The translations under genes were made by a program, and so were the position numbers. 64,000 nt of DNA from Candidatus Dormiibacterota bacterium (GTDB lineage: Bacteria > Chloroflexota > Dormibacteria > Aeolococcales > Aeolococcaceae). The stretch spans positions 960,328 to 1,024,327 of the forward strand of contig CAWCZS010000002.1 of NCBI GenBank assembly GCA_963800175.1, read 5' to 3'. Within the stretch, counting starts at the first letter, position 1. Each line of letters begins with the position of its first letter. The notes beneath the pieces were generated by a model, which was given only the letters and a program-made list of their open reading frames with translations, did not search any database and was not told where the DNA came from. Shown in pieces: positions 1 to 64,000 of this stretch.

Positions 1-1027
1 GCCGCGCTCGCCCAAAGTGATCACGGGGCTCGTGATCCTCGCGGTCTTCGCGGTGATCGCCATCATCGGCGCCTGGATCGCTCCGTACTCCCCGAATCTC
101 ACCAATGAGAGTTGGGTGCAGCACGTTCTCGTTGCCGGCACCGGTCCCGGGACGAACATCAAGGCCGACTACTACCCACTTCCGTTGGCGCCATCGAGCG
201 CGCACTGGCTCGGCACCACGATCTTTGCCCAGGACGTCTGGTCGCAACTGCTTGTCTCGACTCAGGCCACGGTTGCGGTCGGGCTGCTCGCGGCAGCGAT
301 CTCCACGGTGCTCTCGATCATCGTCGGAGTCACTGCGGGCTACCTCGGCGGCGGCGCCGACGAGGGGCTGTCGTTGCTCGGCAACGTCTTTCTCGCGATC
401 CCAGGGCTGCCGTTGCTGATCGTGCTCGCCGACTACGTGCCGGCCGCGGGCACGAGCATCTTCCTCGTCAGCCTGATCATCGCGATCACCGCATGGGCGT
501 ACAGCTCCCGGGTGCTGAGGGCGCAAACCCTCTCGTTGCGCAATCGGGACTTCGTTGAGGCAGCACGGGTTTCGGGAGAGGGGAGGATCCGCATCATCCT
601 CGTCGAGGTCCTGCCGAACCTCATTCCGATCGTGGCAGCGTCATTCCTTTTCACGACCCTGTACGCGATCGGCGCGTACGTCGCCATCTCCTTCCTCGGC
701 CTCGCCGGGTCACCGACGTCGTCACCACCAGGCCTCTGGAACTGGGGCTACATGCTGCGCGAAGTCTTCGCGAACGATGCGGTGCGCGGCGGCTGGTGGT
801 GGTGGTGGCTGCCGCCCGGCCTCTGTATCGCGCTGCTCGGCACAGGCCTGGCACTCCTCAACTTCGGCATCGACGAATTCATCAATCCCCGGCTCCGCGT
901 CGCCGGGTTGTCCCGCAAAGCCGCGCGCAAGCTGGGGATCAGCCGCCGGCCGAAGCTCGGGCTCACGCCCGTGGTGCGAAACCGCATCAAGGTCGACGTG
1001 GGCACGGCGGAACCGGGGACGCCATGA
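1..1027 (+). CDS. Oligopeptide/dipeptide ABC transporter permease (OppC/DppC family), 5'-partial at window edge
   Basis: ORF 17..1027 is open back to base 2. It has multi-TM hydrophobic N-terminal helices and a C-terminal LLPPGL...NxLGDxxR-type EAA-loop permease signature. Confidence 0.8.
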   Translation, partial: PRSPKVITGLVILAVFAVIAIIGAWIAPYSPNLTNESWVQHVLVAGTGPGTNIKADYYPLPLAPSSAHWLGTTIFAQDVWSQLLVSTQATVAVGLLAAAISTVLSIIVGVTAGYLGGGADEGLSLLGNVFLAIPGLPLLIVLADYVPAAGTSIFLVSLIIAITAWAYSSRVLRAQTLSLRNRDFVEAARVSGEGRIRIILVEVLPNLIPIVAASFLFTTLYAIGAYVAISFLGLAGSPTSSPPGLWNWGYMLREVFANDAVRGGWWWWWLPPGLCIALLGTGLALLNFGIDEFINPRLRVAGLSRKAARKLGISRRPKLGLTPVVRNRIKVDVGTAEPGTP

Positions 1028-2188
1028 CCCTCCAAGGGATGAGCGCCATGAACAGCTCCGCGAGCCCGGCCGTGTCTCCTTCCGCCGCGAGCCTGGATCC
1101 GGTGCTCGAGATCCGAGGCCTGTGCGTCGACTACGGCTTCGGCGACGACGCGGTGCATGCGGTTTCCGACTGCGACCTGACGCTTGGCCGCGGCCGCGTC
1201 CTCGGTCTGGCGGGGGAGAGCGGCAGCGGCAAGTCGACGCTTGCCATGGCCGCGATCCGTCTGCTCCGCTCGCCGGGTGTCATCACCGGCGGCGAGGTGC
1301 TTTTCCACTCCAAAGCCGAGTCCGGGACGCGAGCTCGCGCCGACTGTTGACCTACTGGTGGCAAACGAGGAGCAACTCCGAACCGTCCGTTGGTCCGAGA
1401 TCGCAATCGTCCTGCAGAGCGCGTTGAATGCGCTCAACCCGGTGAGCACCATCGGCGCGCAATTCGACGAGCTGCTGGCAACCCATCGTCACGGGATGAG
1501 CCGGGCCGACAGACGCGAACGCGCAGGCGACCTGCTCGAGCTGGTGGGCATGACGGCGGACCGGCTTCGCAGCTATCCACATGAGATGTCAGGTGGCATG
1601 CGCCAGCGGGCGATGATCGCGATGGCGCTCGCGCTGGATCCCCAGGTCATGATCCTCGACGAGCCCACGACGGCTCTTGACGTGGTGACCCAGCGCGAGA
1701 TCCTCGAGGAATTGATGGGACTGCGAGACCGGCTGGGTTTCGCGGCGCTTTTCATCACGCACGACCTCTCACTGCTGGTCGAGTTCGCCGACGACATCGC
1801 GGTGATGTATGCGGGCCGGCTCATGGAACGGGCGCCCGCGGCGTCGCTGTTTCGCGCGCCTCGTCTTCCGTATACGCACGGCCTGCTGCACTGCTTTCCG
1901 CCGATGCACGGCGATCGCTATCGGATGGAGGGGATTCCCGGCTCGCCCCCCGATCTGCGAGATCTTCCGCCGGGCTGCGCGTTTCATCCGCGATGCCAGT
2001 GGGCGATGCCGCAATGCGGTCAGGATGTGCCAAAACTCGAACCGCTGGCGGGGACGTCTCGCGAGGTTGCCTGCTGGCTGCATCGCGGTAACGCGACAGC
2101 TCCTCCCGAGTTGACGCTTCCGGATCCCGCGATGGGGCCTCCAGGTGTCGCACCGCCCATCGACACGAGCGCGGGGCGCGCTGTATGA
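1024..2188 (+). CDS. Opp/Dpp-family ABC ATP-binding protein (OppD-like), frameshift near 1320-1350
   Basis: ATG at 1024 overlaps the permease stop. Walker [10 protein letters not shown] is in ORF 796..1350. Signature [12 protein letters not shown], Walker [11 protein letters not shown] and the C-terminal oligopeptide-ABC tail are in ORF 1184..2188, in the +1 frame. Confidence 0.8.
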
Positions 2189-3237
2189 CCACGCTCGCCG
2201 TCGTTCCCGACGCCGGCCCCGAGGCGCCCGTGCTCGAAGGCCGAGGTTTGACGAAGTCGTTCTCGGTCAAGCGGGGTAGCGGACTGCTCGCGCGCCGCTC
2301 GCGGCTCCATGCGGTGGATGACGTTTCGCTGCAGCTGACGGCCGGAGCGGTCACCGCCGTCGTGGGCGAGAGCGGATCCGGCAAGACAACTGTTGCCCGA
2401 TTGCTCGCCAGGATCGTGAAACCCGATGCCGGCGATGTGCTCCTCGACGGAAAGCCCGTCGCCGCGACACGCTCCCGCGCGTTCGCGGCGCAGGTGCAGA
2501 TGGTGTTCCAGGACCCGTTTGCCTCACTCAATCCCGTGCACAGGATTCGCCATCACCTGGCGCGCCCCCTCCAGATCCACCACACCGCCGACGGTGACGT
2601 GGAACAGGCGGTGATGCAACTGCTGCACCGTGTTGCGCTCGATCCACCGGCGAAGTTCGCCGACAAGTTTCCCCACGAACTCTCAGGCGGCCAGCGACAG
2701 CGAGTCGCGATCGCCCGAGCCCTTGCGGTGCGTCCCCGGGTGCTGCTGGCCGATGAGCCGGTGTCGATGCTCGACGTTTCGATCCGCCTCGGCGTGCTCA
2801 ATCTGCTCGCCGATCTTCGCGACCGTGAGCAGCTCGCAATCCTTTACGTCACGCACGACATCGCGTCCGCGCGATATCTGGCCGACACCATCGTGGTCAT
2901 GTACGCCGGCCAGCTGGTCGAGGTGTCGCCGAGCGTCCGCCTCACCGACTCGCCGGCACATCCGTATACGCAACTCCTGCTATCCGCGGCGCCGGATCCG
3001 GAGCGGCTCGAGCGCCCGGTGCTCGCGGCCCGCGGAGCGCCACCGAGCCTGCTGGCGCCACCGCCCGGATGCCGTTTTCATCCGCGCTGCCCGCATGTGA
3101 TGGACATCTGCAAGCGCACGGCACCGCCCACGGTGACCGTTGCCCCGGTCACTCCGCAGCCTGCTGGTTGCACGTCGATAACGGTGAGCACCACGGCGAC
3201 GTGGCCATGGCGCCCGTGTCGCCGATTGTCGCGCTGA
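2185..3237 (+). CDS. Opp/Dpp-family ABC ATP-binding protein (OppF-like)
   Basis: Walker [10 protein letters not shown], signature [12 protein letters not shown], Walker [12 protein letters not shown] and a C-terminal CRFHPRCP motif. The start overlaps the upstream ATPase stop. Confidence 0.85.
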
Positions 3238-3359
3238 CGGGGGAGTCAGAAGTGCAACGCCCCCCGTAGTCGGCCGCATGCCACCCACCGAAGCAACGGG
3301 AAGTGCACTGCCCAACGCAGTGCGTCGGAGATCACGAATACGGTTAGAGGAGACACAAC

Positions 3360-5144
3360 ATGAGGCGGAGACCAGTCATTGCTGTTCTCGGCGTGACGAC
3401 ATTGTTCGTCGCGGCATGCTCGGGGTCCAGCCCAGGACCCACAAAGACGACAGGGGCGCCACTCATCTACGAACCGACCACCGGGGTCACGTTCTCGGAT
3501 GACTTCAACCCCTACGACCCCAACTCGGTGGCATCGAGCGTCGGGATGAAGAGCATCCTGTACGAGCCATTGGTCGAATTCGATCAACTCGATCCGACTG
3601 CCGCGGGGACCCATTACTGGCTCGCGACGGCGTACGCCTTCCAGAATGGTGGCAAGGATCTGCAGATCACCGTGCGAACCGGCGTGAAGTTCAGCGACGG
3701 ATCGTCGTTCGGTCCGAAGGACGTCGCGGCCACATTCGTTGCGATGAACAACCCCAAGGCCGACACCCCGGGGGTTCCGCCGCAGGTCTCCGCGCCCACG
3801 ATTTCCGGCAACAACGTGACGCTGCACTTCGGCACGTCGCAATTCACCGGCCTGTGGGCAATCCTCGGTACGACCTACATGATGCAGGCATCGGTGGCGA
3901 ACGAGATCGCGCAGAACCCCACCATGCAGATCACGCATCCGGTCGGCACCGGACCCTTCGAGCTCGACAGCTATTCCACGTCGCTGATCAAGTTCAAGCC
4001 AAATCCCAACTACTGGGGCGGAAAGCCACCGGAGTCGGAGGTCGAGGTGCCGTCTGTCGCCACGAACGCGGCCGCGGCTGATGCACTCGTGAGCGATCAA
4101 CTCGACTGGGCCGGCAACGACATCCCCAACATCTACGCCAGCTTCGTCAACCTCGACCCGCAGACCAACCATGCCTGGTTCGCGTCAGGAAACACCGTCG
4201 TGATGTGGTTCAACCTGAATCCGGGCAACGGTGGCGCCACCGGGATCAGTGATGCGGCGGTTCGCAAGGCGGTCAGTTACGGCATCGACCGCAATGCGCT
4301 TGCCCTCCTGGGCGAGTCCGGGTACGAGGAGCCGGCGAGCTCATCCAGCGGACTGATCCTGCCGAACCAGAAGGCGTTCCTTCCGTCGGACGGCAGCCTC
4401 ACCGGTGATCTCTCCACCGCGGGCAACGTCCCTGATGCGACAACCGCGGCGGCAGACAAGCTGCCAAGCGGTGACGACGTCTACGACATCCTCACCGGCG
4501 ACGGTTGGAAGGCGCCCGCAACGTCGTCCTACAGCAGTGGAACCTACAAGTCGGCCGGAAACTGCGACGGCACCAACGTTGCCAACTGCTGGACCAAGGC
4601 CGGCCAGATCATCAAGTTCTCCGTCTACGATCCGGTCCCCTTCTCCGACTACTGGGAGGATGCCTCGCTGATCTCCCAGGAACTGCAGGCGCTCGGCATG
4701 GACGTGACCACCAAGCCCGCGCAGGGGTATTCGGACTGGAACGCCAACCTCACCGGAACTCCTTCTGCGTGGCAGACGGCGTTGCACTGGGGTAACGGCG
4801 GCAGCATCCCGTACATCCAGTACGAGGACTGGCTGGACGGATCGAGCTCCACAACGGCAGCGCATTACGAGGGGTACTCGAACCCGGCTGCCGAGGCAGC
4901 GCTGCAGACCTATGCCAGCACGGATCCCACCGACACCACGGACCTCTATCCCGCTGTCCAGCAGCTCGAGAAGATCATGTCGACAGATGTTCCCGAGGCA
5001 CCGCTACTCTATGGCGCGGATTGGAACGTCTACAGCAGCACCAAGTACGTCGGATGGCCTGACCAGTCGGATCCGTACATGGACCCGTCGCCGAGCGATC
5101 CGCAAATGCCATACATCCTGATGCAGCTCAAGCCCGTCTCCTGA
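3360..5144 (+). CDS. ABC transporter substrate-binding protein, family 5 (peptide/oligosaccharide), lipoprotein
   Basis: 594 aa. Signal peptide with lipobox (LFVAACSGS). Size and composition are typical of SBP_bac_5. Confidence 0.75.
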   Translation: MRRRPVIAVLGVTTLFVAACSGSSPGPTKTTGAPLIYEPTTGVTFSDDFNPYDPNSVASSVGMKSILYEPLVEFDQLDPTAAGTHYWLATAYAFQNGGKDLQITVRTGVKFSDGSSFGPKDVAATFVAMNNPKADTPGVPPQVSAPTISGNNVTLHFGTSQFTGLWAILGTTYMMQASVANEIAQNPTMQITHPVGTGPFELDSYSTSLIKFKPNPNYWGGKPPESEVEVPSVATNAAAADALVSDQLDWAGNDIPNIYASFVNLDPQTNHAWFASGNTVVMWFNLNPGNGGATGISDAAVRKAVSYGIDRNALALLGESGYEEPASSSSGLILPNQKAFLPSDGSLTGDLSTAGNVPDATTAAADKLPSGDDVYDILTGDGWKAPATSSYSSGTYKSAGNCDGTNVANCWTKAGQIIKFSVYDPVPFSDYWEDASLISQELQALGMDVTTKPAQGYSDWNANLTGTPSAWQTALHWGNGGSIPYIQYEDWLDGSSSTTAAHYEGYSNPAAEAALQTYASTDPTDTTDLYPAVQQLEKIMSTDVPEAPLLYGADWNVYSSTKYVGWPDQSDPYMDPSPSDPQMPYILMQLKPVS

Positions 5145-5254
5145 GCTCGCAGCACAGCAACGATTTGTCGCCATCACGTTGATGGGAGGGTCCGTCCGGC
5201 CGGCATCGCGCCGGCCGGACACCCGGACCCGATTCAAAGAAAGGAAACGCAACC

Positions 5255-7777
5255 ATGAACGCCACTGCCACCGATGAACGCGGTGACGAGTCCGACCTGC
5301 TGACGCGCCTCAGTCTCGAGGAGAAGGTTCACCTCCTGACCGGCGCCGACGCCTGGTCGCTCAACGCGATCGCGAGTGTCGGACTGCGCTCGATGGTTGT
5401 CTCCGACGGCCCATCCGGCGTGCGCGGACGCCGCTTCGATCCGGGTCATCTCTCCTCGTCGCTGCCGTGTCCTGTGGCCTTGAGTGCCACCTGGGACGAG
5501 GATCTCGTCACGGAGGTGACGCGTGCACTCGGGGTGGAGGCACGATCGCGAGGGGTCGATGTGTTGCTCGCGCCGACGGTGAACATCATCCGTACGCCGC
5601 TGAGTGGGCGAGGCTTCGAATGCTTCTCCGAGGACCCGTTTCTGACGTCGCGCATGGCGGTTGCATACGTGCGCGGTGTGCAGGACGCCGGCGTGGGGGC
5701 CTCCGTCAAGCATTACGTGGCCAACGATTCCGAGACCGATCGGCGAACCTACGACGCCGTCATCACCGAGCAGGTACTCCGGGAGCTGTATCTGCCGCCG
5801 TTTGAAGCGTGTGTTCTCGAGGCCGACGTGGCGATGGTGATGGCTGCGTACAACTCCGTCAACGGCGACACCATGACCGCCAATCGGCCGCTGCTTCGAG
5901 ATCTGCTCAAAGGCGAGTGGGGATTCCAGGGCGTCGTCGTTTCGGACTGGTCCGCGACGAGGACAACGGAGCCAACCGCCTTGGGGGGACTGGATCTCGC
6001 CATGCCGGGGCCCCGTGGACCATGGGGCGAGCAGTTGGTAGCAGCTGTGCGTGCCGGTGCCGTCCCCGAGGCCGACATCGATGACAAAGTGTTGCGGCTG
6101 CTGGGACTTGCTCGCAAGGTCGGCGCGCTCGACGGTGTCTCCGGCTCGTTGTCGAGTGACGGTGGAGCGAGTGGACACGATGCCGCAGACACTCCGTCCT
6201 CGTTGGTGGATCACGCACTGATGCGCGAGGTGACCTCGCGGTCGTTCGTGCTCCTCCGCAACGAGGATGGCCTGCTGCCACTGAAGAACACCGACGTGCG
6301 GCGCGTCGCGCTCATCGGACCAAATGTCGCGCATCCGCAGACACAGGGCGGCGGCAGTGTGCGTGTGCTGCCAGTCATCCGGCCCGGAGTTGTCGAGTCG
6401 CTGCGCACGCTGGGTGAGTTCGATGAGGTTGATGTGCAGGAAGGCTGCGCCACGTGGGCCACGATCCCACCGCCACCGAGTGGCAGTGTGCGTGATCCGG
6501 TAAGCGGCGACATCGGTGTGCGCGTTGAGGTTCGTGACGCTGCGGGCACACTGGTGTACGAGGCCACGCATCCGACCAGCGTGCTCACATGGTGGGACGG
6601 CCTGCCTGCGACGGTGCATCGCCCGGGATCGGAGTTGCTGATCCGCGCTCGTTATCGGGCCGCGAGTGGATGGCACACACGTGATCGGCGTCGCGGGCGT
6701 TGGACTGCTGAGCATCGCGGTCGACGGCTCCGAGCGTGCGGAGGCGACGACGCTGCCGCCGACCGAGGTGGTGGAAGCGTTCTCGCGTCCGCCCGAGCTC
6801 CGTGTGCCGATCGAGTTGCGCGCGCGGCGCCGACGTGGAAATACGGGCGGCATTCCGGCCGACGATTCGAGGACCGGAGGCGGGCTTTGTCACCATGCGG
6901 TTAGGCGTGACGCCGAAGGTCGATGAGGATCAATTGCTCGACGCCGCCGTTGCGGCTGCCGTCGCAGCCGATGTCGCTGTCGTTGTGGTCGGATCCGCGG
7001 AGGGGACCGAAAGCGAGGGCTACGACCGCGACACAATGTCGCTGCCGGGAAGACAGGACGAATTGGTGCGACGTGTTGCCGCCGCACAGCCAAAGACTGT
7101 CGTCGTTGTCAACTCGGGGATGCCCGTGCTGATGCCGTGGGTCGACGACGTCAAGGCCGTCATGCAGGTGTGGTTTCCGGGCCAGGCATTCGGGGAGGCG
7201 CTGACGGATTGCGTGCTCGGCGTCGCCGAGCCCGGTGGCCGGTTGCCGGTCTCGATCCCCCGCGAGGAGGCCGACTCTCCCGTGCTGCATGCGAAGCCAA
7301 AGGGAGGCACGCTCACTTACGCCGAGGGACTGCTCGTGGGGTATCGCGGCTACGACCGCGACGAGCGCGAGCCGCTGTTCTGTTTCGGCCATGGGCTCGG
7401 TTACACGGAGTGGAGCTACGAACTCGTTGTCCCTCGAGGGTGACGCGGTGCATGCGCACGAGGACCTCCCGGTCATCGTGACCCTGCGCAACACCGGACA
7501 CCGCCGTGGCCGCGAGGTGGTGCAGGTCTACCTGGAACCACACGATGACGAACCCGACCGTCCGCTGCGCACCCTGGCTGCCTTTGTCACGGTCGACGCC
7601 GAGGCCGGCGAGTCCGTCAGCGCGCGACTGGTGATTCCGTCCCGGGCATTTGCACGGTTCGATGCGGAGCTGCGCGACTGGACCTGGCGTCCGGGGACCT
7701 ACACCGTGCGAGCGGGCCGGTCGTCGCGAGATCTCAGGGTCAGCCAGCCGGTCCGCCTCGGCGTGCGTGTGATCTAA
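5255..7777 (+). CDS. Glycoside hydrolase family 3 beta-glucosidase (BglX-like) with C-terminal FnIII-like domain; at least 3 frameshifts (near 6655, 6830, 7440)
   Basis: N-terminal GH3 motifs (LSLEEKVHLLTG, GFxGVVVSDW, KHYVANDSE). The GH3 C-terminal domain (VVVVGSAEGTESEGYDRDTMSLPG...VVVVNSGMPVLMPW) is in ORF 6736..7443. The FnIII-like tail is in ORF 7235..7777. Together the segments tile one gene across four frames. Confidence 0.8.
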
Positions 7778-7819
7778 CCTCGAAGGGCACAGGAGCCCAT
7801 CGCGATCCAGGGGGAAACC

Positions 7820-8380
7820 ATGACCACGCTCGAGAACCGGCCGAAGACCGCGCTGATCGTCATCGACGTCCAGAACGCGGTGGTCGGAGCCGCGCACGAG
7901 CGCGACGCCGTCGTCGCGAACGTGAATACCCTCGTGGACAGAGCTCGAGATGAGGATGTCCCCGTGATTTGGGTCCAGCATTCGGACGAGGACATCGAGA
8001 AGGGCAGTGAGGGCTGGCAACTCGTCCCGGAACTCTCCCGCGATGCGGCCGAGCCCCTGATCTTCAAGAACTACCCGGACTCCTTTGAGGACTCGACGCT
8101 CGAGTCCGTGCTCGCGGGGCTTGGCGTCGGCCGGCTCGTCGTCGTCGGCGCCCAGACGGATCAGTGCATCCGCTCGACACTGCACGGCGCGCTCGTCCGG
8201 GGATATGACGCCACGCTCGTCAGTGACGCTCACACGACCGAGGACCAGACCGAGTGGGGCGCGCCGCCACCCGACAAGGTGATCGCACACACCAATCTGT
8301 ACTGGACGTATCAGACGGCGCCGGGGCGCACCGCGGGAACGGTCAAGACCCAGGACGTGGACTTCGCCGCCTCCTCCTGA
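7820..8380 (+). CDS. Isochorismatase-family cysteine hydrolase
   Basis: 186 aa with ALIVIDVQN and VVVGAQTDQCIRST motifs typical of isochorismatase-like hydrolases. Confidence 0.8.
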   Translation: MTTLENRPKTALIVIDVQNAVVGAAHERDAVVANVNTLVDRARDEDVPVIWVQHSDEDIEKGSEGWQLVPELSRDAAEPLIFKNYPDSFEDSTLESVLAGLGVGRLVVVGAQTDQCIRSTLHGALVRGYDATLVSDAHTTEDQTEWGAPPPDKVIAHTNLYWTYQTAPGRTAGTVKTQDVDFAASS

Positions 8381-8461
8381 CGGTTCGGGCCTGGGCGCCC
8401 GAACATCCTCTGGCGTCGTCCGTAGAGTGGCCCTGCTACAGCTTCGTTACCGGCACGAACG

Positions 8462-10078
8462 GTGGGTTCGCCGGATCTCTGGCAAGCTCGACGCGGCGCG
8501 TTAGCCACTCACGGAGCTGGCCCACTCAAGTTGCGAAATACCAAGGACCGGGTTCGTCGCTCGGCACCGTTTGCCATCGCCGGCCTGGTCGCGCTCGGGA
8601 GCACGCTGCTTCCGCCAGGTCCCAGACATCCGCTCTGGCTGCTGCTTGCGATCGCGCTCGCCGTAGCGCTGGCGCTGGACGGCATTCTCGGGATGTCCAC
8701 GCGGGCACCGGCCTGGGTCCCGACGGTGCAGCTCCTGGCTACCGTGGCCGCTATCAGCGTCCTCGCGTATGCGGATGGCCCTTCATCGGGCCTCTCGGCG
8801 CTGCTGCTCCTCCCGGTGATCTTCTCGGCGCTCTACGGCAAGCTCCGCGAGGCCGCGTTCGTCATCCCCGCGATCGTCGTGGCGGACACCTTTATCTGGG
8901 CCCAGGGCACCTCCAATCCGGCCGCGCTGTTCCGGAGCCTTGTGGTCTACGCAGGGCATCGCACTGCTGGTCACCTTCGCGACGCACGGGCTGCGGCAGC
9001 GCTTGAGCACGGCAGTCGGCGCGGCCGATGAACGGGCTCGCCAGCTCGCCGTCATGGCGAACGCCGCGCAGGCGCTCAACAGCCTCGACCCGGATGAGGT
9101 GATGGCGATGGCGTCGCACCTGGCGGCGATCCTCGTCTCGCCCCACGGCGATGCTCCGCGCCGGGGCCAGTATTTCGTCCTCGACGGCGATGAGATGGTG
9201 GTTGCGGCAGACAGCGACGAGGTGGGGATCAGCCTGGCCGGAGAGCGCTGGCCGACCGCCGAGCATCCCGCGGCCGTCGAGGCGATTCGCACCGGTCGGG
9301 CAACGGCGGTCCGATCGACCTGGATGACTTCGGGCCGCATTGTCCGCACGCCTGATCCAGCTGAGCGGCATCACCCACTCCGCGTATGCGCTCGTGACGG
9401 TCGACGGGAAAGCCGTCGGGATTCTGTCGGCAGTCGAGCCGCGGACGTCCGATCGCCGATGACCTCGTGGAACGGCTTGGCTCGCTTGCGCATCTCACCG
9501 AGCTGGCGCTCGCAAACGCCATGACCCATCGTCGTTTTCAACGTCAGGCCACCGTCGACGCGCTCACCGATCTGGCCAACCGCCGCGGCTTCGACCTTGC
9601 GCTCCGACGAATTTCGGGGCGCACGCCGTTCGCGATTCTCGTCGTCGACGTCGATGGGCTCAAGGTCGTCAACGACCAGTGGGGACACGCGCAAGGCGAC
9701 CGGCTCATCGTCGAAGTCAGCGCCGCGCTTGCCGGTGTGATCCGCCGCGGGGACACACTCGCGCGAGTGGGTGGCGACGAATTCGCCGCTCTCGTGCTCG
9801 ATGCGTCGGACGAAGCGATCGCGCAACTCGAAACACGGATGCAGGCGGCGGTGGGTCGACTGCGACTGGAGTCCGGCATTCCCAGTATCAGCGTCGGCGC
9901 GGCGCTTGGGGCCAGGGATGAGGCGCCGCAGGACGTGTACGAGCGGGCCGACAGCGCCATGTACCGCGTCAAGCGCCGAAGGCACGCCGACCGCGCGGCT
10001 GTCAGCGATGCCGCGCTGACCGATGCCGCCCACTCCGCTCCGGCGAGAACCGGCGTGCTGGACCCACTCCATTCCTGA
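8462..10078 (+). CDS. Membrane sensor diguanylate cyclase (multi-TM N-terminus, GAF-like middle, GGDEF C-terminus); multiple frameshifts between about 8940 and 9470
   Basis: ORF 8462..9031 has 5-6 TM helices. ORF 8940..9524 continues with a GAF-like region. ORF 9467..10078 has GGDEF motifs (DALTDLANRRGF, RVGGDEFAAL). GAF fragments are visible in the third frame around 9360-9450. Confidence 0.7.
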
Positions 10079-10082
10079 GATG

Positions 10083-11290
10083 ACAGCAATCACGCTATCC
10101 ACCACCGACGGCAATGCCGAAATCGCAACCGAGAGCCGCTGGATCGGCGTCGGTACCTCAACAGCCGCGGAGTCGTATCAAGCCGGGCAGGGAGGCCGCA
10201 TCAACCGCGATCCGCGGCACCGACCCCCGGTTGCTGATCGTCTTCGCTTCTCCCGCGCAGGATCTCGCGGCGATGATCAAAGGCGTGCGCTCGGTTGCGC
10301 CTGCCGTACCGCTCATCGGCTGCACCACAGCGGGGGAGATCGCGACCGACGGGCCTGGCGACAACGGCGTCGTGGTGACCGCACTCGGTGGCAGCGGCTT
10401 CTCGGTCGCGACCCACGCGGCCCGAAACGCTTCGCGAGACCTGCGCGGTGCGGGCGCGGCCGCAGCCACCTGCGCGGAGCACGAGCGTGCCGGTGAACAC
10501 CAGGTCCTGCTCCTGCTGACTGACGGTCTCGCCGGCGATCAGCAGGAAGTCGTTCGAGGCGCATACAGCGTCGTGGGCGCATCCGTGCCGCTGGTCGGTG
10601 GCTGTGCCGGCGACGATCTCGCAATGCGCAAGACCTTCCAGTTCTTCGATGGCGAGGTCATCGAGGACTCGGTCGTCGCGGCCGCCATCACCTCGGATGC
10701 GCCGTTCGGCATCGGCGTCCAGCACGGGTGGACCAGGGTTGGTGCTCCGTTTCTCGTGACTGCCAGCAATGGGACTCGCGTGCTTGCGCTTGACGATCGG
10801 CCCGGCACTCGACGTCTATCTCGAGCGCCTCGACGCTCCCGCCGAAGCGCGCACCGATCCCGCGGCGTTCACACGATTTGCGCTGACGCATCCGTTCGGG
10901 TTGAATCGCCGCAGCGGCGAGGAAGTGCGCTTCATCGCCGAGGCGAACTTCGAAGACCGTTCCATCGTCTGCATCGCCGAGGTCCCGCAGGGCGGGCTTG
11001 CGTGGATCATGAAAGGCGACGCCGGGTCCGTCCTGGAGGCGACCACCGCGGCGTGCTCACAGGCAATCGATGGGCTTGTCGGGCGTCCACCACTCGGGTT
11101 TCTCGCTTTCGACTGCATCGCCCGGCGCGGGGTTCTCGGCAACGAGGGCATTCGCGAAGAGGTGAGTCAGATCAAGTCGTATGCGCAGGGCGCGCCGGTC
11201 GCCGGCTTCTACACATATGGGGAAATCGCTCGCACACACGGGGTCAGCGGATTCCACAACCAGACGTTGGTGGTGCTCGCCTTCGGCTGA
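10083..11290 (+). CDS. FIST-domain sensor protein (FIST_N + FIST_C); frameshifts near 10190 and 10780
   Basis: FIST_N-like LLIVFASPAQDLAAM...LIGCTTAGEI and FIST_C-like ...FLAFDCIARRGVLG...GFYTYGEI motifs. The N-terminus MTAITLSTTDG... lies in ORF 10023's frame. Confidence 0.7.
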
Positions 11291-11294
11291 TGGC

Positions 11295-13634
11295 ATGAAG
11301 AGCACCGATCGCGCTGCGGCTCCAGGCAACTGGTCGACTCAGCAACTGGCGGAATTCCTCGTCGCTGTGGCCGCAAGCACCGACGAGCGTTCGGCGCGCC
11401 TGTGCGCGATGCAGTGGGCATCCGAGGTGTTGGAGGCCGAGGTGGCGGCTGTCGTCACCGCTGACTCGGTCGTCGACATGATCGGGTTTCCTCGGGGCCA
11501 GGTTCCGGTTGCGGCATTGCTCGTCGCGGGCCGCCACTCGAACCACGAACTCCACGTTCCGCGAGTTGGAGCACTGCGCTCGGTCAGCGTTCCCATTGAA
11601 GAGATCGAGGGCCATCTCGTGGTCGGTCGCTCCGGCGACGAGCACTTTGCTGCCGATGAAGTCGGCCTGCTGCGCGCGATGGGGCGCAGTCTTTCGATGA
11701 CTCTTCGCGCGCTGCGCATGCTGGAGCAGGAGCGAGCGCTCCGCGCCGAGGTGGAGCTGCGCGCGCAGGAGAACCTGCGCCTGCTGCTCATGGTGCAGGA
11801 GCGTCAGACGGCCCTCGAACGGCTTTCCAAGATCCGCTTGTCCATCTCGCGTCGCGCGCCGCTGCCGGAGGTGCTCGACTCAGTTGTTGAAGGGGCTCGT
11901 GATCTGCTCGGCGACGAGGTCGTCGGACTCCGGCTCCTGGATGACGAGCACCCCGGGTTCGCGAATCTGGTCTCGTCGACCGGCGTTTCCCACGCGGTGC
12001 TCGCCACGACAAAACGGAGTTCGCTGTCGAACGGCGCCGGCGGACGCGCGATCGTCGAGGATCGCGTGATCATCCTGAACGACTATCAGAACGACTCTGG
12101 TGCGATGAACGAGTTCGTCGGCGATGAGTTGCAGAGTGCGATCGCCGCTCCGATCCACGAAAACGGTCGTGCGGTTGGCAGCATCACTGTGGCGACGCAC
12201 CGCCCAGGGCGTGAATACACCGACACCGACTGCGAGATGCTCGTGGCGCTCGCGGATCAGGCGAGCATCGCGCTCAACGACGCGAAAGCAGTCGACCAGA
12301 TGCGTCATCTCGCGTACCACGACGCGCTGACCGGTTTGCCGAATCGCCTGCTGTTCTTCGAGCACCTGGTTCGCGCGGTCGCCAACGCCAACCGAAGCGG
12401 GGCGAGCACTGCGGTGCTCTACCTTGACCTTGATCGTTTCAAGGTGGTCAACGACAGCCTGGGTCACAACGTGGGCGACCGCCTCCTCGAGGCAGTGGCC
12501 AAGCGCCTCCGCTCCGCACTGCGGACGGCGGACCTCGCCGCGCGTCTTGGTGGTGACGAGTTTGCCGTGCTGGCCGAGAACACGACTGCCGAAGGCGCGG
12601 TGATTCTTGCGGGGCGGATCTGCGATTCGCTCCGTGATCCCTTCGGCATCAGCGGGCATGAGCTGACCGTGACTGCGAGCGTCGGAGTCGTGGTCGATGC
12701 GGCCGGTCACACCGACGCCGACGCTCTCCTGCGCAACGCGGACCTCGCCATGTATCGGGCCAAGGTCGACGGGCGTGGCGGGCATGCGGTGTACGAACCG
12801 GACATGCACGCCGTTGCCTCGGATCGTGCTCATCTCGAGGGGAACCTGCGCCGTGCGGTGGCGCTTGATCAATTCGAGGTGCATTACCAACCGATCGTCT
12901 GGCTGGCGACCGGCAAGGTGCTCGGTGTGGAAGCGCTGGTGCGCTGGCGTCGCGATGACGGTGTGCTGGTTTCACCGGCCGAGTTCATCCCGGTTGCAGA
13001 GGAGATGGGGCTCATCGTCCCGATCGGACGCATGGTCATGGATACGTCGATGCGCCAGGTGCGCGAATGGCAGGACACGCAGCCCGAGGAATGGAGCCTG
13101 AATCTCAGCATCAACCTCTCGGCGCGACAGCTCTATGAACCCGACATCGTGCGCGAAGTGGTTGATGCGCTGACCAGCACGGGTTTCGATCCGACGCACC
13201 TGACGTTGGAAATCACCGAGACCGCGTTGATGCACGACACTTCGACGGTGAGTGCGCGGCTGGACGAGCTTCGCGCTGTCGGTGCGCGCATCGCACTCGA
13301 CGATTTCGGCACCGGATATTCGTCGTTGAGCTACCTGCGCAACTTTCCAATCGACGTCCTCAAAGTGGACAAGTCATTTATCGACGACATAGCGTCGGGA
13401 TCGGACCGTGCGAATCTCGCCCGCGGGATCATCGAGCTCGGAAGGACCATGCAGCTCGACATCGTCGCCGAGGGAATCGAGGATCCACTGCAGGTCGTCG
13501 AGTTGTTGCGTCTGCAGTGCAGCATGGGTCAGGGCTTTCATTTCTCCCGGCCGCTTCCGCCCGCGGAGCTCAGCAAATACCTCCTCGCGCAGCACGGGGT
13601 TCCGGCGGTCAAACCGTCGATCGTCGCGGTCTAG
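11295..13634 (+). CDS. GAF-GAF-GGDEF-EAL c-di-GMP signalling protein
   Basis: ATG at 11295 lies 5 bp after the FIST stop. GGDEF motifs LTGLPNR and GGDEFAVL. EAL motifs EALVRW, DDFGTGYSSL and QGFHFSRPLP. Single clean 780-aa ORF. Confidence 0.85.
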   Translation: MKSTDRAAAPGNWSTQQLAEFLVAVAASTDERSARLCAMQWASEVLEAEVAAVVTADSVVDMIGFPRGQVPVAALLVAGRHSNHELHVPRVGALRSVSVPIEEIEGHLVVGRSGDEHFAADEVGLLRAMGRSLSMTLRALRMLEQERALRAEVELRAQENLRLLLMVQERQTALERLSKIRLSISRRAPLPEVLDSVVEGARDLLGDEVVGLRLLDDEHPGFANLVSSTGVSHAVLATTKRSSLSNGAGGRAIVEDRVIILNDYQNDSGAMNEFVGDELQSAIAAPIHENGRAVGSITVATHRPGREYTDTDCEMLVALADQASIALNDAKAVDQMRHLAYHDALTGLPNRLLFFEHLVRAVANANRSGASTAVLYLDLDRFKVVNDSLGHNVGDRLLEAVAKRLRSALRTADLAARLGGDEFAVLAENTTAEGAVILAGRICDSLRDPFGISGHELTVTASVGVVVDAAGHTDADALLRNADLAMYRAKVDGRGGHAVYEPDMHAVASDRAHLEGNLRRAVALDQFEVHYQPIVWLATGKVLGVEALVRWRRDDGVLVSPAEFIPVAEEMGLIVPIGRMVMDTSMRQVREWQDTQPEEWSLNLSINLSARQLYEPDIVREVVDALTSTGFDPTHLTLEITETALMHDTSTVSARLDELRAVGARIALDDFGTGYSSLSYLRNFPIDVLKVDKSFIDDIASGSDRANLARGIIELGRTMQLDIVAEGIEDPLQVVELLRLQCSMGQGFHFSRPLPPAELSKYLLAQHGVPAVKPSIVAV

Positions 13635-13754
13635 CCTCCTGCGCCTGCGCGAAGCGGGACGTGTAACCCCGGCTGGTATCCCTCCCAGGTCCGCGCCCAG
13701 AGGAGCGGGGGATGAGACGCCGCGTCGCGGCAACGCCGATCGGAGGAAGTACGC

Positions 13755-14468
13755 ATGGCAGGCACCGGACGACATTCCTTGAAGGTCGTCGTTGTGACGA
13801 TTGCGACAGTGATCGGGCTCGGGGCGGTGGGGCTGTTGCTTGCCGGGCTGACGCCGGCGACGAAGGCGACGCTCACGAGCGCGCGCGTGTCCGTCGTCAC
13901 GGGCGCCTCGATCACGATCAAAGACGGCGCGTGTGCCGGTGGCGGCACCGAGTTCTGCTTCAGCCCGGAGTCGGTCACCATCGCGGTCGGCACCGCTGTG
14001 GTCTGGACAAATGAGACCGGCATCAACCACACCACCAGTTCATGCACGTCGAGCGCGTGCCCCGGAGCACCGGCCAACACCGGCAGCCAGACTTTCAGCA
14101 ATCCGGTCGGCGCGGCCAAGGGCAGCACGGAGTCCGTCACGTTCACGAGCGCGGGGACGTACACGTACTACTGCATGATCCACGGCTACAACGCGATGCA
14201 CGGCACGATCATCGTTACCGGTGCGGCGATGCCGAAGATCTCGAAGGTCACGCCGAAGTCCGGACCCGTGGGCACTAAGGTGACGATCACCGGCAAGAAC
14301 CTCGCACTCGCGAGTGCCGTCACGTTCAACGGCACAGCGGCCGTCATCACCTCGGACACCGCGACCAAGATCGTGGTCAGGGTCCCTGCGGGCGCGACCA
14401 CAGGAAAGATCGAGGTCGTCGATCCTGACGGCAGTGCCATGAGCTCGGCAAGCTTCAAGGTCACGTAG
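13755..14468 (+). CDS. Membrane-anchored type-1 copper (cupredoxin, amicyanin/plastocyanin-like) protein with C-terminal IPT/TIG domain
   Basis: N-terminal TM helix. Cu ligands are His in GINHTT and C-x2-H-x4-M in YYCMIHGYNAMHG. The C-terminal PKISKVTPKSGPVGTKVTITGKNL is IPT/TIG-like. Confidence 0.7.
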   Translation: MAGTGRHSLKVVVVTIATVIGLGAVGLLLAGLTPATKATLTSARVSVVTGASITIKDGACAGGGTEFCFSPESVTIAVGTAVVWTNETGINHTTSSCTSSACPGAPANTGSQTFSNPVGAAKGSTESVTFTSAGTYTYYCMIHGYNAMHGTIIVTGAAMPKISKVTPKSGPVGTKVTITGKNLALASAVTFNGTAAVITSDTATKIVVRVPAGATTGKIEVVDPDGSAMSSASFKVT

Positions 14469-14488
14469 GTGCTGTAATTCGACACCAG

Positions 14489-15823
14489 GTGATCAAACCG
14501 GTCGGACATGCCTGGGGTCGAACGCTGCGCAAGGCAGTGCCTCGTGCGGAGCACGCGGACTTCACGCCGCCAACGGATCGGGGGGACCCGGTGGCGTTGC
14601 TCGAGCGCGGCAACGAGGGACGACGGGTCGACCTGATTCCCATCAGGTTCGGGCGGATGTCCGCAGCGCCGTATCCGTTCTTCCGGGGATCGGCGGCGAT
14701 CATGGCGCGCGATCTCGTTGGAACGCCGGTCAGCGGAATCACGGTGCAGCTTTGTGGTGATGCGCACCTGAGCAACTTCGGTCTGTATGCCACCCCCGAG
14801 CGGCGGTTGGTCTTTGGAGCCAATGACTTCGACGAGACACTTCGCGGTCCGTGGGAATGGGACCTCAAGCGTCTCGCCGCGAGTCTCGTCGTGGCCGCCC
14901 GTGATATCGGTCTCAGCGTGGAGCAGGGTGAGCGGGCTGCCGTCGCCGCCGCGTCCTCGTATCGCCAGCACATCGGGACGTACGCGACGATGGCGGCGCT
15001 CGACGTCTGGTACGCGACAGTCGATGTTCCGAGCGTCCTGCGCCTCATGCGTGACATCCGCACGCACGCGCGACACAGCGTTGCGCGAGCGCGGGAGCGC
15101 GGCCATCTCCGAGCGCTCAACAAGTTGACGGAGACAATCGATGGCATGCCGCGCATACGCCACGACCCGCCGCTCGTGGTGCGCCTCGACGACGAGCCGG
15201 CACTGCTTGCGCAGCTCGACGGTCTCATCGCCGGGTATCGCAGGACGCTACCCGAAGAACGCCGGGTGCTGTTCAATCGATACCGGCTTGTCGACGTCGC
15301 CCTCAAGGTCGTCGGTGTCGGCAGTGTCGGCACGCATTGCTGGATTGGGTTGCTGCGCTCCGACGCAGGCGATCCGCTGTTTCTCCAGGTCAAGGAAGCG
15401 CGCGCGTCGGTGCTCGAGGAGCCGCTCGGCACACGATGGCGCCGCCACCAGGGCAATCGCGTCGTGACCGGGCAGCGGTTGATGCAGGCATTCCCGGATG
15501 TGTTCCTCGGCTGGGCGACTGCGCAGGGATCCGGGCGTCAGTACTACGTCCGTCAACTCGAGGATATGAAGGGATCATTCAACGTCGTCGACATGGACGC
15601 AGGCGAGCTTGCGGCGTATGGAGCTCTCTGCGCATGGACGCTTGCCCGCGCACACGCGCGATCGGGAGATGCGGGCGCGATCGCCGGATACCTGGGATCG
15701 TCTCCGGTATTCGACATGGCGATCGGCCACTTCGCTCGCGCATACGCCGAGCAGAACGACAAGGACTACAACGCGCTCGTCGCGGCGATTGCCGGCGGGC
15801 GCGTCGCCGCCCAAAACGCGTAA
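14489..15823 (+). CDS. DUF2252-family protein (uncharacterized)
   Basis: 444 aa. N-terminal pattern RxxLRKxVPRxxHAxxTPxxxRxDPVALLE...PIRxGRMxxxPxxFxRG...QLCGDAHLSNFG is characteristic of DUF2252. Confidence 0.65.
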   Translation: MIKPVGHAWGRTLRKAVPRAEHADFTPPTDRGDPVALLERGNEGRRVDLIPIRFGRMSAAPYPFFRGSAAIMARDLVGTPVSGITVQLCGDAHLSNFGLYATPERRLVFGANDFDETLRGPWEWDLKRLAASLVVAARDIGLSVEQGERAAVAAASSYRQHIGTYATMAALDVWYATVDVPSVLRLMRDIRTHARHSVARARERGHLRALNKLTETIDGMPRIRHDPPLVVRLDDEPALLAQLDGLIAGYRRTLPEERRVLFNRYRLVDVALKVVGVGSVGTHCWIGLLRSDAGDPLFLQVKEARASVLEEPLGTRWRRHQGNRVVTGQRLMQAFPDVFLGWATAQGSGRQYYVRQLEDMKGSFNVVDMDAGELAAYGALCAWTLARAHARSGDAGAIAGYLGSSPVFDMAIGHFARAYAEQNDKDYNALVAAIAGGRVAAQNA

Positions 15824-15895
15824 CCGCGCTTTCCCGGCGTCCGGCACGGTCCCGGCGCCGAGTTCCCGGCGCGAGACACGGGGTATTCTTGCGCC

Positions 15896-16529
15896 GTGAA
15901 CTCGCGCCTTGTGGTTCCCGCGTACCGGCTTGTGTTTGCGGCTGTGACAATCGCCGCGATCATCAGCCAGGCGGTGGCGTCGATCAACCTCGGGATCTTC
16001 CGCCCTGTCAACTACTTCAGCTATTTCACCATCGACAGCAACCTGATCGCGGTGGCGCTCCTGCTGGTCGGTGTCGCACGTTGGCGCTCCACCAACTCGC
16101 CGGCGAATGGACGTCCTTCGCGGAGCAGGCGTGGTGTACATGTCGGTGACCGGCGTGGTGTTCACGCTGCTCCTGAGTGGCGTTGACGTGGATACGCAAC
16201 TCAAGTGGGTGAACACCGTGGTCCACGAGTTGATGCCGCTTGTCATGGTTGCTGACTGGTTGATCGCACCGCCTGCATCGCGCCTGACACTTCGCCAGGG
16301 AGCGCTGTGGCTGCTCTTCCCACTCGCCTGGATCATTTACACGGTGATTCGCGGCGCGGCAACCAATTGGTATCCGTACCCATTCCTGAATCCGGCCAAC
16401 GGTGGGTACGCCAGCGTGACGCTGTACTGCGTCGGCATCCTCGTGTTCATGCTCGTGGTGTGCGCCGCGGTCGTATGGCTTGGAAACCTCCGCCATCCCG
16501 AGTCCGCGGCTCAGGTGCAGACGGCCTGA
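15896..16529 (+). CDS. Pr6Pr-family integral membrane protein; frameshift near 16090
   Basis: FSYFTIDSNL plus the NWYPYPFLNP motif and about 6 TM helices, split between ORFs 15896.. and 16071..16529. Confidence 0.65.
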
Positions 16530-17289
16530 CGATTACGGTTTCGCACGCTCACCAACACCGCGATGCCGAGGCACACGAGCACCGCGATCACGAGAGCGAT
16601 CGGCACCGCCGGACTCCCACCCGAACTGACAAGCGTGACGACGGCGTGTGGTGACGGCGTGGAAGTTGGTGGGGTGCCGCTGATCGAGGGCAGATCCTCG
16701 GGCGTGGCGGTGGCACTCGGCGTCGTTGCTGTGGGGGTCGTTGCGTGCGCGGGAGCCGTCGCGTCCGGGACTCGCAGTTGGACGAGCAGTCGCGGACTGC
16801 ATGACCGGAGCGTGCGTCGGCCGCGCCGTTGGCCGCGGAAGTCGCGGATGGAACTGGGGGAGGCGTTGCGGGCGTGGCGACCACGATGGTGCCGTGCATC
16901 GCCACGTAGCCGTGGATGCTGCAGTAGTAGTAATAGGTTCCGGCGGTGCTGAATGTGAATGATCCGTGCCCATCCGCGGGCACGGCGACATCGAACGTGT
17001 TGATCCCGGTGCTCGCCGGGGAGCCCGGGCAGGCGCTCGGCGTGCACTGCGCAATCTCATGCGCGACACCACTTGTATCCGTCCATGTCACCGGCATCCC
17101 CGTCTCAGCTGTGGCGATTTCGGGAGTGAAACAGAACGACGTGCCGCCGTTGCTGCATGGGCCGGATGTGATCGCTATCCCAGTGGCTGCGGAGCCTCCC
17201 GTAGCGAGAACGACTGTCGCAGACGCCGCGACAAGTACGCCCGCAACCACGCCGAGCAACGCGCGAGCTCGATGGCGCTCGCTCACCAT
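16511..17289 (-). CDS. Type-1 copper (cupredoxin) paralog with Pro/Thr-rich linker and C-terminal TM anchor; frameshift near 16840
   Basis: ORF 16588..17418 has HEIAQC...YYCSIHGYVAMHG. ORF 16511..17047 supplies the PT-rich linker and the hydrophobic C-terminal helix VPIALVIAVLVCLGIAVLV. Confidence 0.65.
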
Positions 17290-17587
17290 GCGATCACACG
17301 GCGAACAGCGACACACGCGATGGTGCTGACGTCGTTCGACAACGCGGATGCCTCCAGAGCTGGCGTGCGGCTGCCGTGAGTTACGCGGCGCGGTTACACG
17401 CGCGGCCTCCGCTGCCACACGGCTGGTCGCAAACTGCTGGCTGCTTGACCGGTGCTTGCCCTGGGGAGCACGGTCGCCACCGGCCGAGAGCCGTCAGCGT
17501 CAGTGACGGAACTCGAGGCGCTCCGCGGTCGGAGCGAACGAGGCATGCTAGCGGCGATATGCCGCTGCAGCCCTTGGACGAGCTTCG

Positions 17588-18641
17588 ATGAGCATCGTCG
17601 TCCTCGTCGCCACGGCCCTCGCTGCCGGTGTCGAGTGGGTCGAGGCGCTGACGATCGTTCTGGCGGTCGGCATCGTCAAGGGATGGCGGAGCGCGTTGCT
17701 GGGCATGGCGATCGCATTCGTGGCGCTGGCGATCCTGGTTGCGGTCTTTGGGATCACCATCACGTCGCGCATCTCGATCGACGATGCCCGCACGTTCGTC
17801 GGGGTCTTTCTGCTGCTCTTCGGTCTCAAGTGGCTCCATAAAGCCATCCTCCGGTCCAGCGGGCTGAAGTCCCTCCATGACGAGGCCGCTTCCTTCGACG
17901 CGACGACCCAGCGTCTCGGTCCGAAAGGAGGGGCCGCCGGGATCGATCGGGTCGGGGTCACCACGGCGCTGGGTGGCGTCTTTCTCGAAGGCCTCGAAGT
18001 GGTGTTCATCGTCGTCGCGTTGGGTGGCCTCCAGGACATCCCGTCTGCGGTGGCCGGCGCGCTCGCTTGCACTGCTCGTGGTCGCCGGGGCCGGCCTCGC
18101 GTTCCGGCATCCGCTGACGCGCGTTCCCGAGAACACGATGAAATATGTCGTGGGCATCATGCTCACGTCCTTCGGCACGTTTTACGCAGGGGAGGGGATC
18201 GGTGTCCACTGGTGGGGCGACGACCTCAGCCTCGTGGTCTTGATCGCGACGTACGGGCTCGCGTCAATCGCGTTCGTCTGGTTCCTGCGGCGTCCCGCAC
18301 GCCGAAGCGCGCCGTCCGGGCTCGGCCGTGCGATCAAGGCTGTTGTGCTCGAGGTCTGGGGATTGTTCGTCGACGACGGTGCGGTGGCGCTGGTCGCCGT
18401 GGTGGCGCTGCTCGCGGTGGCGTTGTTCGTCCAGCACCAGGGCGACGGACACAACATCGCCGGCGTGCTGTTGATTGCCGGAGTGCTGATCGCAGTGGGC
18501 GTTGGGCTGTCGGCCGCCGGGCGGGCGGCTCGCAAGCCTGTGAAGTCCGATGCGCCGCCTGACCTGTCACCCGGTGGCGCGCTTCGCGAGAGTGACCTCG
18601 TATCCGGCGCTCCCGACCGAGGTGCCGACCGCAACGCATGA
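17588..18641 (+). CDS. Polytopic integral membrane protein, function unknown; frameshift near 18060
   Basis: ORFs 17588.. and 17877..18641 together give about 8 TM helices with repeated GxExxEALTIVLAVG / GLEVVFIVVALGG motifs. Confidence 0.5.
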
Positions 18642-19004
18642 CGCGGGGCTGACGCAGGTCACCGCCTGCAACTGGCGGGGGAACTCAGGAGGTTCGGGGA
18701 GTGCGCGGCATGCTGACAAAGATTGCCCGAACAAAGCGTGATGCAGCCTTGGGAATGTTCGCAGAGCGAATCACTTTTCGGGGGGCTTGACGTACCACCA
18801 CCGACAGGGCGATCATGGCGCCTTCAGATCGACCCGGCAACCTGTTGAGTGGAGAAACTGGTGACCGGATACATGTCATCTATAGCGGGGCGAGGCAGCA
18901 GCGCTTTCCGCATGTGCTCCCACAATTCCGCCTGCACCGCGCACCATTGCCGATGTTCTTCCCGCCGTTGCGCCAGTCCCCACGTTTAAAGAGGTAAGGC
19001 AAGC

Positions 19005-19634
19005 ATGCGATTGAGAATCTGGAGCCTCATCGGTGGCGTCGTGGTGTTCGGCGTGCTGGTCGGGTTCTTTGTCACGCGCTTCCTGAATCCCACGCCGCCG
19101 CAGATCACCGCGACGACCACGTCCACAACGTTGCAGGGGCGGCCCGTGGTGGACTTCAACCTCACCACGGTCGCTGCAGTCGGTACGGCGGGACAGGGCG
19201 GTGGAGAGCATCCGAACTGGGTCGGATATCTGCCGACCACCTTCCTCAAGGTTCCTGCGGGCGCGGTGGTGCACATGACCATCGATCAGCAGGACGGCCA
19301 GACGGGATTGCGCAACGAGTACTTCGGTCTTGTCCGCGGCACGATCAACGACCAGATGACGGTCGACGGCAAAGTGATGGGCGCTCTCAACCCGGCGCTC
19401 GCAGCCCACACGTTCACGATCCCCGACCTCGGTGTCAGCGTCCCGCTCGAAGGGGTGGCGGACAACGCGCCGGCCAACGCGCAGATCGTCGTCCAGTTCG
19501 ACTTCGTCGTCCCGGACACGCCGGGTCTGTTCCGCTGGCAGTGCTTCGTTCCCTGCGCCGCGGGGACGCTCTACGGCAACGGCGGGCCGATGCAGACCCT
19601 CGGCTACATGGCCGGCGAGTTGCAGGTGGGCTGA
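19005..19634 (+). CDS. Membrane-anchored cupredoxin-fold protein adjacent to oxidase subunit II
   Basis: N-terminal TM helix. Beta-rich periplasmic domain with VHMTID and a C-terminal FRWQCFVPCAAG...GYMAG cluster of Cys and Met. Start is 4 bp before ctaC. Confidence 0.55.
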   Translation: MRLRIWSLIGGVVVFGVLVGFFVTRFLNPTPPQITATTTSTTLQGRPVVDFNLTTVAAVGTAGQGGGEHPNWVGYLPTTFLKVPAGAVVHMTIDQQDGQTGLRNEYFGLVRGTINDQMTVDGKVMGALNPALAAHTFTIPDLGVSVPLEGVADNAPANAQIVVQFDFVVPDTPGLFRWQCFVPCAAGTLYGNGGPMQTLGYMAGELQVG

Positions 19635-19637
19635 CCG

Positions 19638-20477
19638 ATGAGAAATAGAGCCACCGCCACCCGAATCGTGATCATCGTCTGGCTCGTCCTGGCGGTCGCC
19701 GGCGACATCGGGCTTGCGCTGGCACCGATGCCGCCTGGTCAAGCGTCGGATCTGGCCTCGAACGAGAGCTTCACGATCCAGTTGCTCGCCCTCATCGGCT
19801 GGCCCATCTTCTCCGCGGTGCTCGCGGCGCTCTTCTTCACGCTCGTGGTGAACCACCTTGCCCCACCCACCGCGGAAGTGAGCGCCGATGCGCTTCGTGG
19901 CAACACCCGCGTCCAGACGACGTGGATCGTGGCCACGCTCGTGGTCGTGCTGAGCCTGGCCGTGTATGGAACCGTCGCACTTGCGATCGATCAACCGGGG
20001 GCAGGCATTTCCACGGACTCGTCGTCACTGCCGATGCCGACTTCGACGAGCCAGCCACTCGAGGTGCAGGTCATCGCGCAACAGTGGTGGTTCACGTATC
20101 GCTATCCCACGTATGGCGGCATCGAGACCGCACAGCTGGTGCTCCCCGTCAACCAGAAGATCCAGTTCCACGTCACGTCGCTCGACGTCGTGCACTCCTT
20201 CTGGTTCTACGCGCTCGGTGTGAAAGCTGATGCGGTGCCACTCAACGACAACGTGGTGACGGCAACGCCCACGAAGATCGGCACGTATCGCATCCAGTGC
20301 GCAGAGCTGTGCGGCCTCTGGCACGGCAACATGGCCGACAACACGGCGATGGTCGTGAGCCAGTCGGACTTCGCTGCCTGGATCCAGCAGGAGACCACCC
20401 TCGACGCGCCGATCATGAAGTACCTGTTGCCGTACAGCCACACGTACCTCCCGCAGCCGGCCATCTACGGATCGTGA
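19638..20477 (+). CDS. ctaC: Cytochrome c oxidase subunit II
   Basis: Two N-terminal TM helices and the CuA site HSFW...CAELCGLWHGNM. Confidence 0.9.
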   Translation: MRNRATATRIVIIVWLVLAVAGDIGLALAPMPPGQASDLASNESFTIQLLALIGWPIFSAVLAALFFTLVVNHLAPPTAEVSADALRGNTRVQTTWIVATLVVVLSLAVYGTVALAIDQPGAGISTDSSSLPMPTSTSQPLEVQVIAQQWWFTYRYPTYGGIETAQLVLPVNQKIQFHVTSLDVVHSFWFYALGVKADAVPLNDNVVTATPTKIGTYRIQCAELCGLWHGNMADNTAMVVSQSDFAAWIQQETTLDAPIMKYLLPYSHTYLPQPAIYGS

Positions 20478-20516
20478 TGATGCTCGACACCCATTCGCAT
20501 ACAAGGGAAAGCTGAC

Positions 20517-22440
20517 GTGGATGCTGTAACCACCGCACGTCCGCCGATGTCGACACCGCCGACACTGGCTCGCCGGCTCAGCGAGTGGGGACTGCCACTC
20601 GGAGTCGTCGGCGCCGTGATCGGGTTCATCATCGGCTTCGCTGTTGGCACGCACGCCATCCCGTACTCCTTTGGCGAGGACAACTCGCTCGGCTCCGACC
20701 CGGGAATCCTCCTCGGCTACGCGCTGAGCGTCGTCGGATTCCTCGCAGGCATGGGGTTCCTCAACTATCCGATCGGCCGTCTGCTGGGTGCGAAGCGCCC
20801 GACGGAGGAGGACAACGCGTACCTCCACGGTGAGGGTGGTGGGCTCGGTCGGTACTTCCGGATGACCACCGACCACAAGGTCATCGGGCTGCAGTACCTG
20901 GTGATGATCCTCACGTTCCTGTTCGTCGGCGGGCTCGGCGCGATGTTCATCCGTACCGAGCTGCTGACCCCATCGCCGACTGTCGCGAACGCGCAGTCAT
21001 ATCTGACGCTCGTCGGGTTGCACAGCACGCTGATGATCTTCATGGCGTCCGCGGCGATCATCGGGCCGTTCGGCAACTACTTCGTGCCGATCATGATCGG
21101 CACGCGCAACATGGCATTCCCACGCGTTGAGGCGCTTGACGTTCTGGCTCCTTCCACCTGCCGGATTGATCCTGCTCTCCACGGTGTTCCTGGGCGGTTT
21201 CACAACCGGGTGGACCGGCTACGCGCCGCTCGCCGATCAGAACGTGCTGGGCATGGACTCCTACCTCATCGCGTTCGCGCTCATCGGCATCTCGATCGGC
21301 CTGTCAGGGCTCAACATGATCGCGACGATCCTCACCAAGCGTGCTCCTGGGATGCCGCTCAGCCGGATGCCGATCTTCGTGTGGTCGGTGCTGGTCACGT
21401 CATTCCTCGGCGCGCTCGCGGCCCCCGCATTGATCGCCGCGGTTCTCATGGAAGTGTTCGACCGCTCGTATCAGACGACGTTCTTCGTCCCCGCCGGCGG
21501 TGGGTCGCCGTATCTCTGGGAGAACCTGTTCTGGTTCTTCGGCCACCCGGAGGTGTACATCTTCGTCGTCCCGGCTTTCGGGCTCGTCATGGAGATGCTG
21601 CCGGTCTTCACGCGACGGCCGCTCTGGGGCTATCGCGTCGGTGTCGGCGGCATGGTCGCAATCGGACTGCTCAGCTTTGTCGTGTGGCAGCACCACCTGT
21701 TCGTGAGCGGTCTCGCGCCGTCACTGCGACCGTTCTACATGTTCTCCACCGAGATGATCTCGGTGCCGACCGGCATCATCTACCTGGTGGCACTGGGGAC
21801 GATGTGGCGCGCGCGCACGCGTTTCACGGTGCCGATGCTGTTCATCTTCGGATTCTTCTTCAACTTCCTGATCGGCGGGTTCACCGGCGTGTTCCTGTCG
21901 GACGTGCCGAGTGACTTCACGCTGCACGCAAGCTACTTCGTGCAGGCGCATTTCCACTACACGATCATGGGAGGGGAGGTCTTCGCACTGATGGCGGCGA
22001 TCGTCTATTACCTCCCGAAGATGACCGGCCGCACCATGGACATCAAACTGCTGCGCTTCCAGTTCTGGGCCGTCTTCATCACGTTCAACGGAACGTTCAT
22101 CTCGCTCATCGCGGTCGGCATTCTCGGCATGCCGCGACGCGTCATCAGTTACGCGGCGTACCTGCAACCGCTGAACATCAGTGCAACGATCTTCGCGTAT
22201 GGGCTCGGGCTGTCGATGACACTCTTCCTCGGCATCCTGCTGTGGGAAGTGTTCATCAAGCAGCGGGTCGCGGCGAGCAACCCGTGGGATTCGCTGGGCG
22301 TCGAATGGCAGGTGCCGACACCGGTGCCGACATTCAACTTCGACCGTGTGCCGGTGTCCTGGTCGTTGCCGTATGACTACGACACAGGCAAGCCCGCGGC
22401 GGACTTCGGGCCGGCCGTGCCCGCCTTGAGTGGAGCGTGA
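20517..22440 (+). CDS. ctaD: Cytochrome c oxidase subunit I with ~65-aa N-terminal extension; frameshift near 21130
   Basis: TTDHKVIGLQYLV, GNYFVPIMIG, WFFGHPEVYIF and HHLFV..HFHYT heme/CuB ligand motifs. The expected FPRLNALSFWLLPP is broken between ORFs 20517.. and 21127..22440. Confidence 0.9.
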
Positions 22441-23042
22441 GCATGAGTGACGTCAGCCCGACCGGGCTCACCGTGATGGACGATACCGACGGCGGACGCA
22501 CGCTGGTCTTCACGTCGCGATTGGTGATGGCGGCGAACACCACACTCCAGCTGAGCCTGCTCTTCGCGTACCTCTATCTCCGCGCCAACAACTTCGCGCA
22601 GATGTGGCGTCCGAGCGGTGTGAACCCCCCGCCGGAGGCGCTCGCGCTCACCGGACTCGTGTTCCCGGTGATCACGCTCGCGGCACTCTGGGCCGTCTAC
22701 AACGCCGTGAGCAAGGCGCGCGACGCGCGGTCCATCAACGGGTTGCTCTGGCTGGCGGTGTTGTGCGCAGTCATCACCGGCACGATCCGCATCGTGCTCA
22801 TGTACCAGTTCAACTGGGAGCTCGACAGCGCGGGGACCTACGCGGCGATCACGACACTCTGGTACGCGGTGGTGTTGAGCGAGTTCATCCTCGTCGGCCT
22901 GTGGCTGCTCAGCCTGACGATGGGGCATGTGCGCGGCACGGATCGACTCAATCCTGCGCGTGCGCGAGCCGTGCTGGATCAGTGGACGTACATCACCGGC
23001 CTTTCGATTGCGGTGTACCTGCTGGTCCAGTTCGTCAAGTAG
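22437..23042 (+). CDS. Cytochrome c oxidase subunit III-like membrane protein
   Basis: 201 aa with about 5 TM helices. The GTG start overlaps the ctaD stop, matching the position of subunit III/IV in actinobacterial cta operons. Confidence 0.55.
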   Translation: MSMSDVSPTGLTVMDDTDGGRTLVFTSRLVMAANTTLQLSLLFAYLYLRANNFAQMWRPSGVNPPPEALALTGLVFPVITLAALWAVYNAVSKARDARSINGLLWLAVLCAVITGTIRIVLMYQFNWELDSAGTYAAITTLWYAVVLSEFILVGLWLLSLTMGHVRGTDRLNPARARAVLDQWTYITGLSIAVYLLVQFVK

Positions 23043-23048
23043 GGCGAT

Positions 23049-23889
23049 ATGCTCTGGCCACCGCTGTTTGACTGGAGTTTCGAGCCAGTACCGATCGTAG
23101 GAAGCGCGTACTGCTGCCTACCTGTACTGGCGCGGGCGCCGGACTGGAGCGTTGGCCCTCGGACGTTCGACATCGTGGGACAACGGTGACACCGCGTTCG
23201 TTCTCGGTATCGGCGCATTGCTCCTCGCGCTGATCTCACCGATCTCGTACTTCGACATCACCCTGCAGTGGGACCACATGGTGCAGCACGTGCTCCTGCT
23301 GCTCGTCGCCCCGCCGCTGATCCTGCTCGCGGATCCGTTCCGCACGGTATGGGCCGGCTACCTGGCCGCGCAGGGGCGCCCGATCGTGATCGAGGGAACC
23401 TGGCCCGCGCGGGTGATGGGCAAGCTCCACTCGGGTCCGAGAGCAGCCGCGGCGGTGGTGGCCCTCTTCAGCGTCGACCTCCTCCTGTGGCATCTGCCCC
23501 CGATCTACAACGCGACCTTGCGGATCGCGTCGGTGCATGACCTCGAGCACCTCACCTTCCTCGTGGTCGGACTGCTCTTCTGGGACCAGGTCATCAGCCC
23601 GTTGCAGGCCCCTGGCCGGTTGTCGCTCCTCGGACGAGGCGTGGTGGTGATGGTGGGCATGTTCGTGAGCTGGGGGCTCGCGATCGTGATCGGCTACGCA
23701 ACCCATCCGCTCTACGCTTACCCGGTGCCGCACGGGGGGTTGAGCCTGCTCGGGGACCAGGAGATCGCCGCGGGCGTGATGTGGGTGCCGGGTGGGGTCC
23801 CATTTCTCATCGCCCTGCTGTATCTCGGCATTCGCTGGTTCGAGGTGGATGACCGCGCCGGATCGAGCGCGGCGGTGACACAGCCATGA
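23049..23889 (+). CDS. ctaG: Cytochrome c oxidase assembly factor CtaG (Caa3_CtaG family); frameshift near 23105
   Basis: HMVQHVLLLLVAPPLILLADP motif. The N-terminus MLWPPLFDWSFEP is in frame 0 and continues in frame 1 (ORF 23152..23889). Confidence 0.75.
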
Positions 23890-24410
23890 TGGTCCGCAGG
23901 CGCCTGATGATCGGTTGCGCGCTCGTGTTGTTCGCCTCCGCGTGCGGGGCAGTGAAGCCCGAGGCGATCCCCACGTTGCAGGTCACCGCGACGGGCGGCC
24001 CGACGCTGACCGGGAAGGACGTCAGCATCACGTCGTTCCGCGGCCGGCCGGTGGTGCTGATCTTCTGGGCGTCCTGGTGTGGACCCTGCCATGATGAGCA
24101 GCCGGCACTGAACGCGGCGTACACGCAGTGGTCGCCTCGCGGTGTCGTGTTCCTGGGCGTCGACCTTCGCGACACGACCACTCCCGCGCTCGCGTTCCAA
24201 TCGGAGTTCAAGGTGCCGTATCCCAGCATCGCCGACACCAACGCGACCCTGGCGATCGACTACCGTATTCCCTCGGCGCCGTCCCTGGTCTTTCTCAACG
24301 CGCAGGGCAAGGTCGCGGACGTCGTGCTCGGGGCGCTCGGCACCATGAGCGTCGCCGATTTCAATGCGGAGCTCACAACGCTGCTGGGCTCGCCGGCCAC
24401 GAGCGCGTAG
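23886..24410 (+). CDS. TlpA/ResA-like thiol-disulfide oxidoreductase lipoprotein
   Basis: Lipobox LFASACG, thioredoxin WCGPC active site, 174 aa. Confidence 0.8.
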   Translation: MMVRRRLMIGCALVLFASACGAVKPEAIPTLQVTATGGPTLTGKDVSITSFRGRPVVLIFWASWCGPCHDEQPALNAAYTQWSPRGVVFLGVDLRDTTTPALAFQSEFKVPYPSIADTNATLAIDYRIPSAPSLVFLNAQGKVADVVLGALGTMSVADFNAELTTLLGSPATSA

Positions 24411-24418
24411 GAGAGGGG

Positions 24419-25373
24419 ATGCAGACCAGCGCAGACATCGTCATCGGCGGAGCGGAGGGGACCGGCGTGCCCACCGTCGCTGTTGACGTCGCCGGTCGCC
24501 GATCCACACAACTCCGCGCGAGCGCTCGCGATTACGTGAGCCTGACCAAGCCTCGCATCATCGTGCTCCTTCTCATCACGGAGATCGCGACGATGGTCAT
24601 CGCCGCGCGGGGGATTCCGTCGCCCGGCGTTGCTGCTGTGGGCCGCGCTCGGCGGGGCGCTCGCATCCGGCGGATCAGGCGCGATCAACTGCTGGTACGA
24701 CCGCGACATCGACCGCGTCATGGCGCGCACGTGCACCCGTCCGCTCCCGTCGGGACGCATTCTGCCGTGGCAGGCGCTCACGTTCGGCGTGTCGTTGATC
24801 GTCGCATCCGTGCTCGTGTTCAGCCTCGCCGTGAATCTGCTCTCGGCCGCGCTGGCACTCGGCGGTGGCTTGTTCTACGTGTTCATCTACACGATGCTGC
24901 TCAAGCGAAGGACGCCGCTGAACATCGTCATCGGCGGTGCCGCAGGCGCGTTCCCGCCACTGGTGGGTTGGGCTGCGGTGCAGGGCAACGTCGGCTGGCC
25001 GGCGTTCGTACTCTTCGCGGTGGTGTTCCTCTGGACGCCGCCACACTTCTGGTCACTCGCACTGCTGCTCCGTCGCGACTACCGCAATGCCAGCGTGCCG
25101 ATGTTGCCGGGCATCATCGGAACGGCCAGGACGCACCGGCGAATCCTTCTCTACCTCGTGGTGCTGATCGCGGCGAGCCTGCTTCCTGGACTCGTTCTCG
25201 GCATCGGGTACACGATCGGCGCGGCAGTTCTGGGCGCGTTCTACATGGGGCTTGCCCTCTGGGCTCGCGCCGAGGGTTCATCACGCGCGGTGGCGCTGCT
25301 GTTCCACTACTCGCTCGCGTATCTCGCGCTCATCTTCGTGGTGGGCGCTGTGGCGGCGGTCGTCCTCGGCTAA
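24419..25373 (+). CDS. ctaB: Protoheme IX farnesyltransferase (heme O synthase); frameshift near 24620
   Basis: LTKPRIIVLLLITEIATM in frame 2, then INCWYDRDIDRVMARTCTRPLPSG and LWTPPHFWSLALL in ORF 24630..25373. Confidence 0.85.
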
Positions 25374-25440
25374 GCGCTCGGGCTCAACTGGCGAGGATCG
25401 TTCAGGTCGAGTCGCCGCCCTAAGCATTGACACGCTGAAG

Positions 25441-28266
25441 GTGATCGCATACGTTGCACGTCCATCTCGATACGGGAAGGAACACGCCATCCTTACTCAG
25501 CACAAGCGCAAGATTCTCCTCTCCACGCTCGTCGCCGTATTCCTTGCAGGAGTCACGGCAGTGCCGACGACAATTGGTGCGGGCGCCGCTCCTGCGCCAG
25601 CGAACGCCGGCGTCGCCGCCCGCATTGCACGTGCTGCCGCGATCGCGCACGCAGACCTGGGCCGCACTGCGAAGCCCGTCTGCGGCCCGGTGCAACCTGG
25701 ATTTGCGCGGTGCCTCGAGTTGGTCGACAAGGCTCCGCTGGGATTCACGCCCCTCACAAGTCCCGACGGCTACGGTCCGGCCGACCTGCAGAGCGCATAC
25801 GCCCTTCCATCGTCGACCAACGGCACAGGCAGGACCATCGCCATCGTGGATGCGTACAACGATCCGGACGCGGCATCGGATCTGGCCACGTATCGATCCA
25901 CGTACGGGCTACCGCCATGCACCGCAGGGAGCGGATGTTTTCGCCAGGTCAACCAGTCGGGTGGGACCTCGCTTCCCGCGGACAACGTGCAGTGGGCGAG
26001 CGAAATCTCGCTCGACCTCGACATGGTCTCGGCCACCTGCCCGAACTGCCATATCCTGCTCGTCGAGGCGTCGATTCCCTACAGCACGGATCTGGGGACC
26101 GCTGAAGACGAAGCCGTCGCTCTGGGCGCGACGGAGATCTCGAACAGCTACGGCGGGCCTGAGGGGACGTTCGACCAGAGCACCGACCCCTACTACGACC
26201 ATCCGGGCATCGCCATCACCGCCGGAAGCGGTGACGACGGCTACGGGGTCAATTACCCGGCGGCTTCGCCCTACGTCACCGCCGTCGGCGGAACGAACCT
26301 CCAGATGACGACCACCGGCCGGGATTGGGCCGAAACAGCCTGGGACGGAGCGGGAAGTGGTTGCAGCGCGTACGAGAGCCGGCCCACGTGGCAGTCGAAC
26401 AATTCGAACATCGTCGCGGTCTGCGGCCACAGAGCTGTCGCCGACGTCTCCGCCGTTGCGGATCCGGACACGCCGGTGGCGGTCTACGACACCTACGGTT
26501 CCGGCGGTTGGGGTCTCGCCGGCGGCACCAGCGCGTCGACCCCGATCATCGCCGGCGTCTTCGCGCTGACGTCGAACGCGTCGGCATTCGGCACGGGGTA
26601 TCTGTACAGCCACACGGCCGGTCTCAACGACGTGACGTCCGGTTCCAACGGCAGCTGCGGTGGCAGTGCGCTCTGCACGGCCACGATCGGATGGGATGGG
26701 CCCACGGGCCTCGGAACTCCCAACGGCATCAGCGCTTTCGGCACGGGCGGTGACCCGATTATCAGCGCAGTCGTCCCTGCGACAGGGCCGGTTGCAGGTG
26801 GTGAGACGGTGACGGTGCTCGGCTCCGGATTTTCGGCACCAATGACCGCAACAATCGGTGGCACGTCAGTGACTCCGACCGCGATCACGGCCGACTCCTT
26901 TCAATTCGTGACTCCCGCGGAGAGCGCGGGCTATGTCCAGATCGAAGCGAGGACCGCGATTGGCCCGAGCCTGCCCGCGGCGCAGTCCGGGTACGTTTAC
27001 ACGGCGCTCAGCAACTACACGGCCCTCCCCGCACCGTTCCGCATTCTCGACACGCGGGCGTTGACATGCATCCAATGCGCGAGCGGCGCTCTGGGCGCGG
27101 GCGCCACGCGAACGGTTCCGATTACGGGGTACACCGATCCCAGGACGCATGAGACTGTCCCTGCAGGCGCGACGGCGGTTGTCATCAACGTGACCGCTGT
27201 GGCGGGCACTGCCGCGAGCCTGCTCACCGTCTATCCGGCCGGCACGTATCAGCCGACCGCGTCGAATCTCAACTTCGCCGCCGGAAAGGCCATTCCCAAC
27301 CTCGTGACCGCCACGCTCGGCGAGAGTGGCGCGATCACCATCTACAACGCTGACGGCATGGTGAACGTGCTCGCCGACGTCGAGGGATACTTCGCGCCCG
27401 AGGCGTCGAGTGATGCCACCGGCGAGTTCCACGCCATCGCCCCGGTTCGCGTCTGCGACACGCGATCGACCTCGACGACGCCCGCCTGCAGAGCCCACGG
27501 CGCGCTTGTCGGCACGACCCCGCTCATCGTCAACGTGACCACGGGCGCCGGAATCCCGAGCAACGGTAATGCCGCTGCCGCGGTGCTCAACATCACCGGG
27601 GTCGCCGGTAACGCCCTGACCTTCCTGAGCGTGTTTCCGACGACATCGACCGGAACCTGTGCGTACGGTGGCAGCACGGCCCCAGCCTTCTCGATGCTCA
27701 ACCTTACCGCCGGCGTCACGCAGGCGAATCGGGTGATGGTGGGACTCGGACCGTCGGCGCCGGGCGGCAATGACACGTCGGTGTGCGTGTACAACGCGGC
27801 CGGGACGATCAACGTGGTTCTGGATGCCAATGGCTGGTTTGGCGGATCCAGCGCCGGAGCCGGCGACCAGTACGAGGCGATCAGCCCGAGCCGCATCTGC
27901 GACACCCGCACGGCGTCGGGCTATCCGTGCGCCGGCGAGACGCTCGGCCCGAACAGCCACGACGTCGTAGCTGTGGCGGGTGTCGGCGGCGTTCCGGCCG
28001 CTGCTTCGGCGAATCCGCCGCTCGCCATCATCGCCAACCTCACCGCGATCGCACCCACTGCGGGCACATACCTGTCGATCTACCCGGCGAACCTCTCGAC
28101 ACTCCCGGTGGTGTCGGACATCAACGACAACCCCGGAGAGGTGCTTGCAAACCTCGTGGTGGTGGAGCTCGATCCAAACGCGGGAGCGGACGACGGCGAC
28201 GTCAACCTTTACAACGCGGCCGGCATCGTGAACGCCGTGGTCGACGTCGAGGGCTGGTTCCAGTAG
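25441..28266 (+). CDS. Secreted S8/S53-type serine peptidase with IPT/TIG domain and three tandem ~125-aa repeats of an uncharacterized domain (start codon uncertain)
   Basis: Signal-like KRKILLSTLVAVFLAGVTA. Peptidase motifs TIAIVDAYNDPD, AGSGDDGY and GGTSASTPIIAGVFAL. IPT/TIG PIISAVVPATGPVAGGETVTVLGSGF. Three repeats each start R[IV][LC]DTR and end D[VA][EN]G[YW]F. Confidence 0.7.
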   Translation: MIAYVARPSRYGKEHAILTQHKRKILLSTLVAVFLAGVTAVPTTIGAGAAPAPANAGVAARIARAAAIAHADLGRTAKPVCGPVQPGFARCLELVDKAPLGFTPLTSPDGYGPADLQSAYALPSSTNGTGRTIAIVDAYNDPDAASDLATYRSTYGLPPCTAGSGCFRQVNQSGGTSLPADNVQWASEISLDLDMVSATCPNCHILLVEASIPYSTDLGTAEDEAVALGATEISNSYGGPEGTFDQSTDPYYDHPGIAITAGSGDDGYGVNYPAASPYVTAVGGTNLQMTTTGRDWAETAWDGAGSGCSAYESRPTWQSNNSNIVAVCGHRAVADVSAVADPDTPVAVYDTYGSGGWGLAGGTSASTPIIAGVFALTSNASAFGTGYLYSHTAGLNDVTSGSNGSCGGSALCTATIGWDGPTGLGTPNGISAFGTGGDPIISAVVPATGPVAGGETVTVLGSGFSAPMTATIGGTSVTPTAITADSFQFVTPAESAGYVQIEARTAIGPSLPAAQSGYVYTALSNYTALPAPFRILDTRALTCIQCASGALGAGATRTVPITGYTDPRTHETVPAGATAVVINVTAVAGTAASLLTVYPAGTYQPTASNLNFAAGKAIPNLVTATLGESGAITIYNADGMVNVLADVEGYFAPEASSDATGEFHAIAPVRVCDTRSTSTTPACRAHGALVGTTPLIVNVTTGAGIPSNGNAAAAVLNITGVAGNALTFLSVFPTTSTGTCAYGGSTAPAFSMLNLTAGVTQANRVMVGLGPSAPGGNDTSVCVYNAAGTINVVLDANGWFGGSSAGAGDQYEAISPSRICDTRTASGYPCAGETLGPNSHDVVAVAGVGGVPAAASANPPLAIIANLTAIAPTAGTYLSIYPANLSTLPVVSDINDNPGEVLANLVVVELDPNAGADDGDVNLYNAAGIVNAVVDVEGWFQ

Positions 28267-28371
28267 GGATCCCTATCGGGGGCGCCGCACTCCTCCGTGC
28301 TTTACGCGCTGGCGACCGGCCCGGCTCTCCGTGATGAGCCAGGCCGGCCGCGATTGCGCGAGAGACGAGTG

Positions 28372-29775
28372 TTAGTGGCCTAAAGCGGCCGTCGCCTGTG
28401 CGTCCATCGTCAACTCGATCGTCGAAACGTTGGATGGGCTCGGGTTCTGGAGGAACTGGATCAGGTCCGCCCAGAGCTTCGGCTCCCAGCTGCCCTGAAG
28501 GTCGTCAAGGCTGAACACGAAGCTGCTCGCATGGACGAGTGCCTGTGCATCAGCCTGGCTCACCGGGTCCGGGTACGCGCTCTGCGCCACCTGGTTGTTT
28601 GGCGACGCGAAGCCGCCGAGGTGCGCCCAGATGGTGCCGGGCTCAGGTCCTGCGAGGTACTTGATGAGCGCAATTGCCTGCGGCGTTGAATTGAGCAACA
28701 TCGCCACGTCACCCGCTCCCTGGATTGCGGTGTTGTTTGCGCTATCGGCGGCGGGCGCCGGGAAGGCGAAGAAGTTGTAGCAGGGAGTTGTCGCGGGGTT
28801 GACGGTGCATGCGGCGCCGCCGGCTCCGGTGGTTCCAGGGGTGTAGTTGGCAGAGTTACCGGTGATCTCGCTGACGACGAAGTCGGCCTCGATCACCATC
28901 GCAGCCTGTGGCTGTGCGGGTGGCTTCGGGAACACCTTGTCGACGCATGCGGGATAGGCGTTGGACAGCGAGCCTGAGAGTCCGCCGAGCAGGTACGACG
29001 TGTTCCCAACGAGCTGCGCCATGGTCGTGAATGCCGTCGTCACCGTTGGATCAGTCCACTTGAGAGTGTGGGCCGCCAGCTTGTCGTAGTCGGCTGCGCC
29101 GGCGGTCTTGAGATAGATGTTCTGCCACATGTCGGCGACCGGCCAGCCGACGTCGGTGCACAGCGAGAAGGGCGTCGTCCCTGCGGCTTTCAACTGCGCG
29201 GCATCGGTCAGCAGCTGCTCCCATGTGGTAGGCGGCGTCGAGATGCCTGCGGCCGTGAACAGCGCGGGGTTGTACCAGATCGTGTTCTTGTTCGCGCCCT
29301 TGAACCACACGCCGTACTGCACGCCGTTGTAACTCGCCAGGGTGTTCCACGCGGCGCCGAAGTTCGACGTCAGGCTGCCGAGGATGCTCGTGAGTGGTTT
29401 GATCGCGCCCTGCTTGGCGAGCGTGTCGAGGGTGCCCGGGTCAGGAACCAGCGCGACATCAGGCGGCGAACCACCGGCCACCGCTGCAGTGAGCGCGGTG
29501 TCCATGTTGTTGCCCTTGCCCTGGTAGTTCACGGTGATGCCCGTGTCGGCCTCGAACGGCGCCAGCGCCGCTTGGAAATCCTGCTGCTCCTGCGCGGTCC
29601 ACTCCGCCCACAACGTGACCGATCCGCCGATCTTCGCGCTCGATGAACCTGAGCTTGAGGATGATGCAGCGGGCGTCGATGTCGAACCGCACGCAGTCGC
29701 GATTCCCAGGATTCCGGCTGTCACCACCGCCAGCTTGCCGAGCGTGCTGACCTGCGTCATAGAGATCCTCCTCAC
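28372..29775 (-). CDS. Sugar ABC transporter substrate-binding lipoprotein (family 1)
   Basis: Signal peptide with lipobox LGIATACGS and a Ser-rich linker. Characteristic SBP_bac_1 size and composition. Transcribed divergently from the permease genes. Confidence 0.75.
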   Translation of the reverse strand: MRRISMTQVSTLGKLAVVTAGILGIATACGSTSTPAASSSSSGSSSAKIGGSVTLWAEWTAQEQQDFQAALAPFEADTGITVNYQGKGNNMDTALTAAVAGGSPPDVALVPDPGTLDTLAKQGAIKPLTSILGSLTSNFGAAWNTLASYNGVQYGVWFKGANKNTIWYNPALFTAAGISTPPTTWEQLLTDAAQLKAAGTTPFSLCTDVGWPVADMWQNIYLKTAGAADYDKLAAHTLKWTDPTVTTAFTTMAQLVGNTSYLLGGLSGSLSNAYPACVDKVFPKPPAQPQAAMVIEADFVVSEITGNSANYTPGTTGAGGAACTVNPATTPCYNFFAFPAPAADSANNTAIQGAGDVAMLLNSTPQAIALIKYLAGPEPGTIWAHLGGFASPNNQVAQSAYPDPVSQADAQALVHASSFVFSLDDLQGSWEPKLWADLIQFLQNPSPSNVSTIELTMDAQATAALGH

Positions 29776-29968
29776 GGGGGCACGCTCGTTCGACCGAGCC
29801 CCGGTGGCCTAATTTGTTCGAGCAACGGTGTACTCCTCCTGTCCCCGAAACGCAACTACCGCAGATCCGTGCTCATACCAACGGGTGATGTTCGTACTGC
29901 GGCGACTTGCCGGTTGCGGATCAACGTCCGCGGACGTAGCATCTCCCGCACTGTGGTGAGGGCCTGAC

Positions 29969-31414
29969 GTGGCGGTTGCCGTTCCGACTGCGGGTGAGTC
30001 GGTTCCGACCCAACCCGTCGGCGAGATCCTCCCGACCACGAGCAAACCGGCAGGAGGCGGTGGGTTCCGCAGTCACCTCGGATCCCTGCTCTTCCTGCTC
30101 CCGGGTGCGCTGTGGCTTTTGCTGATCGTCGTCTACCCGCTGATCGCGACAGTCATCCGCAGCTTCTTCGATGGCAGCGGTCAGAACTTCATCGGCCTTG
30201 GCAACTACCAGGCCGTCTTCTCGACGACAGACATCATCGTCTCGCTCAAGAACAATGTCGTCTGGGTGGTGCTGTTCCCATTCCTGGTGACCTTCTTCGG
30301 GCTGGTGTTTGCGGTGCTCACCGAGCGCATCCGGTGGTCGACGGCCTTCAAAACCATCGTGTTCATGCCACTCGTGTTCAGCGCGACCGCCGCCGGCCTG
30401 ACCTGGGCGTCGATCTTCTTCATCGATCCGCATACCGGCCTGGTCAATGCCGCAATTCAGGGCGTGAGCAATGCCGTCAACCCTCCCGGGCTCTACCCGA
30501 TCGATCCGACCACGGGCCAAACGGTGTCAAGTCTTGCCGCGACCGACGTGCAATCAGGCACCGCCGGCACGCTGGAAAGCAAGGCGACGGTCAGCGCTGG
30601 GAGCACGCTCAATCTCGGTCTGATCGGCATCAGCCCTGTCACGTTGCAGACCAACGGAGCGACGACCGCTGTCGTCCCTACGGCGGCAGCGGGAGCCATC
30701 ACGGGGCTTGTGTGGCGCGACTTCTCGCCGACGCACCCAACCGTGCGCGGCCAGGTGTTCCCGGACGAGGACGGCATTCCCGGCCTGAAGGTCTCACTGC
30801 TCACCTCGAGTGGCGCCGTCAGCGCGACCACCATCACGGCGAACAACGGCACCTTCAAGTTCGACGGTGTCGGGTCCGGTAACTTCCGCGTGCAGATCAC
30901 GGCCAACAATTTTCAGGCCGGCTTCAACGGAATTTTCTTCCTCGGCACGCAATCGCTCACGCCAACGAGCTCGCTGAACCCGACACTGCAGGCCATCTTC
31001 AGCCTGCCGATCGTCGATATCGCGATGATCATCGCTTACCTGTGGATCTGGGCCGGATTCGCAATGGTCGTGATCGGTGCGGGACTTGCGGCGCTCAACC
31101 GCGAGGTGCTCGAGGCGGCGCAGATCGACGGTGCCAGTGAGTGGCAGACGTTGCGTCGCGTCACGGTGCCGATGCTGCGGCCGGTGCTCGTCGTCGTCTT
31201 CGTGACCATGCTCATCAACGTGCTCAAGATCTTCGACATCATCCTGAACATGCCTGCTCCGTCGTCGCAGGGCGGGGCCGCAACACTCGCGGTAGACATC
31301 TACAACGACTTCTCGACACCGACGGGCCAGGGGCTCGCCGCGGCTCTCGCGGTGGTGCTCTTCATCCTCGTCATCCCCGCCATGCTGTTCAACCTCAAGA
31401 GGATTCGCGGATGA
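29969..31414 (+). CDS. Sugar ABC permease (MalF/UgpA-like) with ~200-aa periplasmic insertion
   Basis: EAA-type permease core (AAQIDGASEWQTLRRVTVPMLRP). Residues ~150-350 form a hydrophilic insert containing GQVFPDEDGIPGLKVSLLTSSGAVS...NGTFKFDGVGSGNFRVQI, a Cna-B/carboxypeptidase-regulatory-like beta-sandwich signature. Confidence 0.75.
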   Translation: MAVAVPTAGESVPTQPVGEILPTTSKPAGGGGFRSHLGSLLFLLPGALWLLLIVVYPLIATVIRSFFDGSGQNFIGLGNYQAVFSTTDIIVSLKNNVVWVVLFPFLVTFFGLVFAVLTERIRWSTAFKTIVFMPLVFSATAAGLTWASIFFIDPHTGLVNAAIQGVSNAVNPPGLYPIDPTTGQTVSSLAATDVQSGTAGTLESKATVSAGSTLNLGLIGISPVTLQTNGATTAVVPTAAAGAITGLVWRDFSPTHPTVRGQVFPDEDGIPGLKVSLLTSSGAVSATTITANNGTFKFDGVGSGNFRVQITANNFQAGFNGIFFLGTQSLTPTSSLNPTLQAIFSLPIVDIAMIIAYLWIWAGFAMVVIGAGLAALNREVLEAAQIDGASEWQTLRRVTVPMLRPVLVVVFVTMLINVLKIFDIILNMPAPSSQGGAATLAVDIYNDFSTPTGQGLAAALAVVLFILVIPAMLFNLKRIRG

Positions 31415-32328
31415 GTGTGCAGGCTGCGTCGTTGCCCGTCGCCGCGCCGGTGCACAAGGCCCGGCGGCGGATTCGCCCATCGCGCATTGTCGTCAACGTC
31501 GTCCTCGCGGCGATTGCGATCTTCTGGTTGGTGCCCTCGGTCGGTATTCTCATCATCTCGCTGCGGCCCAACAGCACCTTCGGTCAATCCGGGTGGTGGA
31601 CGGTGTTCACCGCGCCGGCACAGCTGACGTTCAGCAACTACCAGGCGCTGTTCTCGGCAGGATTCAAGCCCGGCGGCGTGCTCGATTCGGTGACGACATC
31701 GATCGCGATCACGGTGCCCGTCACGATTCTCGTCACGCTGATTTCGAGTCTCACCGCGTATTCGCTGGTGTTCGGCAGATGGCGCGGACGCACGGTGGTG
31801 TTTCTGCTGATCGTCGCCATGCTCGTTCTGCCGCTGCAGATGGCGTTGATCCCGGTCGCCAGCCTGTACAAAGTCTTCGACAACGCGACCGGCCTGCAAC
31901 TCTTCGGCTCTGTTATCGGAACGATCATCTTCCACGTCGCATTCGGCCTCCCGTTCGGCATCTTCCTGATGCGCAACTTCTATTCGGGAATTCCGCACGA
32001 CCTGCTCGAAGCGGGCCGCATCGATGGCGCGGGGGAGTGGACACTCTTCCGCAAGGTGGTCTTGCCGATTGGCATCCCGGCGTTGGCGTCACTCGCCATC
32101 TTTCAGTTCATCTGGGTCTGGAATGACCTGCTCGTCGCCCTGATCTTTCTCTCAGGCAATCCGCATTACACGCTGACGCTCTTCCTGTACTCCTACGTGC
32201 GTTCGCTGTCGTCCAACTACTGGGTCATATCGACTGGCGCGATCATCTCGATCATCATCCCGCTTATCGTGTTCTTTGCCTTCCAGCGATATTTCGTCCG
32301 TGGCGTGCTCGCCGGGGCGGTGAAATGA
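31411..32328 (+). CDS. Sugar ABC permease (MalG/UgpE-like)
   Basis: ATG overlaps the upstream stop. 6 TM helices. EAGRIDGAGEWTLFRKVVLPIGIPAL EAA loop. Confidence 0.85.
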   Translation: MSVQAASLPVAAPVHKARRRIRPSRIVVNVVLAAIAIFWLVPSVGILIISLRPNSTFGQSGWWTVFTAPAQLTFSNYQALFSAGFKPGGVLDSVTTSIAITVPVTILVTLISSLTAYSLVFGRWRGRTVVFLLIVAMLVLPLQMALIPVASLYKVFDNATGLQLFGSVIGTIIFHVAFGLPFGIFLMRNFYSGIPHDLLEAGRIDGAGEWTLFRKVVLPIGIPALASLAIFQFIWVWNDLLVALIFLSGNPHYTLTLFLYSYVRSLSSNYWVISTGAIISIIIPLIVFFAFQRYFVRGVLAGAVK

Positions 32329-32338
32329 GGAGCGTGTC

Positions 32339-33730
32339 ATGGCCGGCGTAGTCCTCGACGACTTGACCAAGCGCTACGAAGGCGGTGGTGCGCTCGCCGT
32401 CAACAACTTGAACCTGGATATCAAGGACGGCGAGTTCGTCTGTCTCGTCGGTCCGTCGGGTTGCGGTAAGACGACCGCGTTGCGCATGATCGCCGGACTC
32501 GAGGAGATCACGAGCGGCGAGGTGCGCATCGGCGATCGCGTTGTGAACAACCTGCCGCCGCGCGATCGCGATATCGCCATGGTGTTCCAGAGCTATGCGC
32601 TCTATCCGCACATGAGCGTGCGCGACAACATGGCGTTCGGCCTGCAGTTGCGCAAGACACCAAAAGCGGATATCGACAAGGCGGTCAACGAGGCGGCGCG
32701 CATCCTCGATCTGGATCGTTACCTCGACCGCAAACCCGGCCAGCTCTCCGGCGGACAGCGGCAGCGCGTCGCGCTCGGTCGCGCAATCGTTCGTGAGCCG
32801 TCGGTCTTTCTGATGGACGAGCCACTCTCGAACCTCGATGCAAAGCTTCGAGTGCAGACACGTGCCGAGATCGCACGGATGCACACCCGCCTGCAGGCGA
32901 CGATGATCTACGTCACACACGACCAGGTCGAGGCCATGACCATGGGCGACCGCATCGCCGTCATCAACGAGGGAGTGCTGCAGCAGGCGGGGACTCCCAA
33001 GGAGCTGTACGAGCTGCCGCAGAATCGTTTCGTTGCGGGCTTCATCGGGTCGCCCTCGATGAACTTCATCGACCTCAAGGTGTCGCAGGATGGCGGTGTG
33101 GTCAAGCTCACAGGCGAGGGAGCCGAGATGCGTCCGGACGATACGCAGTCGGCACTGCTGCGCAACCTTGGGCTGGACACGGTCACGATCGGATTCCGGC
33201 CCGAGCATCTTGACCTTGCCCTCGTGACGGGACCTGGACTGAGCGTCACGGTTGTCGTGGACGTGGTCGAGTTCCTCGGCAATGACGAGCTCATTCACGG
33301 CAGTAGCGAGGGCCACGACGTGGTCGCGATCATCGACGCGGACAACACCCTCAAGGTGGGCCAGTCGGTGACCCTCTCGACAACGCCGCGCCGGCTGCAC
33401 CTGTTCAACCCGACAACAGGCCTTCGGATCGCCGAGGGCTCGTCGCCGTTGGCCGGAGGCGTGGCTCACGCGCATCACGACGGGATAACTGGCACCGCCC
33501 TCAAGATTGTGCTACAATCTGCTACAGGATCAATCCCCCTGGAGCAATTGAAATGGCAAGAACAGTCTGGCTCACACTTCGAGCCCTTTACGGCATGGAA
33601 ACCGGACGCCCCTGCCGGGCGTGCGGCGCAGCGATTTCAACTCGGGACGCATTCGGCTCGAGCGAAGGCGTCTGCCGCCTCTGCCGCGACCGCGCCGACT
33701 CGAACGTCTAGCCGCCACCTTCGCGCCTGA
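32339..33730 (+). CDS. Sugar ABC ATP-binding protein (MalK/MsmX-like); ORF extends ~95 aa beyond the usual C-terminus, so an indel may have removed the stop near 33440
   Basis: Walker [10 protein letters not shown], signature [14 protein letters not shown], Walker [12 protein letters not shown] and a TOBE-like C-terminal domain ending ...[13 protein letters not shown]. Confidence 0.8.
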
Positions 33731-33757
33731 TCGCGTGCTCCGTCACAGCGTCACGGC

Positions 33758-34462
33758 GTGATCCGCCGGCAGACGACGTCACGCGTCGAGACGCTCGAGG
33801 ATGAACTCGAGCGTCTCGTGCTCGACGGCCGGTTCAAGCCGGGTGAACACCTCGGCGAGATCGCCCTCGCAGAAGAGTTCGACGTGGGGCGCAATACGCT
33901 CCGCGCCGCCTTCGACGGCCTGGTGCGGCGCGGACTGCTCGTCAAGTCGCGCAACCGCGGCGTCTTCGTGCGCGCGCTCACCGCGCACGACCTTGGCGAG
34001 ATCTACGAGCTCCGCACCGCGCTCGAGGTCCAGGCGTCGCGCATGCTGGCCGCCCGCGCGTGGGCGCCGGACGCCGCAAGAACTGCACTGGCGCAGCACC
34101 ATCGCCTCAGCCCGCGCTCCTCGCAGCGCGCGGTTGTCGAAGCGGATCTCGCGTTTCACCGCGCGCTGATCATCGGCACCGGGAACGCTCGTCTCATTCG
34201 CGCGCATAAGCAACTGGAGGTCGAGATCCTCCTGTGTCTTGCGCAACTCGTCCGCGGATACGCCACAGTCGGCCAGCTTGCCGGCGAGCATGAAGCCGTG
34301 CTTGAGGCGATTGAAGGTGGCAATCCGGACGCTGCTGAAGCCGTGACGCGAGGTCATCTCGAGAACGCCACCGCCTGGCTCGTCGAACGCGCGACGGCGG
34401 ACGCGGATCCGCTTTATGCGGTCGGCTTGGCTGCGCCGAGCGAGTCCAGCGACCGCGGATAG
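33758..34462 (+). CDS. GntR-family transcriptional regulator (FCD-type ligand domain)
   Basis: N-terminal wHTH (GEHLGEIALAEEFDVGRNTLRAAFDGLVRRGLL) plus an alpha-helical FCD-like C-terminus. Confidence 0.75.
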   Translation: MIRRQTTSRVETLEDELERLVLDGRFKPGEHLGEIALAEEFDVGRNTLRAAFDGLVRRGLLVKSRNRGVFVRALTAHDLGEIYELRTALEVQASRMLAARAWAPDAARTALAQHHRLSPRSSQRAVVEADLAFHRALIIGTGNARLIRAHKQLEVEILLCLAQLVRGYATVGQLAGEHEAVLEAIEGGNPDAAEAVTRGHLENATAWLVERATADADPLYAVGLAAPSESSDRG

Positions 34463-34857
34463 GCCTCGTCGATCAGCGGGCTGGAAAGCACGAAGTCTGC
34501 GGTGGCGCGGTTGCACGCCATCGGGATGTTGTGCACCACGGCGATGCGCAGCAGTGCCTTCACGTCGACGTCGTGGGGATGGGGCTCGAGCGGATCCCAG
34601 AAGAAGATGATCACGTCGATACGCCCTTCTGCGATCGCGGCTCCCACCTGCTGATCACCACCGAGCGGTCCGGTGAGGAACCGGTGGACGGGGAGACCCA
34701 ACTCATTCGCGACCATCGAACCAGTCGTCCCGGTGCCGAGAAGATCGTGGCGCGCGAGGGTGTCGCGGTTGAAGCGCGCCCACTCGAGCATGTCGGCCTT
34801 CTTGTTGTCATGAGCGATCAGCACGATCTGCTTTCGTTTCGGACCTGGACGTGGCAC
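34414..34857 (-). CDS. mgsA: Methylglyoxal synthase
   Basis: IVLIAHDNKK...GTGTTG...GPLGGDQQVGA...IDVIIFFWDPLEPHPHDVDVKAL. Its 3' end overlaps the GntR gene by 49 bp on the opposite strand. Confidence 0.85.
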   Translation of the reverse strand: MPRPGPKRKQIVLIAHDNKKADMLEWARFNRDTLARHDLLGTGTTGSMVANELGLPVHRFLTGPLGGDQQVGAAIAEGRIDVIIFFWDPLEPHPHDVDVKALLRIAVVHNIPMACNRATADFVLSSPLIDEAYPRSLDSLGAAKPTA

Positions 34858-35123
34858 GGTCGCCTCCCGGCTGAGCTACTGCGGGTACGATCGCGATTGT
34901 AGCACAATATCGGGTATCGCTAGCTCCGGCAAGACTTGCGCTAGCGCCGCCACGAATCGTCGCTCCCGAGCGGCATCTCGGTTCGCGCGCGGTCGTGGCG
35001 TCGCGCTGACGGCTGGCCCTGGCAGACTCAGGGAATGATCGAGGCAACCTCATAGCCACGACCAGCGACGCCGCCCGCACCGCGGCGCCTGCGCGTGGGA
35101 CGCGCGGCGACGGGTACAAGTGG

Positions 35124-36790
35124 GTGGCGCTCTCCAACACGACGGTCGGCGTGCTGCTCGCCACCATCGACGCATCGATCATGTTGATCGCGATGCCGGA
35201 CATCTTTCGCGGCATCGATTTGAACCCGCTCGAACCGTCGAACAGCTTCTACCTGCTCTGGATGATTCTCGGCTTCCTCATCGTCAGCAGCGTGCTGGTG
35301 GTGGGGTTGGGACGGCTCGGCGACATCGTCGGTCGCGTGCGCATCTACAACCTCGGGTTCGTCATCTACACGGTCGCATCCTTGCTCCTGACGATCGACT
35401 GGATGACCGGGCCGCCAGGAGCGGTGTGGCTCATGGTCTTCCGAGTGGTCCAGGGCATCGGCGCCGCGTGCCTCATCGGCAACTCGGCGGCGATTCTCAC
35501 CGACGCATTCCCCGCCAACCAGCGTGGACTCGCGCTTGGCATCAACAACATCGCCGGTATCAGCGGCGTGTTCATCGGGCTGATTCTCGGCGGGCTGCTT
35601 GCTCCAATCAACTGGCGACTGGTGTTTCTCGTGTCGGTGCCGTTCGGTGTGTTCGGGACCGTCTGGGCGTACCTCAAGCTCGAGGAGCGTGGAGTCCGGC
35701 GGCGGGTTCCGATCGACTGGCTCGGCAACGTCACGTTCGCGATCGGTCTGATCCTGGTGATGATCGGCATCACGTACGGGATCGAGCCGTACGGATCCAA
35801 CCCGATGGGGTGGACAAGCCCGTTCGTGCTCAGCGCGCTCGTGCTCGGCGCAGGCATTCCTCGCGGGCTTTGCGGTGATCGAGGGTCGTGTGCCAAATCC
35901 CATGTTCCGTCTCGGGTTGTTTCGCATTCGCGCGTTCACGTTCGGCACGCTCTCGAGCTTTCTCGCGGCGGTCGGTCGTGGCGGACTGATGTTCATGCTG
36001 ATCATCTGGTTGCAGGGAATCTGGTTACCCGAGCACGGATACAGCTTCACGTCAACGCCGCTCTGGGCCGGCATCTACATGCTCCCGTTGACGGTCGGGT
36101 TCCTGCTCGCCGGCCCGGCATCGGGTTTCCTGTCGGACCGTTTCGGTTCCCGGCCATTCGCCACCGGCGGGATGATCGGCGCGGCCGCGAGCTTCCTGTT
36201 CCTGCAACTGCTGCCGATTGATTTTCCGTATCAGCTCTTCGCGCTGATTCTCTTCCTCAACGGCCTCTCGATGGGGGCCTTCGCATCACCAAACCGAGCT
36301 GGTGTCATGAACAGTCTTCCCCCCGGCGACCGTGGCGCCGGCGGCGGTATGAACGCCACGTTTCAGAGCTCGGCGCAAGTGCTCTCCATCGGCATCTTCT
36401 TCACGCTGATGATCCTTGGCCTGTCTGCGACACTCTCCACGACGATGACCGCAGGAACTCGAAGCGCACGGTGTTCCGGTCGTGGTCGCGCAGCATGTAG
36501 GCCACCTGCCGCCAGTGTCGATTCTCTTCGCGGCCTTCCTCGGATACAACCCGATCCAGACGCTGGTGGGCGCGCACGTGCTCTCGCAGCTGTCCGCCGC
36601 AAATGTCGCGGCGCTCACAGGGCGTCAGTTCTTCCCGACGCTCATCTCCGGCCCATTTGCCGCGGGCCTACACCAGGCGTTCACGTTCTCGCTGATCGTG
36701 TGCCTTGTGGCCGCGGTCGCCTCATGGTCTCGTGGCGGCCGTGTGGCTGCAGTGCAACCGATCATCGCGGCCGAAGCACCGGAGATCTGA
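35124..36790 (+). CDS. MFS transporter, DHA2/EmrB-like (14-TMS); frameshifts near 35860 and 36470; start may lie up to ~60 bp upstream
   Basis: Three ORF pieces (35124.., 35875..36873 frame, 36482..36790) tile one MFS protein. Motifs LIAMPDIFRGI and the WLMVFRVVQGIGAA...LTDAFP motif A region. Confidence 0.7.
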
Positions 36791-38946
36791 AGAGGAAACC
36801 TCAGGACGGAGTGCCGCCTGAAGGTTCTCGGGAGACCGGAGTTCAGCAGTTCACGGACGTGCTCGCGGAATGAGGCGGGCCCCTGTCGCCCGCTCCGTCG
36901 CCGGTTGCGGCGCGCGAACCACTCTCGCAGACCCACCGACGCGCCGCCAAACACCACCATCAAGACGAGCGTCGTCACCAGCGGCACGTTGTTGTGGCTG
37001 TCGTTGTGCGGAATCAGCAGGACTTCGATGACGCCGAACATCGCCAGCCCGAAGCATCCCAGCCACACGCCGCGATGCCACTGGCGCAGATCCCAGCCCG
37101 GAAGAAACCGTAACGGCAGCAGGCCGATCGCGCTGCCGACCAGCCCACTCACAAAGATCGCGGCAAGCAGGTCGTCGAGGATCACGAGACCGAAGAACGC
37201 GCCCGGCTGTTTCGCTGCACCGGTCACCGGCAGCCAGAGCAACCACGCGACGACGGCGACGCCCAGAGTGGTCAGCGAGCACAGCGCCACGATGTGCCCT
37301 TTCTGTGTCGTCGTCAGCTTCGTCGCAAACGCAACACCGCAAATCACGCCGTACAGATATCCGGGCTCGAACTGCGCAAGGCGCGAGATGAGCACGCATA
37401 TCGCCGCAACGCCGAGTCCGAGCGGCAACGCCTGAAGACGCCAGGAACGGCTTTCGTGACGTACGCGGTGATACTGGTAGGTGACGATCGCAGGGAATGT
37501 CGCGCCGAGACAGATTGCCAGCACGACAGCGACGTAGGTGTCGAGCGTCCCCACCGAGGTGCCGAAGTGCGGATCCAGCAAGCCGCCGAGCAGCGCTCCG
37601 ACGAGCACCACCAGAACAAACTTGATCCAGTCGGTGACCGATCGTCGCGACGTCTCAGATGTCTTCTTCGGCCGTATCGCCCATTTGACCTTGCGTTGCA
37701 GGAGCTCACGAATCTCCGCGTAGTTCTCCTCAAACGTCAGGTTGAAGAGTTGCGAAGGAAAGGTGATGAAGAGGATCGCGCCGATCGAAATCCCCGCGCC
37801 CACGGCCACGACCGCCGCAGATGCGAATGCCTCGTCGGGTGTCGGGAGCGACGTCGCGATCGTGGACAACGCCGTGCTTGCGCCGGTCTGCACGACGTAC
37901 AGGTAGCTGTCCTGCGCGGTGATGTCTATCGTGCCGTTTGATCCGTTGGCGATCGCGAAGAGCCCGCCGGAGCCGGCCGGCATGAAGAACATCGTCGCGG
38001 TCTGCGTGGCCGTGTTGTAGTACCCATACAGTCCCGGCAGATTCAACTGCGACCAGGCCATCCACATGCGGCCGTCCGCGCCGAGCACCATCGTCGTCGG
38101 GTTGTAGAAGTAATTCCATCTCAGCTGTTTCGCAACCGGCCCGGGCTCGATCTCGCCCACACCCCACGGTGTGGAGCCGTAGGAGAACCATGGCAGCCCG
38201 TTCGGACCCTCCGCGAGATCCTCTGCTCCGCCGTGCGGCCCGATCGCGAATTGATGCAGCACAGCACCCTCGGGGCTCAACTCCGTGACAGTGCGCCACG
38301 ATGTCGTGTTCGGAACGTCGTACCACGGGTTCGTCCATACCGTGCCGTCGGGCATGACCACGATGCTCGTCGCCGTCGCGTTGGCACCTGCAGGGAGGTT
38401 GTGCTCGGTGACGTGCCCGTTGCTGATCCTCCCGACCCGGTACGGCTTGGTCTCCGTAAACCAGATGTCACCATCCGGGGCACTCGCAATGGAGAGAAGA
38501 CCGCTGTTCGCCGTCGGTGGTTGGTAGGTCTGCAAACGACCGGTGGCGGGATCGAAGGAATCAACCTCCTGGTTGTTGTTGAAGAACCAGAGGTCCCCGT
38601 CGGGAGCGAGTGCGAGGCACTGCGTCGGTGGCGCGATGAGCGCGACTCCGCCGGGCACGGTATACGTGTGCACGGATCCGTCGGCGTCGACGTGAATGAG
38701 CGCCCATGAGCCGATGCGCTGGGCAAGGATCCAGGCGCTCCCGTCCGGCGCCGACGTGATGCACTCCGCCTCCATCTGCTCGGTCCCGAGGCGGATGCGT
38801 GTGATCGAACCCACGCCGGTCTTTGGCGCCGGCACGCCGGACGCGAACGCAGCGGCGGCGACCGCGCTCATGCAACCGACGGCGCACGCCAGTACTCCGG
38901 CCGCAAGCACACAACTCGCGAATCGTCCCCGCAAACTCCCGACCAT
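36625..38946 (-). CDS. Secreted Vgb/streptogramin-lyase-like beta-propeller fused to a C-terminal polytopic membrane domain
   Basis: Signal peptide. Repeated DG(D/S/T)(L/I/V)WF(T/F)(E/N) blades (DGDLWFFN, DGDIWFTE, DGTVWTN). About 8 TM helices follow from residue ~390. The 3' end overlaps the MFS gene by ~165 bp. Confidence 0.6.
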   Translation of the reverse strand: MVGSLRGRFASCVLAAGVLACAVGCMSAVAAAAFASGVPAPKTGVGSITRIRLGTEQMEAECITSAPDGSAWILAQRIGSWALIHVDADGSVHTYTVPGGVALIAPPTQCLALAPDGDLWFFNNNQEVDSFDPATGRLQTYQPPTANSGLLSIASAPDGDIWFTETKPYRVGRISNGHVTEHNLPAGANATATSIVVMPDGTVWTNPWYDVPNTTSWRTVTELSPEGAVLHQFAIGPHGGAEDLAEGPNGLPWFSYGSTPWGVGEIEPGPVAKQLRWNYFYNPTTMVLGADGRMWMAWSQLNLPGLYGYYNTATQTATMFFMPAGSGGLFAIANGSNGTIDITAQDSYLYVVQTGASTALSTIATSLPTPDEAFASAAVVAVGAGISIGAILFITFPSQLFNLTFEENYAEIRELLQRKVKWAIRPKKTSETSRRSVTDWIKFVLVVLVGALLGGLLDPHFGTSVGTLDTYVAVVLAICLGATFPAIVTYQYHRVRHESRSWRLQALPLGLGVAAICVLISRLAQFEPGYLYGVICGVAFATKLTTTQKGHIVALCSLTTLGVAVVAWLLWLPVTGAAKQPGAFFGLVILDDLLAAIFVSGLVGSAIGLLPLRFLPGWDLRQWHRGVWLGCFGLAMFGVIEVLLIPHNDSHNNVPLVTTLVLMVVFGGASVGLREWFARRNRRRSGRQGPASFREHVRELLNSGLPRTFRRHSVLRFPLQISGASAAMIGCTAATRPPRDHEATAATRHTISENVNAWCRPAANGPEMSVGKN

Positions 38947-39086
38947 CCGGCCTCCGCGCGATTACCCCTTGAACCGAGCGCACGCTCCCCGACGCCGATT
39001 CTTATAGCACACGGTGTTTGGTGCCATCAGCGGCGCGATGGCGATCCGGACGCGCTCGCCCCGGAGTCAGCGCAGCTGGATGGCGG

Positions 39087-40010
39087 TCAGTCGGCGACGC
39101 GCAGGAGGATCCGTCCGCGACCGTGGCCCGTCTCGGACGCGGTCTGCGCCTCGACTGCTTGATCGAGAGGAAACACTTGCTGGATCTCCGGTTTCAACGC
39201 TCCCGAGGCGACGAGCGCAGCCAGCTTTTCGAGATATGGGCTCGTCGCCGCGGGATGCCCGACCGCTTCTGTACGTACGCCGCGCTGTGCTGCGACGTCG
39301 GCGTCCGCCGAGCCGACGACCGTCACGAGGATGCCTCCCGGTTTGAGCGCGCTCCAGGACTGCGCGATGACCGTGCCGCCGACTGTGTCGAGCACCACGT
39401 CCACGTCGTGCACCGCGTCCTCGACATTCGTGGTCGTGTAGTCGATGACTTCATCCGCACCGAGCGAACGGACGAACTCGATGTTGGACGTTGATGTCGT
39501 TGCGATCACATATGCGCCTTTCCAGTGCGCCAGTTGCACGGCGAAGGAGCCGACACCGCCGGCGCCACCCTGCACGAGCACTCGCTGGCCTGCCTCGAGG
39601 TGGCCGGAGTCAAAGAGACCAAGCCACGCGGTCACACCGCCGACGTGCAGCGTCGCGGCCTGCTCGAATGAAACACCTTCTGGAATGTGGGCAATCGTGG
39701 TGACGGGCGCGACCGAATACTCGGCGTACGTTTGCGCTCCGCGGCCGAAAACTCTGTCGCCAACCTTGAAGTCGGTCACGCCTTCACCGACAGACGCGAC
39801 TGTCCCCGAGACGTCCAGTCCCGGCGAGTGCGGCAGCGTCACCGGCATGTACTGCTGCAGATAGCCGGCGCGCATCTTCCAGTCGATCGGGTTCACGCCG
39901 GCGTCGTGGACCTTGATGAGCACCTCGCCTGCTTTGGGCTCGGGGCGATCGACCTCGTCGACCACCAACACCGAAGCGGGACCGTAGCTGTGAAACCGGA
40001 CTGCGCGCAT
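39087..40010 (-). CDS. qor: NADPH:quinone oxidoreductase / zinc-type alcohol dehydrogenase-like (MDR superfamily)
   Basis: MRAVRFHSYGPASVLVVDEVDRPEPKAGEVLIKVHDAGVNPIDW and the cofactor-binding LVQGGAGGVGSFAVQLA. Confidence 0.8.
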   Translation of the reverse strand: MRAVRFHSYGPASVLVVDEVDRPEPKAGEVLIKVHDAGVNPIDWKMRAGYLQQYMPVTLPHSPGLDVSGTVASVGEGVTDFKVGDRVFGRGAQTYAEYSVAPVTTIAHIPEGVSFEQAATLHVGGVTAWLGLFDSGHLEAGQRVLVQGGAGGVGSFAVQLAHWKGAYVIATTSTSNIEFVRSLGADEVIDYTTTNVEDAVHDVDVVLDTVGGTVIAQSWSALKPGGILVTVVGSADADVAAQRGVRTEAVGHPAATSPYLEKLAALVASGALKPEIQQVFPLDQAVEAQTASETGHGRGRILLRVAD

Positions 40011-40178
40011 AGAAGTCTCCGATGTCGATCACTGCCTCCCCGCCATCACGACTGCGGCGTCGGGCTAGTAATTCAATAGTAACATCAGATTCTAACACGA
40101 CGACCGAGAAACGCTCGACGAGACAGGCGCGTCAGGCCTCGCCGGACAGCAGCGCCCAGGCTCGGGACAGCGCGACAC

Positions 40179-40612
40179 TCAAGCGCCGCGATGACAACAT
40201 ATCCGATGCAGGTACACGAGATTGACGTTCGACGGGTTGATGATGGCGGCGATGCCGAGACCGAGCTGCAAGAGGTAGATGGCGAACGTCGAGAGGAGCA
40301 CGGTGAGCTGCGACGCCTTCTCCTTTCTGAGCTGGCGGGTCAGCGTGATGTAGAAGCTCAGTGCGGCGAGAATGGCTGCGGGATAGCCGATGTTGGTCTG
40401 CGGAATCAGCGCGACAAGCGACAGGAAAAAGCTGTTGACCAGGCCGGTGAACGAGCTCTCGGCGAGCCGGCGCGCTTTCGGCGCCGCGTTGGGCCCGAAT
40501 ATCGATCGGGGCGCAGGCTGACGGCGACGAAGAGCAGCCCGATCAGCGCCCCCGCTGCCGCCGAGGTCGCGGCGAAGTAGCCGACGATGCCGCTCTGGGA
40601 CCATCGCCTACA
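40179..40612 (-). CDS. Small membrane protein (hypothetical), apparently frameshifted
   Basis: ORF 40179..40604 has hydrophobic helices ([30 protein letters not shown]...[16 protein letters not shown]). A TM segment in the adjacent frame ([13 protein letters not shown]) sits just downstream of the ATPase stop. Confidence 0.3.
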
Positions 40613-41371
40613 ACACCTTGGAAAGGAAGGCTTTCGTGCGTTCGTGCTGCGGATTGGCGAGCACCTCGCGCGGCGCGCCGCTTCGACGATCACGCCGCCG
40701 TCCATGAACACGAGCGCATCACCGACCTCGCGCGCGAATCCCATCTCGTGCGTGACGACGACCATGGTCATGCCGTCCTGCGCGAGCCCGCGCATCACGT
40801 CGAGAACGTCGCCGACGAGTTCCGGGTCGAGTGCTGACGTCGGCTCGTCAAACAGCATGAGCTTCGGCTGCATCGCAAGCGCACGTGCGATCGCCACCCG
40901 CTGCTGCTGACCACCGGAGAGCTGATTCGGATACACGTCCACCTTGTCCGCGAGCCCCACACGCCCGAGGAGTGAACGTCCGCGCTCTTCGGCAGCTTTC
41001 TGTTGCTCACCCTTCACGCGCACCGGCGCTTCCACGATGTTCTCGAGCGCGGTCATATGGGGAAACAGGTTGAAGCGCTGGAAGACCATGCCGATCTCGG
41101 CGCGTTTGCGGCAGACCTCGCGCTCCGGGAGCTCGTAGATCTTGCCATCGCGCTCGCGGTAGCCGACGAGCTCGCCGTCCACCGACAGCCTGCCGGCGTC
41201 AATCTTCTCGAGATGGTTGATGCATCGCAGGAACGTGCTTTTTCCGGAGCCTGAGGGCCCGACGATGCATAGCACCTCTCGCGGCGCCACCTCGAGGTCG
41301 ATGCCGCGGAGAACATCGAGGCGCCCGTAGCTCTTATAGACAGCTTCGGCCAGAACCATGGGGATCGGCAT
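40604..41371 (-). CDS. Polar amino-acid ABC ATP-binding protein (GlnQ/HisP-like); frameshift near 40670 at the C-terminus
   Basis: Walker [10 protein letters not shown], signature [16 protein letters not shown], Walker [11 protein letters not shown]. The true C-terminus [23 protein letters not shown] is recovered in the adjacent frame. Confidence 0.8.
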
Positions 41372-41381
41372 CAGCGGCTTC

Positions 41382-42374
41382 CTAGGTGTGCCGCGTGTAG
41401 ATCGCGACCGCCTCGGAGGGCGCTGTCGGCACATCGATATGAGCATGGAACAGCATCCGGCGAAAGCGCTGGATCGGGGTGAGCGGCAACTGGCGTGCCG
41501 AACCGCGCGCGAAGTACCGCTCGAGATAGTACTGCCCGAAGGTAAGGATGGAGGTCATGACCAGGTACCAGACGCTAGCGACGATCAGTAGCTCGACGAT
41601 GCGGAAGTTCGCGTTCGAGATCTCGGTCTGGACGTAGAACAGTTCGGCGACGGTGGTGATGTATGCGAGGGACGACGTTTTGAGCATTGAGATTGTCTCG
41701 TTGCCCGTTGGCGGCAGGATGACGCGCATCGCTTGAGGCAGCACGATTCTGCGCATCACGCCGATCCGCGTCATGCCCAGCGCCTGCGCCGCCTCGGTCT
41801 GCCCGTGATCCACGGAGATGATCCCGGCTCGGACCACCTCGGACATGTAGGCGGCCTCGTTGAGTCCCAGGCCGAGGATTGCCGCGAGAAACGGGGAGAC
41901 GATCTGATTGGTCGTGCCCACCCATTCGATGTTGGTGAAGGGAATCCCGATCGAGAGATGCGGCAGGATGAGCGCGATGTTGTACCAGAAGAACAGTTGC
42001 ACGAGTACGGGCGTGCCGCGAAAAAACCAGATGTAGAACCAGCTGAGGGTTGACACGACGGGGTTGACGGAAAGACGCATCACCGCGAGGATGACGCCGA
42101 GGATCCCGCCGATTGCCATCGCAATGACCGTGAGCTCGAGTGTGACGACGATCCCACGCAGAATCTCGGGAAAGAACAGATACTGCTCGACGACACGCCA
42201 ATCGAGGGCGGGCGCCGCGGCGAACGTGTAGACCGCTTCTGCGGCAATGGCAAGGACAACAACGGCGGCAACCCATCGCCATGGATGGCGGAGCGGGATA
42301 GCCTTGATCGCCGCGGGTCGTGCCGGCGGCGGTTCGAACGGCTGACCGGTCCGCGTCTCGGTGCCGACGTTCAC
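41382..42374 (-). CDS. Polar amino-acid ABC permease (HisM/GlnP family)
   Basis: Clean 330-aa ORF. EAA-type motif [25 protein letters not shown]. Multi-TM. Confidence 0.85.
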
Positions 42375-42419
42375 GGCATCATCAGGCCGGAGTGGAGGGT
42401 TGCCGCGGGGTGGCCGGTC

Positions 42420-43405
42420 TCAGTACGACGGCACGCAGGTGGCGCCCACCGGGTTGTTGTCGTTGGTGGTCACAGCCGAACTCGCGATCGCTCCGTCCTG
42501 GACGCCCCAGCTGTCGAGGAGCTTCGTGTAAAAGCCGTTGTCGATCAGGTATTTGATCGCGTCGGTGACCGCCTGCTCGAGGCCGGTCGACTTGACCATG
42601 GCAACGCCGTACGGAGACACGCTGCATGCGGAGCCGCCGATCTTCAGCTTCCCCTGTTTCGAGCTTGACCTGATAGTCGGCCACGGGCTGGTCCGCCCAT
42701 CCGAAGTCGGCTCGGCCTGAGAGTAGCGCGGCGTTCGCCTGCGTCTGGGTTCCGAAGCTCAGCACGGTGATGTCCTGCCTGCCGGCGGAGGTGCAGTGGT
42801 CAGTGTCTCCGGGGATGGCAGCGCCGCCCGGCTTCTTCCCCATGTATCCCCAGGCGTCGGACTCCTCGGTGGTGCCGGACTCCACAGCCACCGTGTGACC
42901 GCACATATCGGCGGCTGTCGAAATCGTCGGACCACCCACCTTCACCAACCACGCCTCTCCCGCCTGGTAATAGGTGATGAAGTCGATGCCCGAGGCCTCG
43001 CGCTCGCTGCGTCGGCGTGAAGCTTGAGAAGCTCATCTGATACTTGGACGGGTTTTCGAGCAGCGCCGGGATGATGTCGGAGAACGTGACGTTGTTGATC
43101 GTGCAGGCGACGCCGAGGACGGCGCAGACGTCCTTGGCGAGCTCGATGTCCCAGCCCACGAGGTCACCGCTGTTGGGGTCGACGAACTCGTTCGGCGCAT
43201 AGGACGCATCGGATGCGATCTGCAACGGTGCGTCGGCCTTGATCGCGGCAGGGACCTCAGCGGCGATGCTCGCCTGCGTGGTCGGCCCCGCGGCGCCCGA
43301 AGTCGTCGCGGCAGGGGTGCTCGAACCACCGCACGCCGCGAGAACGGCAATCGGCACGACGAGTGCGATGCTCGCGCGACGCGAGAGAGAGACGGTGCGA
43401 CCCAT
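42420..43405 (-). CDS. Amino-acid ABC substrate-binding lipoprotein; at least 2 frameshifts
   Basis: Signal peptide with lipobox (IAVLAACGGSS) in ORF 42800..43447. SBP_bac_3-like segments are in ORFs 42382..42948 and 42420..42620. Confidence 0.65.
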
Positions 43406-43563
43406 GAGAGACCCCCAAAGTCCGAGGACGGAATCGGTGGGCGCCATTGTGGACTTTCGCCGCTAATGTGTCCACACGAGGAACGCGCCGGCGACCGCGG
43501 AGGGCTTGGCATCGCCTGCCGATGCCTCGTCGCTCCGACCCCGAAGAAGGCGACAATGGCCGC

Positions 43564-45051
43564 TTGAAGCGAATCAGCCACTGGATCGGCGGCCAGGCGG
43601 TGGCGGGTACCTCCGGCAAGGAGGGGCCTGTTTTCAACCCGGCCACCGGGCAGCAGACGGGTGTTGTCGACCTCGCATCGGCGGCGGAGGTCGACGCCGC
43701 AGTCGAAACTGCTGCCGGCGCGTTCCGGGAATGGCGTGCCGCGTCGCTCTCGCAGCGAACCACGGTCCTCTTCGCGTTTCGCGACCTGCTCGACAAGCAT
43801 CGCGACGACCTCGCGGCGATCATCACTTCTGAGCACGGCAAGGTGCTCTCAGACGCGAAGGGCGAAGTTGCTCGCGGCATCGAGAACGTCGAGTTCGCGT
43901 GCGGCGTCCCGCATCTTCTAAAAGGCGGCTACTCGGAGCAACCGTCGCGCGGCGTGGACGTGTATTCGATCCGCCAGCCGCTCGGCGTCGTCGCGGGTAT
44001 CACGCCGTTCAACTTTCCGGCGATGGTCCCGATGTGGATGTTCGCGAACGCGATCGCCTGTGGCAACACCTTCATCCTCAAGCCGAGCGAGAAGGATCCG
44101 TCGCCCTCGCGGTTCTTTGCCGACTTGTGGCGCGAAGCGGGACTGCCGGATGGCGTCTTCTCTGTGGTGCAAGGAGCGCGCGAAGCAGTGGACCGCCTGC
44201 TCGACCACCCCGAGGTCGCGGCGCTCTCGTTCGTCGGCTCGACGCCGGTCGCGCGACATATCTACGAGACGGGCACGCGCAACGGCAAACGGGTCCAGGC
44301 GCTCGGCGGCGCAAAGAACCACATGGTGGTGCTGCCTGACGCAGACCTGGAGGCCGCGGCGGACGCCGCAGTGTCGGCTGGGTACGGATCGGCCGGCGAG
44401 CGTTGCATGGCGATCTCGACAGTCGTCGCGGTCGGCAACATCGGTGACCGTCTCGTCGAGGCGATCGCCGCGCGTATCCCCGCCGTCAAAGTCGGCGCCG
44501 GCGACGATCCGACGTCCGAGATGGGCCCACTCGTCACGCGCGAGCATCGCGACAAGGTGGCGACGTACCTCGACGCGCAGTCGCTTGGCGGCTCACATCT
44601 GGTCGTCGATGGCCGCGGCAACACGCCGGACGGTGACGGCTTCTTTCTCGGACCATCACTCGTCGATGGCGTCAAGCCCGGATCGCGCGTGTATGACGAC
44701 GAGATTTTCGGACCGGTGCTCTCGGTGGTGCGTGTGGACACGTACGACGAGGCGATCCGGCTGGTTAATGACAATCAGTACGGAAACGGCGTGGCGATCT
44801 TCACGCGCGACGGCGGCGCCGCACGGAAGTTTCAGTTCGAGGTGCAGGTCGGCATGGTGGGGGTCAACGTGCCGATCCCGGTGCCCGTCGCGTACTACAG
44901 CTTCGGCGGCTGGAAGGCGTCGCTGTTCGGTGACACACATATGTATGGACCGGACGGCGTGCATTTCTACACACGCACCAAGGTGGTGACATCGCGCTGG
45001 CCGGAGCCGGGTCCCGGCCGCGTGGATCTCGCCTTTCCCAGCAACGCCTGA
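43564..45051 (+). CDS. mmsA: CoA-acylating methylmalonate-semialdehyde dehydrogenase; start is TTG 43564, or ATG 43556 with a frameshift
   Basis: RISHWIGG N-terminus, ITPFNFPAMVPMWM, catalytic GSAGERCMA, about 496 aa. Aldehyde dehydrogenase family. Confidence 0.85.
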   Translation: MKRISHWIGGQAVAGTSGKEGPVFNPATGQQTGVVDLASAAEVDAAVETAAGAFREWRAASLSQRTTVLFAFRDLLDKHRDDLAAIITSEHGKVLSDAKGEVARGIENVEFACGVPHLLKGGYSEQPSRGVDVYSIRQPLGVVAGITPFNFPAMVPMWMFANAIACGNTFILKPSEKDPSPSRFFADLWREAGLPDGVFSVVQGAREAVDRLLDHPEVAALSFVGSTPVARHIYETGTRNGKRVQALGGAKNHMVVLPDADLEAAADAAVSAGYGSAGERCMAISTVVAVGNIGDRLVEAIAARIPAVKVGAGDDPTSEMGPLVTREHRDKVATYLDAQSLGGSHLVVDGRGNTPDGDGFFLGPSLVDGVKPGSRVYDDEIFGPVLSVVRVDTYDEAIRLVNDNQYGNGVAIFTRDGGAARKFQFEVQVGMVGVNVPIPVPVAYYSFGGWKASLFGDTHMYGPDGVHFYTRTKVVTSRWPEPGPGRVDLAFPSNA

Positions 45052-45086
45052 GGCGATCCCCAGCAGCCTGTTAGGCTTCTCCGGCG

Positions 45087-45945
45087 ATGACTGAATGGAC
45101 GGGAGTGCGAGACAAACGCGTCCTGATCACGGGTGCCACACGGGGGATCGGCCTTGCGGCGGCGCAGGCGCTCGCCCGGCGCGGCGCCAAGCTCGCGATC
45201 GTCGCGCGCGATGACGCTCGAGGCGCCGAGGCTGTTGCCAGTATCGAAGGGCGAGGGCGGATCGACGGTCGATCTTCTCCATGCCGACCTTCTCTCGCAG
45301 GCGTCGATACGCGCGCTTTCCGACGAGATACTGGAGCGATATCCACGCATCGACGTCCTCATCAACAATGCCGGCGCCATCTTTGTGCAGCGCGAACTGA
45401 CCGTCGACGGGATCGAGCGCACCTGGGCGCTCAATCACCTGGCGCCATTTCTGCTGACAACGCTCCTGCTCGACCGGCTCAAAGCGTCGGCGCCCTCACG
45501 GATCATCACCACGGCGTCGGACGCGCACAAGGGAAAGCTCATCCCATTTGATGACCTGAACGCGGAGCGCTCGTGGAGAGGTCGTGGGTTCACGCGGTAC
45601 GGCGAGAGCAAGCTCGCGAACATCATGTTCACTCGCGAGCTGGCACGCCGCCTTGACGGTACCGGCGTGACGACGTACTGCTTTCACCCGGGTGTCGTCG
45701 CGACCGGTTTCAACCGCAACAACGGCGCCATGATGACCGCCGCAATGATGATGATCGCGCCCTTCGTGCGGAGCCCGAGGAAAGCGGCGCAGACACTCGT
45801 GTGGCTTGCCGATTCCCCTGACGTGTCAAAGCAAAGCGGTGGCTATTACGAGGACCGCGCCGTCGCCGTGTCGAGCCGTCAGGCGCAGGATCCCGCGCTG
45901 GCCAAACGCCTCTGGGATGTCAGCGAGGAGCAGATCCGGCAGTAG
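45087..45945 (+). CDS. Short-chain dehydrogenase/reductase (SDR); frameshift near 45230
   Basis: TGATRGIGLAAAQAL Rossmann motif in ORF 45087... NNAG and the catalytic YGESK are in ORF 45133..45945. Confidence 0.8.
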
Positions 45946-45951
45946 CAGACG

Positions 45952-46420
45952 TCAGTGCTTGCCGATGCGCTTGAACCAGGGCTTGCGGCGCCACGACAGC
46001 TCGCCGGCAAGCGCCTCGTTGCGGATCAATTCGCTGTGCAGGACAGTGACGAGGTCGCGCTCGCGCCGGGTTGCCTCGCGCTGATCCATGCCACGGAGTG
46101 CGCGCTCATCGAGTGCACGTCCACGCCACTGGTCGAGCTCCGCGGTCAACTCCACGACCTGGGCATCGCGCTCCTGGACCAGTTCGCGCAACTGGATGAT
46201 GTCGACGAGGTTGTCCATCGCCAGCAGACGCAGCGCCCGCACGGTGTCAGGGCTGTACGGCTCGTCGACAGCCTCGGTCTCGAACAGAGCTTGGGCAAGC
46301 CGCTGCTCGCTTCGGCCCACGAGGTGGAGGGTGGGGACGTCGTCCTCGACCTCGAGCGGCGGCGGCTCGGGCGCGGGTATGGGGTTCAGCGGAATCCCGG
46401 GCAGGACTCGAACGGCCATG
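45952..46420 (-). CDS. Hypothetical protein
   Basis: About 155-aa ORF, Glu/Arg-rich with predicted coiled-coil character. No recognisable motif. Confidence 0.35.
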
Positions 46421-46523
46421 ACGGGCGACCTCCTGGGGAAAGACGTGGAGTGGAACGAGAGAGTTCGCTTCGGGAAGGCTACAACGGATGCAGCCCGAGT
46501 GGCCGCCACACTAGGCTTCCGGC

Positions 46524-49210
<2,687 letters not shown>

Positions 49211-49212
49211 CC

Positions 49213-50442
49213 ATGAGCAGACGCGTCGACCCCTCCACTTCGACGGCGAGAGCGGGACTCGGCCGGGGGAATGCCGACGGCGCCGACCTCGTCGCGCCGT
49301 TGAGCCTCGCATCGGTGCGTGCGTACGAGGATCTCGCGTCGGTGGATGAGGCCATGGAAGGGCGCGACGTCTACCGGCGCTACGGTGGCGGCAATCCCCA
49401 GCGCCTCGAGGAGGCGATGATCGAGCTCGAGACCGTCGCCGGCCGGGCGGCACCGGTGGCGCGGGTGACCTCGAGCGGGCAGGCGGCGCTTGCTCCTCGC
49501 GACGACTCTCGTGGTGACACCGGCGCGCCCTCGCGTTGTCGTCGTGCGCCCCTGCTATGGCGGCACGGATTCGCTCATCGCGGGCCCGCTCGGCAATCTC
49601 GGCGTGAAGATCTCGACGGTCGATATCCCACCTGACGGCGGCGGCAACCACGGCGAGCTCGTTGCCGCCGTCCTCGGGCCGGATGTCGCCGCGGTGGTCG
49701 CCGAGGTCATCACCAATCCGCTCATCGGCCTCGTCGATGTCCCGGCGATCATCGAAGCCACGCATCAGGTCGGAGCGGCCGCCATCGTGGATTCGACGTT
49801 CACGCCGCCGATGCTCTTCCAGCCGTTCGCGCACGGGGCGGACCTCGTCATTCACAGCCTCACCAAGCACCTTTCCGGTCACAGCGACGTGATCGGCGGT
49901 GTGCTCCTCGTCGACACCGGACATGAGGCGAGCGACTGGCTCGACGCCAATGCGCGGCTGCTCGGATGCAATCTCTCGCCCTTCAACTCCTGGCTCGCGC
50001 TTGCGCGGCCTGCGGACAGCAGGGCTGCGGATCGAGCGCTGTACCGAGAACGCCGCTGCGCTCGCCGCGTTCTTCGCGACCCGGCCCGAGGTCGCTGCCG
50101 TTCACTATCCCGGGCGTCGAGGCGAACGGGACGCGGCGCTCGCCGGCCGGCTGTTGCCCCGCGGCTGCGGGCCGATGCTCAGCATCGATCTGCGTGGCGG
50201 TGGCGCCGCGGCGGGGGCCTTCATCCGTGGTCTCGACGGAATCCGTCTGGCGCCAAGCCTCGGCGATGTGGCGACCACCGTGAGCTATCCCACGAGCACC
50301 TCCCATCGATCGCTGAGTCCGCAGCAGCGAGCGGCGCTCGGCATCAGCGATGGCCTCGTGCGCATCAGCGCCGGCATCGAGCGGATCGACGATCTTCGGG
50401 CGGAATTCGACGCGGCGCTCGTCGCGGCGTCGGCCGGATGAG
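49213..50442 (+). CDS. Cys/Met-metabolism PLP-dependent enzyme (cystathionine gamma-synthase/beta-lyase family); frameshifts near 49480 and 49930
   Basis: Three ORF pieces tile the fold. The lysine motif is HSLTKHLSGHSDVIGG and the C-terminus ISDGLVRISAGIE. Confidence 0.75.
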
Positions 50443-50489
50443 GCTCGAGACCGTCCCCGAAGTTGCCGACCCGGTACTCTAGGGGGGAT

Positions 50490-50715
50490 ATGGCACACGT
50501 TCGTCTCGCCAACGGCGGCGACCTCTCCGTGAAGCTCACCGTCGAGGAGATCACCGCCAAGCTCAACGCGTCCGGCGGGGGCTCGGGATTTGTCGAGCTT
50601 CCCGGGCGAGGACGGTCCCTTCCTTGTTCGCCCCGAGGCCGTCATCGCGGTCATCGCCGATCAGCGGCGCGGTGCTGCTGGGTTCCGGGTGGCGCAGGGA
50701 GCCGAGGCCAGCTGA
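50490..50715 (+). CDS. DUF3107-like small protein; frameshift near 50610
   Basis: MAHVRLANGGDLSVKLTVEEITAKLNASG...GFVELPGEDGPFLVRPEAVIAVI matches the DUF3107 pattern once one frame switch is allowed. Confidence 0.45.
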
Positions 50716-50774
50716 TCGGCGTGTCCACGCCGCAGCATCCGGCGCAGCCGGCGTTGACGCTCGTGCCGAGGGCG

Positions 50775-51683
50775 ATGGGGGAGACGATCACCGATCGCAT
50801 CGGCAACACGCCGTTGCTGCGCATCCGGCTCTTCGAGGACGAGTGTCCCGAGGTCGCGGTCTACGCCAAGGCCGAGTTCCTCAACCCCGGTGGCTCGGTC
50901 AAGGATCGCCCCGCGCTGCGGATGATCGAGGACGGCGAACGCTCGGGCCGTCTCACGCCCGGCCGGATCATCCTGGACAGCACGAGCGGGAATACCGGCA
51001 TCGCGTACGCGATGATCGGTGCCGCCAAAGGCTATCGCGTGCGGCTTGTGATGCCGGGCAACGTCAGCGAGGAGCGACGTCAGCTGGTCACGGCATTCGG
51101 TGCGGAGGTCGAGTACAGCGATCCGCTCGAAGGCAGTGACGGCGCGATCCGCCTGGTTCGTGCCATGTATGACGAAAACCCGGATGCGTTCTTCATGCCG
51201 GACCAGTACAACAACGACGCCAACTGGCTCGCGCACTATGACGGGACAGGCGGCGAGATCTGGGAGCAGACGCGCGGCACGGTAACGCATTTCGTCGCCG
51301 CGCTGGGAACGAGCGGGACCTTCATGGGGGTGACGCGTCGGCTCAAGGAGATGAACCCCGACGTGCAGTGCATCAGCGTCCAGCCGGCCGAGCCCTGGCA
51401 TGGTCTCGAGGGCCTCAAGCACATGGAGACCTCGATCGTCCCGGGCATCTACGACCCGACACTCGCTGACGAGGACATCGGCGTCGAAACCGAGCCCGCA
51501 TACGATCTTGCCCGCGAGCTGGCGCGTACCGAGGGCATCCTCGCCGGCCACTCGAGCGGCGCGGCGCTCTGGGCGTGCGGCGAGATTGCGCGGCGGATCG
51601 GCAGAGGCGTCATCGTGACGGTGCTTCCCGACGGCGGCGACCGATATCTCTCGACAGGCCTGTACCGGCGGGCCGGACGGTGA
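50775..51683 (+). CDS. cysM: Cysteine synthase (CysK/CysM family, PLP-dependent)
   Basis: GNTPLLRI, NPGGSVKDRPA, SGNTGIA and GTSGT motifs. Confidence 0.85.
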   Translation: MGETITDRIGNTPLLRIRLFEDECPEVAVYAKAEFLNPGGSVKDRPALRMIEDGERSGRLTPGRIILDSTSGNTGIAYAMIGAAKGYRVRLVMPGNVSEERRQLVTAFGAEVEYSDPLEGSDGAIRLVRAMYDENPDAFFMPDQYNNDANWLAHYDGTGGEIWEQTRGTVTHFVAALGTSGTFMGVTRRLKEMNPDVQCISVQPAEPWHGLEGLKHMETSIVPGIYDPTLADEDIGVETEPAYDLARELARTEGILAGHSSGAALWACGEIARRIGRGVIVTVLPDGGDRYLSTGLYRRAGR

Positions 51684-52133
51684 ATCTGCGCTTCGCGACG
51701 ATCGCACCCGCAGCCGAACGTCGCATTCGCGATCTCGCTGCGGCCGCGTATCCGCACGAGGGATGCGGCGTGCTGCTCGGGCGCAGGGATGGGACGCGGA
51801 TGGTCATCGTCGACGTGACGTCTGCTCGCAACATGTGGACGGAGCGTGCGGCCGATCGCTACGACCTCGATCCGGTCGATTTCATGAAGGCGGATCGCGA
51901 CGGTCGATCGCGCGGACTCGACATCGCCGGGCATCTGGCACAGCCATCCCGACCACCCGGCGCAGCCGTCGAAATTCGACACCGACCACGCGTGGGTCGA
52001 TTACGTCTACGTCATCTGTCGCACGACCACCGCGGGCGCCGAGGACATGAACGCGTTTGCGCTCGAAGCTGAAGGGGCCCCGTTCGGACCGGTCTCGATG
52101 GACATCTCGCCCGTCCCCGGCGTGGGGAAGTGA
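51680..52133 (+). CDS. MPN/JAMM-family metalloprotease (Mec-like); frameshift near 51930
   Basis: HEGCGVLLG (E and the JAMM N-terminus). HSHPDHPAQPSKFD is recovered in the adjacent frame. The GTG start overlaps the cysM stop. Confidence 0.7.
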
Positions 52134-53539
52134 GCCCGGCCGGCGCCACTCGCCGGCGCCGCCACGAGGAGGGAGAGCCGATTGCTCCCGCAGTCGGAGT
52201 GGTCGCAATTGTCGGTCGTCCGAACGTCGGAAAATCGACGCTGTTCAACCGGCTGACGGGAACGCGGCGCGCGATCGTCGACGCCTTTGCCGGACTGACT
52301 CGCGACCGCCTGTACGGCGTGGTGGAGTGGGGCGGAAAACGCTTCACGATCGTTGACACTGCCGGCCTCGACGTGCCGTTGCCGAAGAATGCCGCACCGG
52401 ATATCGCTGCGCTGACGCGTGCAACTCGTGAGCAGGCGCAGATGGCGATCACCGAGGCAGATGTCTGCTGCTTCATGGTCGATGTGCGTGACGGTGTCAC
52501 CGCGCTCGACGAGGAAATCGCCCAGGCGCTCCGCCGCGGAGGAAGGCCGGTCATCCTCGTCGGCAACAAGGCCGACAGTCAGGTCGACAGCTATCGCGCC
52601 GATGAGCTGTACCGCCTTGGCCTCGGCGAGCCGCTGCTCATCTCGGCGTTGCAGGGCACCGACACCGGTGATCTGCTCGACCGTTTCGTCGCGGATCTTC
52701 CCGAGAACGGATCGGCCGGAACCGAGCCATCGGTGGGCGAGGTGAGTGTCGCAATCATCGGCCGCCCGAACACCGGCAAATCCTCACTGCTCAACGGCCT
52801 TGTCGGCTCGGAGCGAGCGCTGGTTTCGCCGGTCGCGGGAACCACGCGCGACGTTGTCGACACCGTGGTGTCACTCGACGGAAGGCAGATCCGGCTTGTG
52901 GACACGGCGGGCATTCGCCGCCGCGGCATCGTCACCGAGAACGTTGAGCGCTACAGCCTGTTGCGATCGTTGCGCGCATTGCAACGCAGCGACGTCGGAC
53001 TGCTCGTCATCGATGCGTCCGAGGGAGCGAGCGCGCAGGACCGGCACATCGCCGGCTACGCAGTCGAAGCCGGCGCCGGACTTGTTGTTGCGGCAAACAA
53101 GTGGGATCTCGTGCGCCATGAGGATCGTGTTGACGCGGCCTATCTCGAGAAGCTCAAGGAGTCGTTCTCGTTTGTCCCGGGCGTTCCCGTGCTGACGTTA
53201 TCGGCGACGGAGCATCGCAACCTGAAACGTGTGATGCCCGCAGTGCTTGCCGTAGCCGACGCGCGCGCCATTCACATCCCCACGCCGGCACTCAACAATC
53301 TGATTCGCAACGCACTCGACGAGCATCCGCCGCGCACCCACAAAGGGAAGCGACTCAAGATCCTGTATGCGACGCAGGCGCGAAGCCCAGTCCCGACAAT
53401 CGTGCTCTTCGTGAACGATCCCGAACTGATGCACTTCGCTTACCAGCGCTATCTCGAGAACCGTATTCGAGCAGTCTTCGGGTTCGCGGGCGTGCGACTG
53501 CGGATCGTGACCCGTCACCGCGACGAGAGCGACGACTGA
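52130..53539 (+). CDS. der: Ribosome-associated GTPase Der (EngA), two G domains + KH-like domain
   Basis: Two P-loops (GRPNVGKST and GRPNTGKSS), DTAG and NKxD motifs. Confidence 0.9.
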   Translation: MSPAGATRRRRHEEGEPIAPAVGVVAIVGRPNVGKSTLFNRLTGTRRAIVDAFAGLTRDRLYGVVEWGGKRFTIVDTAGLDVPLPKNAAPDIAALTRATREQAQMAITEADVCCFMVDVRDGVTALDEEIAQALRRGGRPVILVGNKADSQVDSYRADELYRLGLGEPLLISALQGTDTGDLLDRFVADLPENGSAGTEPSVGEVSVAIIGRPNTGKSSLLNGLVGSERALVSPVAGTTRDVVDTVVSLDGRQIRLVDTAGIRRRGIVTENVERYSLLRSLRALQRSDVGLLVIDASEGASAQDRHIAGYAVEAGAGLVVAANKWDLVRHEDRVDAAYLEKLKESFSFVPGVPVLTLSATEHRNLKRVMPAVLAVADARAIHIPTPALNNLIRNALDEHPPRTHKGKRLKILYATQARSPVPTIVLFVNDPELMHFAYQRYLENRIRAVFGFAGVRLRIVTRHRDESDD

Positions 53540-53590
53540 ACTCCCAGTCGGCCTCGGTGGCCCGGCGCGTTAGAGTCGCTAGGCGCGCCT

Positions 53591-53664
53591 CGGGGAGTAG
53601 CTCAGATGGTTAGAGTACTGGTCTGGGGGACCAGGGGTCGCAGGTTCGAGTCCTGTCTCCCCGA
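53591..53664 (+). tRNA. tRNA-Pro (anticodon GGG)
   Basis: Manual fold. Acceptor stem CGGGGAG/CTCCCCG, D-arm GCTC-AGATGGTTA-GAGT, anticodon stem CTGGT/ACCAG with loop CTGGGGG, T-arm GCAGG-TTCGAGT-CCTGT, discriminator A. Confidence 0.8.
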
Positions 53665-53797
53665 TTCGCAGCCCATTGCACTGCAGTGCAGCCGTTTCCA
53701 CTCGGATTGCAGTGGATTCCAACTTGTGGGGATCAGTCATTTTGCAGGGACTAGAACTCATTCCCTGATTGATGTTCTTTCCTGCAAAACCACTCTA
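53622..53797 (+). repeat. Direct repeat copy 1 (tRNA-Pro 3' half + ~135 bp downstream); candidate attL
   Basis: About 90% identical to 62713..62888 by eye. Contains the palindrome GCACTGCAGTGC and a CAGGGA(n11)TCCCTG hairpin. Confidence 0.7.
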
Positions 53798-54182
53798 AGT
53801 TCGCGCGATCTTCGGCGGAGCGCAACGTCTGGGCCGAACCGAGAACGGATCGAGCGGAGCAAAACGCGTCAGCGCAATTCGAGCCGGCCGCGCAGTCGCC
53901 CAGCGTTGTCGACTAACCTCGCGACGGCGGTCGGCGGGACCCCAAGGTGAATAGAGGCCTTCAGCCTGTTCGGCGCCCGCCCAAGGACATGGTGCGGCCC
54001 CGGCCGCGCAACTCAAGCAGCCGCGCCCACCCGGGTTGCCAAACAGCGGGCAGTCCAGGATCGTTGGTTCTCCGGCGCGGGCCGGCTTATCAAGGCGAAG
54101 GTGTCGTTCAGCCCGGCTGTCCATTTCCAAGCGACTGCACAGCGAGATTTCGAAGCACAGTGTAGATTTCGGCGTACAACCG

Positions 54183-54686
54183 TGAAGGTTATCTGGATCG
54201 CGATAGGTGTGTTGGTCGGCGCTAGCGCCAGTGTGCCCGTCGTCATTCTTACGGCTCGCGATGCCACGAGCGTTGCGCCCGGGGCGCCCACACGCTGCAC
54301 GCTCGGATACGACAACGAAGCGTACAGGTCAGGTTCACCGGGGATAACGCCTCGGGCGAGTGCGACATCTGGCAGACTCTCGATGTCCTGTGGTATGCGT
54401 CGACCACGACCTTGGCCGCAGGACGCAGTGGTGTGCAGCGGGCCCACGGCGAGCCTGTCTCGGACGGTTGTCGACGACGGCGCACAGCTACTCGGCACGC
54501 GAAGCGTGTGCGAGCCTCAACAACTGGGTCAAAGGGGGCCAGCTCAGCGTCCATGACCTCGCGCGGGCCTGGCTTGATGGCCGTCTTGAGGTCACACCCG
54601 AAGATCTGGTTTCGTGCGCGGGTGTATTTTTTGGCGAACCTCGAGCACCGGTGCATGTTCGAGTCAGCCAGGAGCAACCCCGTTGA
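54183..54686 (+). CDS. Hypothetical membrane-anchored protein (frame uncertain)
   Basis: GTG start followed by a TM helix (VIWIAIGVLVGASASVPVVIL). A protein-like C-terminus is in ORF 54360..54686. Confidence 0.25.
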
Positions 54687-55179
54687 GGAGGTCCTCAGGA
54701 GCGTCCCAGCGGCTCGGCATGATGAGGGCAACCAGGAAGGCTTCTGCGGTCAGTAGGCCACCTGCAAGGCCGATGATGGAAGCGCGCTTGCCCGCGCCAC
54801 CTGAGGCGTTCGCCTTCCTCGTACCCAGCAAGCCGAGCAGCGCAGCAATCATGCCAATGGACAGCGCGAAGAGCCACATCACTGTACTCCGCAACCCGAA
54901 TGCCCCAAACAGGAACGTCGGAGCCGGGCCACTAAGATCATTGCTATAGCGATAGTCAGACGGGCCGGGGAAGATCGCTGCGATCGCGATCAGCGCCAGG
55001 GCAATGCCGGCGAATAGCGCGGCGACCATGCCCTGCCGATCGGGCTGCCCTGGTCGTACGTATCGCGAGGACGCGAAGGCAAAGGAGGCATCGTCGGTCG
55101 TGATGCACCTTCCGAGCTTACTCCACGCGAAGGTCGGGCTCACCGCAGCACGCAGATTGCAGGGACGAACTTGGATCAT
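54664..55179 (-). CDS. Hypothetical membrane protein
   Basis: 171-aa ORF with 3-4 predicted TM helices. Confidence 0.4.
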   Translation of the reverse strand: MIQVRPCNLRAAVSPTFAWSKLGRCITTDDASFAFASSRYVRPGQPDRQGMVAALFAGIALALIAIAAIFPGPSDYRYSNDLSGPAPTFLFGAFGLRSTVMWLFALSIGMIAALLGLLGTRKANASGGAGKRASIIGLAGGLLTAEAFLVALIMPSRWDAPEDLLNGVAPG

Positions 55180-55249
55180 CGGTAGCAGGCTCTGCCATAT
55201 TCCGCAACCCGCGGCGGGTGGTCCGCCGCGTGCAGAGCTCGTGATTCAG

Positions 55250-55945
55250 CTAACCGCCGCCCACTGAAGCGATCTTCGCGGCTTGAGCGGTCGCCACTCC
55301 CGGCCCCATCGCGTTGGTCACGAAGCCGACGTTGCTCAGCGCATATTCACCGCAGAGCCAGGCGCCTTCTTGGAAGGTCACCGCGATACCAGTGTCGCCT
55401 TGGAGTGTGCCGATCCATTCTTCGGCCCCGATCGCGGTGCCGATCTTGGGCTTGAGCGTCTGCGTAATCCTTGTGAACCCGCTCTTGAACGATAGGACCA
55501 GGCGTGAGTAGTCAGCTGTCGCCGCCGCCGGGGACGCGTAGTGGTACATCTGGATTTCGAAGAAGACCAGATGTCCAGAGTCCTCGTAGTCCCGCTTGTC
55601 CGTATACGCCACCCCACTGATCTGGCCGTCGCTGACGACGTGCAACCCGGCTCCAGGCTTCGCTCCCGCTGCAGCGGCAACCTCGGCGGCTGTCAACATC
55701 ACCGGGGTGATGTCTCCGGTCGCGAAGGCCGGAGCGACTGAAGGGGTTTCGGTGGGGACCGCAGTTGGTACGGCTGTTGCGCTCGGCGTCGGTGTCGCGC
55801 TTGCGGCGGTCGAAGTCGACTTTGTCGGACCGCTGCCACAGGCAGCCGAGACCACCACGATTGCTCCAACTCCGCCCAGCTGGAACCAACTCGACACAAC
55901 TCGACGAAGACGGCTGGACAGCGATGCAGACCGCGGCATGGTGGT
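55250..55945 (-). CDS. Hypothetical secreted lipoprotein
   Basis: Signal peptide with lipobox (VVVSAACGSG), a Thr/Ala/Pro-rich linker, then a globular domain. Confidence 0.5.
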   Translation of the reverse strand, partial: TTMPRSASLSSRLRRVVSSWFQLGGVGAIVVVSAACGSGPTKSTSTAASATPTPSATAVPTAVPTETPSVAPAFATGDITPVMLTAAEVAAAAGAKPGAGLHVVSDGQISGVAYTDKRDYEDSGHLVFFEIQMYHYASPAAATADYSRLVLSFKSGFTRITQTLKPKIGTAIGAEEWIGTLQGDTGIAVTFQEGAWLCGEYALSNVGFVTNAMGPGVATAQAAKIASVGGG

Positions 55946-56616
55946 CATCGGACGTCTCGAACCTGAGCGCTGGTGGCAGCGCTGTGCGTGGGTGCGTTCC
56001 GCCACGCTGCACCGTCCCACCACTGATCATGCGTTGCATCGCGCGTTGCCCCAGCTGGGATCTCGCGAGCAGCGTCGTGCCACGCCGACCCGTCCCACCA
56101 AGCGTCGCGCTCTGGGGACATCACAAATCCATGCAGTCGCAGCATCGCCGGGACTCGCCGTCCATGTGGTGCAAATGCAGCGACCATGAGCAGGCCGGAG
56201 ATTGCCACCTCGATCGCGATGAAGATGAGGGCATGCGCAGGCGGCGTGGCAACGCCGAGATCCGGCGCGCCAAGTTGTTGACCCCCGCCGACGTACCAGC
56301 TGACCCACACCGCTTCGCCGACGAAGTAGCCTGACATGCAGAGGAGGAGGATCGCGATGCGAGCCTGGCGCGCGAGTGCAACCGACGTCATTCCCAGCAG
56401 GTAGAGCGCCGAGATCCACCCAGAGGTCACGACCAAGGTGATCGTCCCGTCGTAGTCGCCTTCCTCCGCGTTCCACGCGAAACAACCGAAGAGGAAGAAG
56501 GCGCCGAGCATGGCAAGCATCATCACGACGACGATCTCTGAAGCAGGGGTCCGATCTGGCGCGGGTGCCCCTCGCATCTCCAGGTTCAGTGCCGGCGTTC
56601 CTTCGATCTGATCCAT
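55945..56616 (-). CDS. Hypothetical membrane protein with WWDG(S/A)AW C-terminal repeats
   Basis: 4 TM helices. C-terminal WWDGSAWHDA and WWDGAAWRNA repeats. Confidence 0.45.
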   Translation of the reverse strand: MDQIEGTPALNLEMRGAPAPDRTPASEIVVVMMLAMLGAFFLFGCFAWNAEEGDYDGTITLVVTSGWISALYLLGMTSVALARQARIAILLLCMSGYFVGEAVWVSWYVGGGQQLGAPDLGVATPPAHALIFIAIEVAISGLLMVAAFAPHGRRVPAMLRLHGFVMSPERDAWWDGSAWHDAAREIPAGATRDATHDQWWDGAAWRNAPTHSAATSAQVRDVR

Positions 56617-56723
56617 GACGCTACTCCCTATTCCGAGGACAATCGCATGGTGCTGTTGTCCTTGGCACCTCGATCCTCGCTCCGCCCGGGCGCCGCCGCA
56701 TCGGTGTCATCCCGCTTCCGTCG

Positions 56724-57410
56724 TTAGGGCTTTCCCTCATCCCCGTTGCCTGCGATGTTCCGCCCCCCGCTGCGAAGCCAGCTGAGCACGGAGAGCACGC
56801 GGCGATTGTCGTCACCGGTCGATTCGATGTCGAGTTTCGAGAAGATGGCGCTCACATGTGCCTCCACGGTCTTGGGGCTGAGGAAGAGACGCTCGCCGAT
56901 AGCGCGATTCGACCGGCCCTCGGCCATGAGGGCGAGGACTTCCTGCTCGCGCGGGGTGAGCGTGTCGAGCGGGTCGACCTCGCGTCGCCGCTGCACGAGG
57001 CGGGACACGATGGCGGCGTCGATCACTGATCGGCCGGCCGCCACCGTGCGCACGGCCGCGACCAGCTCCGCGACGTCGCCGACGCGATCCTTGAGCAGAT
57101 AGCCGACGCCGTCCGCACCGCGTGCGAGCAGCTGCATCGCGTAGTGGGTCTCGACATACTGCGAAAGGAGCAGCACGCCGACCGCGGGATGGCGCTCGCG
57201 CAGCACGAGCGCTGCCTCGAGCCCCTCGGTGCTGTGGGTCGGTGGCATCCGAATATCGACGATGCACGCATCGGGGGGGTCGGCATCGACCGCAGCGAGC
57301 AGCGCGGCTCCGTCGCCAACCTGCGCGATGACCTCGAAACCGGCGTCGACGAGGATGCGGCTCAAACCCTCGCTGAGCAGAACGGAGTTGTCCGCGATGA
57401 TCACGCGCAT
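56724..57410 (-). CDS. Two-component response regulator, NarL/LuxR family
   Basis: REC domain (acid pocket DNSV, phospho-acceptor D in CIVDIRMPP) plus a LuxR HTH (LTPREQEVLALMAEGRSNRAIGERLFLSPKTVEAHVSAIFSKL). Confidence 0.9.
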   Translation of the reverse strand: MRVIIADNSVLLSEGLSRILVDAGFEVIAQVGDGAALLAAVDADPPDACIVDIRMPPTHSTEGLEAALVLRERHPAVGVLLLSQYVETHYAMQLLARGADGVGYLLKDRVGDVAELVAAVRTVAAGRSVIDAAIVSRLVQRRREVDPLDTLTPREQEVLALMAEGRSNRAIGERLFLSPKTVEAHVSAIFSKLDIESTGDDNRRVLSVLSWLRSGGRNIAGNGDEGKP

Positions 57411-59167
57411 GGCAAGTCCATCCGTATCCGGGTGCCTCCACCGAGCGGGCTGTCGACGTCGATCGTGCCATCGAGTGCTCCGACTTGATCGACGAGGCCG
57501 CGCAGCCCGCTGCCCCGATCCGGTTTTGCTCCGCCGACGCCGTCATCCTCGATGACCACGGTGAGATGTCCCGCCGTGGTGCTCGCCGTCACGACGACAG
57601 CGGTAGCGGCTCCGTGTTTGGCGACATTTGTCAGCGCCTCGCAGACCGCGAAATATGCGGCGGCCTCAACTGCGTCGGGGAGACGGCCGGCGATGTCGGT
57701 GTGCACGGTCACGGGCAGCGGCGCCTGCTCCGCGAGCGACTCCAGAGCGGGCGCGAGCCCGGCGTCGGTGAGGATCGCGGGGCGGATGCCCGCAGCCAGC
57801 GCACGCAACTCCGCGAGCGCCGTGCGGAGCTGCTCCTCCGCAACACGGATCACGTCGCGGGCCTTCTCCGTCTGGCCCGTTTCGAGCCGGGCGCTGATCT
57901 GCCCGAGGCTCATCGAGAGAGCGATGAGTCGTTGCTGAGCGCCGTCGTGCAGATCGCGCTCGAGACGCCGGCGCTCCTCGTCGGCAACCTTCACCAGCCG
58001 CGCACGCGATTCCCGCACCTGCGCGAGGCGAGCACGAAGGGCGGCCTGGAGGCGCTCGTTCTCGATGGCGAGCGAGGCGGCGGCGGCGACGCCCGCAACC
58101 AGTGCCGGGTCGTGCTCGAGCGAGTGATCGTGGACGAGCGCGGCCACCTCCTGCCCATGCCGCTCGAGCAGCGTGGCCGTGCGTGAAGACGAGGCATCAG
58201 GGAGTTTGGTGGGACGACCGTCGCTGTCGACCCACCCCTGACGACGGGGCACCCTGTATGCAATCGTCACGGAGGGATCTCGGAGCGCGCGGGCAAGCGC
58301 GTCGCGCAGTTCGCCCGACGGCGGCGAGGCGCCCAGTTCAACGACGAGGTGGCCGATCGCCGCGACGGCAAGGCGGCTGCGCACCAGCCCGACGACGAAC
58401 GTGATCGGCAGGCTCGCGAGCGCGATGGGCGTTGCGATGGGCAGCACGTTCTGCAACCAGGGCGCTGACGTGGTCAGCGCGGGGGTACTGAGGACGATGA
58501 CCGCAAGGAGCATCGGCCCGCTCGCCCAGAACGCCGGCGCGAGCGCACGCCGCGCAGGCAGCGTCCCGCGCCGGTAGTGGAGCCCGATCACCGCAACGAC
58601 ACCTATCGAGACCGCGACGTTGATGGACTCCTGTACGGCTTCAGCGACGTCGTGCTGCACTGCGTCGTGGTGCAAGGCGAAGACGTCGATGCTCGACGGC
58701 GTGGCGAAAAGGATTTCGGGAAATACGTTCCCGCACAGTGCGACGGCATACGCCAGCCCCACGATTGCTCTGTCGAGCCGCGTCTCAAGGCGCCCCGAGG
58801 GAAACGCGACCACGAGGTGGCCGAGTAGGCCGAACCAGGCGATGTTGAGGAGCAGGCCGACGGCGTCAAGTTGCGGGGAGGGCGTGTAGACCAGGTCGCC
58901 AACGCACCATCCAATCCCAGCGGCCGTCATGAGCATGCCGGTTCGGTTTGCTGGGCGACGCAGCCAAGCGATGCCGCCGACGATCACGTAGGTGAGGGCT
59001 CCAAGCGCGTGCAGCAGCGTCGCCGCCGCTGACGGATGATCCCTTCCGACGATTCCGCCGATCAGCGCCAAAACGACAACAGCGACCCCGGCCGTCATTG
59101 CCGCGAACGGACGCGCCGCGCTGCGATTGACGCGGCTGCTCAAACCGACGGCGACGGCCGTACTCAC
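57401..59167 (-). CDS. Sensor histidine kinase (HisKA_3 + HATPase_c) with ~340-aa polytopic N-terminal membrane domain
   Basis: H-box ERRRLERDLHDGAQQRL, HATPase motifs (EALTNVAKHG, DDGVGG, GSGLRGL). About 9 TM helices precede the kinase core. Overlaps the response regulator gene by 10 bp. Confidence 0.85.
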   Translation of the reverse strand: MSTAVAVGLSSRVNRSAARPFAAMTAGVAVVVLALIGGIVGRDHPSAAATLLHALGALTYVIVGGIAWLRRPANRTGMLMTAAGIGWCVGDLVYTPSPQLDAVGLLLNIAWFGLLGHLVVAFPSGRLETRLDRAIVGLAYAVALCGNVFPEILFATPSSIDVFALHHDAVQHDVAEAVQESINVAVSIGVVAVIGLHYRRGTLPARRALAPAFWASGPMLLAVIVLSTPALTTSAPWLQNVLPIATPIALASLPITFVVGLVRSRLAVAAIGHLVVELGASPPSGELRDALARALRDPSVTIAYRVPRRQGWVDSDGRPTKLPDASSSRTATLLERHGQEVAALVHDHSLEHDPALVAGVAAAASLAIENERLQAALRARLAQVRESRARLVKVADEERRRLERDLHDGAQQRLIALSMSLGQISARLETGQTEKARDVIRVAEEQLRTALAELRALAAGIRPAILTDAGLAPALESLAEQAPLPVTVHTDIAGRLPDAVEAAAYFAVCEALTNVAKHGAATAVVVTASTTAGHLTVVIEDDGVGGAKPDRGSGLRGLVDQVGALDGTIDVDSPLGGGTRIRMDLPCA

Positions 59168-59321
59168 GGGCAGATTGTCACACGCGTCTCAGCAGGAAAA
59201 GGTAGGGAAAGCCCTCGGTTTATCAGCGGGTTCTCGCGCATGTCAGGCGTTCGAGGCGTTGCTAGGATCGCCGTGCAGCGAGCTGACGCACCAGCGTTCA
59301 GGGCTGCGAACGGAGACAGAC

Positions 59322-60794
59322 ATGGCAACCGAGGCGGCACGCAGGCCGACGACCGGAGCCCAGCTCGGGTACGGCAGGCTTGCCGCGCTCAACGCCTTCT
59401 GGTTCGGCGGTGGCGCTCATTGGCAGCCGATCAGCATTGCGCTGCTCCCGGTGGGTGCCATGCTCGTCTCCCGCCACGCTCCCGAACTGGTGGTGGGGCG
59501 CGCAACAGCGGCGGGCGGGATTTTCGCCATGCTTGTCCCGATCCTCGCCGGCCATCTGAGCGACCGGACCTCGTCGCGCTGGGGCCGGCGCCGGCCTTGG
59601 ATGGTGATCGGCACCCTCTTCAACGTGATCGGGCTCGGCCTGCTCGCCTTCGCGGGCAGCCCGGCGATGGTGATCGTCGCCTACGTTTTTGTCCAGGCCA
59701 GCAATAACGCGGCCAGCGCCGCCTATGCCGGCGTGATCCCCGACGTGGTGCCCCCCGCTGAGCGCGGACGCGCCAGCGGGCTGCTCGGCACCATGAACCA
59801 GCTCGGCACGGTGGTGGGGGTTGGGCTGGTCGGGGTCGTGCTCGCGGAGCTCGGCAGCAACCGGAGCGGGCTGATCTTCGGCTACGCGGTGATCGTCGTC
59901 ATCCTCATCGCCTCGCTCGTGATCTCTGTTCGGGCGATACACGAGGCGCCGTCGCAGTTCGCGCGGGTCAAACCCGGCGCCCTTCGACGGATCCCGCCGA
60001 TGGTGACTGTGGCCACGATCGCATTCGTTGTCGCGCTCGTTGCTGTGCTCGCTGTGCTCGTCTTTCCCCTCGGCACCGTCGCGTGGGCGGTCGGCGCGGT
60101 TGCAGTTGTGGCCGGTGCGATCGCGGTGGGCACGGGGCTGCAGGTGCCGGTGATTCGCGGCTTCCTTTCGCCCTTCGCCAACCACGACTTTTTCTGGGTG
60201 TTCCTCACCCGCTTTCTCACCACGCTGGGGATCTGGTCGGTGCTGCCGTTCGTGGCCTTCTATTTCCAGGACGTCGTGGGTCTCCACAACGCTGGCGCGG
60301 CAAGTGCGATCTGGCTTCTGGCTGTGATCGGTGGGGCGATCCTGCCGTCGATCATCGGTGGCCACCTCTCCGATCGCCTTGGCCGGCGCAAGGTCTTCGT
60401 CTACCTCTCCAGCGGCATTCAGGCGGCGGTCGTGTCAGTGCTCGTGTTCGGGTTGGTCACCTCGCTGCCGGTGATGTACGTGCTCGGCATTTGCTTCGGG
60501 ATCGGCTACGGGATGTACTACGCCGTCGACTGGGCGCTCGCCTGCGACGTCCTCCCGGATTGCGAGGGTGCGGCGGGCAAGGACATGGGCTTGTGGCACA
60601 CGTCGTTCACGCTGCCGCAGGCGCTCGCACCAGCAGTGCTCGCAGGTGTCCTCTACTACTTCAACCAGGCGGGGCACACCGTCATCGGACTCAGCACCGG
60701 CCACAACCTCGGATTCCGGCTCGTCTTCGGCGGTGCCGCGCTCTGGTTCATTCTCGGGACCGTCATGGTCAGCCAGATCCGTGGCGTGCGATGA
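59322..60794 (+). CDS. MFS transporter (LplT-like candidate)
   Basis: Clean 490-aa ORF with 12 TM helices and MFS motif-A-like GHLSDRTSSRWGRRRPWM / GHLSDRLGRRKV. Confidence 0.8.
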   Translation: MATEAARRPTTGAQLGYGRLAALNAFWFGGGAHWQPISIALLPVGAMLVSRHAPELVVGRATAAGGIFAMLVPILAGHLSDRTSSRWGRRRPWMVIGTLFNVIGLGLLAFAGSPAMVIVAYVFVQASNNAASAAYAGVIPDVVPPAERGRASGLLGTMNQLGTVVGVGLVGVVLAELGSNRSGLIFGYAVIVVILIASLVISVRAIHEAPSQFARVKPGALRRIPPMVTVATIAFVVALVAVLAVLVFPLGTVAWAVGAVAVVAGAIAVGTGLQVPVIRGFLSPFANHDFFWVFLTRFLTTLGIWSVLPFVAFYFQDVVGLHNAGAASAIWLLAVIGGAILPSIIGGHLSDRLGRRKVFVYLSSGIQAAVVSVLVFGLVTSLPVMYVLGICFGIGYGMYYAVDWALACDVLPDCEGAAGKDMGLWHTSFTLPQALAPAVLAGVLYYFNQAGHTVIGLSTGHNLGFRLVFGGAALWFILGTVMVSQIRGVR

Positions 60795-61477
60795 GCGTCG
60801 CGATCCCGCCGGCCGATCTGCTCCCAGTACAGCGCAAGGCGACGCTCACATACCGGCTCATGCGGGTGTTGCTGCTGCCGGTGTTCCACGTGCTGTTCGT
60901 CTTTCAGGTGGCGGGTCGCCGCCACGTGCCCGGAGGGGAGAACTTCGTGCTCATCGCCAACCATCTCAACTGGCTCGATTCGTTTGCTATCACGGCTTCG
61001 TTCCCACCGGAGCCGCGAATGCACTTTCTCGGCGATCCTGCCGGCCTCCAGACCCGCCGATTCCCGTGGGCGTTCATCCGACGGATCGGCGGCTACATCC
61101 CCGTCAACACCCGAACGGGCAGCGGACGGGCGCTGTATGAGCACGTCGATAAGTGTCTGCAGCGGGGCGGAACGGTCGTGCTGTTTCCCGAAGGCCAGTA
61201 CGGCCTCGAAGGGGAGGTCGGTGCATTGAAAAAGGGCTTCGCGCATTTCGCCATCGAGAACGGTGTGCGTGTGCTCCCGGTCGGGCTCTCGGGCACCAAG
61301 GACCTCTGGTTGCGCAAAAGGATCCTCGTGTTGATCGGAGAGCCGATCGACCCGGCCGGTCTCAGCGTGGACGGTCTTGTTGCCGAAGGACATCGTCAGC
61401 TGGCTGCTCTGGTTCCCATATATCGTGATCCCCGCGGACCTCGGTTCCTGCGGAAGCGGCTCACCAATCTGTTCTAG
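60791..61477 (+). CDS. 1-acylglycerol-3-phosphate / lysophospholipid acyltransferase (PlsC family)
   Basis: HxxxxD block IANHLNWLD, FPEG block and VLPVGLSG. The ATG overlaps the MFS stop (ATGA). Confidence 0.8.
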   Translation: MSVAIPPADLLPVQRKATLTYRLMRVLLLPVFHVLFVFQVAGRRHVPGGENFVLIANHLNWLDSFAITASFPPEPRMHFLGDPAGLQTRRFPWAFIRRIGGYIPVNTRTGSGRALYEHVDKCLQRGGTVVLFPEGQYGLEGEVGALKKGFAHFAIENGVRVLPVGLSGTKDLWLRKRILVLIGEPIDPAGLSVDGLVAEGHRQLAALVPIYRDPRGPRFLRKRLTNLF

Positions 61478-61657
61478 ATTCTGGCGCGCAGGTGATTGGC
61501 CACGTCGCAAGCATCAACCACGGCGCCAGATATGTTTGCTGTCAGCACTTTACAGAGGTCGAAATGACCGTGCTCCGGTGGATGGCGAGATGCCAGTGAC
61601 GCGGATGAATAGCGCCGTTGTTGCGCGGCTCCGTGGTCGTTTTCCGGGGTTAGAGGC

Positions 61658-62209
61658 GTGAGCACGTTCGGAGTGCTCTCGTGGTGGGGGACCCTTACTG
61701 CGGCATTCGTTTGCACGGCGATGGGGTGGGTGATTCACCGCCTCAACGTGCATGATCGGCCGAGAGAGTCCCGTTTTGATTACGTACAAGATGAATGGAA
61801 GGCACTGTGCTTTGCCGGCGCGGGCCTCATCTTTCTCGTCGCGACCGTTGCCATCTCCCCGTGGTGGGCCTGGGCGATGTACGTCGCGGTACTTGCCAGC
61901 GTCGCGACAATCGGCCTTGAGATCAGACATCACAAGAACGATTTGGCGACGTTCCTGAGCACGACGCCGGCCGAACCGATCCCGCCTATGGCGACCCAGG
62001 ACGCAGGGTGGCGGCCTTATCCCCGGTGGCGGCCGATCCGACTGTGGTGCCTCGTGTTCGGTCATCGTTGGCGCCGTGTGGTCAGTACGAACCGTCCGAC
62101 GTTGGACGAGTTCAGAGACGACTACGACTTGATCGTGACGGCGATCCAGTGTCGACGCTGCGGAGAGATCGGTGACGTCAAGGACGCGTTGCGGCGGAAG
62201 GCTTCTTGA
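61658..62209 (+). CDS. Hypothetical membrane protein with C-terminal Cys/His motif
   Basis: 3 TM helices. The C-terminal segment is CLVFGHRWRR...CRRCGE. Confidence 0.4.
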   Translation: MSTFGVLSWWGTLTAAFVCTAMGWVIHRLNVHDRPRESRFDYVQDEWKALCFAGAGLIFLVATVAISPWWAWAMYVAVLASVATIGLEIRHHKNDLATFLSTTPAEPIPPMATQDAGWRPYPRWRPIRLWCLVFGHRWRRVVSTNRPTLDEFRDDYDLIVTAIQCRRCGEIGDVKDALRRKAS

Positions 62210-62294
62210 GGCGCCGTGGCGAAATGGCACGAAGGTAGGCTGAACCCGGCCCGGTCAGGGGCGTACGCCCTGCTGAGAGTGGACGAGGCTGCGT

Positions 62295-62423
62295 CTATCC
62301 GCAGGCTTGCTGGCTACATTGAATGGCATTGAACAAGACGTCGATGAATAGGTAAACACCTGTACCGAGCGCGAGGATGATCACGCCGACGATCACCCAC
62401 CCAAGAGGCGACTCGATCTTCAC
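62295..62423 (-). CDS. Small hydrophobic peptide (42 aa) in a lower-GC segment
   Basis: GTG-initiated MKIESPLGWVIVGVIILALGTGVYLFIDVLFNAIQCSQQACG has a single TM helix. Local GC is visibly lower than in flanking sequence. Confidence 0.25.
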   Translation of the reverse strand: MKIESPLGWVIVGVIILALGTGVYLFIDVLFNAIQCSQQACG

Positions 62424-62712
62424 CTTGGAGGCCAGCGTACATCTTGCTCGGTGGCCGCGTGACGACACATTCCAGCGGTACCGACAAGGTAGGCCTGTAG
62501 GCGTTTGATGGGCATGAAGTTGAAGTCTCGAGCGCCGTCTCCCTGAGAGCGTTGGCGAGGCCCGACGTGGTGGTCCGCCCGCGCGCCGCTACCCGCATCA
62601 GTTCCACGCGATTCGAACGGAATCCAAGACGCGCGCTCTAGTCGTGTTTCCAACCATTTTCCGACGAAACCACTCTAAATCGAACTCAGCACTCGTCGGG
62701 AAATGAGGACTA

Positions 62713-62888
62713 ATCTGGGGGACCAGGGGTCGCAGGTTCGAAGTCCTGTCTCCCCGATTCGCAGCCCATTTCACTGCAGTGAAGCCATTTCCACTCAGTA
62801 GCAGCCGATTCCAACTCCTGGGGATCAGTCACTTTGCAGGGACTAGTACTCATTCCCTGATTGATGTTCTTTCCTGCAAAACCACTCT
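62713..62888 (+). repeat. Direct repeat copy 2 (3' half of tRNA-Pro + ~135 bp); candidate attR / pseudo-tRNA remnant
   Basis: Matches 53622..53797 with one extra A in the T-loop and scattered substitutions. The upstream sequence gtcgggaaatgagg resembles a degraded tRNA 5' half. Confidence 0.7.
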
Positions 62889-63028
62889 ATGAAGCGCCAC
62901 GAGAATCCTGGAGACGATGGCGAGGCCAATGCCCGACGATGAGCGGCAGCGCGAAGGCCTGATGAAGCAGGACACTTGGGCGGCGGTCAGGCAGAGGACT
63001 CAACTCAACGACAGAGGGTTTCCCAAGA

Positions 63029-63712
63029 ATGGCGTCGCACCCGGTCCTCAACTTCAGCACCACCGACTTCCTGGAGGGTATGCCGCGCGCGAGTTGTGAG
63101 CAGATTCTTGTGAACAGCACAAAGATCAGGTATGCCGCCGGGACGATCGCGTTTCAGCCTGGGGATCCCGACCGAGCGGACATCCTTGAAACCGGCTTCG
63201 CCCGCATCTACCTGTCCTCGTCTGAGGGGAGGCAGGCCACCATCAGGTACGTACACGCGGGAGAGTTGATGGGCGGGCTGCTCGTCATGGGCGCCACCTT
63301 CGACGGCTCCGTACAAATCGTGGTGAACTCGACGGTGATCCACCTGGACCTTCTCGCCGTGCGTCGACGAGTTGTCGCGGATCCGGCGCTGGGAAAGGCC
63401 GTCGCAGCGGATCTCGCCATGCGGTATTCCCATGCCGTCCGTACGATCGGCCTTCACGCCTTCGGATCCGTCATGCAGCGCGTCGCGTTCGATCTCTTAG
63501 AGCGGGCCAGCCGGAGCCAATTGTCCACCGGCCTGCTCGAGGCGGAGGTGTCCCAACAAGAGATCGCCGAAGGGATCGGATCGGCCCGCCAGGTCGTCAC
63601 TCGGGGCTTGGCTGAATTGCGGTCGCGAAGTCTGGTCGCGACAACCCATCGCCGCGTCAGGATTCTCGATCCGGTGCGTCTGGAGGCGCTGGCCCTGTCG
63701 AATCTCGTCTGA
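63029..63712 (+). CDS. Crp/Fnr-family transcriptional regulator
   Basis: cNMP-binding-like beta-roll N-terminus and a C-terminal HTH (QQEIAEGIGSARQVVTRGLAELRSRSLV). Confidence 0.8.
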   Translation: MASHPVLNFSTTDFLEGMPRASCEQILVNSTKIRYAAGTIAFQPGDPDRADILETGFARIYLSSSEGRQATIRYVHAGELMGGLLVMGATFDGSVQIVVNSTVIHLDLLAVRRRVVADPALGKAVAADLAMRYSHAVRTIGLHAFGSVMQRVAFDLLERASRSQLSTGLLEAEVSQQEIAEGIGSARQVVTRGLAELRSRSLVATTHRRVRILDPVRLEALALSNLV

Positions 63713-63850
63713 GGACCCAGCCCGTGGACCTGTCACCCAGGTGACATCAATTGCGCCGCGGTGCGCCCATCGTGGCGATGTGCGTGGTCATGGCACGCGC
63801 GAGCCCGACACTGATTCGACCACGGCTACGACGTGGTCAAGGAGGAACGA

Positions 63851-64000
63851 TGCCCGTCTCCCACGCAACTGACCTCGCCGACCAGGTCGAGCGCGCCAAC
63901 ACGAGCGGCCTGACTCCGGTGGTATTCATCCACGGCCTCTGGCTGCTGCCGCACAGCTGGGACCGCTGGGCCACGGTGTTCGCGCAGGCGGGGTACGCGC
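63851..64000 (+). CDS. Alpha/beta hydrolase, 5' fragment at window edge
   Basis: VVFIHGLWLLPHSWDRW is typical of the N-terminal region of alpha/beta-fold hydrolases. The ORF runs off the window. Confidence 0.5.

Follow-up and report, generated by a model that had tools for sequence, protein, structure and literature searches.

Genes of the window and placement of frame-shifting indels

The window analyzed here is the whole 64,000-nt stretch of DNA from Candidatus Dormiibacterota bacterium (GCA_963800175.1, CAWCZS010000002.1: 960,328-1,024,327, forward strand), which carries about 55 genes. As this soil bacterium, which belongs to Candidatus Dormibacterota, is uncultured, the contig must have been assembled from a metagenome; its Der protein showed 94% identity to Dormibacteria MAG proteins. 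By using frameshift-aware protein-to-DNA alignment against relatives, together with direct nucleotide alignment to contigs of the same species, we placed 36 frame-shifting 1-nt indels in 22 genes (details are shown in Table 1). Their direction was strongly biased, with 32 insertions vs 4 deletions (binomial p = 2e-6). Because every event shifts the frame, ORF finders report two to four overlapping pieces per gene. In the first-pass annotation of this DNA, at least 25 genes were described as tiled by out-of-frame ORFs, and a frameshift-aware alignment was proposed as a check. This alignment did place 1-nt frameshifts inside genes, and every gene named there, including ctaG, was affected, but the count was 22. 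Seven affected genes had not been listed before (oppF, the MalK-like ATPase, the cupredoxin gene and the genes for proteins of 198, 350, 773 and 74 aa). The genes described as clean were indeed found without frameshift, that is, qor, the permease at 41385-42419, der, the histidine kinase/response regulator genes and the LplT-like/PlsC pair.

Steps of the coding frame within genes were observed by codon-position GC and by a six-frame coding Viterbi analysis, and Pfam matches placed successive stretches of one domain in different frames. Separate frames held ABC_tran 2-46 and 59-137 in oppD, GH3_C 2-42 and 46-200 in the GH3 gene (with an Fn3-like domain in a third frame), FIST and FIST_C in the FIST gene, COX1 profile positions 2-84 and 76-434 in ctaD, MFS_1 3-247 and 194-345 in the MFS gene, positions 1-102 and 112-204 of the M20 peptidase domain, and Enolase_C 2-86 and 86-291 in enolase. 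The profile of the Cys/Met PLP enzyme was matched at 92-241 and 242-380, with the break at 241/242. In other genes a single frame held only part of the profile: positions 1-70 for SBP_bac_3 and, in the downstream frame of the mec-like gene, positions 62-110 of Prok-JAB. The UbiA match of ctaB began at profile position 15, with no in-frame start codon. The base loss in oppF puts about 39 C-terminal codons out of frame, and the tail of this ORF reads as nonsense. Support for the events at 1328, 3149 and 40680 came solely from relatives with about 80% nucleotide identity. It should be noted that 1-3.7, 30.5-32.3, 38.1-42.5 and 58-64 kb are without a same-species reference, so that further events may have been overlooked there.

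Table 1 Affected genes and intergenic sites of the window, with the sequences compared (DP, DP alignment)
Feature	Coordinates	Strand	Indels in the window	Comparison
oppD, oligopeptide ABC ATPase	1024..2188	+	extra base near 1328	4 residues of L005 spanned by 13 nt at 1318-1330; relatives only, ~79% nt identity
oppF	2185..3269	+	missing base near 3149	1-nt deletion vs L005 and L025 proteins; distant relatives only
GH3 beta-glucosidase-like gene	5255..7777	+	extra bases 6665, 6825, 7421	all three absent from L168 and L169 (same species); intact, 839 aa
Membrane GGDEF gene	8531..10078	+	extra 8957, 9338, 9348, 9408, 9434; missing 9306, 9416	intact, 519 aa, in L168 and L169; indels from nucleotide alignment
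FIST gene	10080..11290	+	extra bases 10183, 10804	intact, 402 aa, in L168; DP vs L004/L031 concordant
198-aa membrane protein gene	15932..16529	+	extra base 16104, C-to-A change beside it	not in L167, L168 (same species); DP vs L003 concordant
Cupredoxin-like gene	16526..17289	-	extra bases 16767, 16839	neither in L163/L167; Copper-bind protein intact, 253 aa
350-aa OFeT_1-like membrane protein gene	17588..18641	+	extra base 18065, C-to-T change beside it	absent from L163, L164, L166, L167; 1-nt insertion per 8 relatives
ctaD, cytochrome c oxidase subunit I	20547..22440	+	extra base 21135	absent from L163-L167; intact, 630 aa
ctaG, caa3 assembly factor	23049..23889	+	extra base 23109; N-terminal 22 codons affected	1-nt insertion per 11 relatives; not in L163, L164, L166, L167; same-species CtaG intact, 279 aa
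ctaB, heme O synthase, UbiA family	24419..25373	+	extra base 24622-24628, locally divergent stretch	1-nt insertion per 14 relatives; intact, 317 aa, in L166
MalK-like sugar ABC ATPase	32339..33488	+	extra base 33469, 5 codons ahead of true stop	homologous C-terminus (...RITTG, stop) in next frame; not in L174, L175 (same species)
MFS transporter	35124..36790	+	extra bases 35852, 36456	neither in L174; intact, 554 aa
773-aa membrane/beta-propeller-like protein gene	36801..38946	-	extra base near 36843; true stop lost as a result	L174 protein ends ...ELLTPVSSEPSSGAQP (stop), window counterpart peptide in other frame; DP: 1-nt insertion at 36843
Polar amino-acid ABC ATPase	40608..41386	-	missing base ~40680, GGG to GG on gene strand	C-terminal peptide in adjacent frame; 1-nt deletion vs L043 and L055; relatives only, ~80% nt identity
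SBP_bac_3 solute-binding protein gene	42420..43447	-	extra bases 42656, 43009	neither in L170 (same species)
Short-chain dehydrogenase (SDR)	45087..45945	+	extra C 45252	not in L170, L171, L173 (99.6% identical), nor in L001/L002
M20 peptidase	46524..47917	+	extra bases 46629, 47152-47155	neither in L170, L171, L172; same-species protein 463 aa
Enolase	47914..49210	+	extra G 48579; compensated +1/-1 pairs 48222/48225, 48426/48428	intact, 431 aa, in L170
Cys/Met-metabolism PLP enzyme	49213..50441	+	extra bases 49488, 49999	neither in L170; same-species protein 408 aa
74-aa hypothetical gene	50491..50716	+	extra base 50598	not in L170, L001
mec-like JAB-domain gene	51680..52133	+	extra base 51927	not in L170, L001/L002; same-species JAB protein 150 aa
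Intergenic window-specific indels	8414..28287		+1: 8414, 14514, 25418, 28284, 28287; -1: 18677 (G6 to G5); -2: 14627	nucleotide alignment to L166, L167, L168 (same species)

Comparison with contigs of the same species

Same-species contigs with 98-99.9% nucleotide identity, which originated from at least six independent samples, spanned 45.5 kb of the window (3727-30483, 32266-38074, 42546-53653 and 56153-57962). They were taken from JGI (3300079399, 3300079084, 3300074299, 3300062626 and 3300085322), NCBI (GCA_052915905.1), ENA (ERZ27256628) and Logan (ERR10755938). All 33 frame-shifting indels in the covered part were missing from these contigs, which mutually agreed against the window; the contigs represent other strains, 0.1-2% divergent and of unstated sequencing technology, and any one of the indels could formally be strain-specific. 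All covered affected genes were intact in them. The absence of the frameshifts from other assemblies of the species points to consensus errors of this assembly rather than to real gene decay. Indel-type sequencing or assembly error had been preferred in the first-pass annotation over a genome full of pseudogenes, and a check against an independently made assembly of this organism had been suggested; the comparison with these contigs strongly supports that view. Nucleotide alignment revealed indels in intergenic DNA too, part of which may be natural polymorphism.

Sequence context of the indels

We also examined loci from eight Microflora Danica MAGs, all of them Nanopore-only and from the same phylum, drawn from a collection with one genome per GTDB species. 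These MAGs were produced by Flye and one Medaka round without short-read polishing (PMC12313526). In 134 kb of their sequence, 40 extra and 9 missing bases were found, whereas five short-read MAG loci contained essentially no such indels beyond gene-boundary artefacts. Indel errors reached about 1 per kb in L041, a public Nanopore-only MAG of the phylum. The insertion contexts shared 7-mers far beyond chance, both within the window (14 pairs vs 3.8 +/- 2.1 expected) and between the window and the Nanopore MAGs (31 pairs vs 11.5 +/- 3.6 expected), and 0 of 500 random draws were as high in either case. Examples of recurrent contexts are CGAACTCG, GCGCTTG and CCGACGCA. Different true sequences converged on one wrong k-mer (both GCCTTG and GCGTTG were turned into GCGCTTG), and wrong k-mers were common to the window and independent MAGs of other species.

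These contexts bear on the possibility that co-occurring strains were collapsed into one consensus, in which case the indels would come from mixed haplotypes and not from base-calling or polishing. Soil populations are rich in strains, and some sites would suit this explanation: the stretch 9306-9434 of the GGDEF gene combines six indels with dense mismatches, and a substitution lies beside the insertion at 16104, 18065, 24625, 35852 and 50598. However, strain mixing accounts neither for the 8:1 excess of insertions nor for the convergence of different sequences on the same wrong k-mers, let alone for k-mers found again in other species, and we consider it quite unlikely.

The first-pass annotation had suggested checking for a location of the indels in homopolymer runs, which would be the case for classical run-length errors such as those of Nanopore R9, 454 or Ion Torrent. 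A few short-run changes would agree with such errors (GGG to GG at 40680 and G6 to G5 at 18677, as well as 9408, 14514 and 16767). On the other hand, none of the 61 runs of at least 5 nt in the window coincided with a frame-shifting event, the closest distance being at least 16 nt. An identical neighbour was present for just 9 of 29 inserted bases, approximately the rate of random insertion, and lacking for the other 20. Many insertions separated two unlike bases (for example, CTGCT[G]CATGG, GCGCG[T]ACTG and AGGG[C]GAGG). The indels did not lie in homopolymer runs; most were single bases inserted outside homopolymers, at k-mer contexts that recur, and homopolymer-length error is a very improbable source.

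Repair of the interrupted genes and selection

Single-base repair restored 17 full-length genes with 78-97% amino-acid identity to relatives, and neither internal stops nor larger deletions were observed in these 17 genes. Pooled dN/dS was practically the same before the first shift (0.090) and after it (0.094) as in intact genes (0.086). The number of events per 8-kb bin was roughly Poisson-distributed (chi2 p = 0.075) and agreed with a Poisson distribution after the cluster at 9.3-9.4 kb was collapsed (p = 0.25). Essentiality was no shield: enolase, ctaD and ctaB, already pointed out as broken essential genes, each had an extra base and were affected like other genes.

A real, massive and very recent pseudogenization of the strain, similar to the reductive evolution of Mycobacterium leprae, would explain why many conserved genes are interrupted, and the comparison contigs do come from non-identical strains. 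However, this explanation is hardly credible given that the genes lack in-frame stops, larger deletions and any rise of dN/dS past the shifts, that essential genes are hit, that every testable event is missing from every same-species contig, and that unrelated Nanopore MAGs, unlike short-read MAGs, show these contexts again. Moreover, real bacterial gene decay is deletion-biased. The insertion excess, the opposite of this bias, favours error.

Artificial alteration of the window by random simulated insertions would be compatible with the nearly Poisson positions and with inserted bases whose frequencies agree with the base composition (chi2 p = 0.47). It is just as implausible, as it would produce neither contexts that recur far beyond chance and match real Nanopore MAG errors, nor the adjacent substitutions and compensated +1/-1 pairs seen at some events. 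Programmed recoding, that is, +1 sites read by ribosomal frameshifting or transcriptional slippage, can be dismissed almost completely: although nearly every event is +1, orthologues are in one frame (L001-L006, L023, L024 and L163-L176) with the sites not conserved, no slippery motif is shared among the event sites, as many as seven events occur in one gene, and intergenic DNA is affected too.

Origin of the indels and implications

On the basis of these results, the frameshifts of the window are almost certainly assembly consensus errors and not part of the DNA of the organism. Consensus calling would have added single spurious bases, roughly one every 1-2 kb, and dropped bases far more rarely, and the errors would arise at error-prone k-mers, blind to gene boundaries and function. 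Because the error signature matches that of the Nanopore-only MAGs, the source was probably a long-read, most likely Nanopore-only, assembly of the Flye/Medaka type from a population of modest coverage. Exact-match look-up of five proteins listed, for each of them, one contig longer than 1 Mb with the identical protein, as would suit a long-read source contig.

Part of the recurring error contexts might reflect DNA base modification mis-called by the nanopore base-caller, which we regard as unlikely. Four of the 36 events (7421, 36456, 16767 and 16839) lay in or beside GA(C/G)TC of the corrected sequence, where about 0.3 would be expected by a post-hoc estimate from 88 such sites. In the other Nanopore MAGs of the phylum, GAACTC was the product at 8 of 40 extra bases. 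Against this, the majority of the 88 sites were unaffected, and CAACTCG, which is not GANTC, gave the same wrong k-mer. If modification were involved, the error map would be an indirect read-out of the Dormibacterota methylome.

With the frameshifts assigned to consensus error, the organism itself has intact genes, and the finding is without biological weight and not a real feature. It nevertheless has practical consequences. All gene models of the window require frameshift correction, without which about 40% of the genes of the contig would be wrong in annotation, completeness, pseudogene counts and metabolic reconstruction. Several public Nanopore-only MAGs of the phylum bear the same kind of error. 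As these errors are insertion-biased and non-homopolymer, quality checks focused on homopolymers would overlook them.

Comparison with known systems

The events resemble prfB-type programmed +1 frameshifting in that the DNA has one base more than the protein frame calls for, but differ from it in the absence of conservation and of a common motif, in the many sites per gene and in the presence of intergenic sites. Similarly, a large share of conserved genes appears to be interrupted as in pseudogene-rich genomes of the Mycobacterium leprae type, whereas the window shows no stops, larger deletions or relaxed selection, its lesions are insertion-biased and missing elsewhere in the species, and essential genes are affected. 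The closest likeness is to the frameshift consensus errors of Nanopore-only genomes and MAGs, which are the target of IDEEL tests, proovframe and Kastor (PMC9262707; bioRxiv 10.1101/2021.08.23.457338; PMC12007338); in the literature on such errors, polishing is said to be necessary for low-coverage bins (<40x). In both cases, 1-nt indels split conserved genes across frames, are missing from accurate assemblies and are independent of gene function. In contrast with the emphasis of this literature on homopolymer indels, the window has none in runs of at least 5 nt, and insertions prevail 8:1 among its errors; the added base mostly differs from those beside it, and the sites are recurring GC-rich k-mers. 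Such a signature fits a homopolymer-resolving chemistry (R10.4-type) that retains context-specific errors.

Frame breaks in conserved genes

The first-pass annotation had reported frame breaks throughout the conserved genes of the window, and these were borne out by the coding frame, by Pfam matches and by the intact genes of relatives. Both codon-position GC and a six-frame Viterbi path of codon usage revealed steps of the coding frame inside genes. Single Pfam domains were split over frames in oppD, GH3, FIST, ctaD, MFS, M20, enolase and the Cys/Met PLP enzyme, and the matches of ctaB, SDR, the JAB protein and the solute-binding protein were N-terminally truncated and lacked a start codon. 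In two syntenic relatives (L001 and L002), each of these genes was encoded in one piece. The junctions could be located by tblastn of the relatives' ORFs together with frameshift-aware protein-to-DNA alignment, as the annotation had proposed, and at nearly all of them frame n was followed by frame n+1, which means one extra base in the window. Altogether, 36 frame-shifting events (32 extra and 4 missing bases; binomial p = 2e-6) were identified in 22 of about 55 genes (see table). The four deletions led us to reject the view that all shifts were insertions. It should be noted that ctaG, which Pfam coverage implied to be intact, has an N-terminal frameshift visible only against homologues. Three small ORFs and PlsC, presented as possible frameshift tiles by the Viterbi path, were read as separate complete genes.

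Coordinates of frame-shifting events and other features in the window
Feature	Position (nt unless stated)	Remark
Extra bases, 0-11 kb	1328; 6665, 6825, 7421; 8957, 9338, 9348, 9408, 9434; 10183, 10804
Extra bases, 16-25 kb	16104; 16767, 16839; 18065; 21135; 23109; about 24625	16767 and 16839 (cupredoxin gene) added by same-species alignment
Extra bases, 33-43 kb	33469; 35852, 36456; about 36843; 42656, 43009	about 36843 (near 3' end of 773-aa gene) added by same-species alignment
Extra bases, 45-52 kb	45252; 46629, 47152; 48579; 49488, 49999; 50598; 51927
Missing bases	3149; 9306, 9416; 40680
Irregular stretch	9306-9434	six indels in 130 nt
Compensated +1/-1 pairs in enolase	48222-48225; 48426-48428	2-3 nt apart
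15-nt tandem unit	10015	near 3' end of membrane GGDEF gene
Cupredoxin/TIG and DUF2252 genes	13660-15640
Spans with same-species alignment	3727-30483; 32266-38074; 42546-53653; 56153-57962	98-99.9% nucleotide identity
Der GTPase	52130-53536	intact
tRNA-Pro(GGG) gene	53590-53665
tRNA-Pro(GGG) 3' part with about 130 nt downstream	53613-53797; 62705-62889	92-95% identity, 9.09 kb apart
Three small ORFs	54.7-56.7 kb	complete genes

The G+C content of the window was 65%. Its Der GTPase was 94% identical to a Candidatus Dormibacteria MAG protein, and the following 100 matches were Dormibacteria or Dormibacteraeota proteins from soil and peat metagenomes; thus, the window is a piece of a metagenome-assembled contig from an uncultured phylum. 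Exact-protein look-ups with Der, OppA, PALP and qor returned no identical protein, and scanning metagenomes for the histidine kinase yielded only relatives of at most 44% identity, with no usable synteny.

Comparison with same-species contigs

Five small intact window proteins (ctaC, isochorismatase, a 155-aa protein, an MGS-like protein and the response regulator) recurred with identical sequence on other contigs. All five successful exact-protein look-ups also listed one contig longer than 1 Mb with the identical protein; it probably represents the source of the window, and its length suggests a long-read assembly. These same-species contigs were drawn from JGI, NCBI, ENA and Logan samples and represent strains other than that of the window. 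Every covered gene was carried intact in these independent assemblies, with calls for GH3 (839 aa), membrane GGDEF (519), FIST (402), COX1 (630), CtaG (279), UbiA (317), MalK-like (382), MFS (554), M20 (463), enolase (431), Cys/Met (408) and JAB (150). Each predicted frameshift appeared as a window-specific 1-nt gap, and the independent contigs agreed among themselves. In this way 33 of the 36 events could be checked; the sole basis for those at 1328, 3149 and 40680 was relatives of about 80% nucleotide identity. The alignment also added four further events in the membrane GGDEF gene and several intergenic ones, and a few more may lie in the approximately 18 kb of the window that have no same-species reference. 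Placement of inserted bases against relatives of 80-90% identity, at the protein level and by nucleotide parsimony, was ambiguous and partly wrong, and was replaced by placement on the 98-99% contigs; for instance, the base gained by M20 and enolase was G or C, not A.

Other features of the window were also seen. At position 10015, the window is one 15-nt tandem unit (CCCTGACCGATGCCG) shorter than the same-species contigs L168 and L169, an in-frame copy-number difference that is probably natural variation. The cupredoxin/TIG and DUF2252 genes, present in same-species L167 and L168, are missing at 13660-15640 in relatives of 87-92% identity (L003 and L004), where a 198-aa gene directly follows the GGDEF-EAL gene; this difference is a species-level insertion or deletion. 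In addition, three small membrane/lipoprotein genes, a LuxR-type response regulator with a histidine kinase, and the LplT-like/PlsC pair lie between the two tRNA-Pro repeats. This segment resembles an island integrated at the tRNA, but no integrase was recognised.

Mutation, recoding or error

After removal or restoration of the affected bases, 17 genes could be aligned over their full length with relatives (78-97% amino acid identity), with no internal stops. Pooled dN/dS was 0.090 upstream of the first shift, 0.094 downstream and 0.086 in ten intact genes, with no sign of relaxed selection. Events fell in enolase, cytochrome oxidase subunit I and heme O synthase as in any other gene. Natural gene decay in bacteria shows a deletion bias, stop codons and larger deletions, which is the opposite of the pattern observed here. 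All 33 testable events were missing elsewhere in the species, and with the absence of internal stops, the unchanged dN/dS past the shifts, the insertion bias and the involvement of enolase, ctaD and ctaB, real pseudogenisation is therefore very unlikely; sequencing or assembly error, favored by the first-pass annotation, is supported instead. Programmed recoding is excluded, as the sites are not conserved and lack a common motif, and the same events occur outside genes.

Event counts per 8-kb bin fitted a Poisson distribution (chi2 p = 0.075, or 0.25 with the 9.3-9.4 kb cluster counted once). The only clear exception to a uniform error rate was the stretch at 9306-9434, which also showed dense mismatches to two same-species contigs and is either a very poor local consensus or a strain-variable segment. 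Two compensated pairs in enolase alter one or two codons and keep the frame, which suggests that the consensus also holds local scrambles invisible to ORF analysis.

Error type and sequence context

The expectation that the indels would sit in homopolymer runs failed: the window contains 61 homopolymers of at least 5 nt, and none lay within 16 nt of any event. An identical neighbour stood beside the inserted base in 9 of 29 cases, and the inserted bases (A 6, C 11, G 10, T 2) tracked base composition (chi2 p = 0.47). A 7-mer was shared by 14 pairs of window sites (3.8 +/- 2.1 expected) and by 31 pairs of a window site with an extra-base site of another MAG (11.5 +/- 3.6 expected); in both comparisons, 0 of 500 random draws reached the observed sharing. 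Recurring contexts included CGAACTCG, GCGCTTG and CCGACGCA. One wrong k-mer could arise from different true sequences: GCCTTG (49488 and 49999) and GCGTTG (21135) both became GCGCTTG, and CGAACTCG arose from CGACTCG in the window but from CAACTCG in L004 and L041. Some events were paired with an adjacent substitution or occurred as compensated +1/-1 pairs. We infer that this pattern reflects the behaviour of a signal-to-sequence or neural consensus caller, not a mutational process. A methylation motif acting at full penetrance was rejected, with 88 GA(C/G)TC sites unaffected; the adjacency test for this motif is uninformative on the uncorrected sequence because the insertion destroys the motif.

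Link to sequencing technology

Related loci with names of the form MFDxxxxx.bin.* and Flye-style contig names come from the Microflora Danica long-read catalogue, which is Nanopore-only, was assembled with Flye and polished by one Medaka round, and was checked by its authors for Nanopore errors by coding density only (PMC12313526). Short-read MAG proteins were aligned to eight of these loci (L041 (CAWFRX010000022.1), L004, L025, L043, L017, L022, L012 and L031; 134 kb), which belong to the same phylum and come from a collection with one genome per GTDB species. All eight had frameshifts of their own, amounting to 40 extra and 9 missing bases, and L041 accounted for 18 of the extra bases and one of the missing ones within 18.7 kb (about 1 per kb). 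The same spurious base was found at an orthologous site in two different MAGs (L004 20732 and L041 20869). Five short-read MAG loci showed essentially gene-boundary artefacts only. Split genes were seen in two short-read loci (qor, L055 8748-9691, palsa_871; MalK-like, L005 18101-19275, palsa_857), and thus occasional apparent frameshifts occur in short-read references too.

The window had 0.56 frame-shifting events per kb overall and, with intergenic DNA included, about 1 indel per kb against same-species references. Its 8:1 insertion bias and contexts matched the signature of the Nanopore-only MAGs. With R10.4-type data, homopolymers of up to about 10 nt can be resolved, but bins below ~40x still need polishing (PMC9262707), which fits the missing homopolymer errors in the window. 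The source of the window is therefore likely to have been Nanopore-only data of modest coverage; the verdict of artefact is independent of this platform assignment.

Comparison with known assembly errors

The frameshifts are not a biological feature, but they are a practical warning to anyone annotating this contig or similar public MAGs. Long-read assemblies are well known to suffer from frameshift errors (PMC9262707; proovframe, bioRxiv 10.1101/2021.08.23.457338; Kastor, PMC12007338), and the window departs from the textbook description of such errors only by its insertion-biased, non-homopolymer and k-mer-specific signature.

What the first reader, a model, noticed from the sequence alone, without database searches (positions are those of the whole stretch)
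13755..17289. Paired type-1 copper (cupredoxin) paralogs with different C-terminal modules flank DUF2252 and Pr6Pr genes upstream of the oxidase cluster
Two proteins share an N-terminal anchor, a conserved C-x4-C disulfide pair (SSCTSSAC / AQCTPSAC) and full blue-copper ligand sets (H ... C-x2-H-x4-M). One (+ strand) ends in an IPT/TIG domain. The other (- strand, convergent) ends in a Pro/Thr-rich stalk plus a C-terminal TM anchor. They bracket an uncharacterized DUF2252 gene and a Pr6Pr membrane protein and lie 2-5 kb from ctaC. They could be electron donors to the aa3 oxidase, which in actinobacteria normally relies on a fused bcc-aa3 supercomplex, or part of a separate redox module.
Basis: partly seen in the sequence, partly recalled or inferred. 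Interest (0 to 1): 0.6.

Follow-up and report, generated by a model that had tools for sequence, protein, structure and literature searches.

The report
Tethered blue-copper protein pair, Dormibacterota
Two related blue-copper (type-1 copper) proteins that sit on the cell surface are encoded a few kilobases from a respiratory oxidase in an uncultured soil bacterium of the phylum Dormibacterota; they are real and rare, probably carry electrons, but their link to the oxidase holds only in close relatives.

Summary
The two cupredoxin genes are real. CupA (13755-14468, +) is a plastocyanin-like domain fused to an IPT/TIG domain. CupB (16511-17289, -) is a paralog (44% identity) followed by an 87-residue Pro/Thr/Ala stalk and a C-terminal membrane helix. 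In this window, CupB's stalk and anchor are readable only after removing two single-base insertions (16840, 16766). Pr6Pr, ctaD and other genes carry similar frameshifts, but near-identical strains have intact genes, so these are probably assembly errors. The four copper ligands and four extra cysteines are invariant in 37 homologs. The organism is a Dormibacterota bacterium, not an actinobacterium, so the bcc-aa3 argument does not apply. DUF2252 and Pr6Pr are not a conserved module. Across relatives the region between CupA and the oxidase gains and loses DUF2252, Pr6Pr, CupB and a hydrolase. CupA lies near the oxidase only in relatives with at least 72% identity. More distant relatives place it beside CopC-CopD, and the most widespread relative has a CupA truncated before its Cys-His-Met ligand loop, next to an intact oxidase cluster. 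The best reading is surface-tethered electron carriers, auracyanin-like, possibly feeding the oxidase (about 0.4). A conserved, unannotated cupredoxin-like gene directly upstream of ctaC (p209) may be the more novel item.

The parts
13755..14468 (+). CupA: N-terminal hydrophobic signal/anchor (aa 7-36), plastocyanin-like type-1 copper domain (aa ~50-155, nt 13902-14219) and C-terminal IPT/TIG domain (aa 160-237, nt 14232-14465). Ligands H92, C140, H143, M148; structural Cys 60, 68, 97, 102.
   Evidence: Pfam Copper-bind and TIG. AlphaFold2 pLDDT above 90 for residues 50-237. Foldseek matches to plastocyanins, 5fc9 and pseudoazurin. PDB profile alignment to plastocyanin 1pcs, E 2.7e-12. Invariant columns in A1. 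Hydropathy.
14489..15823 (+). DUF2252 gene. A passenger, not a conserved partner. Its 5' end is affected by a 1-nt insertion at 14514.
   Evidence: Pfam PF10009, E 1.6e-137. Found next to CupA only in L009 and L010 (98-99% identical strains); absent in L001, L004, L005, L007, L008, L011, L012 and L093.
15896..16529 (+). Pr6Pr-family membrane protein, split in the window by a 1-nt insertion at 16104. It is a recurrent but not universal neighbour of CupA.
   Evidence: Two ORFs in different frames. GC3 frame switch. Insertion relative to L009 and L010. Repair gives 210 aa. The intact ortholog L012:10751-11383 hits NCBIfam NF038065 at 109.7 bits. The CupA-Pr6Pr adjacency is also seen in L011, L012 and L093.
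16511..17289 (-). CupB: signal/anchor (aa 8-36), type-1 copper domain (nt ~16879-17184), an 87-aa stalk (Pro 23%, Thr 22%, Ala 18%, Ser 11%), a C-terminal membrane helix (nt 16544-16609) and a basic tail RNRNRQAVCT. It needs removal of single-base insertions at 16840 and 16766 to read through.
   Evidence: Pfam Copper-bind. Ortholog tblastn hits in three frames. Intact orthologs L005:12056-12913, P0088 and P0241. Repair test. Hydropathy and stalk composition.
17588..18641 (+). Membrane protein of about 350 aa (frameshifted near 18000-18060) with two E-x-x-E motifs. It gives weak matches to the OFeT_1/FTR1-like permease family. It is divergent from CupB and always lies just upstream of the oxidase cluster in close relatives.
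   Evidence: ORFs and GC3 switch. Intact orthologs hit Pfam OFeT_1 at E 4e-5 and 6.8e-4, both below the cutoff. Synteny.
19005..19634 (+). p209: a membrane-anchored, unannotated cupredoxin-like protein encoded 4 nt upstream of ctaC. It has invariant H135, C180, M196 and M202, and C184 in at least 90% of members (WQCFVPCAAGTLYGNGGPMQTLGYM).
   Evidence: No Pfam, NCBIfam or PDB sequence hit. 2172 homologs. 587 clusters at 50% identity. Alignments A2 and A3. AlphaFold2 pLDDT 73.5. Foldseek matches to rusticyanin, AcoP, NirK and the CupA chaperone. hhalign to CtaC aligns the His and C-x3-C motifs. Weak COX2 and Cupredoxin_1 hits in family members.
19638..25373 (+). A-family haem-copper oxidase cluster: ctaC (19638-20477, CuA motif CAELCGLWHGNM), ctaD (20517-22440, frameshifted near 21130), ctaE (22437-23042), Caa3_CtaG (23152-23889), a TlpA-like thioredoxin (23886-24410) and a UbiA/ctaB-like gene (24546-25373).
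   Evidence: ORFs. Pfam COX2, Caa3_CtaG and UbiA. NCBIfam CoxB at 128 bits, below its cutoff of 147.7. CuA motif scan. Intact orthologous clusters in L001, L005 and L094.

Best explanation
CupA and CupB are two paralogous type-1 (blue) copper electron-transfer proteins of a Dormibacterota bacterium. Both are exported and held at the outer face of the cell membrane by different means. CupA has a C-terminal IPT/TIG (Ig-like) domain. CupB has a long Pro/Thr-rich stalk ending in a membrane helix. Each would hold one copper through His92, Cys140, His143 and Met148 (CupA numbering). Two family-specific cysteine pairs probably form disulfides that brace the loops around the copper site. The most likely job is one-electron shuttling on the cell surface, feeding the CuA centre of the neighbouring A-family haem-copper oxidase. 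That would resemble auracyanin A/B in Chloroflexus, or halocyanin and sulfocyanin in archaea. DUF2252 and Pr6Pr are passengers in a variable region.

Shown: the fold, the ligand set, conservation, paralogy, the tethering modules and the gene neighbourhoods.
Inferred: copper binding, the disulfides, the topology and the electron acceptor.
For: - Pfam Copper-bind scores above cutoff for both proteins.
- Ligands align to plastocyanin's H37/C84/H87/M92 and are invariant in 37 homologs down to 35% identity, as are C60, C68, C97 and C102.
- The CupA model is confident (pLDDT above 90 in both domains) and matches plastocyanin, 5fc9 and pseudoazurin.
- Both have N-terminal hydrophobic export segments, and CupB has a C-terminal membrane helix.
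- CupB's stalk and anchor are conserved in L005, P0088, P0241, P0242 and P0245.
- The oxidase cluster lies 2.3-5.2 kb away in the window and near CupA orthologs in L001 and L005.
- The window has no CxxCH cytochrome c or Rieske motif in a credible coding frame, and ctaC has no fused cytochrome c domain.
- More distant cupredoxin homologs sit next to ctaC/ctaD in archaeal loci L021, L027 and L077.
- Precedent in the related phylum Chloroflexota: auracyanins A and B are 38% identical. One is soluble and one is membrane-tethered. They are proposed to serve different ACIII complexes, and an auracyanin-like gene lies adjacent to a COX II gene (PMC3150298).
Against: - The link to the oxidase is proximity only. 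Genes of both orientations intervene, and no operon is shared.
- It is restricted to relatives with at least 72% CupA identity.
- In L004 and L008, CupA-TIG lies convergent with a CopC-CopD fusion. In L008 it also lies beside a CsoR-like repressor. In that genome the oxidase cluster is about 48 kb away, with no cupredoxin next to it.
- In L007 no copper or oxidase genes were called nearby.
- The most widespread relative (P0035; 46 contigs, including one of 3.07 Mb) has CupA truncated before the Cys-His-Met loop and no CupB, yet it keeps the oxidase cluster.
- P0042 has lost the Cys and His ligands.
- The oxidase operon carries its own cupredoxin-like protein (p209), which could be the real entry point or a chaperone.
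- No upstream electron donor was identified.
- Copper binding and redox activity were not measured.
Confidence: 0.4

Rival explanations
1. Copper handling rather than respiration. The proteins would bind, buffer or oxidise extracytoplasmic copper, like the cupredoxin-like CopI of copper-tolerance systems. They would work with CopC-CopD type importers or resistance proteins, and perhaps supply copper to the oxidase.
For: - CupA-TIG is convergent with a 677-aa CopC-CopD fusion in L004 and L008.
- In L008 a CsoR-type metal repressor and an ArsP permease lie directly upstream.
- L017 (a second cupredoxin in the L012 MAG) is followed by a CopCD-like gene.
- The L004/L092 lineage clusters three cupredoxins with CopCD.
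Against: - CupA and CupB have no His/Met-rich copper-capture regions of the kind reported for CopI (abstract of PMC13308877).
- A complete, invariant His-Cys-His-Met set with plastocyanin spacing is the signature of an electron-transfer site.
- The window locus has no CopC, CopD or copper regulator.
Confidence: 0.2
2. They are type-1 copper electron carriers, but for a partner other than the neighbouring oxidase. Candidates are an unidentified surface oxidoreductase, a quinol-oxidising complex feeding another acceptor, or a secreted enzyme. The adjacency to the oxidase would then be a lineage-specific accident.
For: - The same fold and ligand evidence as the main explanation.
- The neighbourhood is variable, and the oxidase cluster stands alone in L094.
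- L007 has CupA with no called respiratory or copper genes nearby.
Against: - No alternative partner is encoded next to CupA or CupB in any locus examined.
- The oxidase is the only obvious acceptor for a copper protein in the window.
Confidence: 0.2
3. CupB is the oxidase partner of the divergently transcribed FTR1/OFeT-like permease. It would oxidise Fe(II) at the surface so that Fe(III) is taken up, as proposed for the cupredoxin-like FtrB and EfeO components of FTR1-type iron uptake systems (my own knowledge).
For: - CupB and the permease are divergent neighbours in the window (17289 / 17588) and in L005.
- Two permease orthologs hit Pfam OFeT_1, one over most of the profile (E 4e-5 and 6.8e-4).
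- Two E-x-x-E motifs (EWVE, EGLE) can be read in the sequence.
Against: - Both OFeT_1 scores are below the Pfam cutoff (23.9 and 19.8 versus 26.9).
- The permease occurs without CupB in L001 and L012.
- CupB-like proteins occur without the permease in L092.
- CupA is not explained by this model.
Confidence: 0.08
4. The genes are decaying pseudogenes in this genome, as the frameshifts in CupB, Pr6Pr and ctaD would suggest.
For: - There are multiple frame breaks in the window.
- The called gene on the 2.70-Mb source contig is the truncated 233-aa form.
Against: - All checked breaks are single-base insertions relative to independent contigs that are 96-99% identical and carry intact ORFs.
- The breaks also hit ctaD and a FIST gene, at roughly one per 2 kb.
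- Those read at base level mostly lengthen short runs of one base (tt, gg, gggg), which is typical of long-read assembly error.
- GC3 stays high in the corrected frames.
Confidence: 0.03

Closest known systems
Auracyanins A and B of Chloroflexus aurantiacus (type-1 copper electron carriers)
   Same: - A pair of paralogous type-1 copper proteins (38% identical, versus 44% here) in a related phylum.
- One is membrane-tethered through a flexible linker.
- They are proposed carriers between a quinol-oxidising complex and terminal acceptors.
- An auracyanin-like gene lies next to a COX II gene (PMC3150298).
   Different: - Sequence similarity is marginal and limited to the C-terminal ligand loop (E 0.002-0.003).
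- As far as I know, auracyanins have a different cupredoxin topology and are tethered at the N-terminus.
- Here the retention modules are C-terminal (TIG domain, or stalk plus membrane helix).
- There are two extra cysteine pairs.
- No ACIII was found in the window.
Cyanobacterial plastocyanin (e.g. Synechocystis, PDB 1pcs)
   Same: - It is the best sequence and fold match (E 2.7e-12; Foldseek TM-score to target about 0.7).
- The ligand order and C-x2-H-x4-M spacing are identical.
- JGI annotates the family as 'plastocyanin'.
   Different: - It scores 43.1 bits against the plastocyanin equivalog model, whose cutoff is 87.85.
- The organism is not photosynthetic.
- The sequence SCTSSACPGAPANTG, carrying the C-x4-C pair, follows the His ligand where plastocyanin has a shorter, Cys-free stretch.
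- A second Cys pair lies in the N-terminal hairpin.
- Tethering modules are added.
Membrane-anchored archaeal cupredoxins (halocyanin, sulfocyanin, thaumarchaeal plastocyanin-like proteins such as Nmar_1307, PDB 5fc9)
   Same: - They are anchored single-domain cupredoxins encoded near haem-copper oxidases in organisms with few or no c-type cytochromes (my own knowledge).
- 5fc9 is the best compact structural match (TM-score to target 0.79).
- Related archaeal loci L021, L027 and L077 have ctaC/ctaD nearby.
   Different: - The halocyanin model scores 33.5 bits against a cutoff of 93.8.
- The related archaeal loci found here have the short C-x2-H-x2-M loop and lack the cysteine pairs.
CopI, a cupredoxin-like copper-tolerance protein
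   Same: - It is an exported cupredoxin-like protein that functions with copper homeostasis genes (PMC13308877, PMC7558416).
- CupA orthologs neighbour CopC-CopD in L004 and L008.
   Different: - CupA and CupB lack His/Met-rich capture regions.
- The window locus has no cop genes.
AcoP, rusticyanin and CuA domains (comparison for p209 only)
   Same: - p209 is a membrane-anchored cupredoxin-fold protein encoded with oxidase genes, as AcoP is in Acidithiobacillus.
- Its best Foldseek hits are rusticyanin and AcoP.
- Its His and C-x3-C residues align with the CuA ligands of CtaC.
   Different: - The scores are weak (TM 0.3-0.46; hhalign probability 8%).
- The conserved residues are one His, two Cys and two Met, which matches neither a type-1 site nor a canonical CuA site.

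Membership tests
Type-1 copper protein, plastocyanin/azurin family (Pfam PF00127) | Sequence match above the family's gathering score | tested here: met
   CupA scores 47.6 bits and CupB 27.6 bits, against a cutoff of 21.2.
Type-1 copper protein, plastocyanin/azurin family (Pfam PF00127) | Four ligands, His ... Cys-x2-His-x4-Met, at the canonical positions and conserved in relatives | tested here: met
   They align to the plastocyanin ligands. H92, C140, H143 and M148 are invariant in 37 sequences. Exceptions outside that alignment: truncated P0035, and P0042.
Type-1 copper protein, plastocyanin/azurin family (Pfam PF00127) | Greek-key beta-sandwich cupredoxin fold | tested here: met
   The CupA AlphaFold2 model has pLDDT above 90 in the domain. 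Foldseek matches plastocyanins, 5fc9 and pseudoazurin with probability 1.0. CupB was not modelled; its fold is inferred from 44% identity.
Type-1 copper protein, plastocyanin/azurin family (Pfam PF00127) | Copper-site geometry, actual copper binding, the 600-nm band and the redox potential | not testable with these tools
   Model coordinates are not returned, so ligand distances and Cys-Cys distances could not be measured. The rest needs spectroscopy.
Plastocyanin proper (NCBIfam TIGR02656, equivalog) | Score at or above the curated cutoff | tested here: not met
   CupA scores 43.1 bits and the CupB ortholog 41.2, against a cutoff of 87.85.
Halocyanin (TIGR03102) and amicyanin (TIGR02657) | Score at or above the curated cutoff | tested here: not met
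   33.5 bits against 93.8, and 26.8 against 110.2. The C-x2-H-x4-M loop spacing also differs from the C-x2-H-x2-M loop seen in the more distant relatives.
Auracyanin | Recognisable sequence homology over the whole domain | tested here: not met
   Only the last ~35 residues align, at E 0.0019-0.0026. The resemblance is functional and architectural, not membership.
IPT/TIG domain (Pfam PF01833) | Sequence match above cutoff, and an Ig-like beta-sandwich | tested here: met
   46.8 bits against a cutoff of 20.9, residues 160-231. Strands are modelled with pLDDT 84-95.
Pr6Pr family membrane protein (NCBIfam NF038065) | Score above cutoff on an intact protein | tested here: met
   The L012 ortholog scores 109.7 bits against a cutoff of 30. 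The window copy needs the base at 16104 removed.
Conserved gene module 'two cupredoxins + DUF2252 + Pr6Pr' | The four genes occur together across relatives | tested here: not met
   - All four are linked only in the window; the close-strain contigs L009 and L010 show CupA, DUF2252 and Pr6Pr and then end.
- L093 has CupA-Pr6Pr-CupB.
- L012 has CupA-Pr6Pr.
- L005 has CupA, an unrelated 381-aa gene, then CupB.
- L001 has only a truncated CupA.
- L004 and L008 have CupA-CopCD.

Dedicated electron donor of a haem-copper oxidase | Conserved genetic linkage or co-occurrence with the oxidase | tested here: inconclusive
   - They are linked (2-5 kb, not co-operonic) in the window, L001 and L005.
- They are unlinked in L004, L007 and L008/L094 (about 48 kb apart).
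- CupA is truncated beside an intact oxidase cluster in L001.

Dedicated electron donor of a haem-copper oxidase | Electron transfer to CuA is demonstrated | not testable with these tools
   Needs biochemistry.
   - The best genome hit is a Candidatus Dormibacteraeota MAG (84% identity over the full length).
- p209 homologs carry the name Candidatus Dormiibacterota.
- ctaC scores 82.8 bits against a cutoff of 250 for the actinobacterial CtaC model.

The most novel reading that the evidence does not exclude
The Dormibacterota A-family oxidase is fed through an all-copper, cytochrome-c-independent path. Surface-tethered type-1 copper proteins (CupA, CupB and paralogs) would pass electrons to p209, and p209 would pass them to CuA of CtaC. 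p209 belongs to a previously undescribed family of membrane-anchored cupredoxin-like proteins with a conserved His/Cys/Cys/Met/Met site, encoded directly upstream of ctaC. The evidence does not exclude this reading, and it gives no direct support beyond gene order, predicted folds and conserved residues. p209 could equally be a copper chaperone for CuA assembly.
Probability: 0.12. Interest if true: 0.7.

Novelty: new variant of a known kind. Interest (0 to 1): 0.4.

Why it matters
Dormibacterota are abundant in peat, permafrost and desert soils and have no cultured representative that I know of, so their respiratory wiring is known only from genome annotation. This locus shows they encode a distinct, rare subfamily of plastocyanin-like proteins. 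About 45 TIG-fused and about a dozen stalk-anchored sequences were found among 5.8 billion proteins. The subfamily carries two extra cysteine pairs and unusual C-terminal retention modules. If these proteins do feed the oxidase, they would be a Dormibacterota counterpart of auracyanin and would give concrete, expressible targets for reconstructing electron flow in this phylum. The practical lesson is also useful: the apparent four-gene 'module' is an accident of a fast-changing region. The unannotated p209 gene inside the oxidase operon belongs to a far larger and more strongly conserved family.

Tried and rejected
- Searched for c-type cytochrome (CxxCH) and Rieske motifs in all six frames of the window. 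The CxxCH hits fall in a thioredoxin, a secreted protease-like protein and an out-of-frame ORF inside the GGDEF/EAL gene, so no cytochrome c was found.
- Promoter and terminator scans of 13400-19700 gave counts at chance level and say nothing about operon structure.
- Three literature searches for Dormibacterota respiratory chains found no paper describing their electron carriers. One paper on MAGs from acid mine drainage only mentions partial oxidative phosphorylation genes.
- L071, labelled Dormiibacterota, has a cupredoxin beside ctaC/ctaD. Its low-GC, archaeal-type genes suggest mis-binning, so I did not count it as evidence for the phylum.
- Profile-profile comparison of p209 with the CupA/CupB family found only the N-terminal helix (probability 1.4%). 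p209 is therefore not a close paralog of CupA or CupB.
- Sequence searches of p209 and of the permease against PDB sequences found nothing.
- Copper-site geometry and disulfide distances could not be measured, because model coordinates are not returned.
- CupB's domain is 44% identical to the confidently modelled CupA domain.

Full report
**What is in the sequence**

The region 13755-17289 holds four genes.
- CupA (13755-14468, +, 237 aa) matches Pfam Copper-bind (47.6 bits) and IPT/TIG (46.8 bits).
- A DUF2252 gene follows (14489-15823, E 1.6e-137).
- Next is a Pr6Pr-family membrane protein (15896-16529, +).
- The last, convergent, is CupB. It starts at 17289 on the minus strand and also matches Copper-bind (27.6 bits).

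CupA and the intact L005 ortholog of CupB are 44% identical over 152 residues (E 2e-37), so paralogy is solid. ctaC starts at 19638, which is 2.3 kb from CupB and 5.2 kb from CupA.

**Frameshifts**

The window does not encode CupB's stalk and anchor in one frame.
- The ORF from 17289 stops at 16588 after an Arg/Pro-rich tail.
- A GC3 frame plot shows frame switches in CupB's tail, in Pr6Pr, and in the membrane-protein gene at 17588-18641. The ORF list shows ctaD split between two frames as well.
- Orthologs of CupB align to three different frames of the minus strand.
- Removing one base at 16840 (in a TT) and one at 16766 (in a GG) restores a 258-aa ORF ending at 16511. It is 182/189 identical to P0241, an uninterrupted protein from an independent contig.
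- Two JGI contigs 98-99% identical to the window (L009, L010) lack single bases that the window has at 10804 (FIST gene), 14514 (DUF2252 5' end) and 16104 (Pr6Pr).
- Removing 16104 restores a 210-aa Pr6Pr.
- The truncated 233-aa CupB is the gene called on a 2.70-Mb NCBI/ENA contig, presumably the window's source.

The pattern is single-base insertions about every 2 kb, also hitting ctaD. Most of those read at base level lengthen a short run of one base. It points to long-read assembly error, not gene decay.

**The proteins**

In an alignment of 37 homologs down to 35% identity, the four type-1 copper ligands (H92, C140, H143, M148 in CupA) are invariant. So are four further cysteines (C60, C68, C97, C102) and W84, G104 and G110.

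A profile of the family finds cyanobacterial plastocyanin as the best solved relative (1pcs, E 2.7e-12). Ligand aligns with ligand, and the region carrying C97/C102 (SCTSSACPGAPANTG) is longer than the matching stretch of plastocyanin.

The AlphaFold2 model of CupA is confident in both domains (pLDDT above 90 for residues 50-237). It matches plastocyanins, the Nitrosopumilus cupredoxin 5fc9 (TM-score to target 0.79), pseudoazurin and AcoP.

The family falls well below NCBI's curated cutoffs for plastocyanin, halocyanin and amicyanin. It is a distinct subfamily, not an ortholog of any named cupredoxin. Its signature is the C-x-I-H-G-Y-x-x-M ligand loop plus the C-x4-C pair. This signature is confined to loci from Dormibacterota MAGs, one MAG labelled Chloroflexi and a few Acidimicrobiia/Actinomycetes MAGs. 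More distant hits have amicyanin-like or plastocyanin-like loops and no such cysteines.

Both proteins begin with a basic stretch and a hydrophobic segment of about 22-29 residues. In CupA orthologs this is followed by a conserved A-x-A/TLTSA motif, which suggests a long signal peptide rather than a permanent anchor.

CupB continues into an 87-residue stalk (Pro 23%, Thr 22%, Ala 18%, Ser 11%), a membrane helix and a basic tail. This architecture is shared by L005's ortholog, P0088, P0241, P0242 and P0245.

TIG domains occur elsewhere in the window, in a 1004-aa secreted protein. TIG therefore looks like a general surface module in this organism.

**The organism**

The best genome match for CupA is a Candidatus Dormibacteraeota MAG (84% identity over the full length). 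Homologs of the neighbouring p209 gene carry the name Candidatus Dormiibacterota. ctaC scores far below the actinobacterial CtaC model (82.8 bits against a cutoff of 250).

**Neighbourhoods in relatives**

With CupA oriented on the plus strand:
- Window: CupA, DUF2252, Pr6Pr, CupB(-), permease, oxidase cluster.
- L093: CupA, Pr6Pr, CupB(-), alpha/beta hydrolase.
- L012: CupA, Pr6Pr, hydrolase, permease, 790-aa gene(-).
- L001 (the most widespread relative; its CupA seen on 46 contigs, including one of 3.07 Mb): CupA truncated at residue 144 just before the Cys ligand, hydrolase, permease, 741-aa gene(-), oxidase cluster.
- L005: CupA, an unrelated 381-aa gene, CupB(-), permease, oxidase cluster.
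- L004 and L008 (61-69% identity): CupA convergent with a CopC-CopD fusion. L008 also has a CsoR-like repressor and an ArsP permease upstream. L004/L092 have further cupredoxins nearby.
- L007: no copper or oxidase genes were called nearby.
- In the L008 genome, the oxidase cluster lies about 48 kb away on the same contig, preceded by GlpABC-like and DsbA genes, with no cupredoxin or permease.

Three conclusions follow.
1. DUF2252 is specific to the window's strain group. Pr6Pr is a frequent but dispensable neighbour of CupA.
2. The CupA/CupB pairing recurs (window, L005/L006, L093, and loosely L004) but is not fixed.
3. Linkage to the oxidase is confined to one sub-lineage, and that lineage tolerates loss of CupA's copper site and of CupB.

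**Most likely mechanism**

These are exported, surface-retained one-electron carriers. The invariant His-Cys-His-Met set with plastocyanin spacing is the hallmark of an electron-transfer site rather than a copper-storage site. Tethering makes sense if the cell has no closed periplasm. That is an inference from the relationship to Chloroflexota; the Dormibacterota envelope is not known to me.

The only evident acceptor nearby is the CuA centre of the A-family oxidase. Its subunit II has a complete CuA motif and no fused cytochrome c. The 64-kb window encodes no cytochrome c or Rieske protein.

The closest functional analogy is the auracyanin A/B pair of Chloroflexus. These are 38% identical, one soluble and one tethered, and are proposed to serve different ACIII complexes; an auracyanin-like gene sits beside a COX II gene (PMC3150298).

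I put about 0.9 on 'type-1 copper proteins' and about 0.4 on 'donors to this oxidase'.

**Rival explanations**
- A copper-handling role like CopI, supported by the CopC-CopD neighbourhoods (about 0.2).
- Carriers for some other partner (about 0.2).
- CupB as the oxidase partner of the divergent FTR1/OFeT-like permease (about 0.08). The family hits are reproducible but below cutoff.
- Real pseudogenes (about 0.03).

**p209, found outside the finding's coordinates**

The gene directly upstream of ctaC (p209, 19005-19634) has no Pfam, NCBIfam or PDB sequence match. It nevertheless belongs to a large family: 2172 homologs and 587 clusters at 50% identity. Between lineages it is more conserved (91-93%) than CupA (72-84%).

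It has an N-terminal membrane helix. H135, C180, M196 and M202 are invariant, and C184 is nearly so, down to 28% identity. Its model (pLDDT 73.5) matches rusticyanin, AcoP, NirK domains and the S. pneumoniae CupA chaperone. hhalign places its His and C-x3-C on the CuA ligands of CtaC, though at only 8% probability. A few family members weakly hit COX2 or Cupredoxin_1.

p209 is either an extra redox subunit or a CuA-assembly chaperone. Either way it is a better-conserved companion of this oxidase than CupA or CupB.

**Verdict**

The four-gene module is not real. The family is a new variant of a known kind: tethered cupredoxins. Interest is moderate (0.4). No result here would greatly surprise a specialist, but the locus offers expressible candidates for the unknown respiratory wiring of an uncultured phylum.

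Noticed in passing
window 19005-19634 (+): p209 is an unannotated membrane-anchored protein encoded 4 nt upstream of ctaC. It belongs to a large family (587 clusters at 50% identity) with invariant H135, C180, M196 and M202 and near-invariant C184. The predicted fold is cupredoxin-like (rusticyanin/AcoP hits). Its His and C-x3-C align with the CuA ligands of CtaC at low probability. It may be a new oxidase subunit or a CuA chaperone.
   Followed up: partly
window 10804, 14514, 16104, 16766, 16840, ~18000-18060, ~21130: Single-base insertions break the FIST gene, the DUF2252 5' end, Pr6Pr, CupB (twice), the permease and ctaD. Near-identical independent contigs and proteins lack them. This looks like long-read assembly error in a 2.70-Mb source contig. 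The breaks in the permease and ctaD were seen only as frame switches and were not mapped to the base.
   Followed up: partly
window 17588-18641 (+); L005:13060-14124; L001:12051-13103: A membrane protein of about 350 aa with two E-x-x-E motifs gives weak, sub-threshold hits to Pfam OFeT_1 (FTR1-like iron/lead permease). It always lies just upstream of the oxidase cluster in close relatives and is divergent from CupB. It may be a metal permease.
   Followed up: partly
L001:10001-10435 (protein P0035): In the most widely sampled relative (46 contigs, one of 3.07 Mb), the CupA ortholog ends at residue 144 (…YTYYRSSAA*). It lacks the Cys, His and Met ligands and the TIG domain. The rest is deleted, not frameshifted, and the oxidase cluster 5 kb away is intact.
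   Followed up: yes
L004:10001-12772; L008:6880-11233; L092: In more distant Dormibacterota relatives, CupA-TIG is convergent with a 677-aa CopC-CopD fusion. In L008 a CsoR-type repressor and an ArsP permease lie upstream. The L004/L092 lineage has up to three cupredoxins clustered with a Band_7 protein and DUF4349.
   Followed up: partly
window 16511-16529; L093:2468-2480: The convergent genes Pr6Pr and CupB overlap at their 3' ends by 19 nt in the window. In L093 the CupB ortholog overlaps the convergent 210-aa Pr6Pr-like gene by 13 nt.
   Followed up: no
L071 (DASPWZ010000046.1, labelled Candidatus Dormiibacterota): This contig has visibly low-GC coding sequence and genes that look archaeal (a fused ctaD-ctaE of 810 aa, polyprenyl synthase-like, triose-phosphate isomerase-like and class I aldolase-like genes, judged by eye). 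It also has an amicyanin-loop cupredoxin near ctaC/ctaD. It is probably mis-binned.
   Followed up: partly
window 25252-28266 (+): A 1004-aa secreted protein has a protease-like N-terminal half (judged by eye), an IPT/TIG domain (residues 502-564, 33% identical to CupA's TIG) and long repetitive C-terminal regions. Its CPNCH motif is not a cytochrome c site.
   Followed up: partly
window ~8500-13634 (+): A cyclic-di-GMP signalling cluster (GGDEF, FIST, GAF-GGDEF-EAL) lies immediately upstream of CupA. It keeps that position in L001, L009, L010, L011 and L012, but not in L005.
   Followed up: no

Follow-up and report, generated by a model that had tools for sequence, protein, structure and literature searches.

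A secreted S53 peptidase of a Dormibacterota bacterium with three tandem copies of an unnamed, predicted jelly-roll domain

Here, we describe a protease gene on the forward strand of a 64 kb stretch of Dormibacterota DNA (the window) whose product consists of a signal peptide, an S53 peptidase core, one IPT/TIG domain and three tandem repeats of 125-140 aa (Table 1). The open reading frame remains in one frame up to its stop codon, and the translation counted from position 25441, which provides the residue numbering used throughout, is 941 aa long. The neighbouring genes encode ctaG, a redoxin and ctaB, which belong to cytochrome oxidase assembly, and a divergent sugar ABC transporter; no functional link to the protease was seen among these flanking genes.

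Table 1. Features of the protease gene and its product (nucleotide positions within the window; aa counted from 25441).
Feature	Position	Strand	Details	Basis
Promoter-like element	25427..25455	+	TTGACA 25427-25432, 17-nt spacer, TACGTT 25450-25455	read from sequence
RBS-like run, then ATC	25474..25491	+	GGGAAGGAA 25474-25482; ATC 25489-25491	locus comparison
Signal peptide	25489..25608	+	(M)LTQHKRKILLSTLVAVFLAGVTAVPTTIGAGAAPAPANA, ~aa 17-56	read from sequence
Short N-terminal segment in place of a pro-kumamolisin activation domain	25609..25758	+	~50 aa	
S53 (sedolisin/kumamolisin) catalytic domain	25759..26733	+	aa 107-431	phmmer against PDB
Catalytic residues	E188 26002-26004; D192 26014-26016; S364 26530-26532; oxyanion D265 26233-26235	+		
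IPT/TIG Ig-like domain	26755..27006	+	aa 439 to ~522	Pfam PF01833
Repeat 1	27010..27396	+	RILDTR to DVEGYF, aa 524-652	family profile, E 4.8e-44
Repeat 2	27421..27843	+	RVCDTR to DANGWF, aa 661-801	family profile, E 2.1e-32
Repeat 3	27862..28263	+	RICDTR to DVEGWFQ (protein C-terminus), aa 808-941	family profile, E 3.6e-43
Stop codon	28264..28266	+		ORF list

The first-pass annotation had let the gene start at GTG 25441, which is probably wrong, as a 1-nt deletion within the RBS-like run of locus L001 breaks the frame of this GTG. Protein conservation among the three genomes compared begins at EH(A/V)IL(T/S)QHKR, and none of the three offers an ATG, GTG or TTG in frame from there up to the signal peptide. 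The ATC that follows the RBS-like run is thus a probable non-canonical start codon. The signal peptide behind it, whose n-region is basic, core hydrophobic and c-region rich in Ala, is common to L001 and L002 and is cut off in the publicly annotated form of the gene (P0405, 901 aa), which starts at GTG 25561. A promoter-like element overlapping GTG 25441 is kept in both of these Dormibacteria loci and weakly suggests a promoter; a consensus promoter scan did not list it because its second hexamer matches at just 3/6 positions.

The peptidase had been described as S8/S53-like, and the S53 half of that label stands while the S8 half does not; the core also has a weak Pfam Peptidase_S8 match (25.5 bits). 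In a phmmer search against PDB sequences the core matched kumamolisin-As (E 3.1e-20, aa 107-431), sedolisin (6e-10) and TPP1 (5e-8). A residue-by-residue alignment placed E78, D82, D164 and S278 of kumamolisin-As on E188, D192, D265 and S364, so that the Ser-Glu-Asp triad and the oxyanion-hole Asp are all intact. The active-site Ser motif pointed out earlier, GGTSASTPIIAGV, lies at aa 361-373 and shares the GGTSxxxP pattern of the kumamolisin/sedolisin family (MEROPS S53, clan SB). The pro-kumamolisin activation domain of these enzymes is lacking: with E values up to 10 allowed, Pfam still gave no match to Pro-kuma_activ (PF09286), pro-kumamolisin 1t1e aligns only from its residue 185-189 onwards, and about 50 aa are found after the signal peptide instead. 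Such a prodomain is typical of S53 peptidases but not catalytic, and the S53 assignment therefore holds without it. The IPT/TIG domain, also proposed earlier, was borne out by a PF01833 match at aa 439-501 (E 3.1e-10) whose score of 40.4 bits exceeds the gathering cut-off of 20.9, and full-length homologues likewise have a precomputed PF01833 match.

The C-terminal region does consist of three repeats, as had been noted, with an extent of about 418 aa (aa 524-941) rather than 380. The opening motifs were located at aa 534 (RILDTR), 670 (RVCDTR) and 818 (RICDTR), the closing motifs at aa 646 (DVEGYF), 795 (DANGWF) and 935 (DVEGWF), and internal N-x-T sites are present in each repeat. Pairwise identity among the three copies is 36-39% with 32 invariant columns, and repeat 2 is the most divergent, with an insertion that contains a Cys. 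The repeat signal, as scored with a family profile built from 61 sequences, is far beyond chance, and no other match to this profile was found when the 64 kb window was translated in all six frames. The terminal GWFQ is shared by 43 of 120 homologous fragments, and in a set of 72 proteins all three copies keep the same R/D/R/N/S/N/D/G residues without variation. A reading of N-x-T as a glycosylation sequon was rejected; its Asn and Thr do not vary and lie within a beta-strand motif, L-N-V-T, and a structural or functional role is therefore indicated.

The repeat could not be assigned to a named family in the first-pass annotation, and profile searches with the copies in the window and with consensus-like relatives led to the same result, no match being found in Pfam-A 2025, NCBIfam 2026 or PDB sequences and no well-described domain family being recovered. 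A Peptidase_A4 match on repeat 1 (E 0.023) fell below the cut-off and was regarded as noise, and an S_layer_C match in one family member was also discarded. The uncharacterised Pfam family DUF7363 matched the repeat of two members below threshold (P0246, 27.5 bits against a cut-off of 28.3; P0123, E 9e-4), while the repeats of the window were not matched at E up to 10; since DUF7363 is itself without known function, it adds no annotation. No relevant paper on the domain or on its motifs, such as RILDTR, was found in the literature.

The repeat family comprises 39,603 clusters at 50% identity, and its hosts are Actinomycetota, including cultured Streptomyces, Arthrobacter and Curtobacterium, and Dormibacterota. 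Copies come mostly in threes. Exactly three copies were counted in 135 of the 150 top-scoring proteins, a set from which proteins with one or two copies are absent because it was ranked by summed score, and another eight have six or nine copies arranged as blocks of three; proteins with four or five copies also occur. A genome scan queried with the full-length protein returned mostly S53 relatives, and among S53 relatives three copies were found in 72 of 86 module-bearing proteins. Complete-looking S53 relatives with one or two copies exist as well, making three the usual and not an obligatory number. Copies within one protein are 65% identical, as against about 51% between proteins, and no signal specific to the first, second or third position was found, so the three copies behave as equivalent subunits.

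The module is C-terminal in 115 of the 150 top-scoring proteins and follows directly upon the signal peptide in 31. In a sample of 122 proteins, it is joined mostly to beta-propellers, Ig-like domains, proteases, peptidoglycan amidases, RHS and beta-helix domains. Glycoside hydrolases make up only about 3 of the 122, with GH5, GH43, GH18 and GHL15 members on record. Such diversity of partners, with so few glycoside hydrolases, is typical of a general anchor for surface display and not of a substrate-specific carbohydrate-binding module (CBM). An LPXTG-like or hydrophobic tail is absent from 34 of 35 proteins with a non-C-terminal module, and in one member a 'choice-of-anchor Q' domain accompanies the module. 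The Cys of RxCDTR is always paired with a second Cys at most 25 residues away (105 versus 0), implying that the two form a disulfide and that the domain lies outside the cytoplasm. We infer that the binding or targeting role suggested earlier for the repeat would fit this family architecture.

The suggestion that the repeat is a beta-sandwich agrees with its predicted structure. AlphaFold2 modelled repeat 1 with high confidence (pLDDT 95.3, pTM 0.88) as an eight-stranded jelly-roll. The 422-aa triple was modelled with a pTM of 0.91 and a pLDDT of 91.9, a pTM that points to a fixed arrangement unexpected for beads on a string and for which the tendency of AlphaFold to pack repeated domains may in part account. 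The three repeats are accordingly predicted to form one rigid, compact unit, which may be pseudo-trimeric. When the single repeat was compared with known folds by Foldseek, its nearest solved neighbours, distant ones, were carbohydrate-binding modules; the best matches (8xmz, 1ux7, 2vzp and 1uy0) had TM scores of 0.31-0.47, E values of at least 4e-3 and identities of 10-18%, and no close neighbour in the PDB was found for the single repeat at TM values up to 0.47. CBM6, CBM35, CBM36 and a porphyran-binding CBM are among these nearest folds, as are TNF/C1q-like trimers. On these models the likeness to CBMs is one of fold only. Foldseek with the triple gave nothing with a TM above 0.25, capsid and triple jelly-roll proteins included.

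We tentatively favour a reading, somewhat short of an even chance in our estimate, in which the repeats form a pseudo-trimeric multivalent glycan-binding module that would most likely serve as a non-covalent cell-envelope anchor in the manner of SLH and CWB2 domains. The three jelly-rolls would pack into one rigid pseudo-trimeric body, each domain contributing one conserved polar site made up of R-x-x-D-T-R, N-x-T, S-x-L-N, N-L and D-x-x-G-W/Y, and the three sites could then jointly bind a repetitive glycan polymer in a multivalent fashion. This polymer would most likely come from the producer's own cell envelope, so that the module would hold the protease, and the many other passengers of the family, non-covalently at the cell surface, with the TIG domain as a spacer between the exported S53 serine-carboxyl peptidase and the jelly-roll module. 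To our knowledge, the Dormibacterota cell envelope has not been characterised. A tblastn search of a phage collection (50,697 records) with P0134, which carries fn3 and the triple module, gave no match and thus no endolysin-type support for cell-wall binding. A bolder version appears doubtful to us, namely that the module is the main, unrecognised non-covalent envelope anchor of Actinomycetota and Dormibacterota, a third solution, structurally unrelated to SLH and CWB2, in which one chain shaped as a pseudo-trimer would recognise a specific wall glycopolymer through three sites lined by Arg and Asp and display thousands of proteins.

The polymer bound by the module could instead be exogenous. 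As a substrate-targeting lectin or CBM, the module would recognise polysaccharide of plant or fungal origin or from microbial wall debris in the soil and concentrate the protease on insoluble food particles and not on the producer's surface, an unlikely reading that nevertheless draws on the CBMs among the nearest solved folds, on S53 paralogues that have ricin-B lectin, CBM4_9 or B-lectin domains at the very position where the module would stand, and on the few family members that are glycoside hydrolases. The scarcity of those enzymes beside the prevailing propellers, Ig-like domains, proteases and amidases speaks against it, as does a structural likeness confined to the fold (E above 1e-3); furthermore, we know of no classical CBMs that occur in fixed groups of three. 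A module without any ligand, acting as a rigid pedestal or serving oligomerisation or stabilisation so as to shield or space its extracellular passengers, would agree with the compact and rigid prediction for the triple, with its occurrence at one terminus or the other of proteins of very different kinds and with two stand-alone triples that have no other domain (P0251 and P0264). Yet the polar R, D, R, N, S, N and D are invariant in every copy while sampled family members are only about 35-50% identical, which is unusual for a spacer, and Ig-like spacers (TIG, fn3) are already at hand in the same proteins; this reading is improbable.

Less credible still is a self-assembling surface-layer block, whose pseudo-trimers would tile into a passenger-carrying lattice. 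The great abundance of the family, its stand-alone triple proteins and an architecture akin to that of trimeric jelly-roll capsid and exosporium proteins (BclA, viral coats) could be taken in its favour, but TM scores to capsid and triple jelly-roll proteins do not exceed 0.25 and the lone S_layer_C match, in P0121, was not repeated in six other multi-repeat members. Finally, the absence of a pro-kumamolisin activation domain from the protein might suggest that the module replaces the S53 prodomain as a peptidase-specific intramolecular chaperone or inhibitor. This is extremely unlikely, given that the module has dozens of unrelated partners, most of them not proteases, and that one family member combines Pro-kuma_activ and the module.

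Tens of thousands of secreted proteins in soil Actinomycetota and in the uncultured phylum Dormibacterota have the module, and annotation pipelines label them by their partner domain or as hypothetical. Among the carriers are proteases, peptidoglycan amidases, glycosidases and large proteins with propellers or Ig repeats, all of which would be better annotated once the domain is defined. If the module is a wall anchor, it would explain how proteins are displayed on the surface of these bacteria and point to the ligand polymer, and it could provide Streptomyces biotechnology with a portable display tag. For the protease described here, an anchoring role would imply a sedolisin that stays with the cell instead of diffusing freely.

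Characterised kumamolisins and sedolisins are without a long C-terminal extension, which in this protein is formed by the TIG domain and the three predicted jelly-rolls. The module resembles CBM6, CBM35 and CBM36, its nearest Foldseek neighbours, also in size and in being an accessory domain of secreted enzymes; these CBMs differ in not forming fixed triplets and in being mostly attached to glycoside hydrolases, and no sequence profile match of the repeat to them was found in Pfam or PDB searches. The TNF/C1q-like domains (the C-terminal domains of BclA and of Chlamydia Pgp3, and OX40L) are jelly-rolls of about 130 aa in threefold assemblies and rank within the top 50 structural neighbours of the repeat (TM 0.38-0.45), a likeness at the fold level only, and they are homotrimers of separate chains, in contrast to the three copies in one chain here. 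The organisation of the module is most reminiscent of SLH, of which three tandem copies bind pyruvylated secondary cell-wall polymer, and of CWB2, of which three copies form a triangular trimer in Clostridioides difficile. In each case three tandem copies act as a unit at one terminus, N or C, of secreted proteins of many unrelated kinds, and the copies are equivalent, each with a conserved Arg-containing motif; for the present module a pseudo-trimeric packing is a possibility. Neither PF00395 (SLH) nor PF04122 (CWB2) matched the window protein or family members in Pfam searches, and SLH is helical and CWB2 alpha/beta while the module is predicted to be an all-beta jelly-roll; the resemblance is therefore one of analogy only, between systems of the Firmicutes and a module of Actinomycetota and Dormibacterota.

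Neither the protease class nor the pairing of an enzyme with a beta-sandwich accessory module is unfamiliar; the novelty lies in the module, a fixed unit of three copies from a very large family that is unnamed in the searched libraries, with a conserved motif set and no close solved structure. The three tandem repeats, their quoted motifs and the internal N-x-T sites on which the first-pass annotation was built are all present in the translation (see table), the copies being 36–39% identical to one another when aligned over about 125–140 aa, with 32 invariant columns. A 61-sequence family profile matched repeats 1, 2 and 3 at E 5e-44, 2e-32 and 4e-43, but none of the remaining ORF pieces when all six frames of the window were translated. 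The three-repeat pattern is thus real and above chance.

Features of the peptidase gene, its product and nearby genes
Feature	Nucleotides (strand)	Residues	Detail
Peptidase reading frame	25252–28266 (+)	941 from 25441	stop 28264–28266
Promoter-like element	25427–25455		TTGACA, 17 nt, TACGTT
RBS-like run	25474–25482		GGGAAGGAA
Candidate start	25489–25491		ATC
Signal peptide to catalytic domain	25609–25758	~50	two Cys
Peptidase core		107–431	E188, D192, D265, S364; GGTSASTPIIAGV at 361–373
IPT/TIG		439–501	Pfam, E 3e-10
Module (triple)		520–941	
Repeat 1	27010–27396		RILDTR at 534, DVEGYF at 646
Repeat 2	27421–27843		RVCDTR at 670, DANGWF at 795
Repeat 3	27862–28263		RICDTR at 818, DVEGWF at 935
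RxCDTR Cys pairs	27448–27500; 27892–27935		
Sugar ABC-transporter permease	29969–31414 (+)		BPD_transp_1, aa 350–473; beta-sandwich, aa 258–317
ORF with COX1 match	20517–21914 (+)		aa 123–207
Overlapping ORF	21127–22440 (+)		different frame

That the repeat belongs to no named family, as had been proposed, was borne out by profile searches: the window copies, searched with an E threshold of 10, the 61-sequence profile and consensus-like relatives all lacked a match in Pfam-A (2025), NCBIfam (June 2026) and PDB sequences, the named-domain search covering Pfam and NCBIfam only of the InterPro member databases. The sole near-match, to the uncharacterised Pfam family DUF7363, was sub-threshold in two relatives (P0246, aa 145–213, at 27.5 bits where the cut-off is 28.3, and P0123, aa 1199–1264, at E 9e-4) and hints at a distant link. 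Searches of the open-access literature by topic and motif string found nothing relevant. Among 1.84 billion cluster representatives the profile retrieved 39,603 proteins with E-values of 1e-3 or below, 14,380 of them reaching 1e-30 or below; their source names, where given, were "hypothetical protein" or that of the partner domain. In the subset of matches with source names, carriers included MAGs of Acidimicrobiales, Mycobacteriales and Dormibacterota and, on plasmids, cultured Streptomyces, Curtobacterium and Arthrobacter.

Three copies were carried by 135 of the best 150 family representatives, and four, five, six and nine copies by 2, 5, 7 and 1, in a list ordered by summed score in which proteins with one or two copies cannot appear. 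The copies of the six- and nine-copy proteins stood in blocks of three. In an independent sample of S53 relatives, 72 had three copies, eight had two and six had one; three is therefore a strongly preferred but not obligatory number. Copies of the same protein were on average 65% identical, versus about 51% between proteins, and comparison across proteins revealed no position-specific signal among repeats 1, 2 and 3, so that the copies behave as equivalent subunits, homogenised or re-triplicated repeatedly. The window's own copies, at 38–40%, are unusually divergent for the family.

In the 61-sequence domain alignment the R, D and R of RxxDTR, the N of NxT, the S and N of SxLN and the D and G of DxxGW were invariant, and the T of DTR and NxT, the N of NL and several Pro and Gly nearly so; most of these residues were also invariant in each copy across 72 proteins. 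In all 105 copies whose motif read RxCDTR, a second Cys came no more than 25 residues later and the motif Cys never stood alone, an all-or-none pattern that holds even though its Fisher p-value is inflated by the relatedness of the sequences. This rule indicates a disulfide, and with it an extracytoplasmic location; the bond would staple the loop that follows strand 1. In the window's first repeat, by contrast, the two Cys form a C-x-x-C pair placed after RILDTR.

The S53 part of the earlier "S8/S53-like" assignment stands, and the IPT/TIG domain, the only Pfam match of the whole protein, was recovered as described. The isolated core gave a weak Pfam match to Peptidase_S8. Against PDB sequences the core matched kumamolisin-As (E 3e-20), sedolisin and human TPP1, and residue alignment placed the S53 catalytic set; the enzyme is therefore of the S53 sedolisin type and not S8. 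By Pfam and PDB-sequence alignment it lacks the pro-kumamolisin activation domain, usually about 190 aa in S53 peptidases, and only a short segment separates signal peptide and catalytic domain, which raises the question of how such an enzyme folds and stays inactive. In Actinoallomurus, Streptomyces and other bacteria the same core carries other modules at its C-terminal end (He_PIG, ricin-B lectin, CBM4_9, DUF642, B-lectin; e.g. P0312, P0374 and P0378), so the targeting end of this family is swapped freely.

A UbiA-type heme O synthase gene ends upstream at 25373. The start first proposed, GTG 25441, is probably not the true one: it lies in a promoter-like stretch conserved as DNA in the two closest genomes (L001 and L002, loci of Candidatus Dormibacteraeota/Dormibacteria MAGs whose proteins are 86–87% identical to this one), and in L001 a 1-nt deletion within the RBS-like run breaks the frame upstream of the deletion. 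Protein conservation begins only at ..EH(A/V)IL(T/S)QHKR, and from there to the hydrophobic core of the signal peptide no in-frame ATG, GTG or TTG occurs in any of the three genomes. The gene seems to lack a canonical start; a conserved ATC 6 nt downstream of the RBS-like run is therefore the likeliest, putative non-canonical one. In the public gene call for the identical protein (P0405, 901 aa), translation begins at GTG 25561, a codon that is GCA in both relatives, and the signal peptide would be lost. The promoter-like element looks like the promoter of the peptidase gene; it is absent from the list of a stricter promoter consensus scan.

Elsewhere in the window, a sugar ABC-transporter permease has a CarboxypepD_reg/SdrD_B-like beta-sandwich and a long Thr/Ser/Gly-rich segment ahead of its conserved core, an extracytoplasmic insertion unusual for a permease. 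Of the COX1 profile, only the first ~84 positions were matched by the ORF at 20517–21914, which a second long ORF overlaps in another frame; the gene model for cytochrome oxidase subunit I (20517–22440) looks split or frameshifted.

The beta-sandwich guessed for the repeat agrees with the AlphaFold2 model of repeat 1 (61-sequence alignment), which has eight beta-strands (pLDDT 95.3, pTM 0.88). No PDB entry was matched by Foldseek with an E-value of 1e-3 or lower; the best neighbours were all jelly-rolls (TM 0.31–0.47, 10–18% identity): CBM6, CBM35, CBM36 and a porphyran-binding CBM, the trimeric TNF/C1q-like BclA, Pgp3 and OX40L, and viral coat proteins. The triple was modelled from a 72-sequence alignment at pLDDT 91.9 and pTM 0.91, a value so high for three domains that it implies a fixed mutual arrangement, although AlphaFold may over-pack repeats. 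Among solved and viral predicted structures none resembled it (TM at most 0.25), the low-TM matches being multi-jelly-roll proteins of a generic kind, among them the STIV triple jelly-roll and picornavirus-like capsid polyproteins.

The best-supported reading is that the triple would form a single rigid pseudo-trimeric jelly-roll body in which three equivalent polar sites putatively bind a repetitive glycan, and that the module would be a general non-covalent cell-envelope anchor. A substrate-specific CBM or lectin is a serious alternative, as CBMs are the nearest folds and ricin-B, CBM4_9 or B-lectin domains occupy the same position in S53 paralogues. However, the very diverse Pfam partners in 122 scanned proteins are overwhelmingly non-CAZyme and of surface type, namely Ig-like domains (fn3, 14; TIG, 7; He_PIG, PKD, Big_13), beta-propellers (FG-GAP, NHL, SGL, SBBP, DUF5122, PQQ, RCC1), proteases (Peptidase_S8, 6; Peptidase_M10), RHS and beta-helix, with only three glycoside hydrolases (GH5, GH43, GHL15). 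The anchor is favoured for this reason, and also because peptidoglycan amidases are among the partners (Amidase_2, 2), because the module is found at either terminus (C-terminal in 115 of the best 150, directly after the signal peptide in 31) and because other anchors are absent, no LPXTG-like or hydrophobic tail occurring in 34 of 35 proteins with a non-C-terminal module. One member has a "choice-of-anchor Q" domain alongside the module. A scaffold, an S-layer role or a substitute for the prodomain are less likely readings, and the gene neighbourhood of the peptidase gives no clue to function. The module matters for research into actinobacterial cell envelopes and for domain annotation, the more so if the anchor role is true, in which case it may be likened to the three-repeat anchors formed by three SLH or three CWB2 repeats.

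Follow-up and report, generated by a model that had tools for sequence, protein, structure and literature searches.

The window, i.e., the whole stretch of 64,000 nucleotides of DNA that was analysed, carries on its minus strand an open reading frame which is confirmed as a real gene, encoding a Sec signal peptide and a seven-bladed β-propeller, followed at the C-terminus by a polytopic membrane domain. This gene faces a convergent gene of the MFS type located on the plus strand. The features of the locus are listed below, together with the data from which they were read (AF2, AlphaFold2; L001 and L086, loci of two relatives).

36625..38946, minus strand: open reading frame of 773 aa as sequenced, starting at ATG.
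36801..38946, minus strand: corrected coding sequence of 714 aa, obtained by removing one base near 36842-36843, with the native stop TGA at 36803..36801.
38951..38955, minus strand: Shine-Dalgarno-like GGAGG, 4 nt 5' of the ATG, read from the sequence.
38842..38946, minus strand: signal peptide, aa 1-35 (hydropathy, N-termini aligning with those of homologues, AF2 N-terminal helix aa 5-27).
37879..38811, minus strand: seven-bladed β-propeller, aa 46-356 (PF24684, phmmer matches in the PDB, AF2 strands, Foldseek, catalytic-residue mapping).
37825..37878, minus strand: linker of conserved sequence STIAxSLPTPxEAFAS (aa 357-374), connecting the propeller with TM1.
36928..37851, minus strand: FGLLP-motif membrane domain (NF041501, 'cola_mem'), aa 366-673 (HMM, AF2, hydropathy, positive-inside reading).
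37327..37434, minus strand: re-entrant hairpin, aa 505-540, which bears SRLxxFxPGYLYG, the best conserved of the family's motifs.
37096..37128, minus strand: name-giving motif IGLLPLRFLPG, aa 607-617, in the cytoplasmic loop after TM6.
36837..36847, minus strand: frameshift site with a net gain of one base, CTGCTGAACTCC (blastn indels against L001 and L086, codon-by-codon reading).
36625..36843, minus strand: spurious tail of 72 codons plus stop, which reads the 3' end of the MFS gene in antisense.
35124..36790, plus strand: convergent DHA2-like MFS gene, broken up into three frames by a 1-nt insertion at each of ~35852 and ~36456 relative to L001 and L086.

No promoter or terminator signal exceeding the shuffled expectation emerged from a scan of 36500-39300, and the PADLOC and PHROGs libraries of defence and phage functions returned no matches.

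In the sequence as given, the open reading frame overlaps the last ORF of the MFS frame (36482..36790, plus strand) by 166 nt, an overlap which an earlier note on this DNA attributed either to a real antisense arrangement or to the loss of a stop codon. In alignment A1, the 773-aa product departs from all 14 homologues after ...FREHVRELL, and the 72-residue tail that follows occurs in a single member (P0208, the window's own protein) of the ten that make up the 90% cluster, all nine others having kept the short tail. The alternate frame reads TPVSREPSGGTPS followed by a stop, as at the C-termini of P0001 and of eight further members of the cluster, so that deletion of one base gives back both the conserved tail and its stop. 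The same base is absent from two independent relatives, the syntenic L001, where the 714-aa orthologue ends 3 nt before an intact MFS gene of 554 aa, and L086, which is 97.7% identical by blastn. About 22 coding single-nt indels separate the window from L001 over ~19 kb, i.e., about one per kb of coding sequence, and frameshifting indels also affect the enolase, ABC, SDR and aldehyde dehydrogenase genes, two more being located in the MFS gene. Judged from these sequence comparisons, the 166-nt overlap and the 59 extra residues are an artefact produced by a single superfluous base near 36842 in an error-prone assembly. The +1 frameshift created the 72 terminal residues and thereby the overlap as well, and the corrected 714-aa gene is separated from the MFS stop by a gap of 10 nt. 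The frame is open down to 36625 in the given sequence and an identical 773-aa protein is on record from a contig of 2.7 Mb; nevertheless, the uniqueness of the tail, its repair by a one-base deletion, the lack of the base in both relatives and the other frameshifts of the window make it very unlikely that the longer product and its antisense overlap are genuine features of the organism. Of the two explanations offered previously, the artefact was the right one, its cause being a 1-nt insertion instead of the point loss of a stop. The extra base could also be a real variant, in which case the overlap would still not be functional. The intact MFS orthologue (L001:12149-13813, 554 aa) finds its best model in TIGR00711 (DHA2), with 159.5 bits for a cutoff of 230.2. 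The other ORFs of the window are frameshift-ridden as well and should be read with caution.

The N-terminal part of the protein corresponds to what had been anticipated, namely a signal peptide followed by a propeller resembling virginiamycin B lyase (Vgb). Hydropathy delineates a hydrophobic segment at aa 7-35, with a core at aa 7-33, and cleavage is likely to occur after AFA. A lipoprotein reading of the segment (AVGC) was rejected, position -3 being occupied by Ala and the Cys being variable among the homologues. AlphaFold2 predicts seven four-stranded blades over aa ~46-356 with a pLDDT of ~80-90. The Pfam family Vgb_lyase (PF24684) matches aa 48-205 with 82.5 bits and an E-value of 3e-23, above the gathering threshold of 50, phmmer against the PDB sequences recovers 2qc5 and 2z2n, and Vgb is the closest solved fold, the best Foldseek matches being 2z2o, 2z2p and 2qc5 (target TM 0.79-0.84, identity 18-20%, rmsd of superposition 3.3-3.7 Å). 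Pfam also gives a weak Reg_prop match. The canonical repeat of the DGxxWFTE type, which had been described as recurring along the propeller, is indeed present, but is confined to blades 2-3. Moreover, a single blade of the query matches every Vgb blade in turn, the similarity being that of the blade repeat. When the diverse profile A2 was compared with the PDB sequences at E <= 1, every match fell within the propeller and none in the membrane domain.

With respect to function, the Pfam match, the Vgb fold and the adjoining DHA2-type efflux gene might together evoke a membrane-tethered streptogramin B lyase conferring antibiotic resistance, a role that had been considered for this protein. The NCBIfam equivalog models for Vgb(A) and Vgb(B) yield, however, 59.9 and 43.6 bits for a cutoff of 600, and the PF24684 match is limited to profile positions 3-154 of 290, in addition to the one-blade-to-all similarity mentioned above. 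Vgb is a cytoplasmic Mg2+-dependent enzyme, and its sequence is devoid of a signal peptide, whereas the present domain is exported. The gene neighbourhoods also vary among the homologues. In the numbering of S. aureus Vgb, the active-site and Mg2+-binding set comprises H228, E268, H270, E284 and Y18, and H270 fits the PDB entry 2Z2P ('catalytically inactive H270A'). Upon addition of Vgb(A) to the alignment with MAFFT, at ~20% identity, Y18 falls on E61, H228 on F330 and E268 on T358, and both H270 and E284 face gaps in the query, whereas a manual one-to-one register of the blades leads to T282, G327, F330 and Q345; this mapping, which is not fully collinear, is to be taken as indicative and not as definitive. 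The corresponding family columns are variable and His occurs in none of them, so that none of the five residues is identical or family-conserved. Since the Vgb catalytic residues are lacking, the propeller is indicated not to be a streptogramin lyase, and a resistance function of this kind appears extremely improbable. The labels "virginiamycin B lyase" or "streptogramin lyase" that such proteins receive in metagenomes should not be taken to denote resistance genes.

The linker that follows the propeller is built around invariant residues (S361, L367, P368, P370 and F374 in alignments A1 and A4), and L367 and P370 are conserved family-wide in 89% and 94% of the sequences, respectively. The C-terminal part is polytopic, as had been claimed, with eight hydrophobic segments distributed within aa 372-675 according to hydropathy. 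The count of eight transmembrane helices deduced from them holds for the number of segments but less so for their nature: as judged by hydropathy and the positive-inside rule, together with a single AF2 model (pLDDT 80, pTM 0.78 for the membrane domain; the membrane part of the full-length model is of low confidence), the domain is better described as seven predicted TM helices plus one re-entrant hairpin on the cytoplasmic side, in an N-out/C-in orientation. In the AF2 model the hairpin consists of a short helix, aa 509-523, inserted between the paired strands 502-506 and 536-540. Its residues S521, R522, F526, P528, G529, Y530, Y532 and G533 are each conserved in at least 97% of 157 family sequences, and P611 and G617 of the name-giving motif reach 100% in the same set, I607 and L609-L615 being invariant in the subfamily. 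The motif reads IGLLP in place of FGLLP, both forms fitting the pattern (F/I)GLLP taken as a mark of the family.

For the membrane domain, Foldseek against the PDB gave no fold match (best E-value 0.38), Pfam has no model, and six diverse membrane domains of the family searched at E <= 10 gave scattered and inconsistent DUF matches. The JGI label "F0F1 ATP synthase assembly protein I" is devoid of Pfam support and was discarded. A match to Rh50/Amt obtained with the narrower profile A4 (E-value 7e-4) was likewise rejected as a match of hydrophobic composition, being lost with the diverse profile A2. Comparison of the two halves of the domain with hhalign showed no significant internal repeat (probability 8.5%), with a weak similarity of the parallel-hairpin type and no inverted-repeat symmetry.

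The domain belongs, however, to a curated family and not to an unknown one, as had been supposed. The NCBIfam model NF041501, "FGLLP motif-containing membrane protein", scores 204.8 bits (E-value 1.5e-60, cutoff 150) over aa 366-673, which cover model positions 1-311 of 312, and the NCBI already gives this name to a homologue of the same architecture (P0008). The family comprises 1,886 representative clusters at 50% identity, distributed among the Dormibacterota, Actinomycetota and Chloroflexota, and proteins of other architectures also exceed the NF041501 cutoff. The domain nearly always occupies the C-terminus: among 156 representatives in which it is complete, the median length is 278 aa for the region that precedes it and 21.5 aa for the tail that follows. 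The N-terminal heads are very often propellers and include Vgb-like, BNR/Ycf48-like, YncE/lactonase, SGL, RCC1, NHL, LamG_3 and DUF642 modules. Several paralogues per genome occur in the Dormibacterota, Acidimicrobiales, Chloroflexia and other groups. The fusion of a propeller to the membrane domain, which had been regarded as uncommon, is therefore an ordinary arrangement, the domain standing almost always behind a variable extracytoplasmic module. Its encoding by a single gene was rightly recognized: at least 18 homologue clusters span both halves in the same architecture, the halves are undivided by a stop in 18 of 18 of them, and the SLPTP linker is conserved. The protein is thus an ordinary member of the catalogued soil-bacterial family NF041501, with which it shares the full-model match and the position of the domain, C-terminal to a variable exported head, the only difference being IGLLP instead of FGLLP. 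A literature search on the NF041501, cola_mem or FGLLP family found no relevant work, and no partner gene was found among the ORFs clustered from 80 loci (best neighbour present in 9 of 80) nor in four contexts that were read.

Some well-known proteins offer points of comparison. Vgb (PDB codes 2Z2N, 2Z2O, 2Z2P and 2QC5; PF24684) shares with the present protein the seven-bladed propeller and the DGxxWFTE-type repeat, but is soluble and cytoplasmic, whereas here the propeller is exported, tethered to the membrane and fused to a membrane domain of 320 aa. The Reg_prop modules of the Bacteroides hybrid two-component proteins BT4663/BT4673 (PDB codes 3OTT, 3VA6 and 4A2L) and the NHL domain of PknD from M. 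tuberculosis (PDB code 1RWI), whose structures occur among the sequence and fold matches of the propeller, similarly consist of an exported propeller joined to a membrane-spanning part. However, these proteins possess one or a few TM helices and a kinase or regulator output, in contrast to the conserved 7-TM module without output domain found here, and their homology to the present protein is limited to the propeller.

Taken as a whole, the locus, from a Candidatus Dormibacterota-like genome, would encode a 714-aa NF041501 envelope protein associating an exported, non-lyase propeller with a conserved membrane transducer, the overlap being artefactual, a reading that we hold somewhat better than even. 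The Sec-type signal peptide would export the Vgb-fold seven-bladed propeller to the outer side of the cytoplasmic membrane, where the SLPTP linker would join it to the ~320-aa membrane domain with its hairpin entering from the cytoplasmic side, the short Arg-rich tail being presumably located in the cytoplasm. The propeller would serve as a module binding a ligand or a partner, and would belong to a large set of exchangeable heads of the propeller or lectin-like type in the family. Since strict conservation is found at three places, namely the end of TM1 that faces the cytoplasm, the SRLxxFxPGYLYG hairpin and the GLLPLRFLPG loop on the cytoplasmic side, the membrane domain is read as a putative transducer, more than an anchor, that may relay binding outside to the membrane core or the cytoplasmic face, either by signalling to an unlinked partner or by gating or transferring a substrate. 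In this respect, the putative binding module attached to a sensor or channel that was suggested earlier is plausible, even though the classical sensor model is weakened because the protein contains no cytoplasmic output domain.

This lack of an output domain, together with that of a conserved partner gene, is also what would be expected if the polytopic domain were a mere anchor, deprived of own activity and serving to present exchangeable heads, for binding or catalysis, at the surface of monoderm cells. The high variability of the heads on a constant C-terminal module, as well as invariant residues without a catalytic-looking His/Asp/Glu set, point in the same direction. One TM helix would nevertheless suffice as an anchor, and a domain of ~320 aa that retains 40-50% identity from one phylum to another, as well as more than 20 near-invariant residues, among which a buried Ser-Arg pair and the PGYxYG re-entrant loop, is constrained far beyond the needs of anchoring, which leaves a mere anchor rather unlikely. 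Channels and transporters typically contain re-entrant hairpins in which small or aromatic residues are strictly conserved. Such a hairpin, together with a near-invariant Arg (99% conserved) in the membrane region and with heads that often adopt lectin- or glycosidase-like folds (LamG_3, DUF642, BNR), would suit a channel, a transporter or an enzyme acting on lipid-linked substrates, for which the propeller captures or positions an extracellular substrate, e.g., a glycan or an envelope polymer. Against this stand the lack of any fold or sequence match to a transporter, a channel or an enzyme of the GT-C/UppP type, the vanishing of the Rh50/Amt match, and the missing inverted-repeat symmetry, and such a function is regarded as improbable to a similar degree. 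Returning to the transducer, its extension to the whole family, according to which FGLLP/cola_mem would represent an undescribed 7-TM transducer or translocator of monoderm soil phyla, coupling interchangeable propeller or lectin heads to a cytoplasmic or intramembrane process, is put forward tentatively.

For the window itself, the finding is of little weight, the protein being a routine member of a family already named by the NCBI and the overlap a sequencing artefact. The family is more deserving of attention: it counts ~1,900 clusters, in soil phyla that have been little studied, and associates a membrane module under strong conservation with surface heads that can be exchanged. Working out the role of this module would provide an annotation for thousands of envelope proteins in the Dormibacterota, Acidimicrobiia and Chloroflexota.

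The gene studied and the transporter gene that faces it are arranged as follows in the window:

36625..38946, minus strand: propeller-membrane ORF, 773 aa, starting with ATG (ORF listing)
35124-36790, plus strand: convergent DHA2-like MFS gene, running through three reading frames (35124.., 35875.. and 36482..36790 in the ORF listing) via two 1-nt insertions at ~35852 and ~36456

The ATG of the propeller-membrane ORF is preceded, at a distance of 4 nt, by a GGAGG motif, and hydropathy reveals an N-terminal hydrophobic segment (aa 7-35) and eight more hydrophobic segments between aa 372 and 675 of the 773-aa protein. The Pfam family PF24684 (Vgb_lyase) matches aa 48-205 (E 3e-23, 82.5 bits, cutoff 50).

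The fusion of the propeller to the membrane domain is genuine. Eighteen homologue clusters (P0001-P0018, 43-94% identity) span both halves, their alignments share an invariant junction linker (S361...L367, P368, P370...F374), and none contains the stop between the two halves that, according to the earlier note, would have marked two separate genes. The membrane domain, previously assigned to an unknown family, is matched end to end (aa 366-673) by NCBIfam NF041501 (cola_mem, "FGLLP motif-containing membrane protein") with 204.8 bits for a cutoff of 150, and NCBI gives the same family name to P0008, a homologue from a Candidatus Dormibacteria MAG. Searches for a Pfam family matching this domain, for a PDB sequence relative and for literature on NF041501 or the FGLLP membrane domain yielded nothing.

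A HMMER scan with the membrane domain alone over 1.84 billion cluster representatives retrieved 1,886 proteins at E <= 1e-3, including 485 at E <= 1e-30. The domain is C-terminal in the 156 representatives that contain it completely, with a median of 21.5 aa beyond it and a variable region ahead of it (median 278 aa, maximum 1,011 aa); a signal-like hydrophobic segment occurs at the start of 110 of the 140 longer representatives. The heads are modular across this large family: among 71 members surveyed with Pfam, Vgb_lyase and PSII_BNR/Ycf48-like heads occur in 6 each, lactonase/YncE, SGL and sortilin-BNR heads in 5 each, RCC1 and Laminin_G_3 heads in 4 each, and NHL, LDL-receptor class B, DUF642, PMP repeats and others in fewer. 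A propeller joined to the membrane module, regarded earlier as an uncommon fusion, is the rule within NF041501. A scan of species-representative genomes picked up 255 relatives, the best 80 of which belong to Dormibacterota, Acidimicrobiales, Acidothermaceae, Frankiaceae, Chloroflexia and Saccharimonadales MAGs, frequently with 2-4 copies per genome; the window contains one. The window gene is a new member of this named but uncharacterised family and possesses its standard architecture.

The predicted fold of the propeller is Vgb-like, Vgb being the virginiamycin/streptogramin B lyase. An AlphaFold2 model built from an 18-sequence alignment consists of seven four-stranded blades (aa ~46-356, block pLDDT mostly 75-92), and the top-ranked PDB matches in Foldseek are the Vgb structures 2z2o, 2z2p, 2qc5 and 2z2n (E 3e-15 to 3e-13, target TM 0.79-0.84, rmsd 3.3-3.7 A, identity 18-20%). 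The sequence similarity is of the repeat level, the family's best-conserved blade (profile positions ~139-187) matching every Vgb blade in turn. The window protein reaches 59.9 bits with the NCBIfam Vgb(A) model and 43.6 bits with the Vgb(B) model, where the cutoff is 600 in each case. Residues Y18, H228, E268, H270 and E284, all present in the reference vgb(A) gene taken from an Enterococcus plasmid, map to E61, F330, T358 and gaps when that sequence is added to the family alignment, where the columns at the catalytic positions are variable and never His. As this alignment skipped one blade, a one-to-one blade register was also made by eye; it places T282, G327, F330 and Q345 at the Vgb positions, again without the His/Glu set. 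Vgb is a cytoplasmic Mg2+ enzyme whose sequence lacks a signal peptide, whereas the propeller of the window protein follows one. Owing to the sub-cutoff scores, the missing catalytic residues and the signal peptide, it is concluded that the window protein is not a streptogramin lyase; the lyase role suggested earlier is highly improbable, and the propeller is most likely a binding module. The JGI labels "virginiamycin B lyase", "streptogramin lyase" and "F0F1-type ATP synthase assembly protein I" carried by the cluster members P0003, P0203 and P0206, by P0002 and P0005-P0007, and by others, are supported neither by model scores nor by residue checks. Two nearly invariant cysteines of the subfamily, C62 (38761-38763) and C110 (38617-38619), occupy equivalent inner-strand positions in blades 1 and 2. 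A disulfide between them is conceivable and would agree with a site outside the cytoplasm.

The membrane domain was modelled with AlphaFold2 from a 31-sequence alignment (pLDDT 80, pTM 0.78) and comprises the following elements:

aa 377-407: TM1 with a juxtamembrane extension
aa 409-421: amphipathic helix
aa 432-456: TM2
aa 466-495: TM3
aa 509-523: short helix, with flanking paired strands at aa 502-506 and 536-540
aa 546-578, 585-608, 625-644 and 654-685: remaining helices

From the distribution of Arg and Lys, loops 398-440, 490-504 and 609-624 and the tail from 674 would be cytoplasmic. Since both its ends lie on that side, segment 505-540 is read as a re-entrant hairpin, and the predicted topology consists of seven TM helices and this hairpin, N-out and C-in. 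Conservation over 157 diverse sequences concentrates in three places, namely the cytoplasmic end of TM1 with the residues that follow it (F396, P397, F401, N402, T404, N408, I412), the hairpin (A506, G510, L511, V518, S521, R522, F526, P528, G529, Y530, Y532 and G533, each at least 95%) and the loop after TM6 (P611, G617, W623, W628); not one invariant His, Asp or Glu is shared by these sequences. A faint, non-significant hint of a possible internal duplication links TM2-TM3 (aa 435-501) to TM7-TM8 (aa 622-687; window 36886-37644; hhalign probability 8.5%, E 0.004).

The overlap between the propeller-membrane ORF and the MFS gene, reported in the earlier note, is literally there in the uncorrected sequence, where it covers 166 nt of the last MFS frame (36482..36790). 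In an alignment with 14 homologues all proteins agree through ...FREHVRELL (aa 701), past which the window protein alone runs on for 72 residues more. Its next frame after the divergence point reads TPVSREPSGGTPS followed by a stop, and P0001, 94% identical, ends in TPVSREPSGGSPS. Deletion of one A from the window codons CTG CTG AAC TCC gives CTG CTG ACT CCG GTC TCC CGA GAA CCT TCA GGC GGC ACT CCG TCC TGA, with the stop restored at 36803..36801 (minus) and a protein of 714 aa, the length of P0001. The short ...ELLTP(V/A)... tail occurs in 9 of the 9 other members of the 90% cluster of the window protein; the window protein itself has the same sequence as P0208, which lies on a contig of 2.70 Mb. 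On L001, the contig of P0001 (a Candidatus Dormibacteraeota MAG, syntenic with the window at 92.6% identity over 21 kb), 3 nt separate the end of the 714-aa gene from an intact 554-aa MFS gene, and comparison with a second independent relative, the JGI contig L086 (97.7% identical), again puts a net +1 in the window at 36837-36842. With the corrected stop the convergent genes lie 10 nt apart (36791-36800) and the overlap disappears. Removal of a single base restores the tail and the stop of the homologues, and the overlap is a frameshift artefact of an indel-rich assembly rather than a real antisense overlap. A terminator-like hairpin was looked for around this gap and not found.

A listing of all indels between the window and L001 comprises ~22 single-base indels inside coding regions over ~19 kb, the majority being insertions in the window and the majority lying outside homopolymers. 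They affect the enolase, M20 peptidase, SDR, aldehyde dehydrogenase, solute-binding and ABC protein genes, the MFS gene (twice) and the propeller-membrane gene (once). Examples within 28000-49000 occur at ~48579, 47155, 46629, 45252, 43517, 43006, 42651, 40677, 36456, 35852 and 33466; L086 likewise lacks the extra T at 36456. With ~1 frameshifting indel per kb of coding sequence relative to L001, ORF calls are unreliable throughout the window, e.g., ORF 40406..41446, a fusion of an ABC ATPase with the gene that follows it. Related MAGs are Nanopore-only, Medaka-polished assemblies (PMC12313526), and the window probably derives from the same kind of assembly. Two other differences were observed. 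The window (~34951-34961) lacks a 1.2-kb segment of L001 (13977-15208), a presence/absence difference between the genomes; the segment carries one MFS_3-like gene (253 aa) and one hypothetical gene (143 aa). In L086 (~519), 10 nt are missing inside the signal-peptide coding region (window 38853-38862), either as a real variant or as an assembly error, so that its gene call starts later (691 aa).

The window and L001 agree in placing the gene behind a quinone-oxidoreductase-type ADH gene, with the convergent MFS gene on its other side; the neighbours are wholly different in three other homologues. Clustering of all flanking ORFs gave a commonest recurrent neighbour at 9 of 80 loci and no partner gene, PADLOC and PHROGs gave no match, and in its genomic context the gene stands on its own.

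The exported propeller would bind an external ligand or an envelope component, and the membrane module would do more than anchor it. A plain anchor is unlikely, because both the 40-50% identity across phyla and the near-invariant Ser-Arg...Pro-Gly-Tyr-x-Tyr-Gly hairpin exceed anchoring needs; a transport, channel or lipid-linked-substrate role is given the same low probability. A transducer is tentatively favoured, short of an even chance, because the conserved face of the module would be cytoplasmic or intramembrane; no output domain was found in the protein, and the rest of the probability is reserved for roles beyond these three. The locus itself is of low interest, its overlap being artefactual and its architecture standard for NF041501, but the family as a whole would be a sensible object of further structural and functional study.
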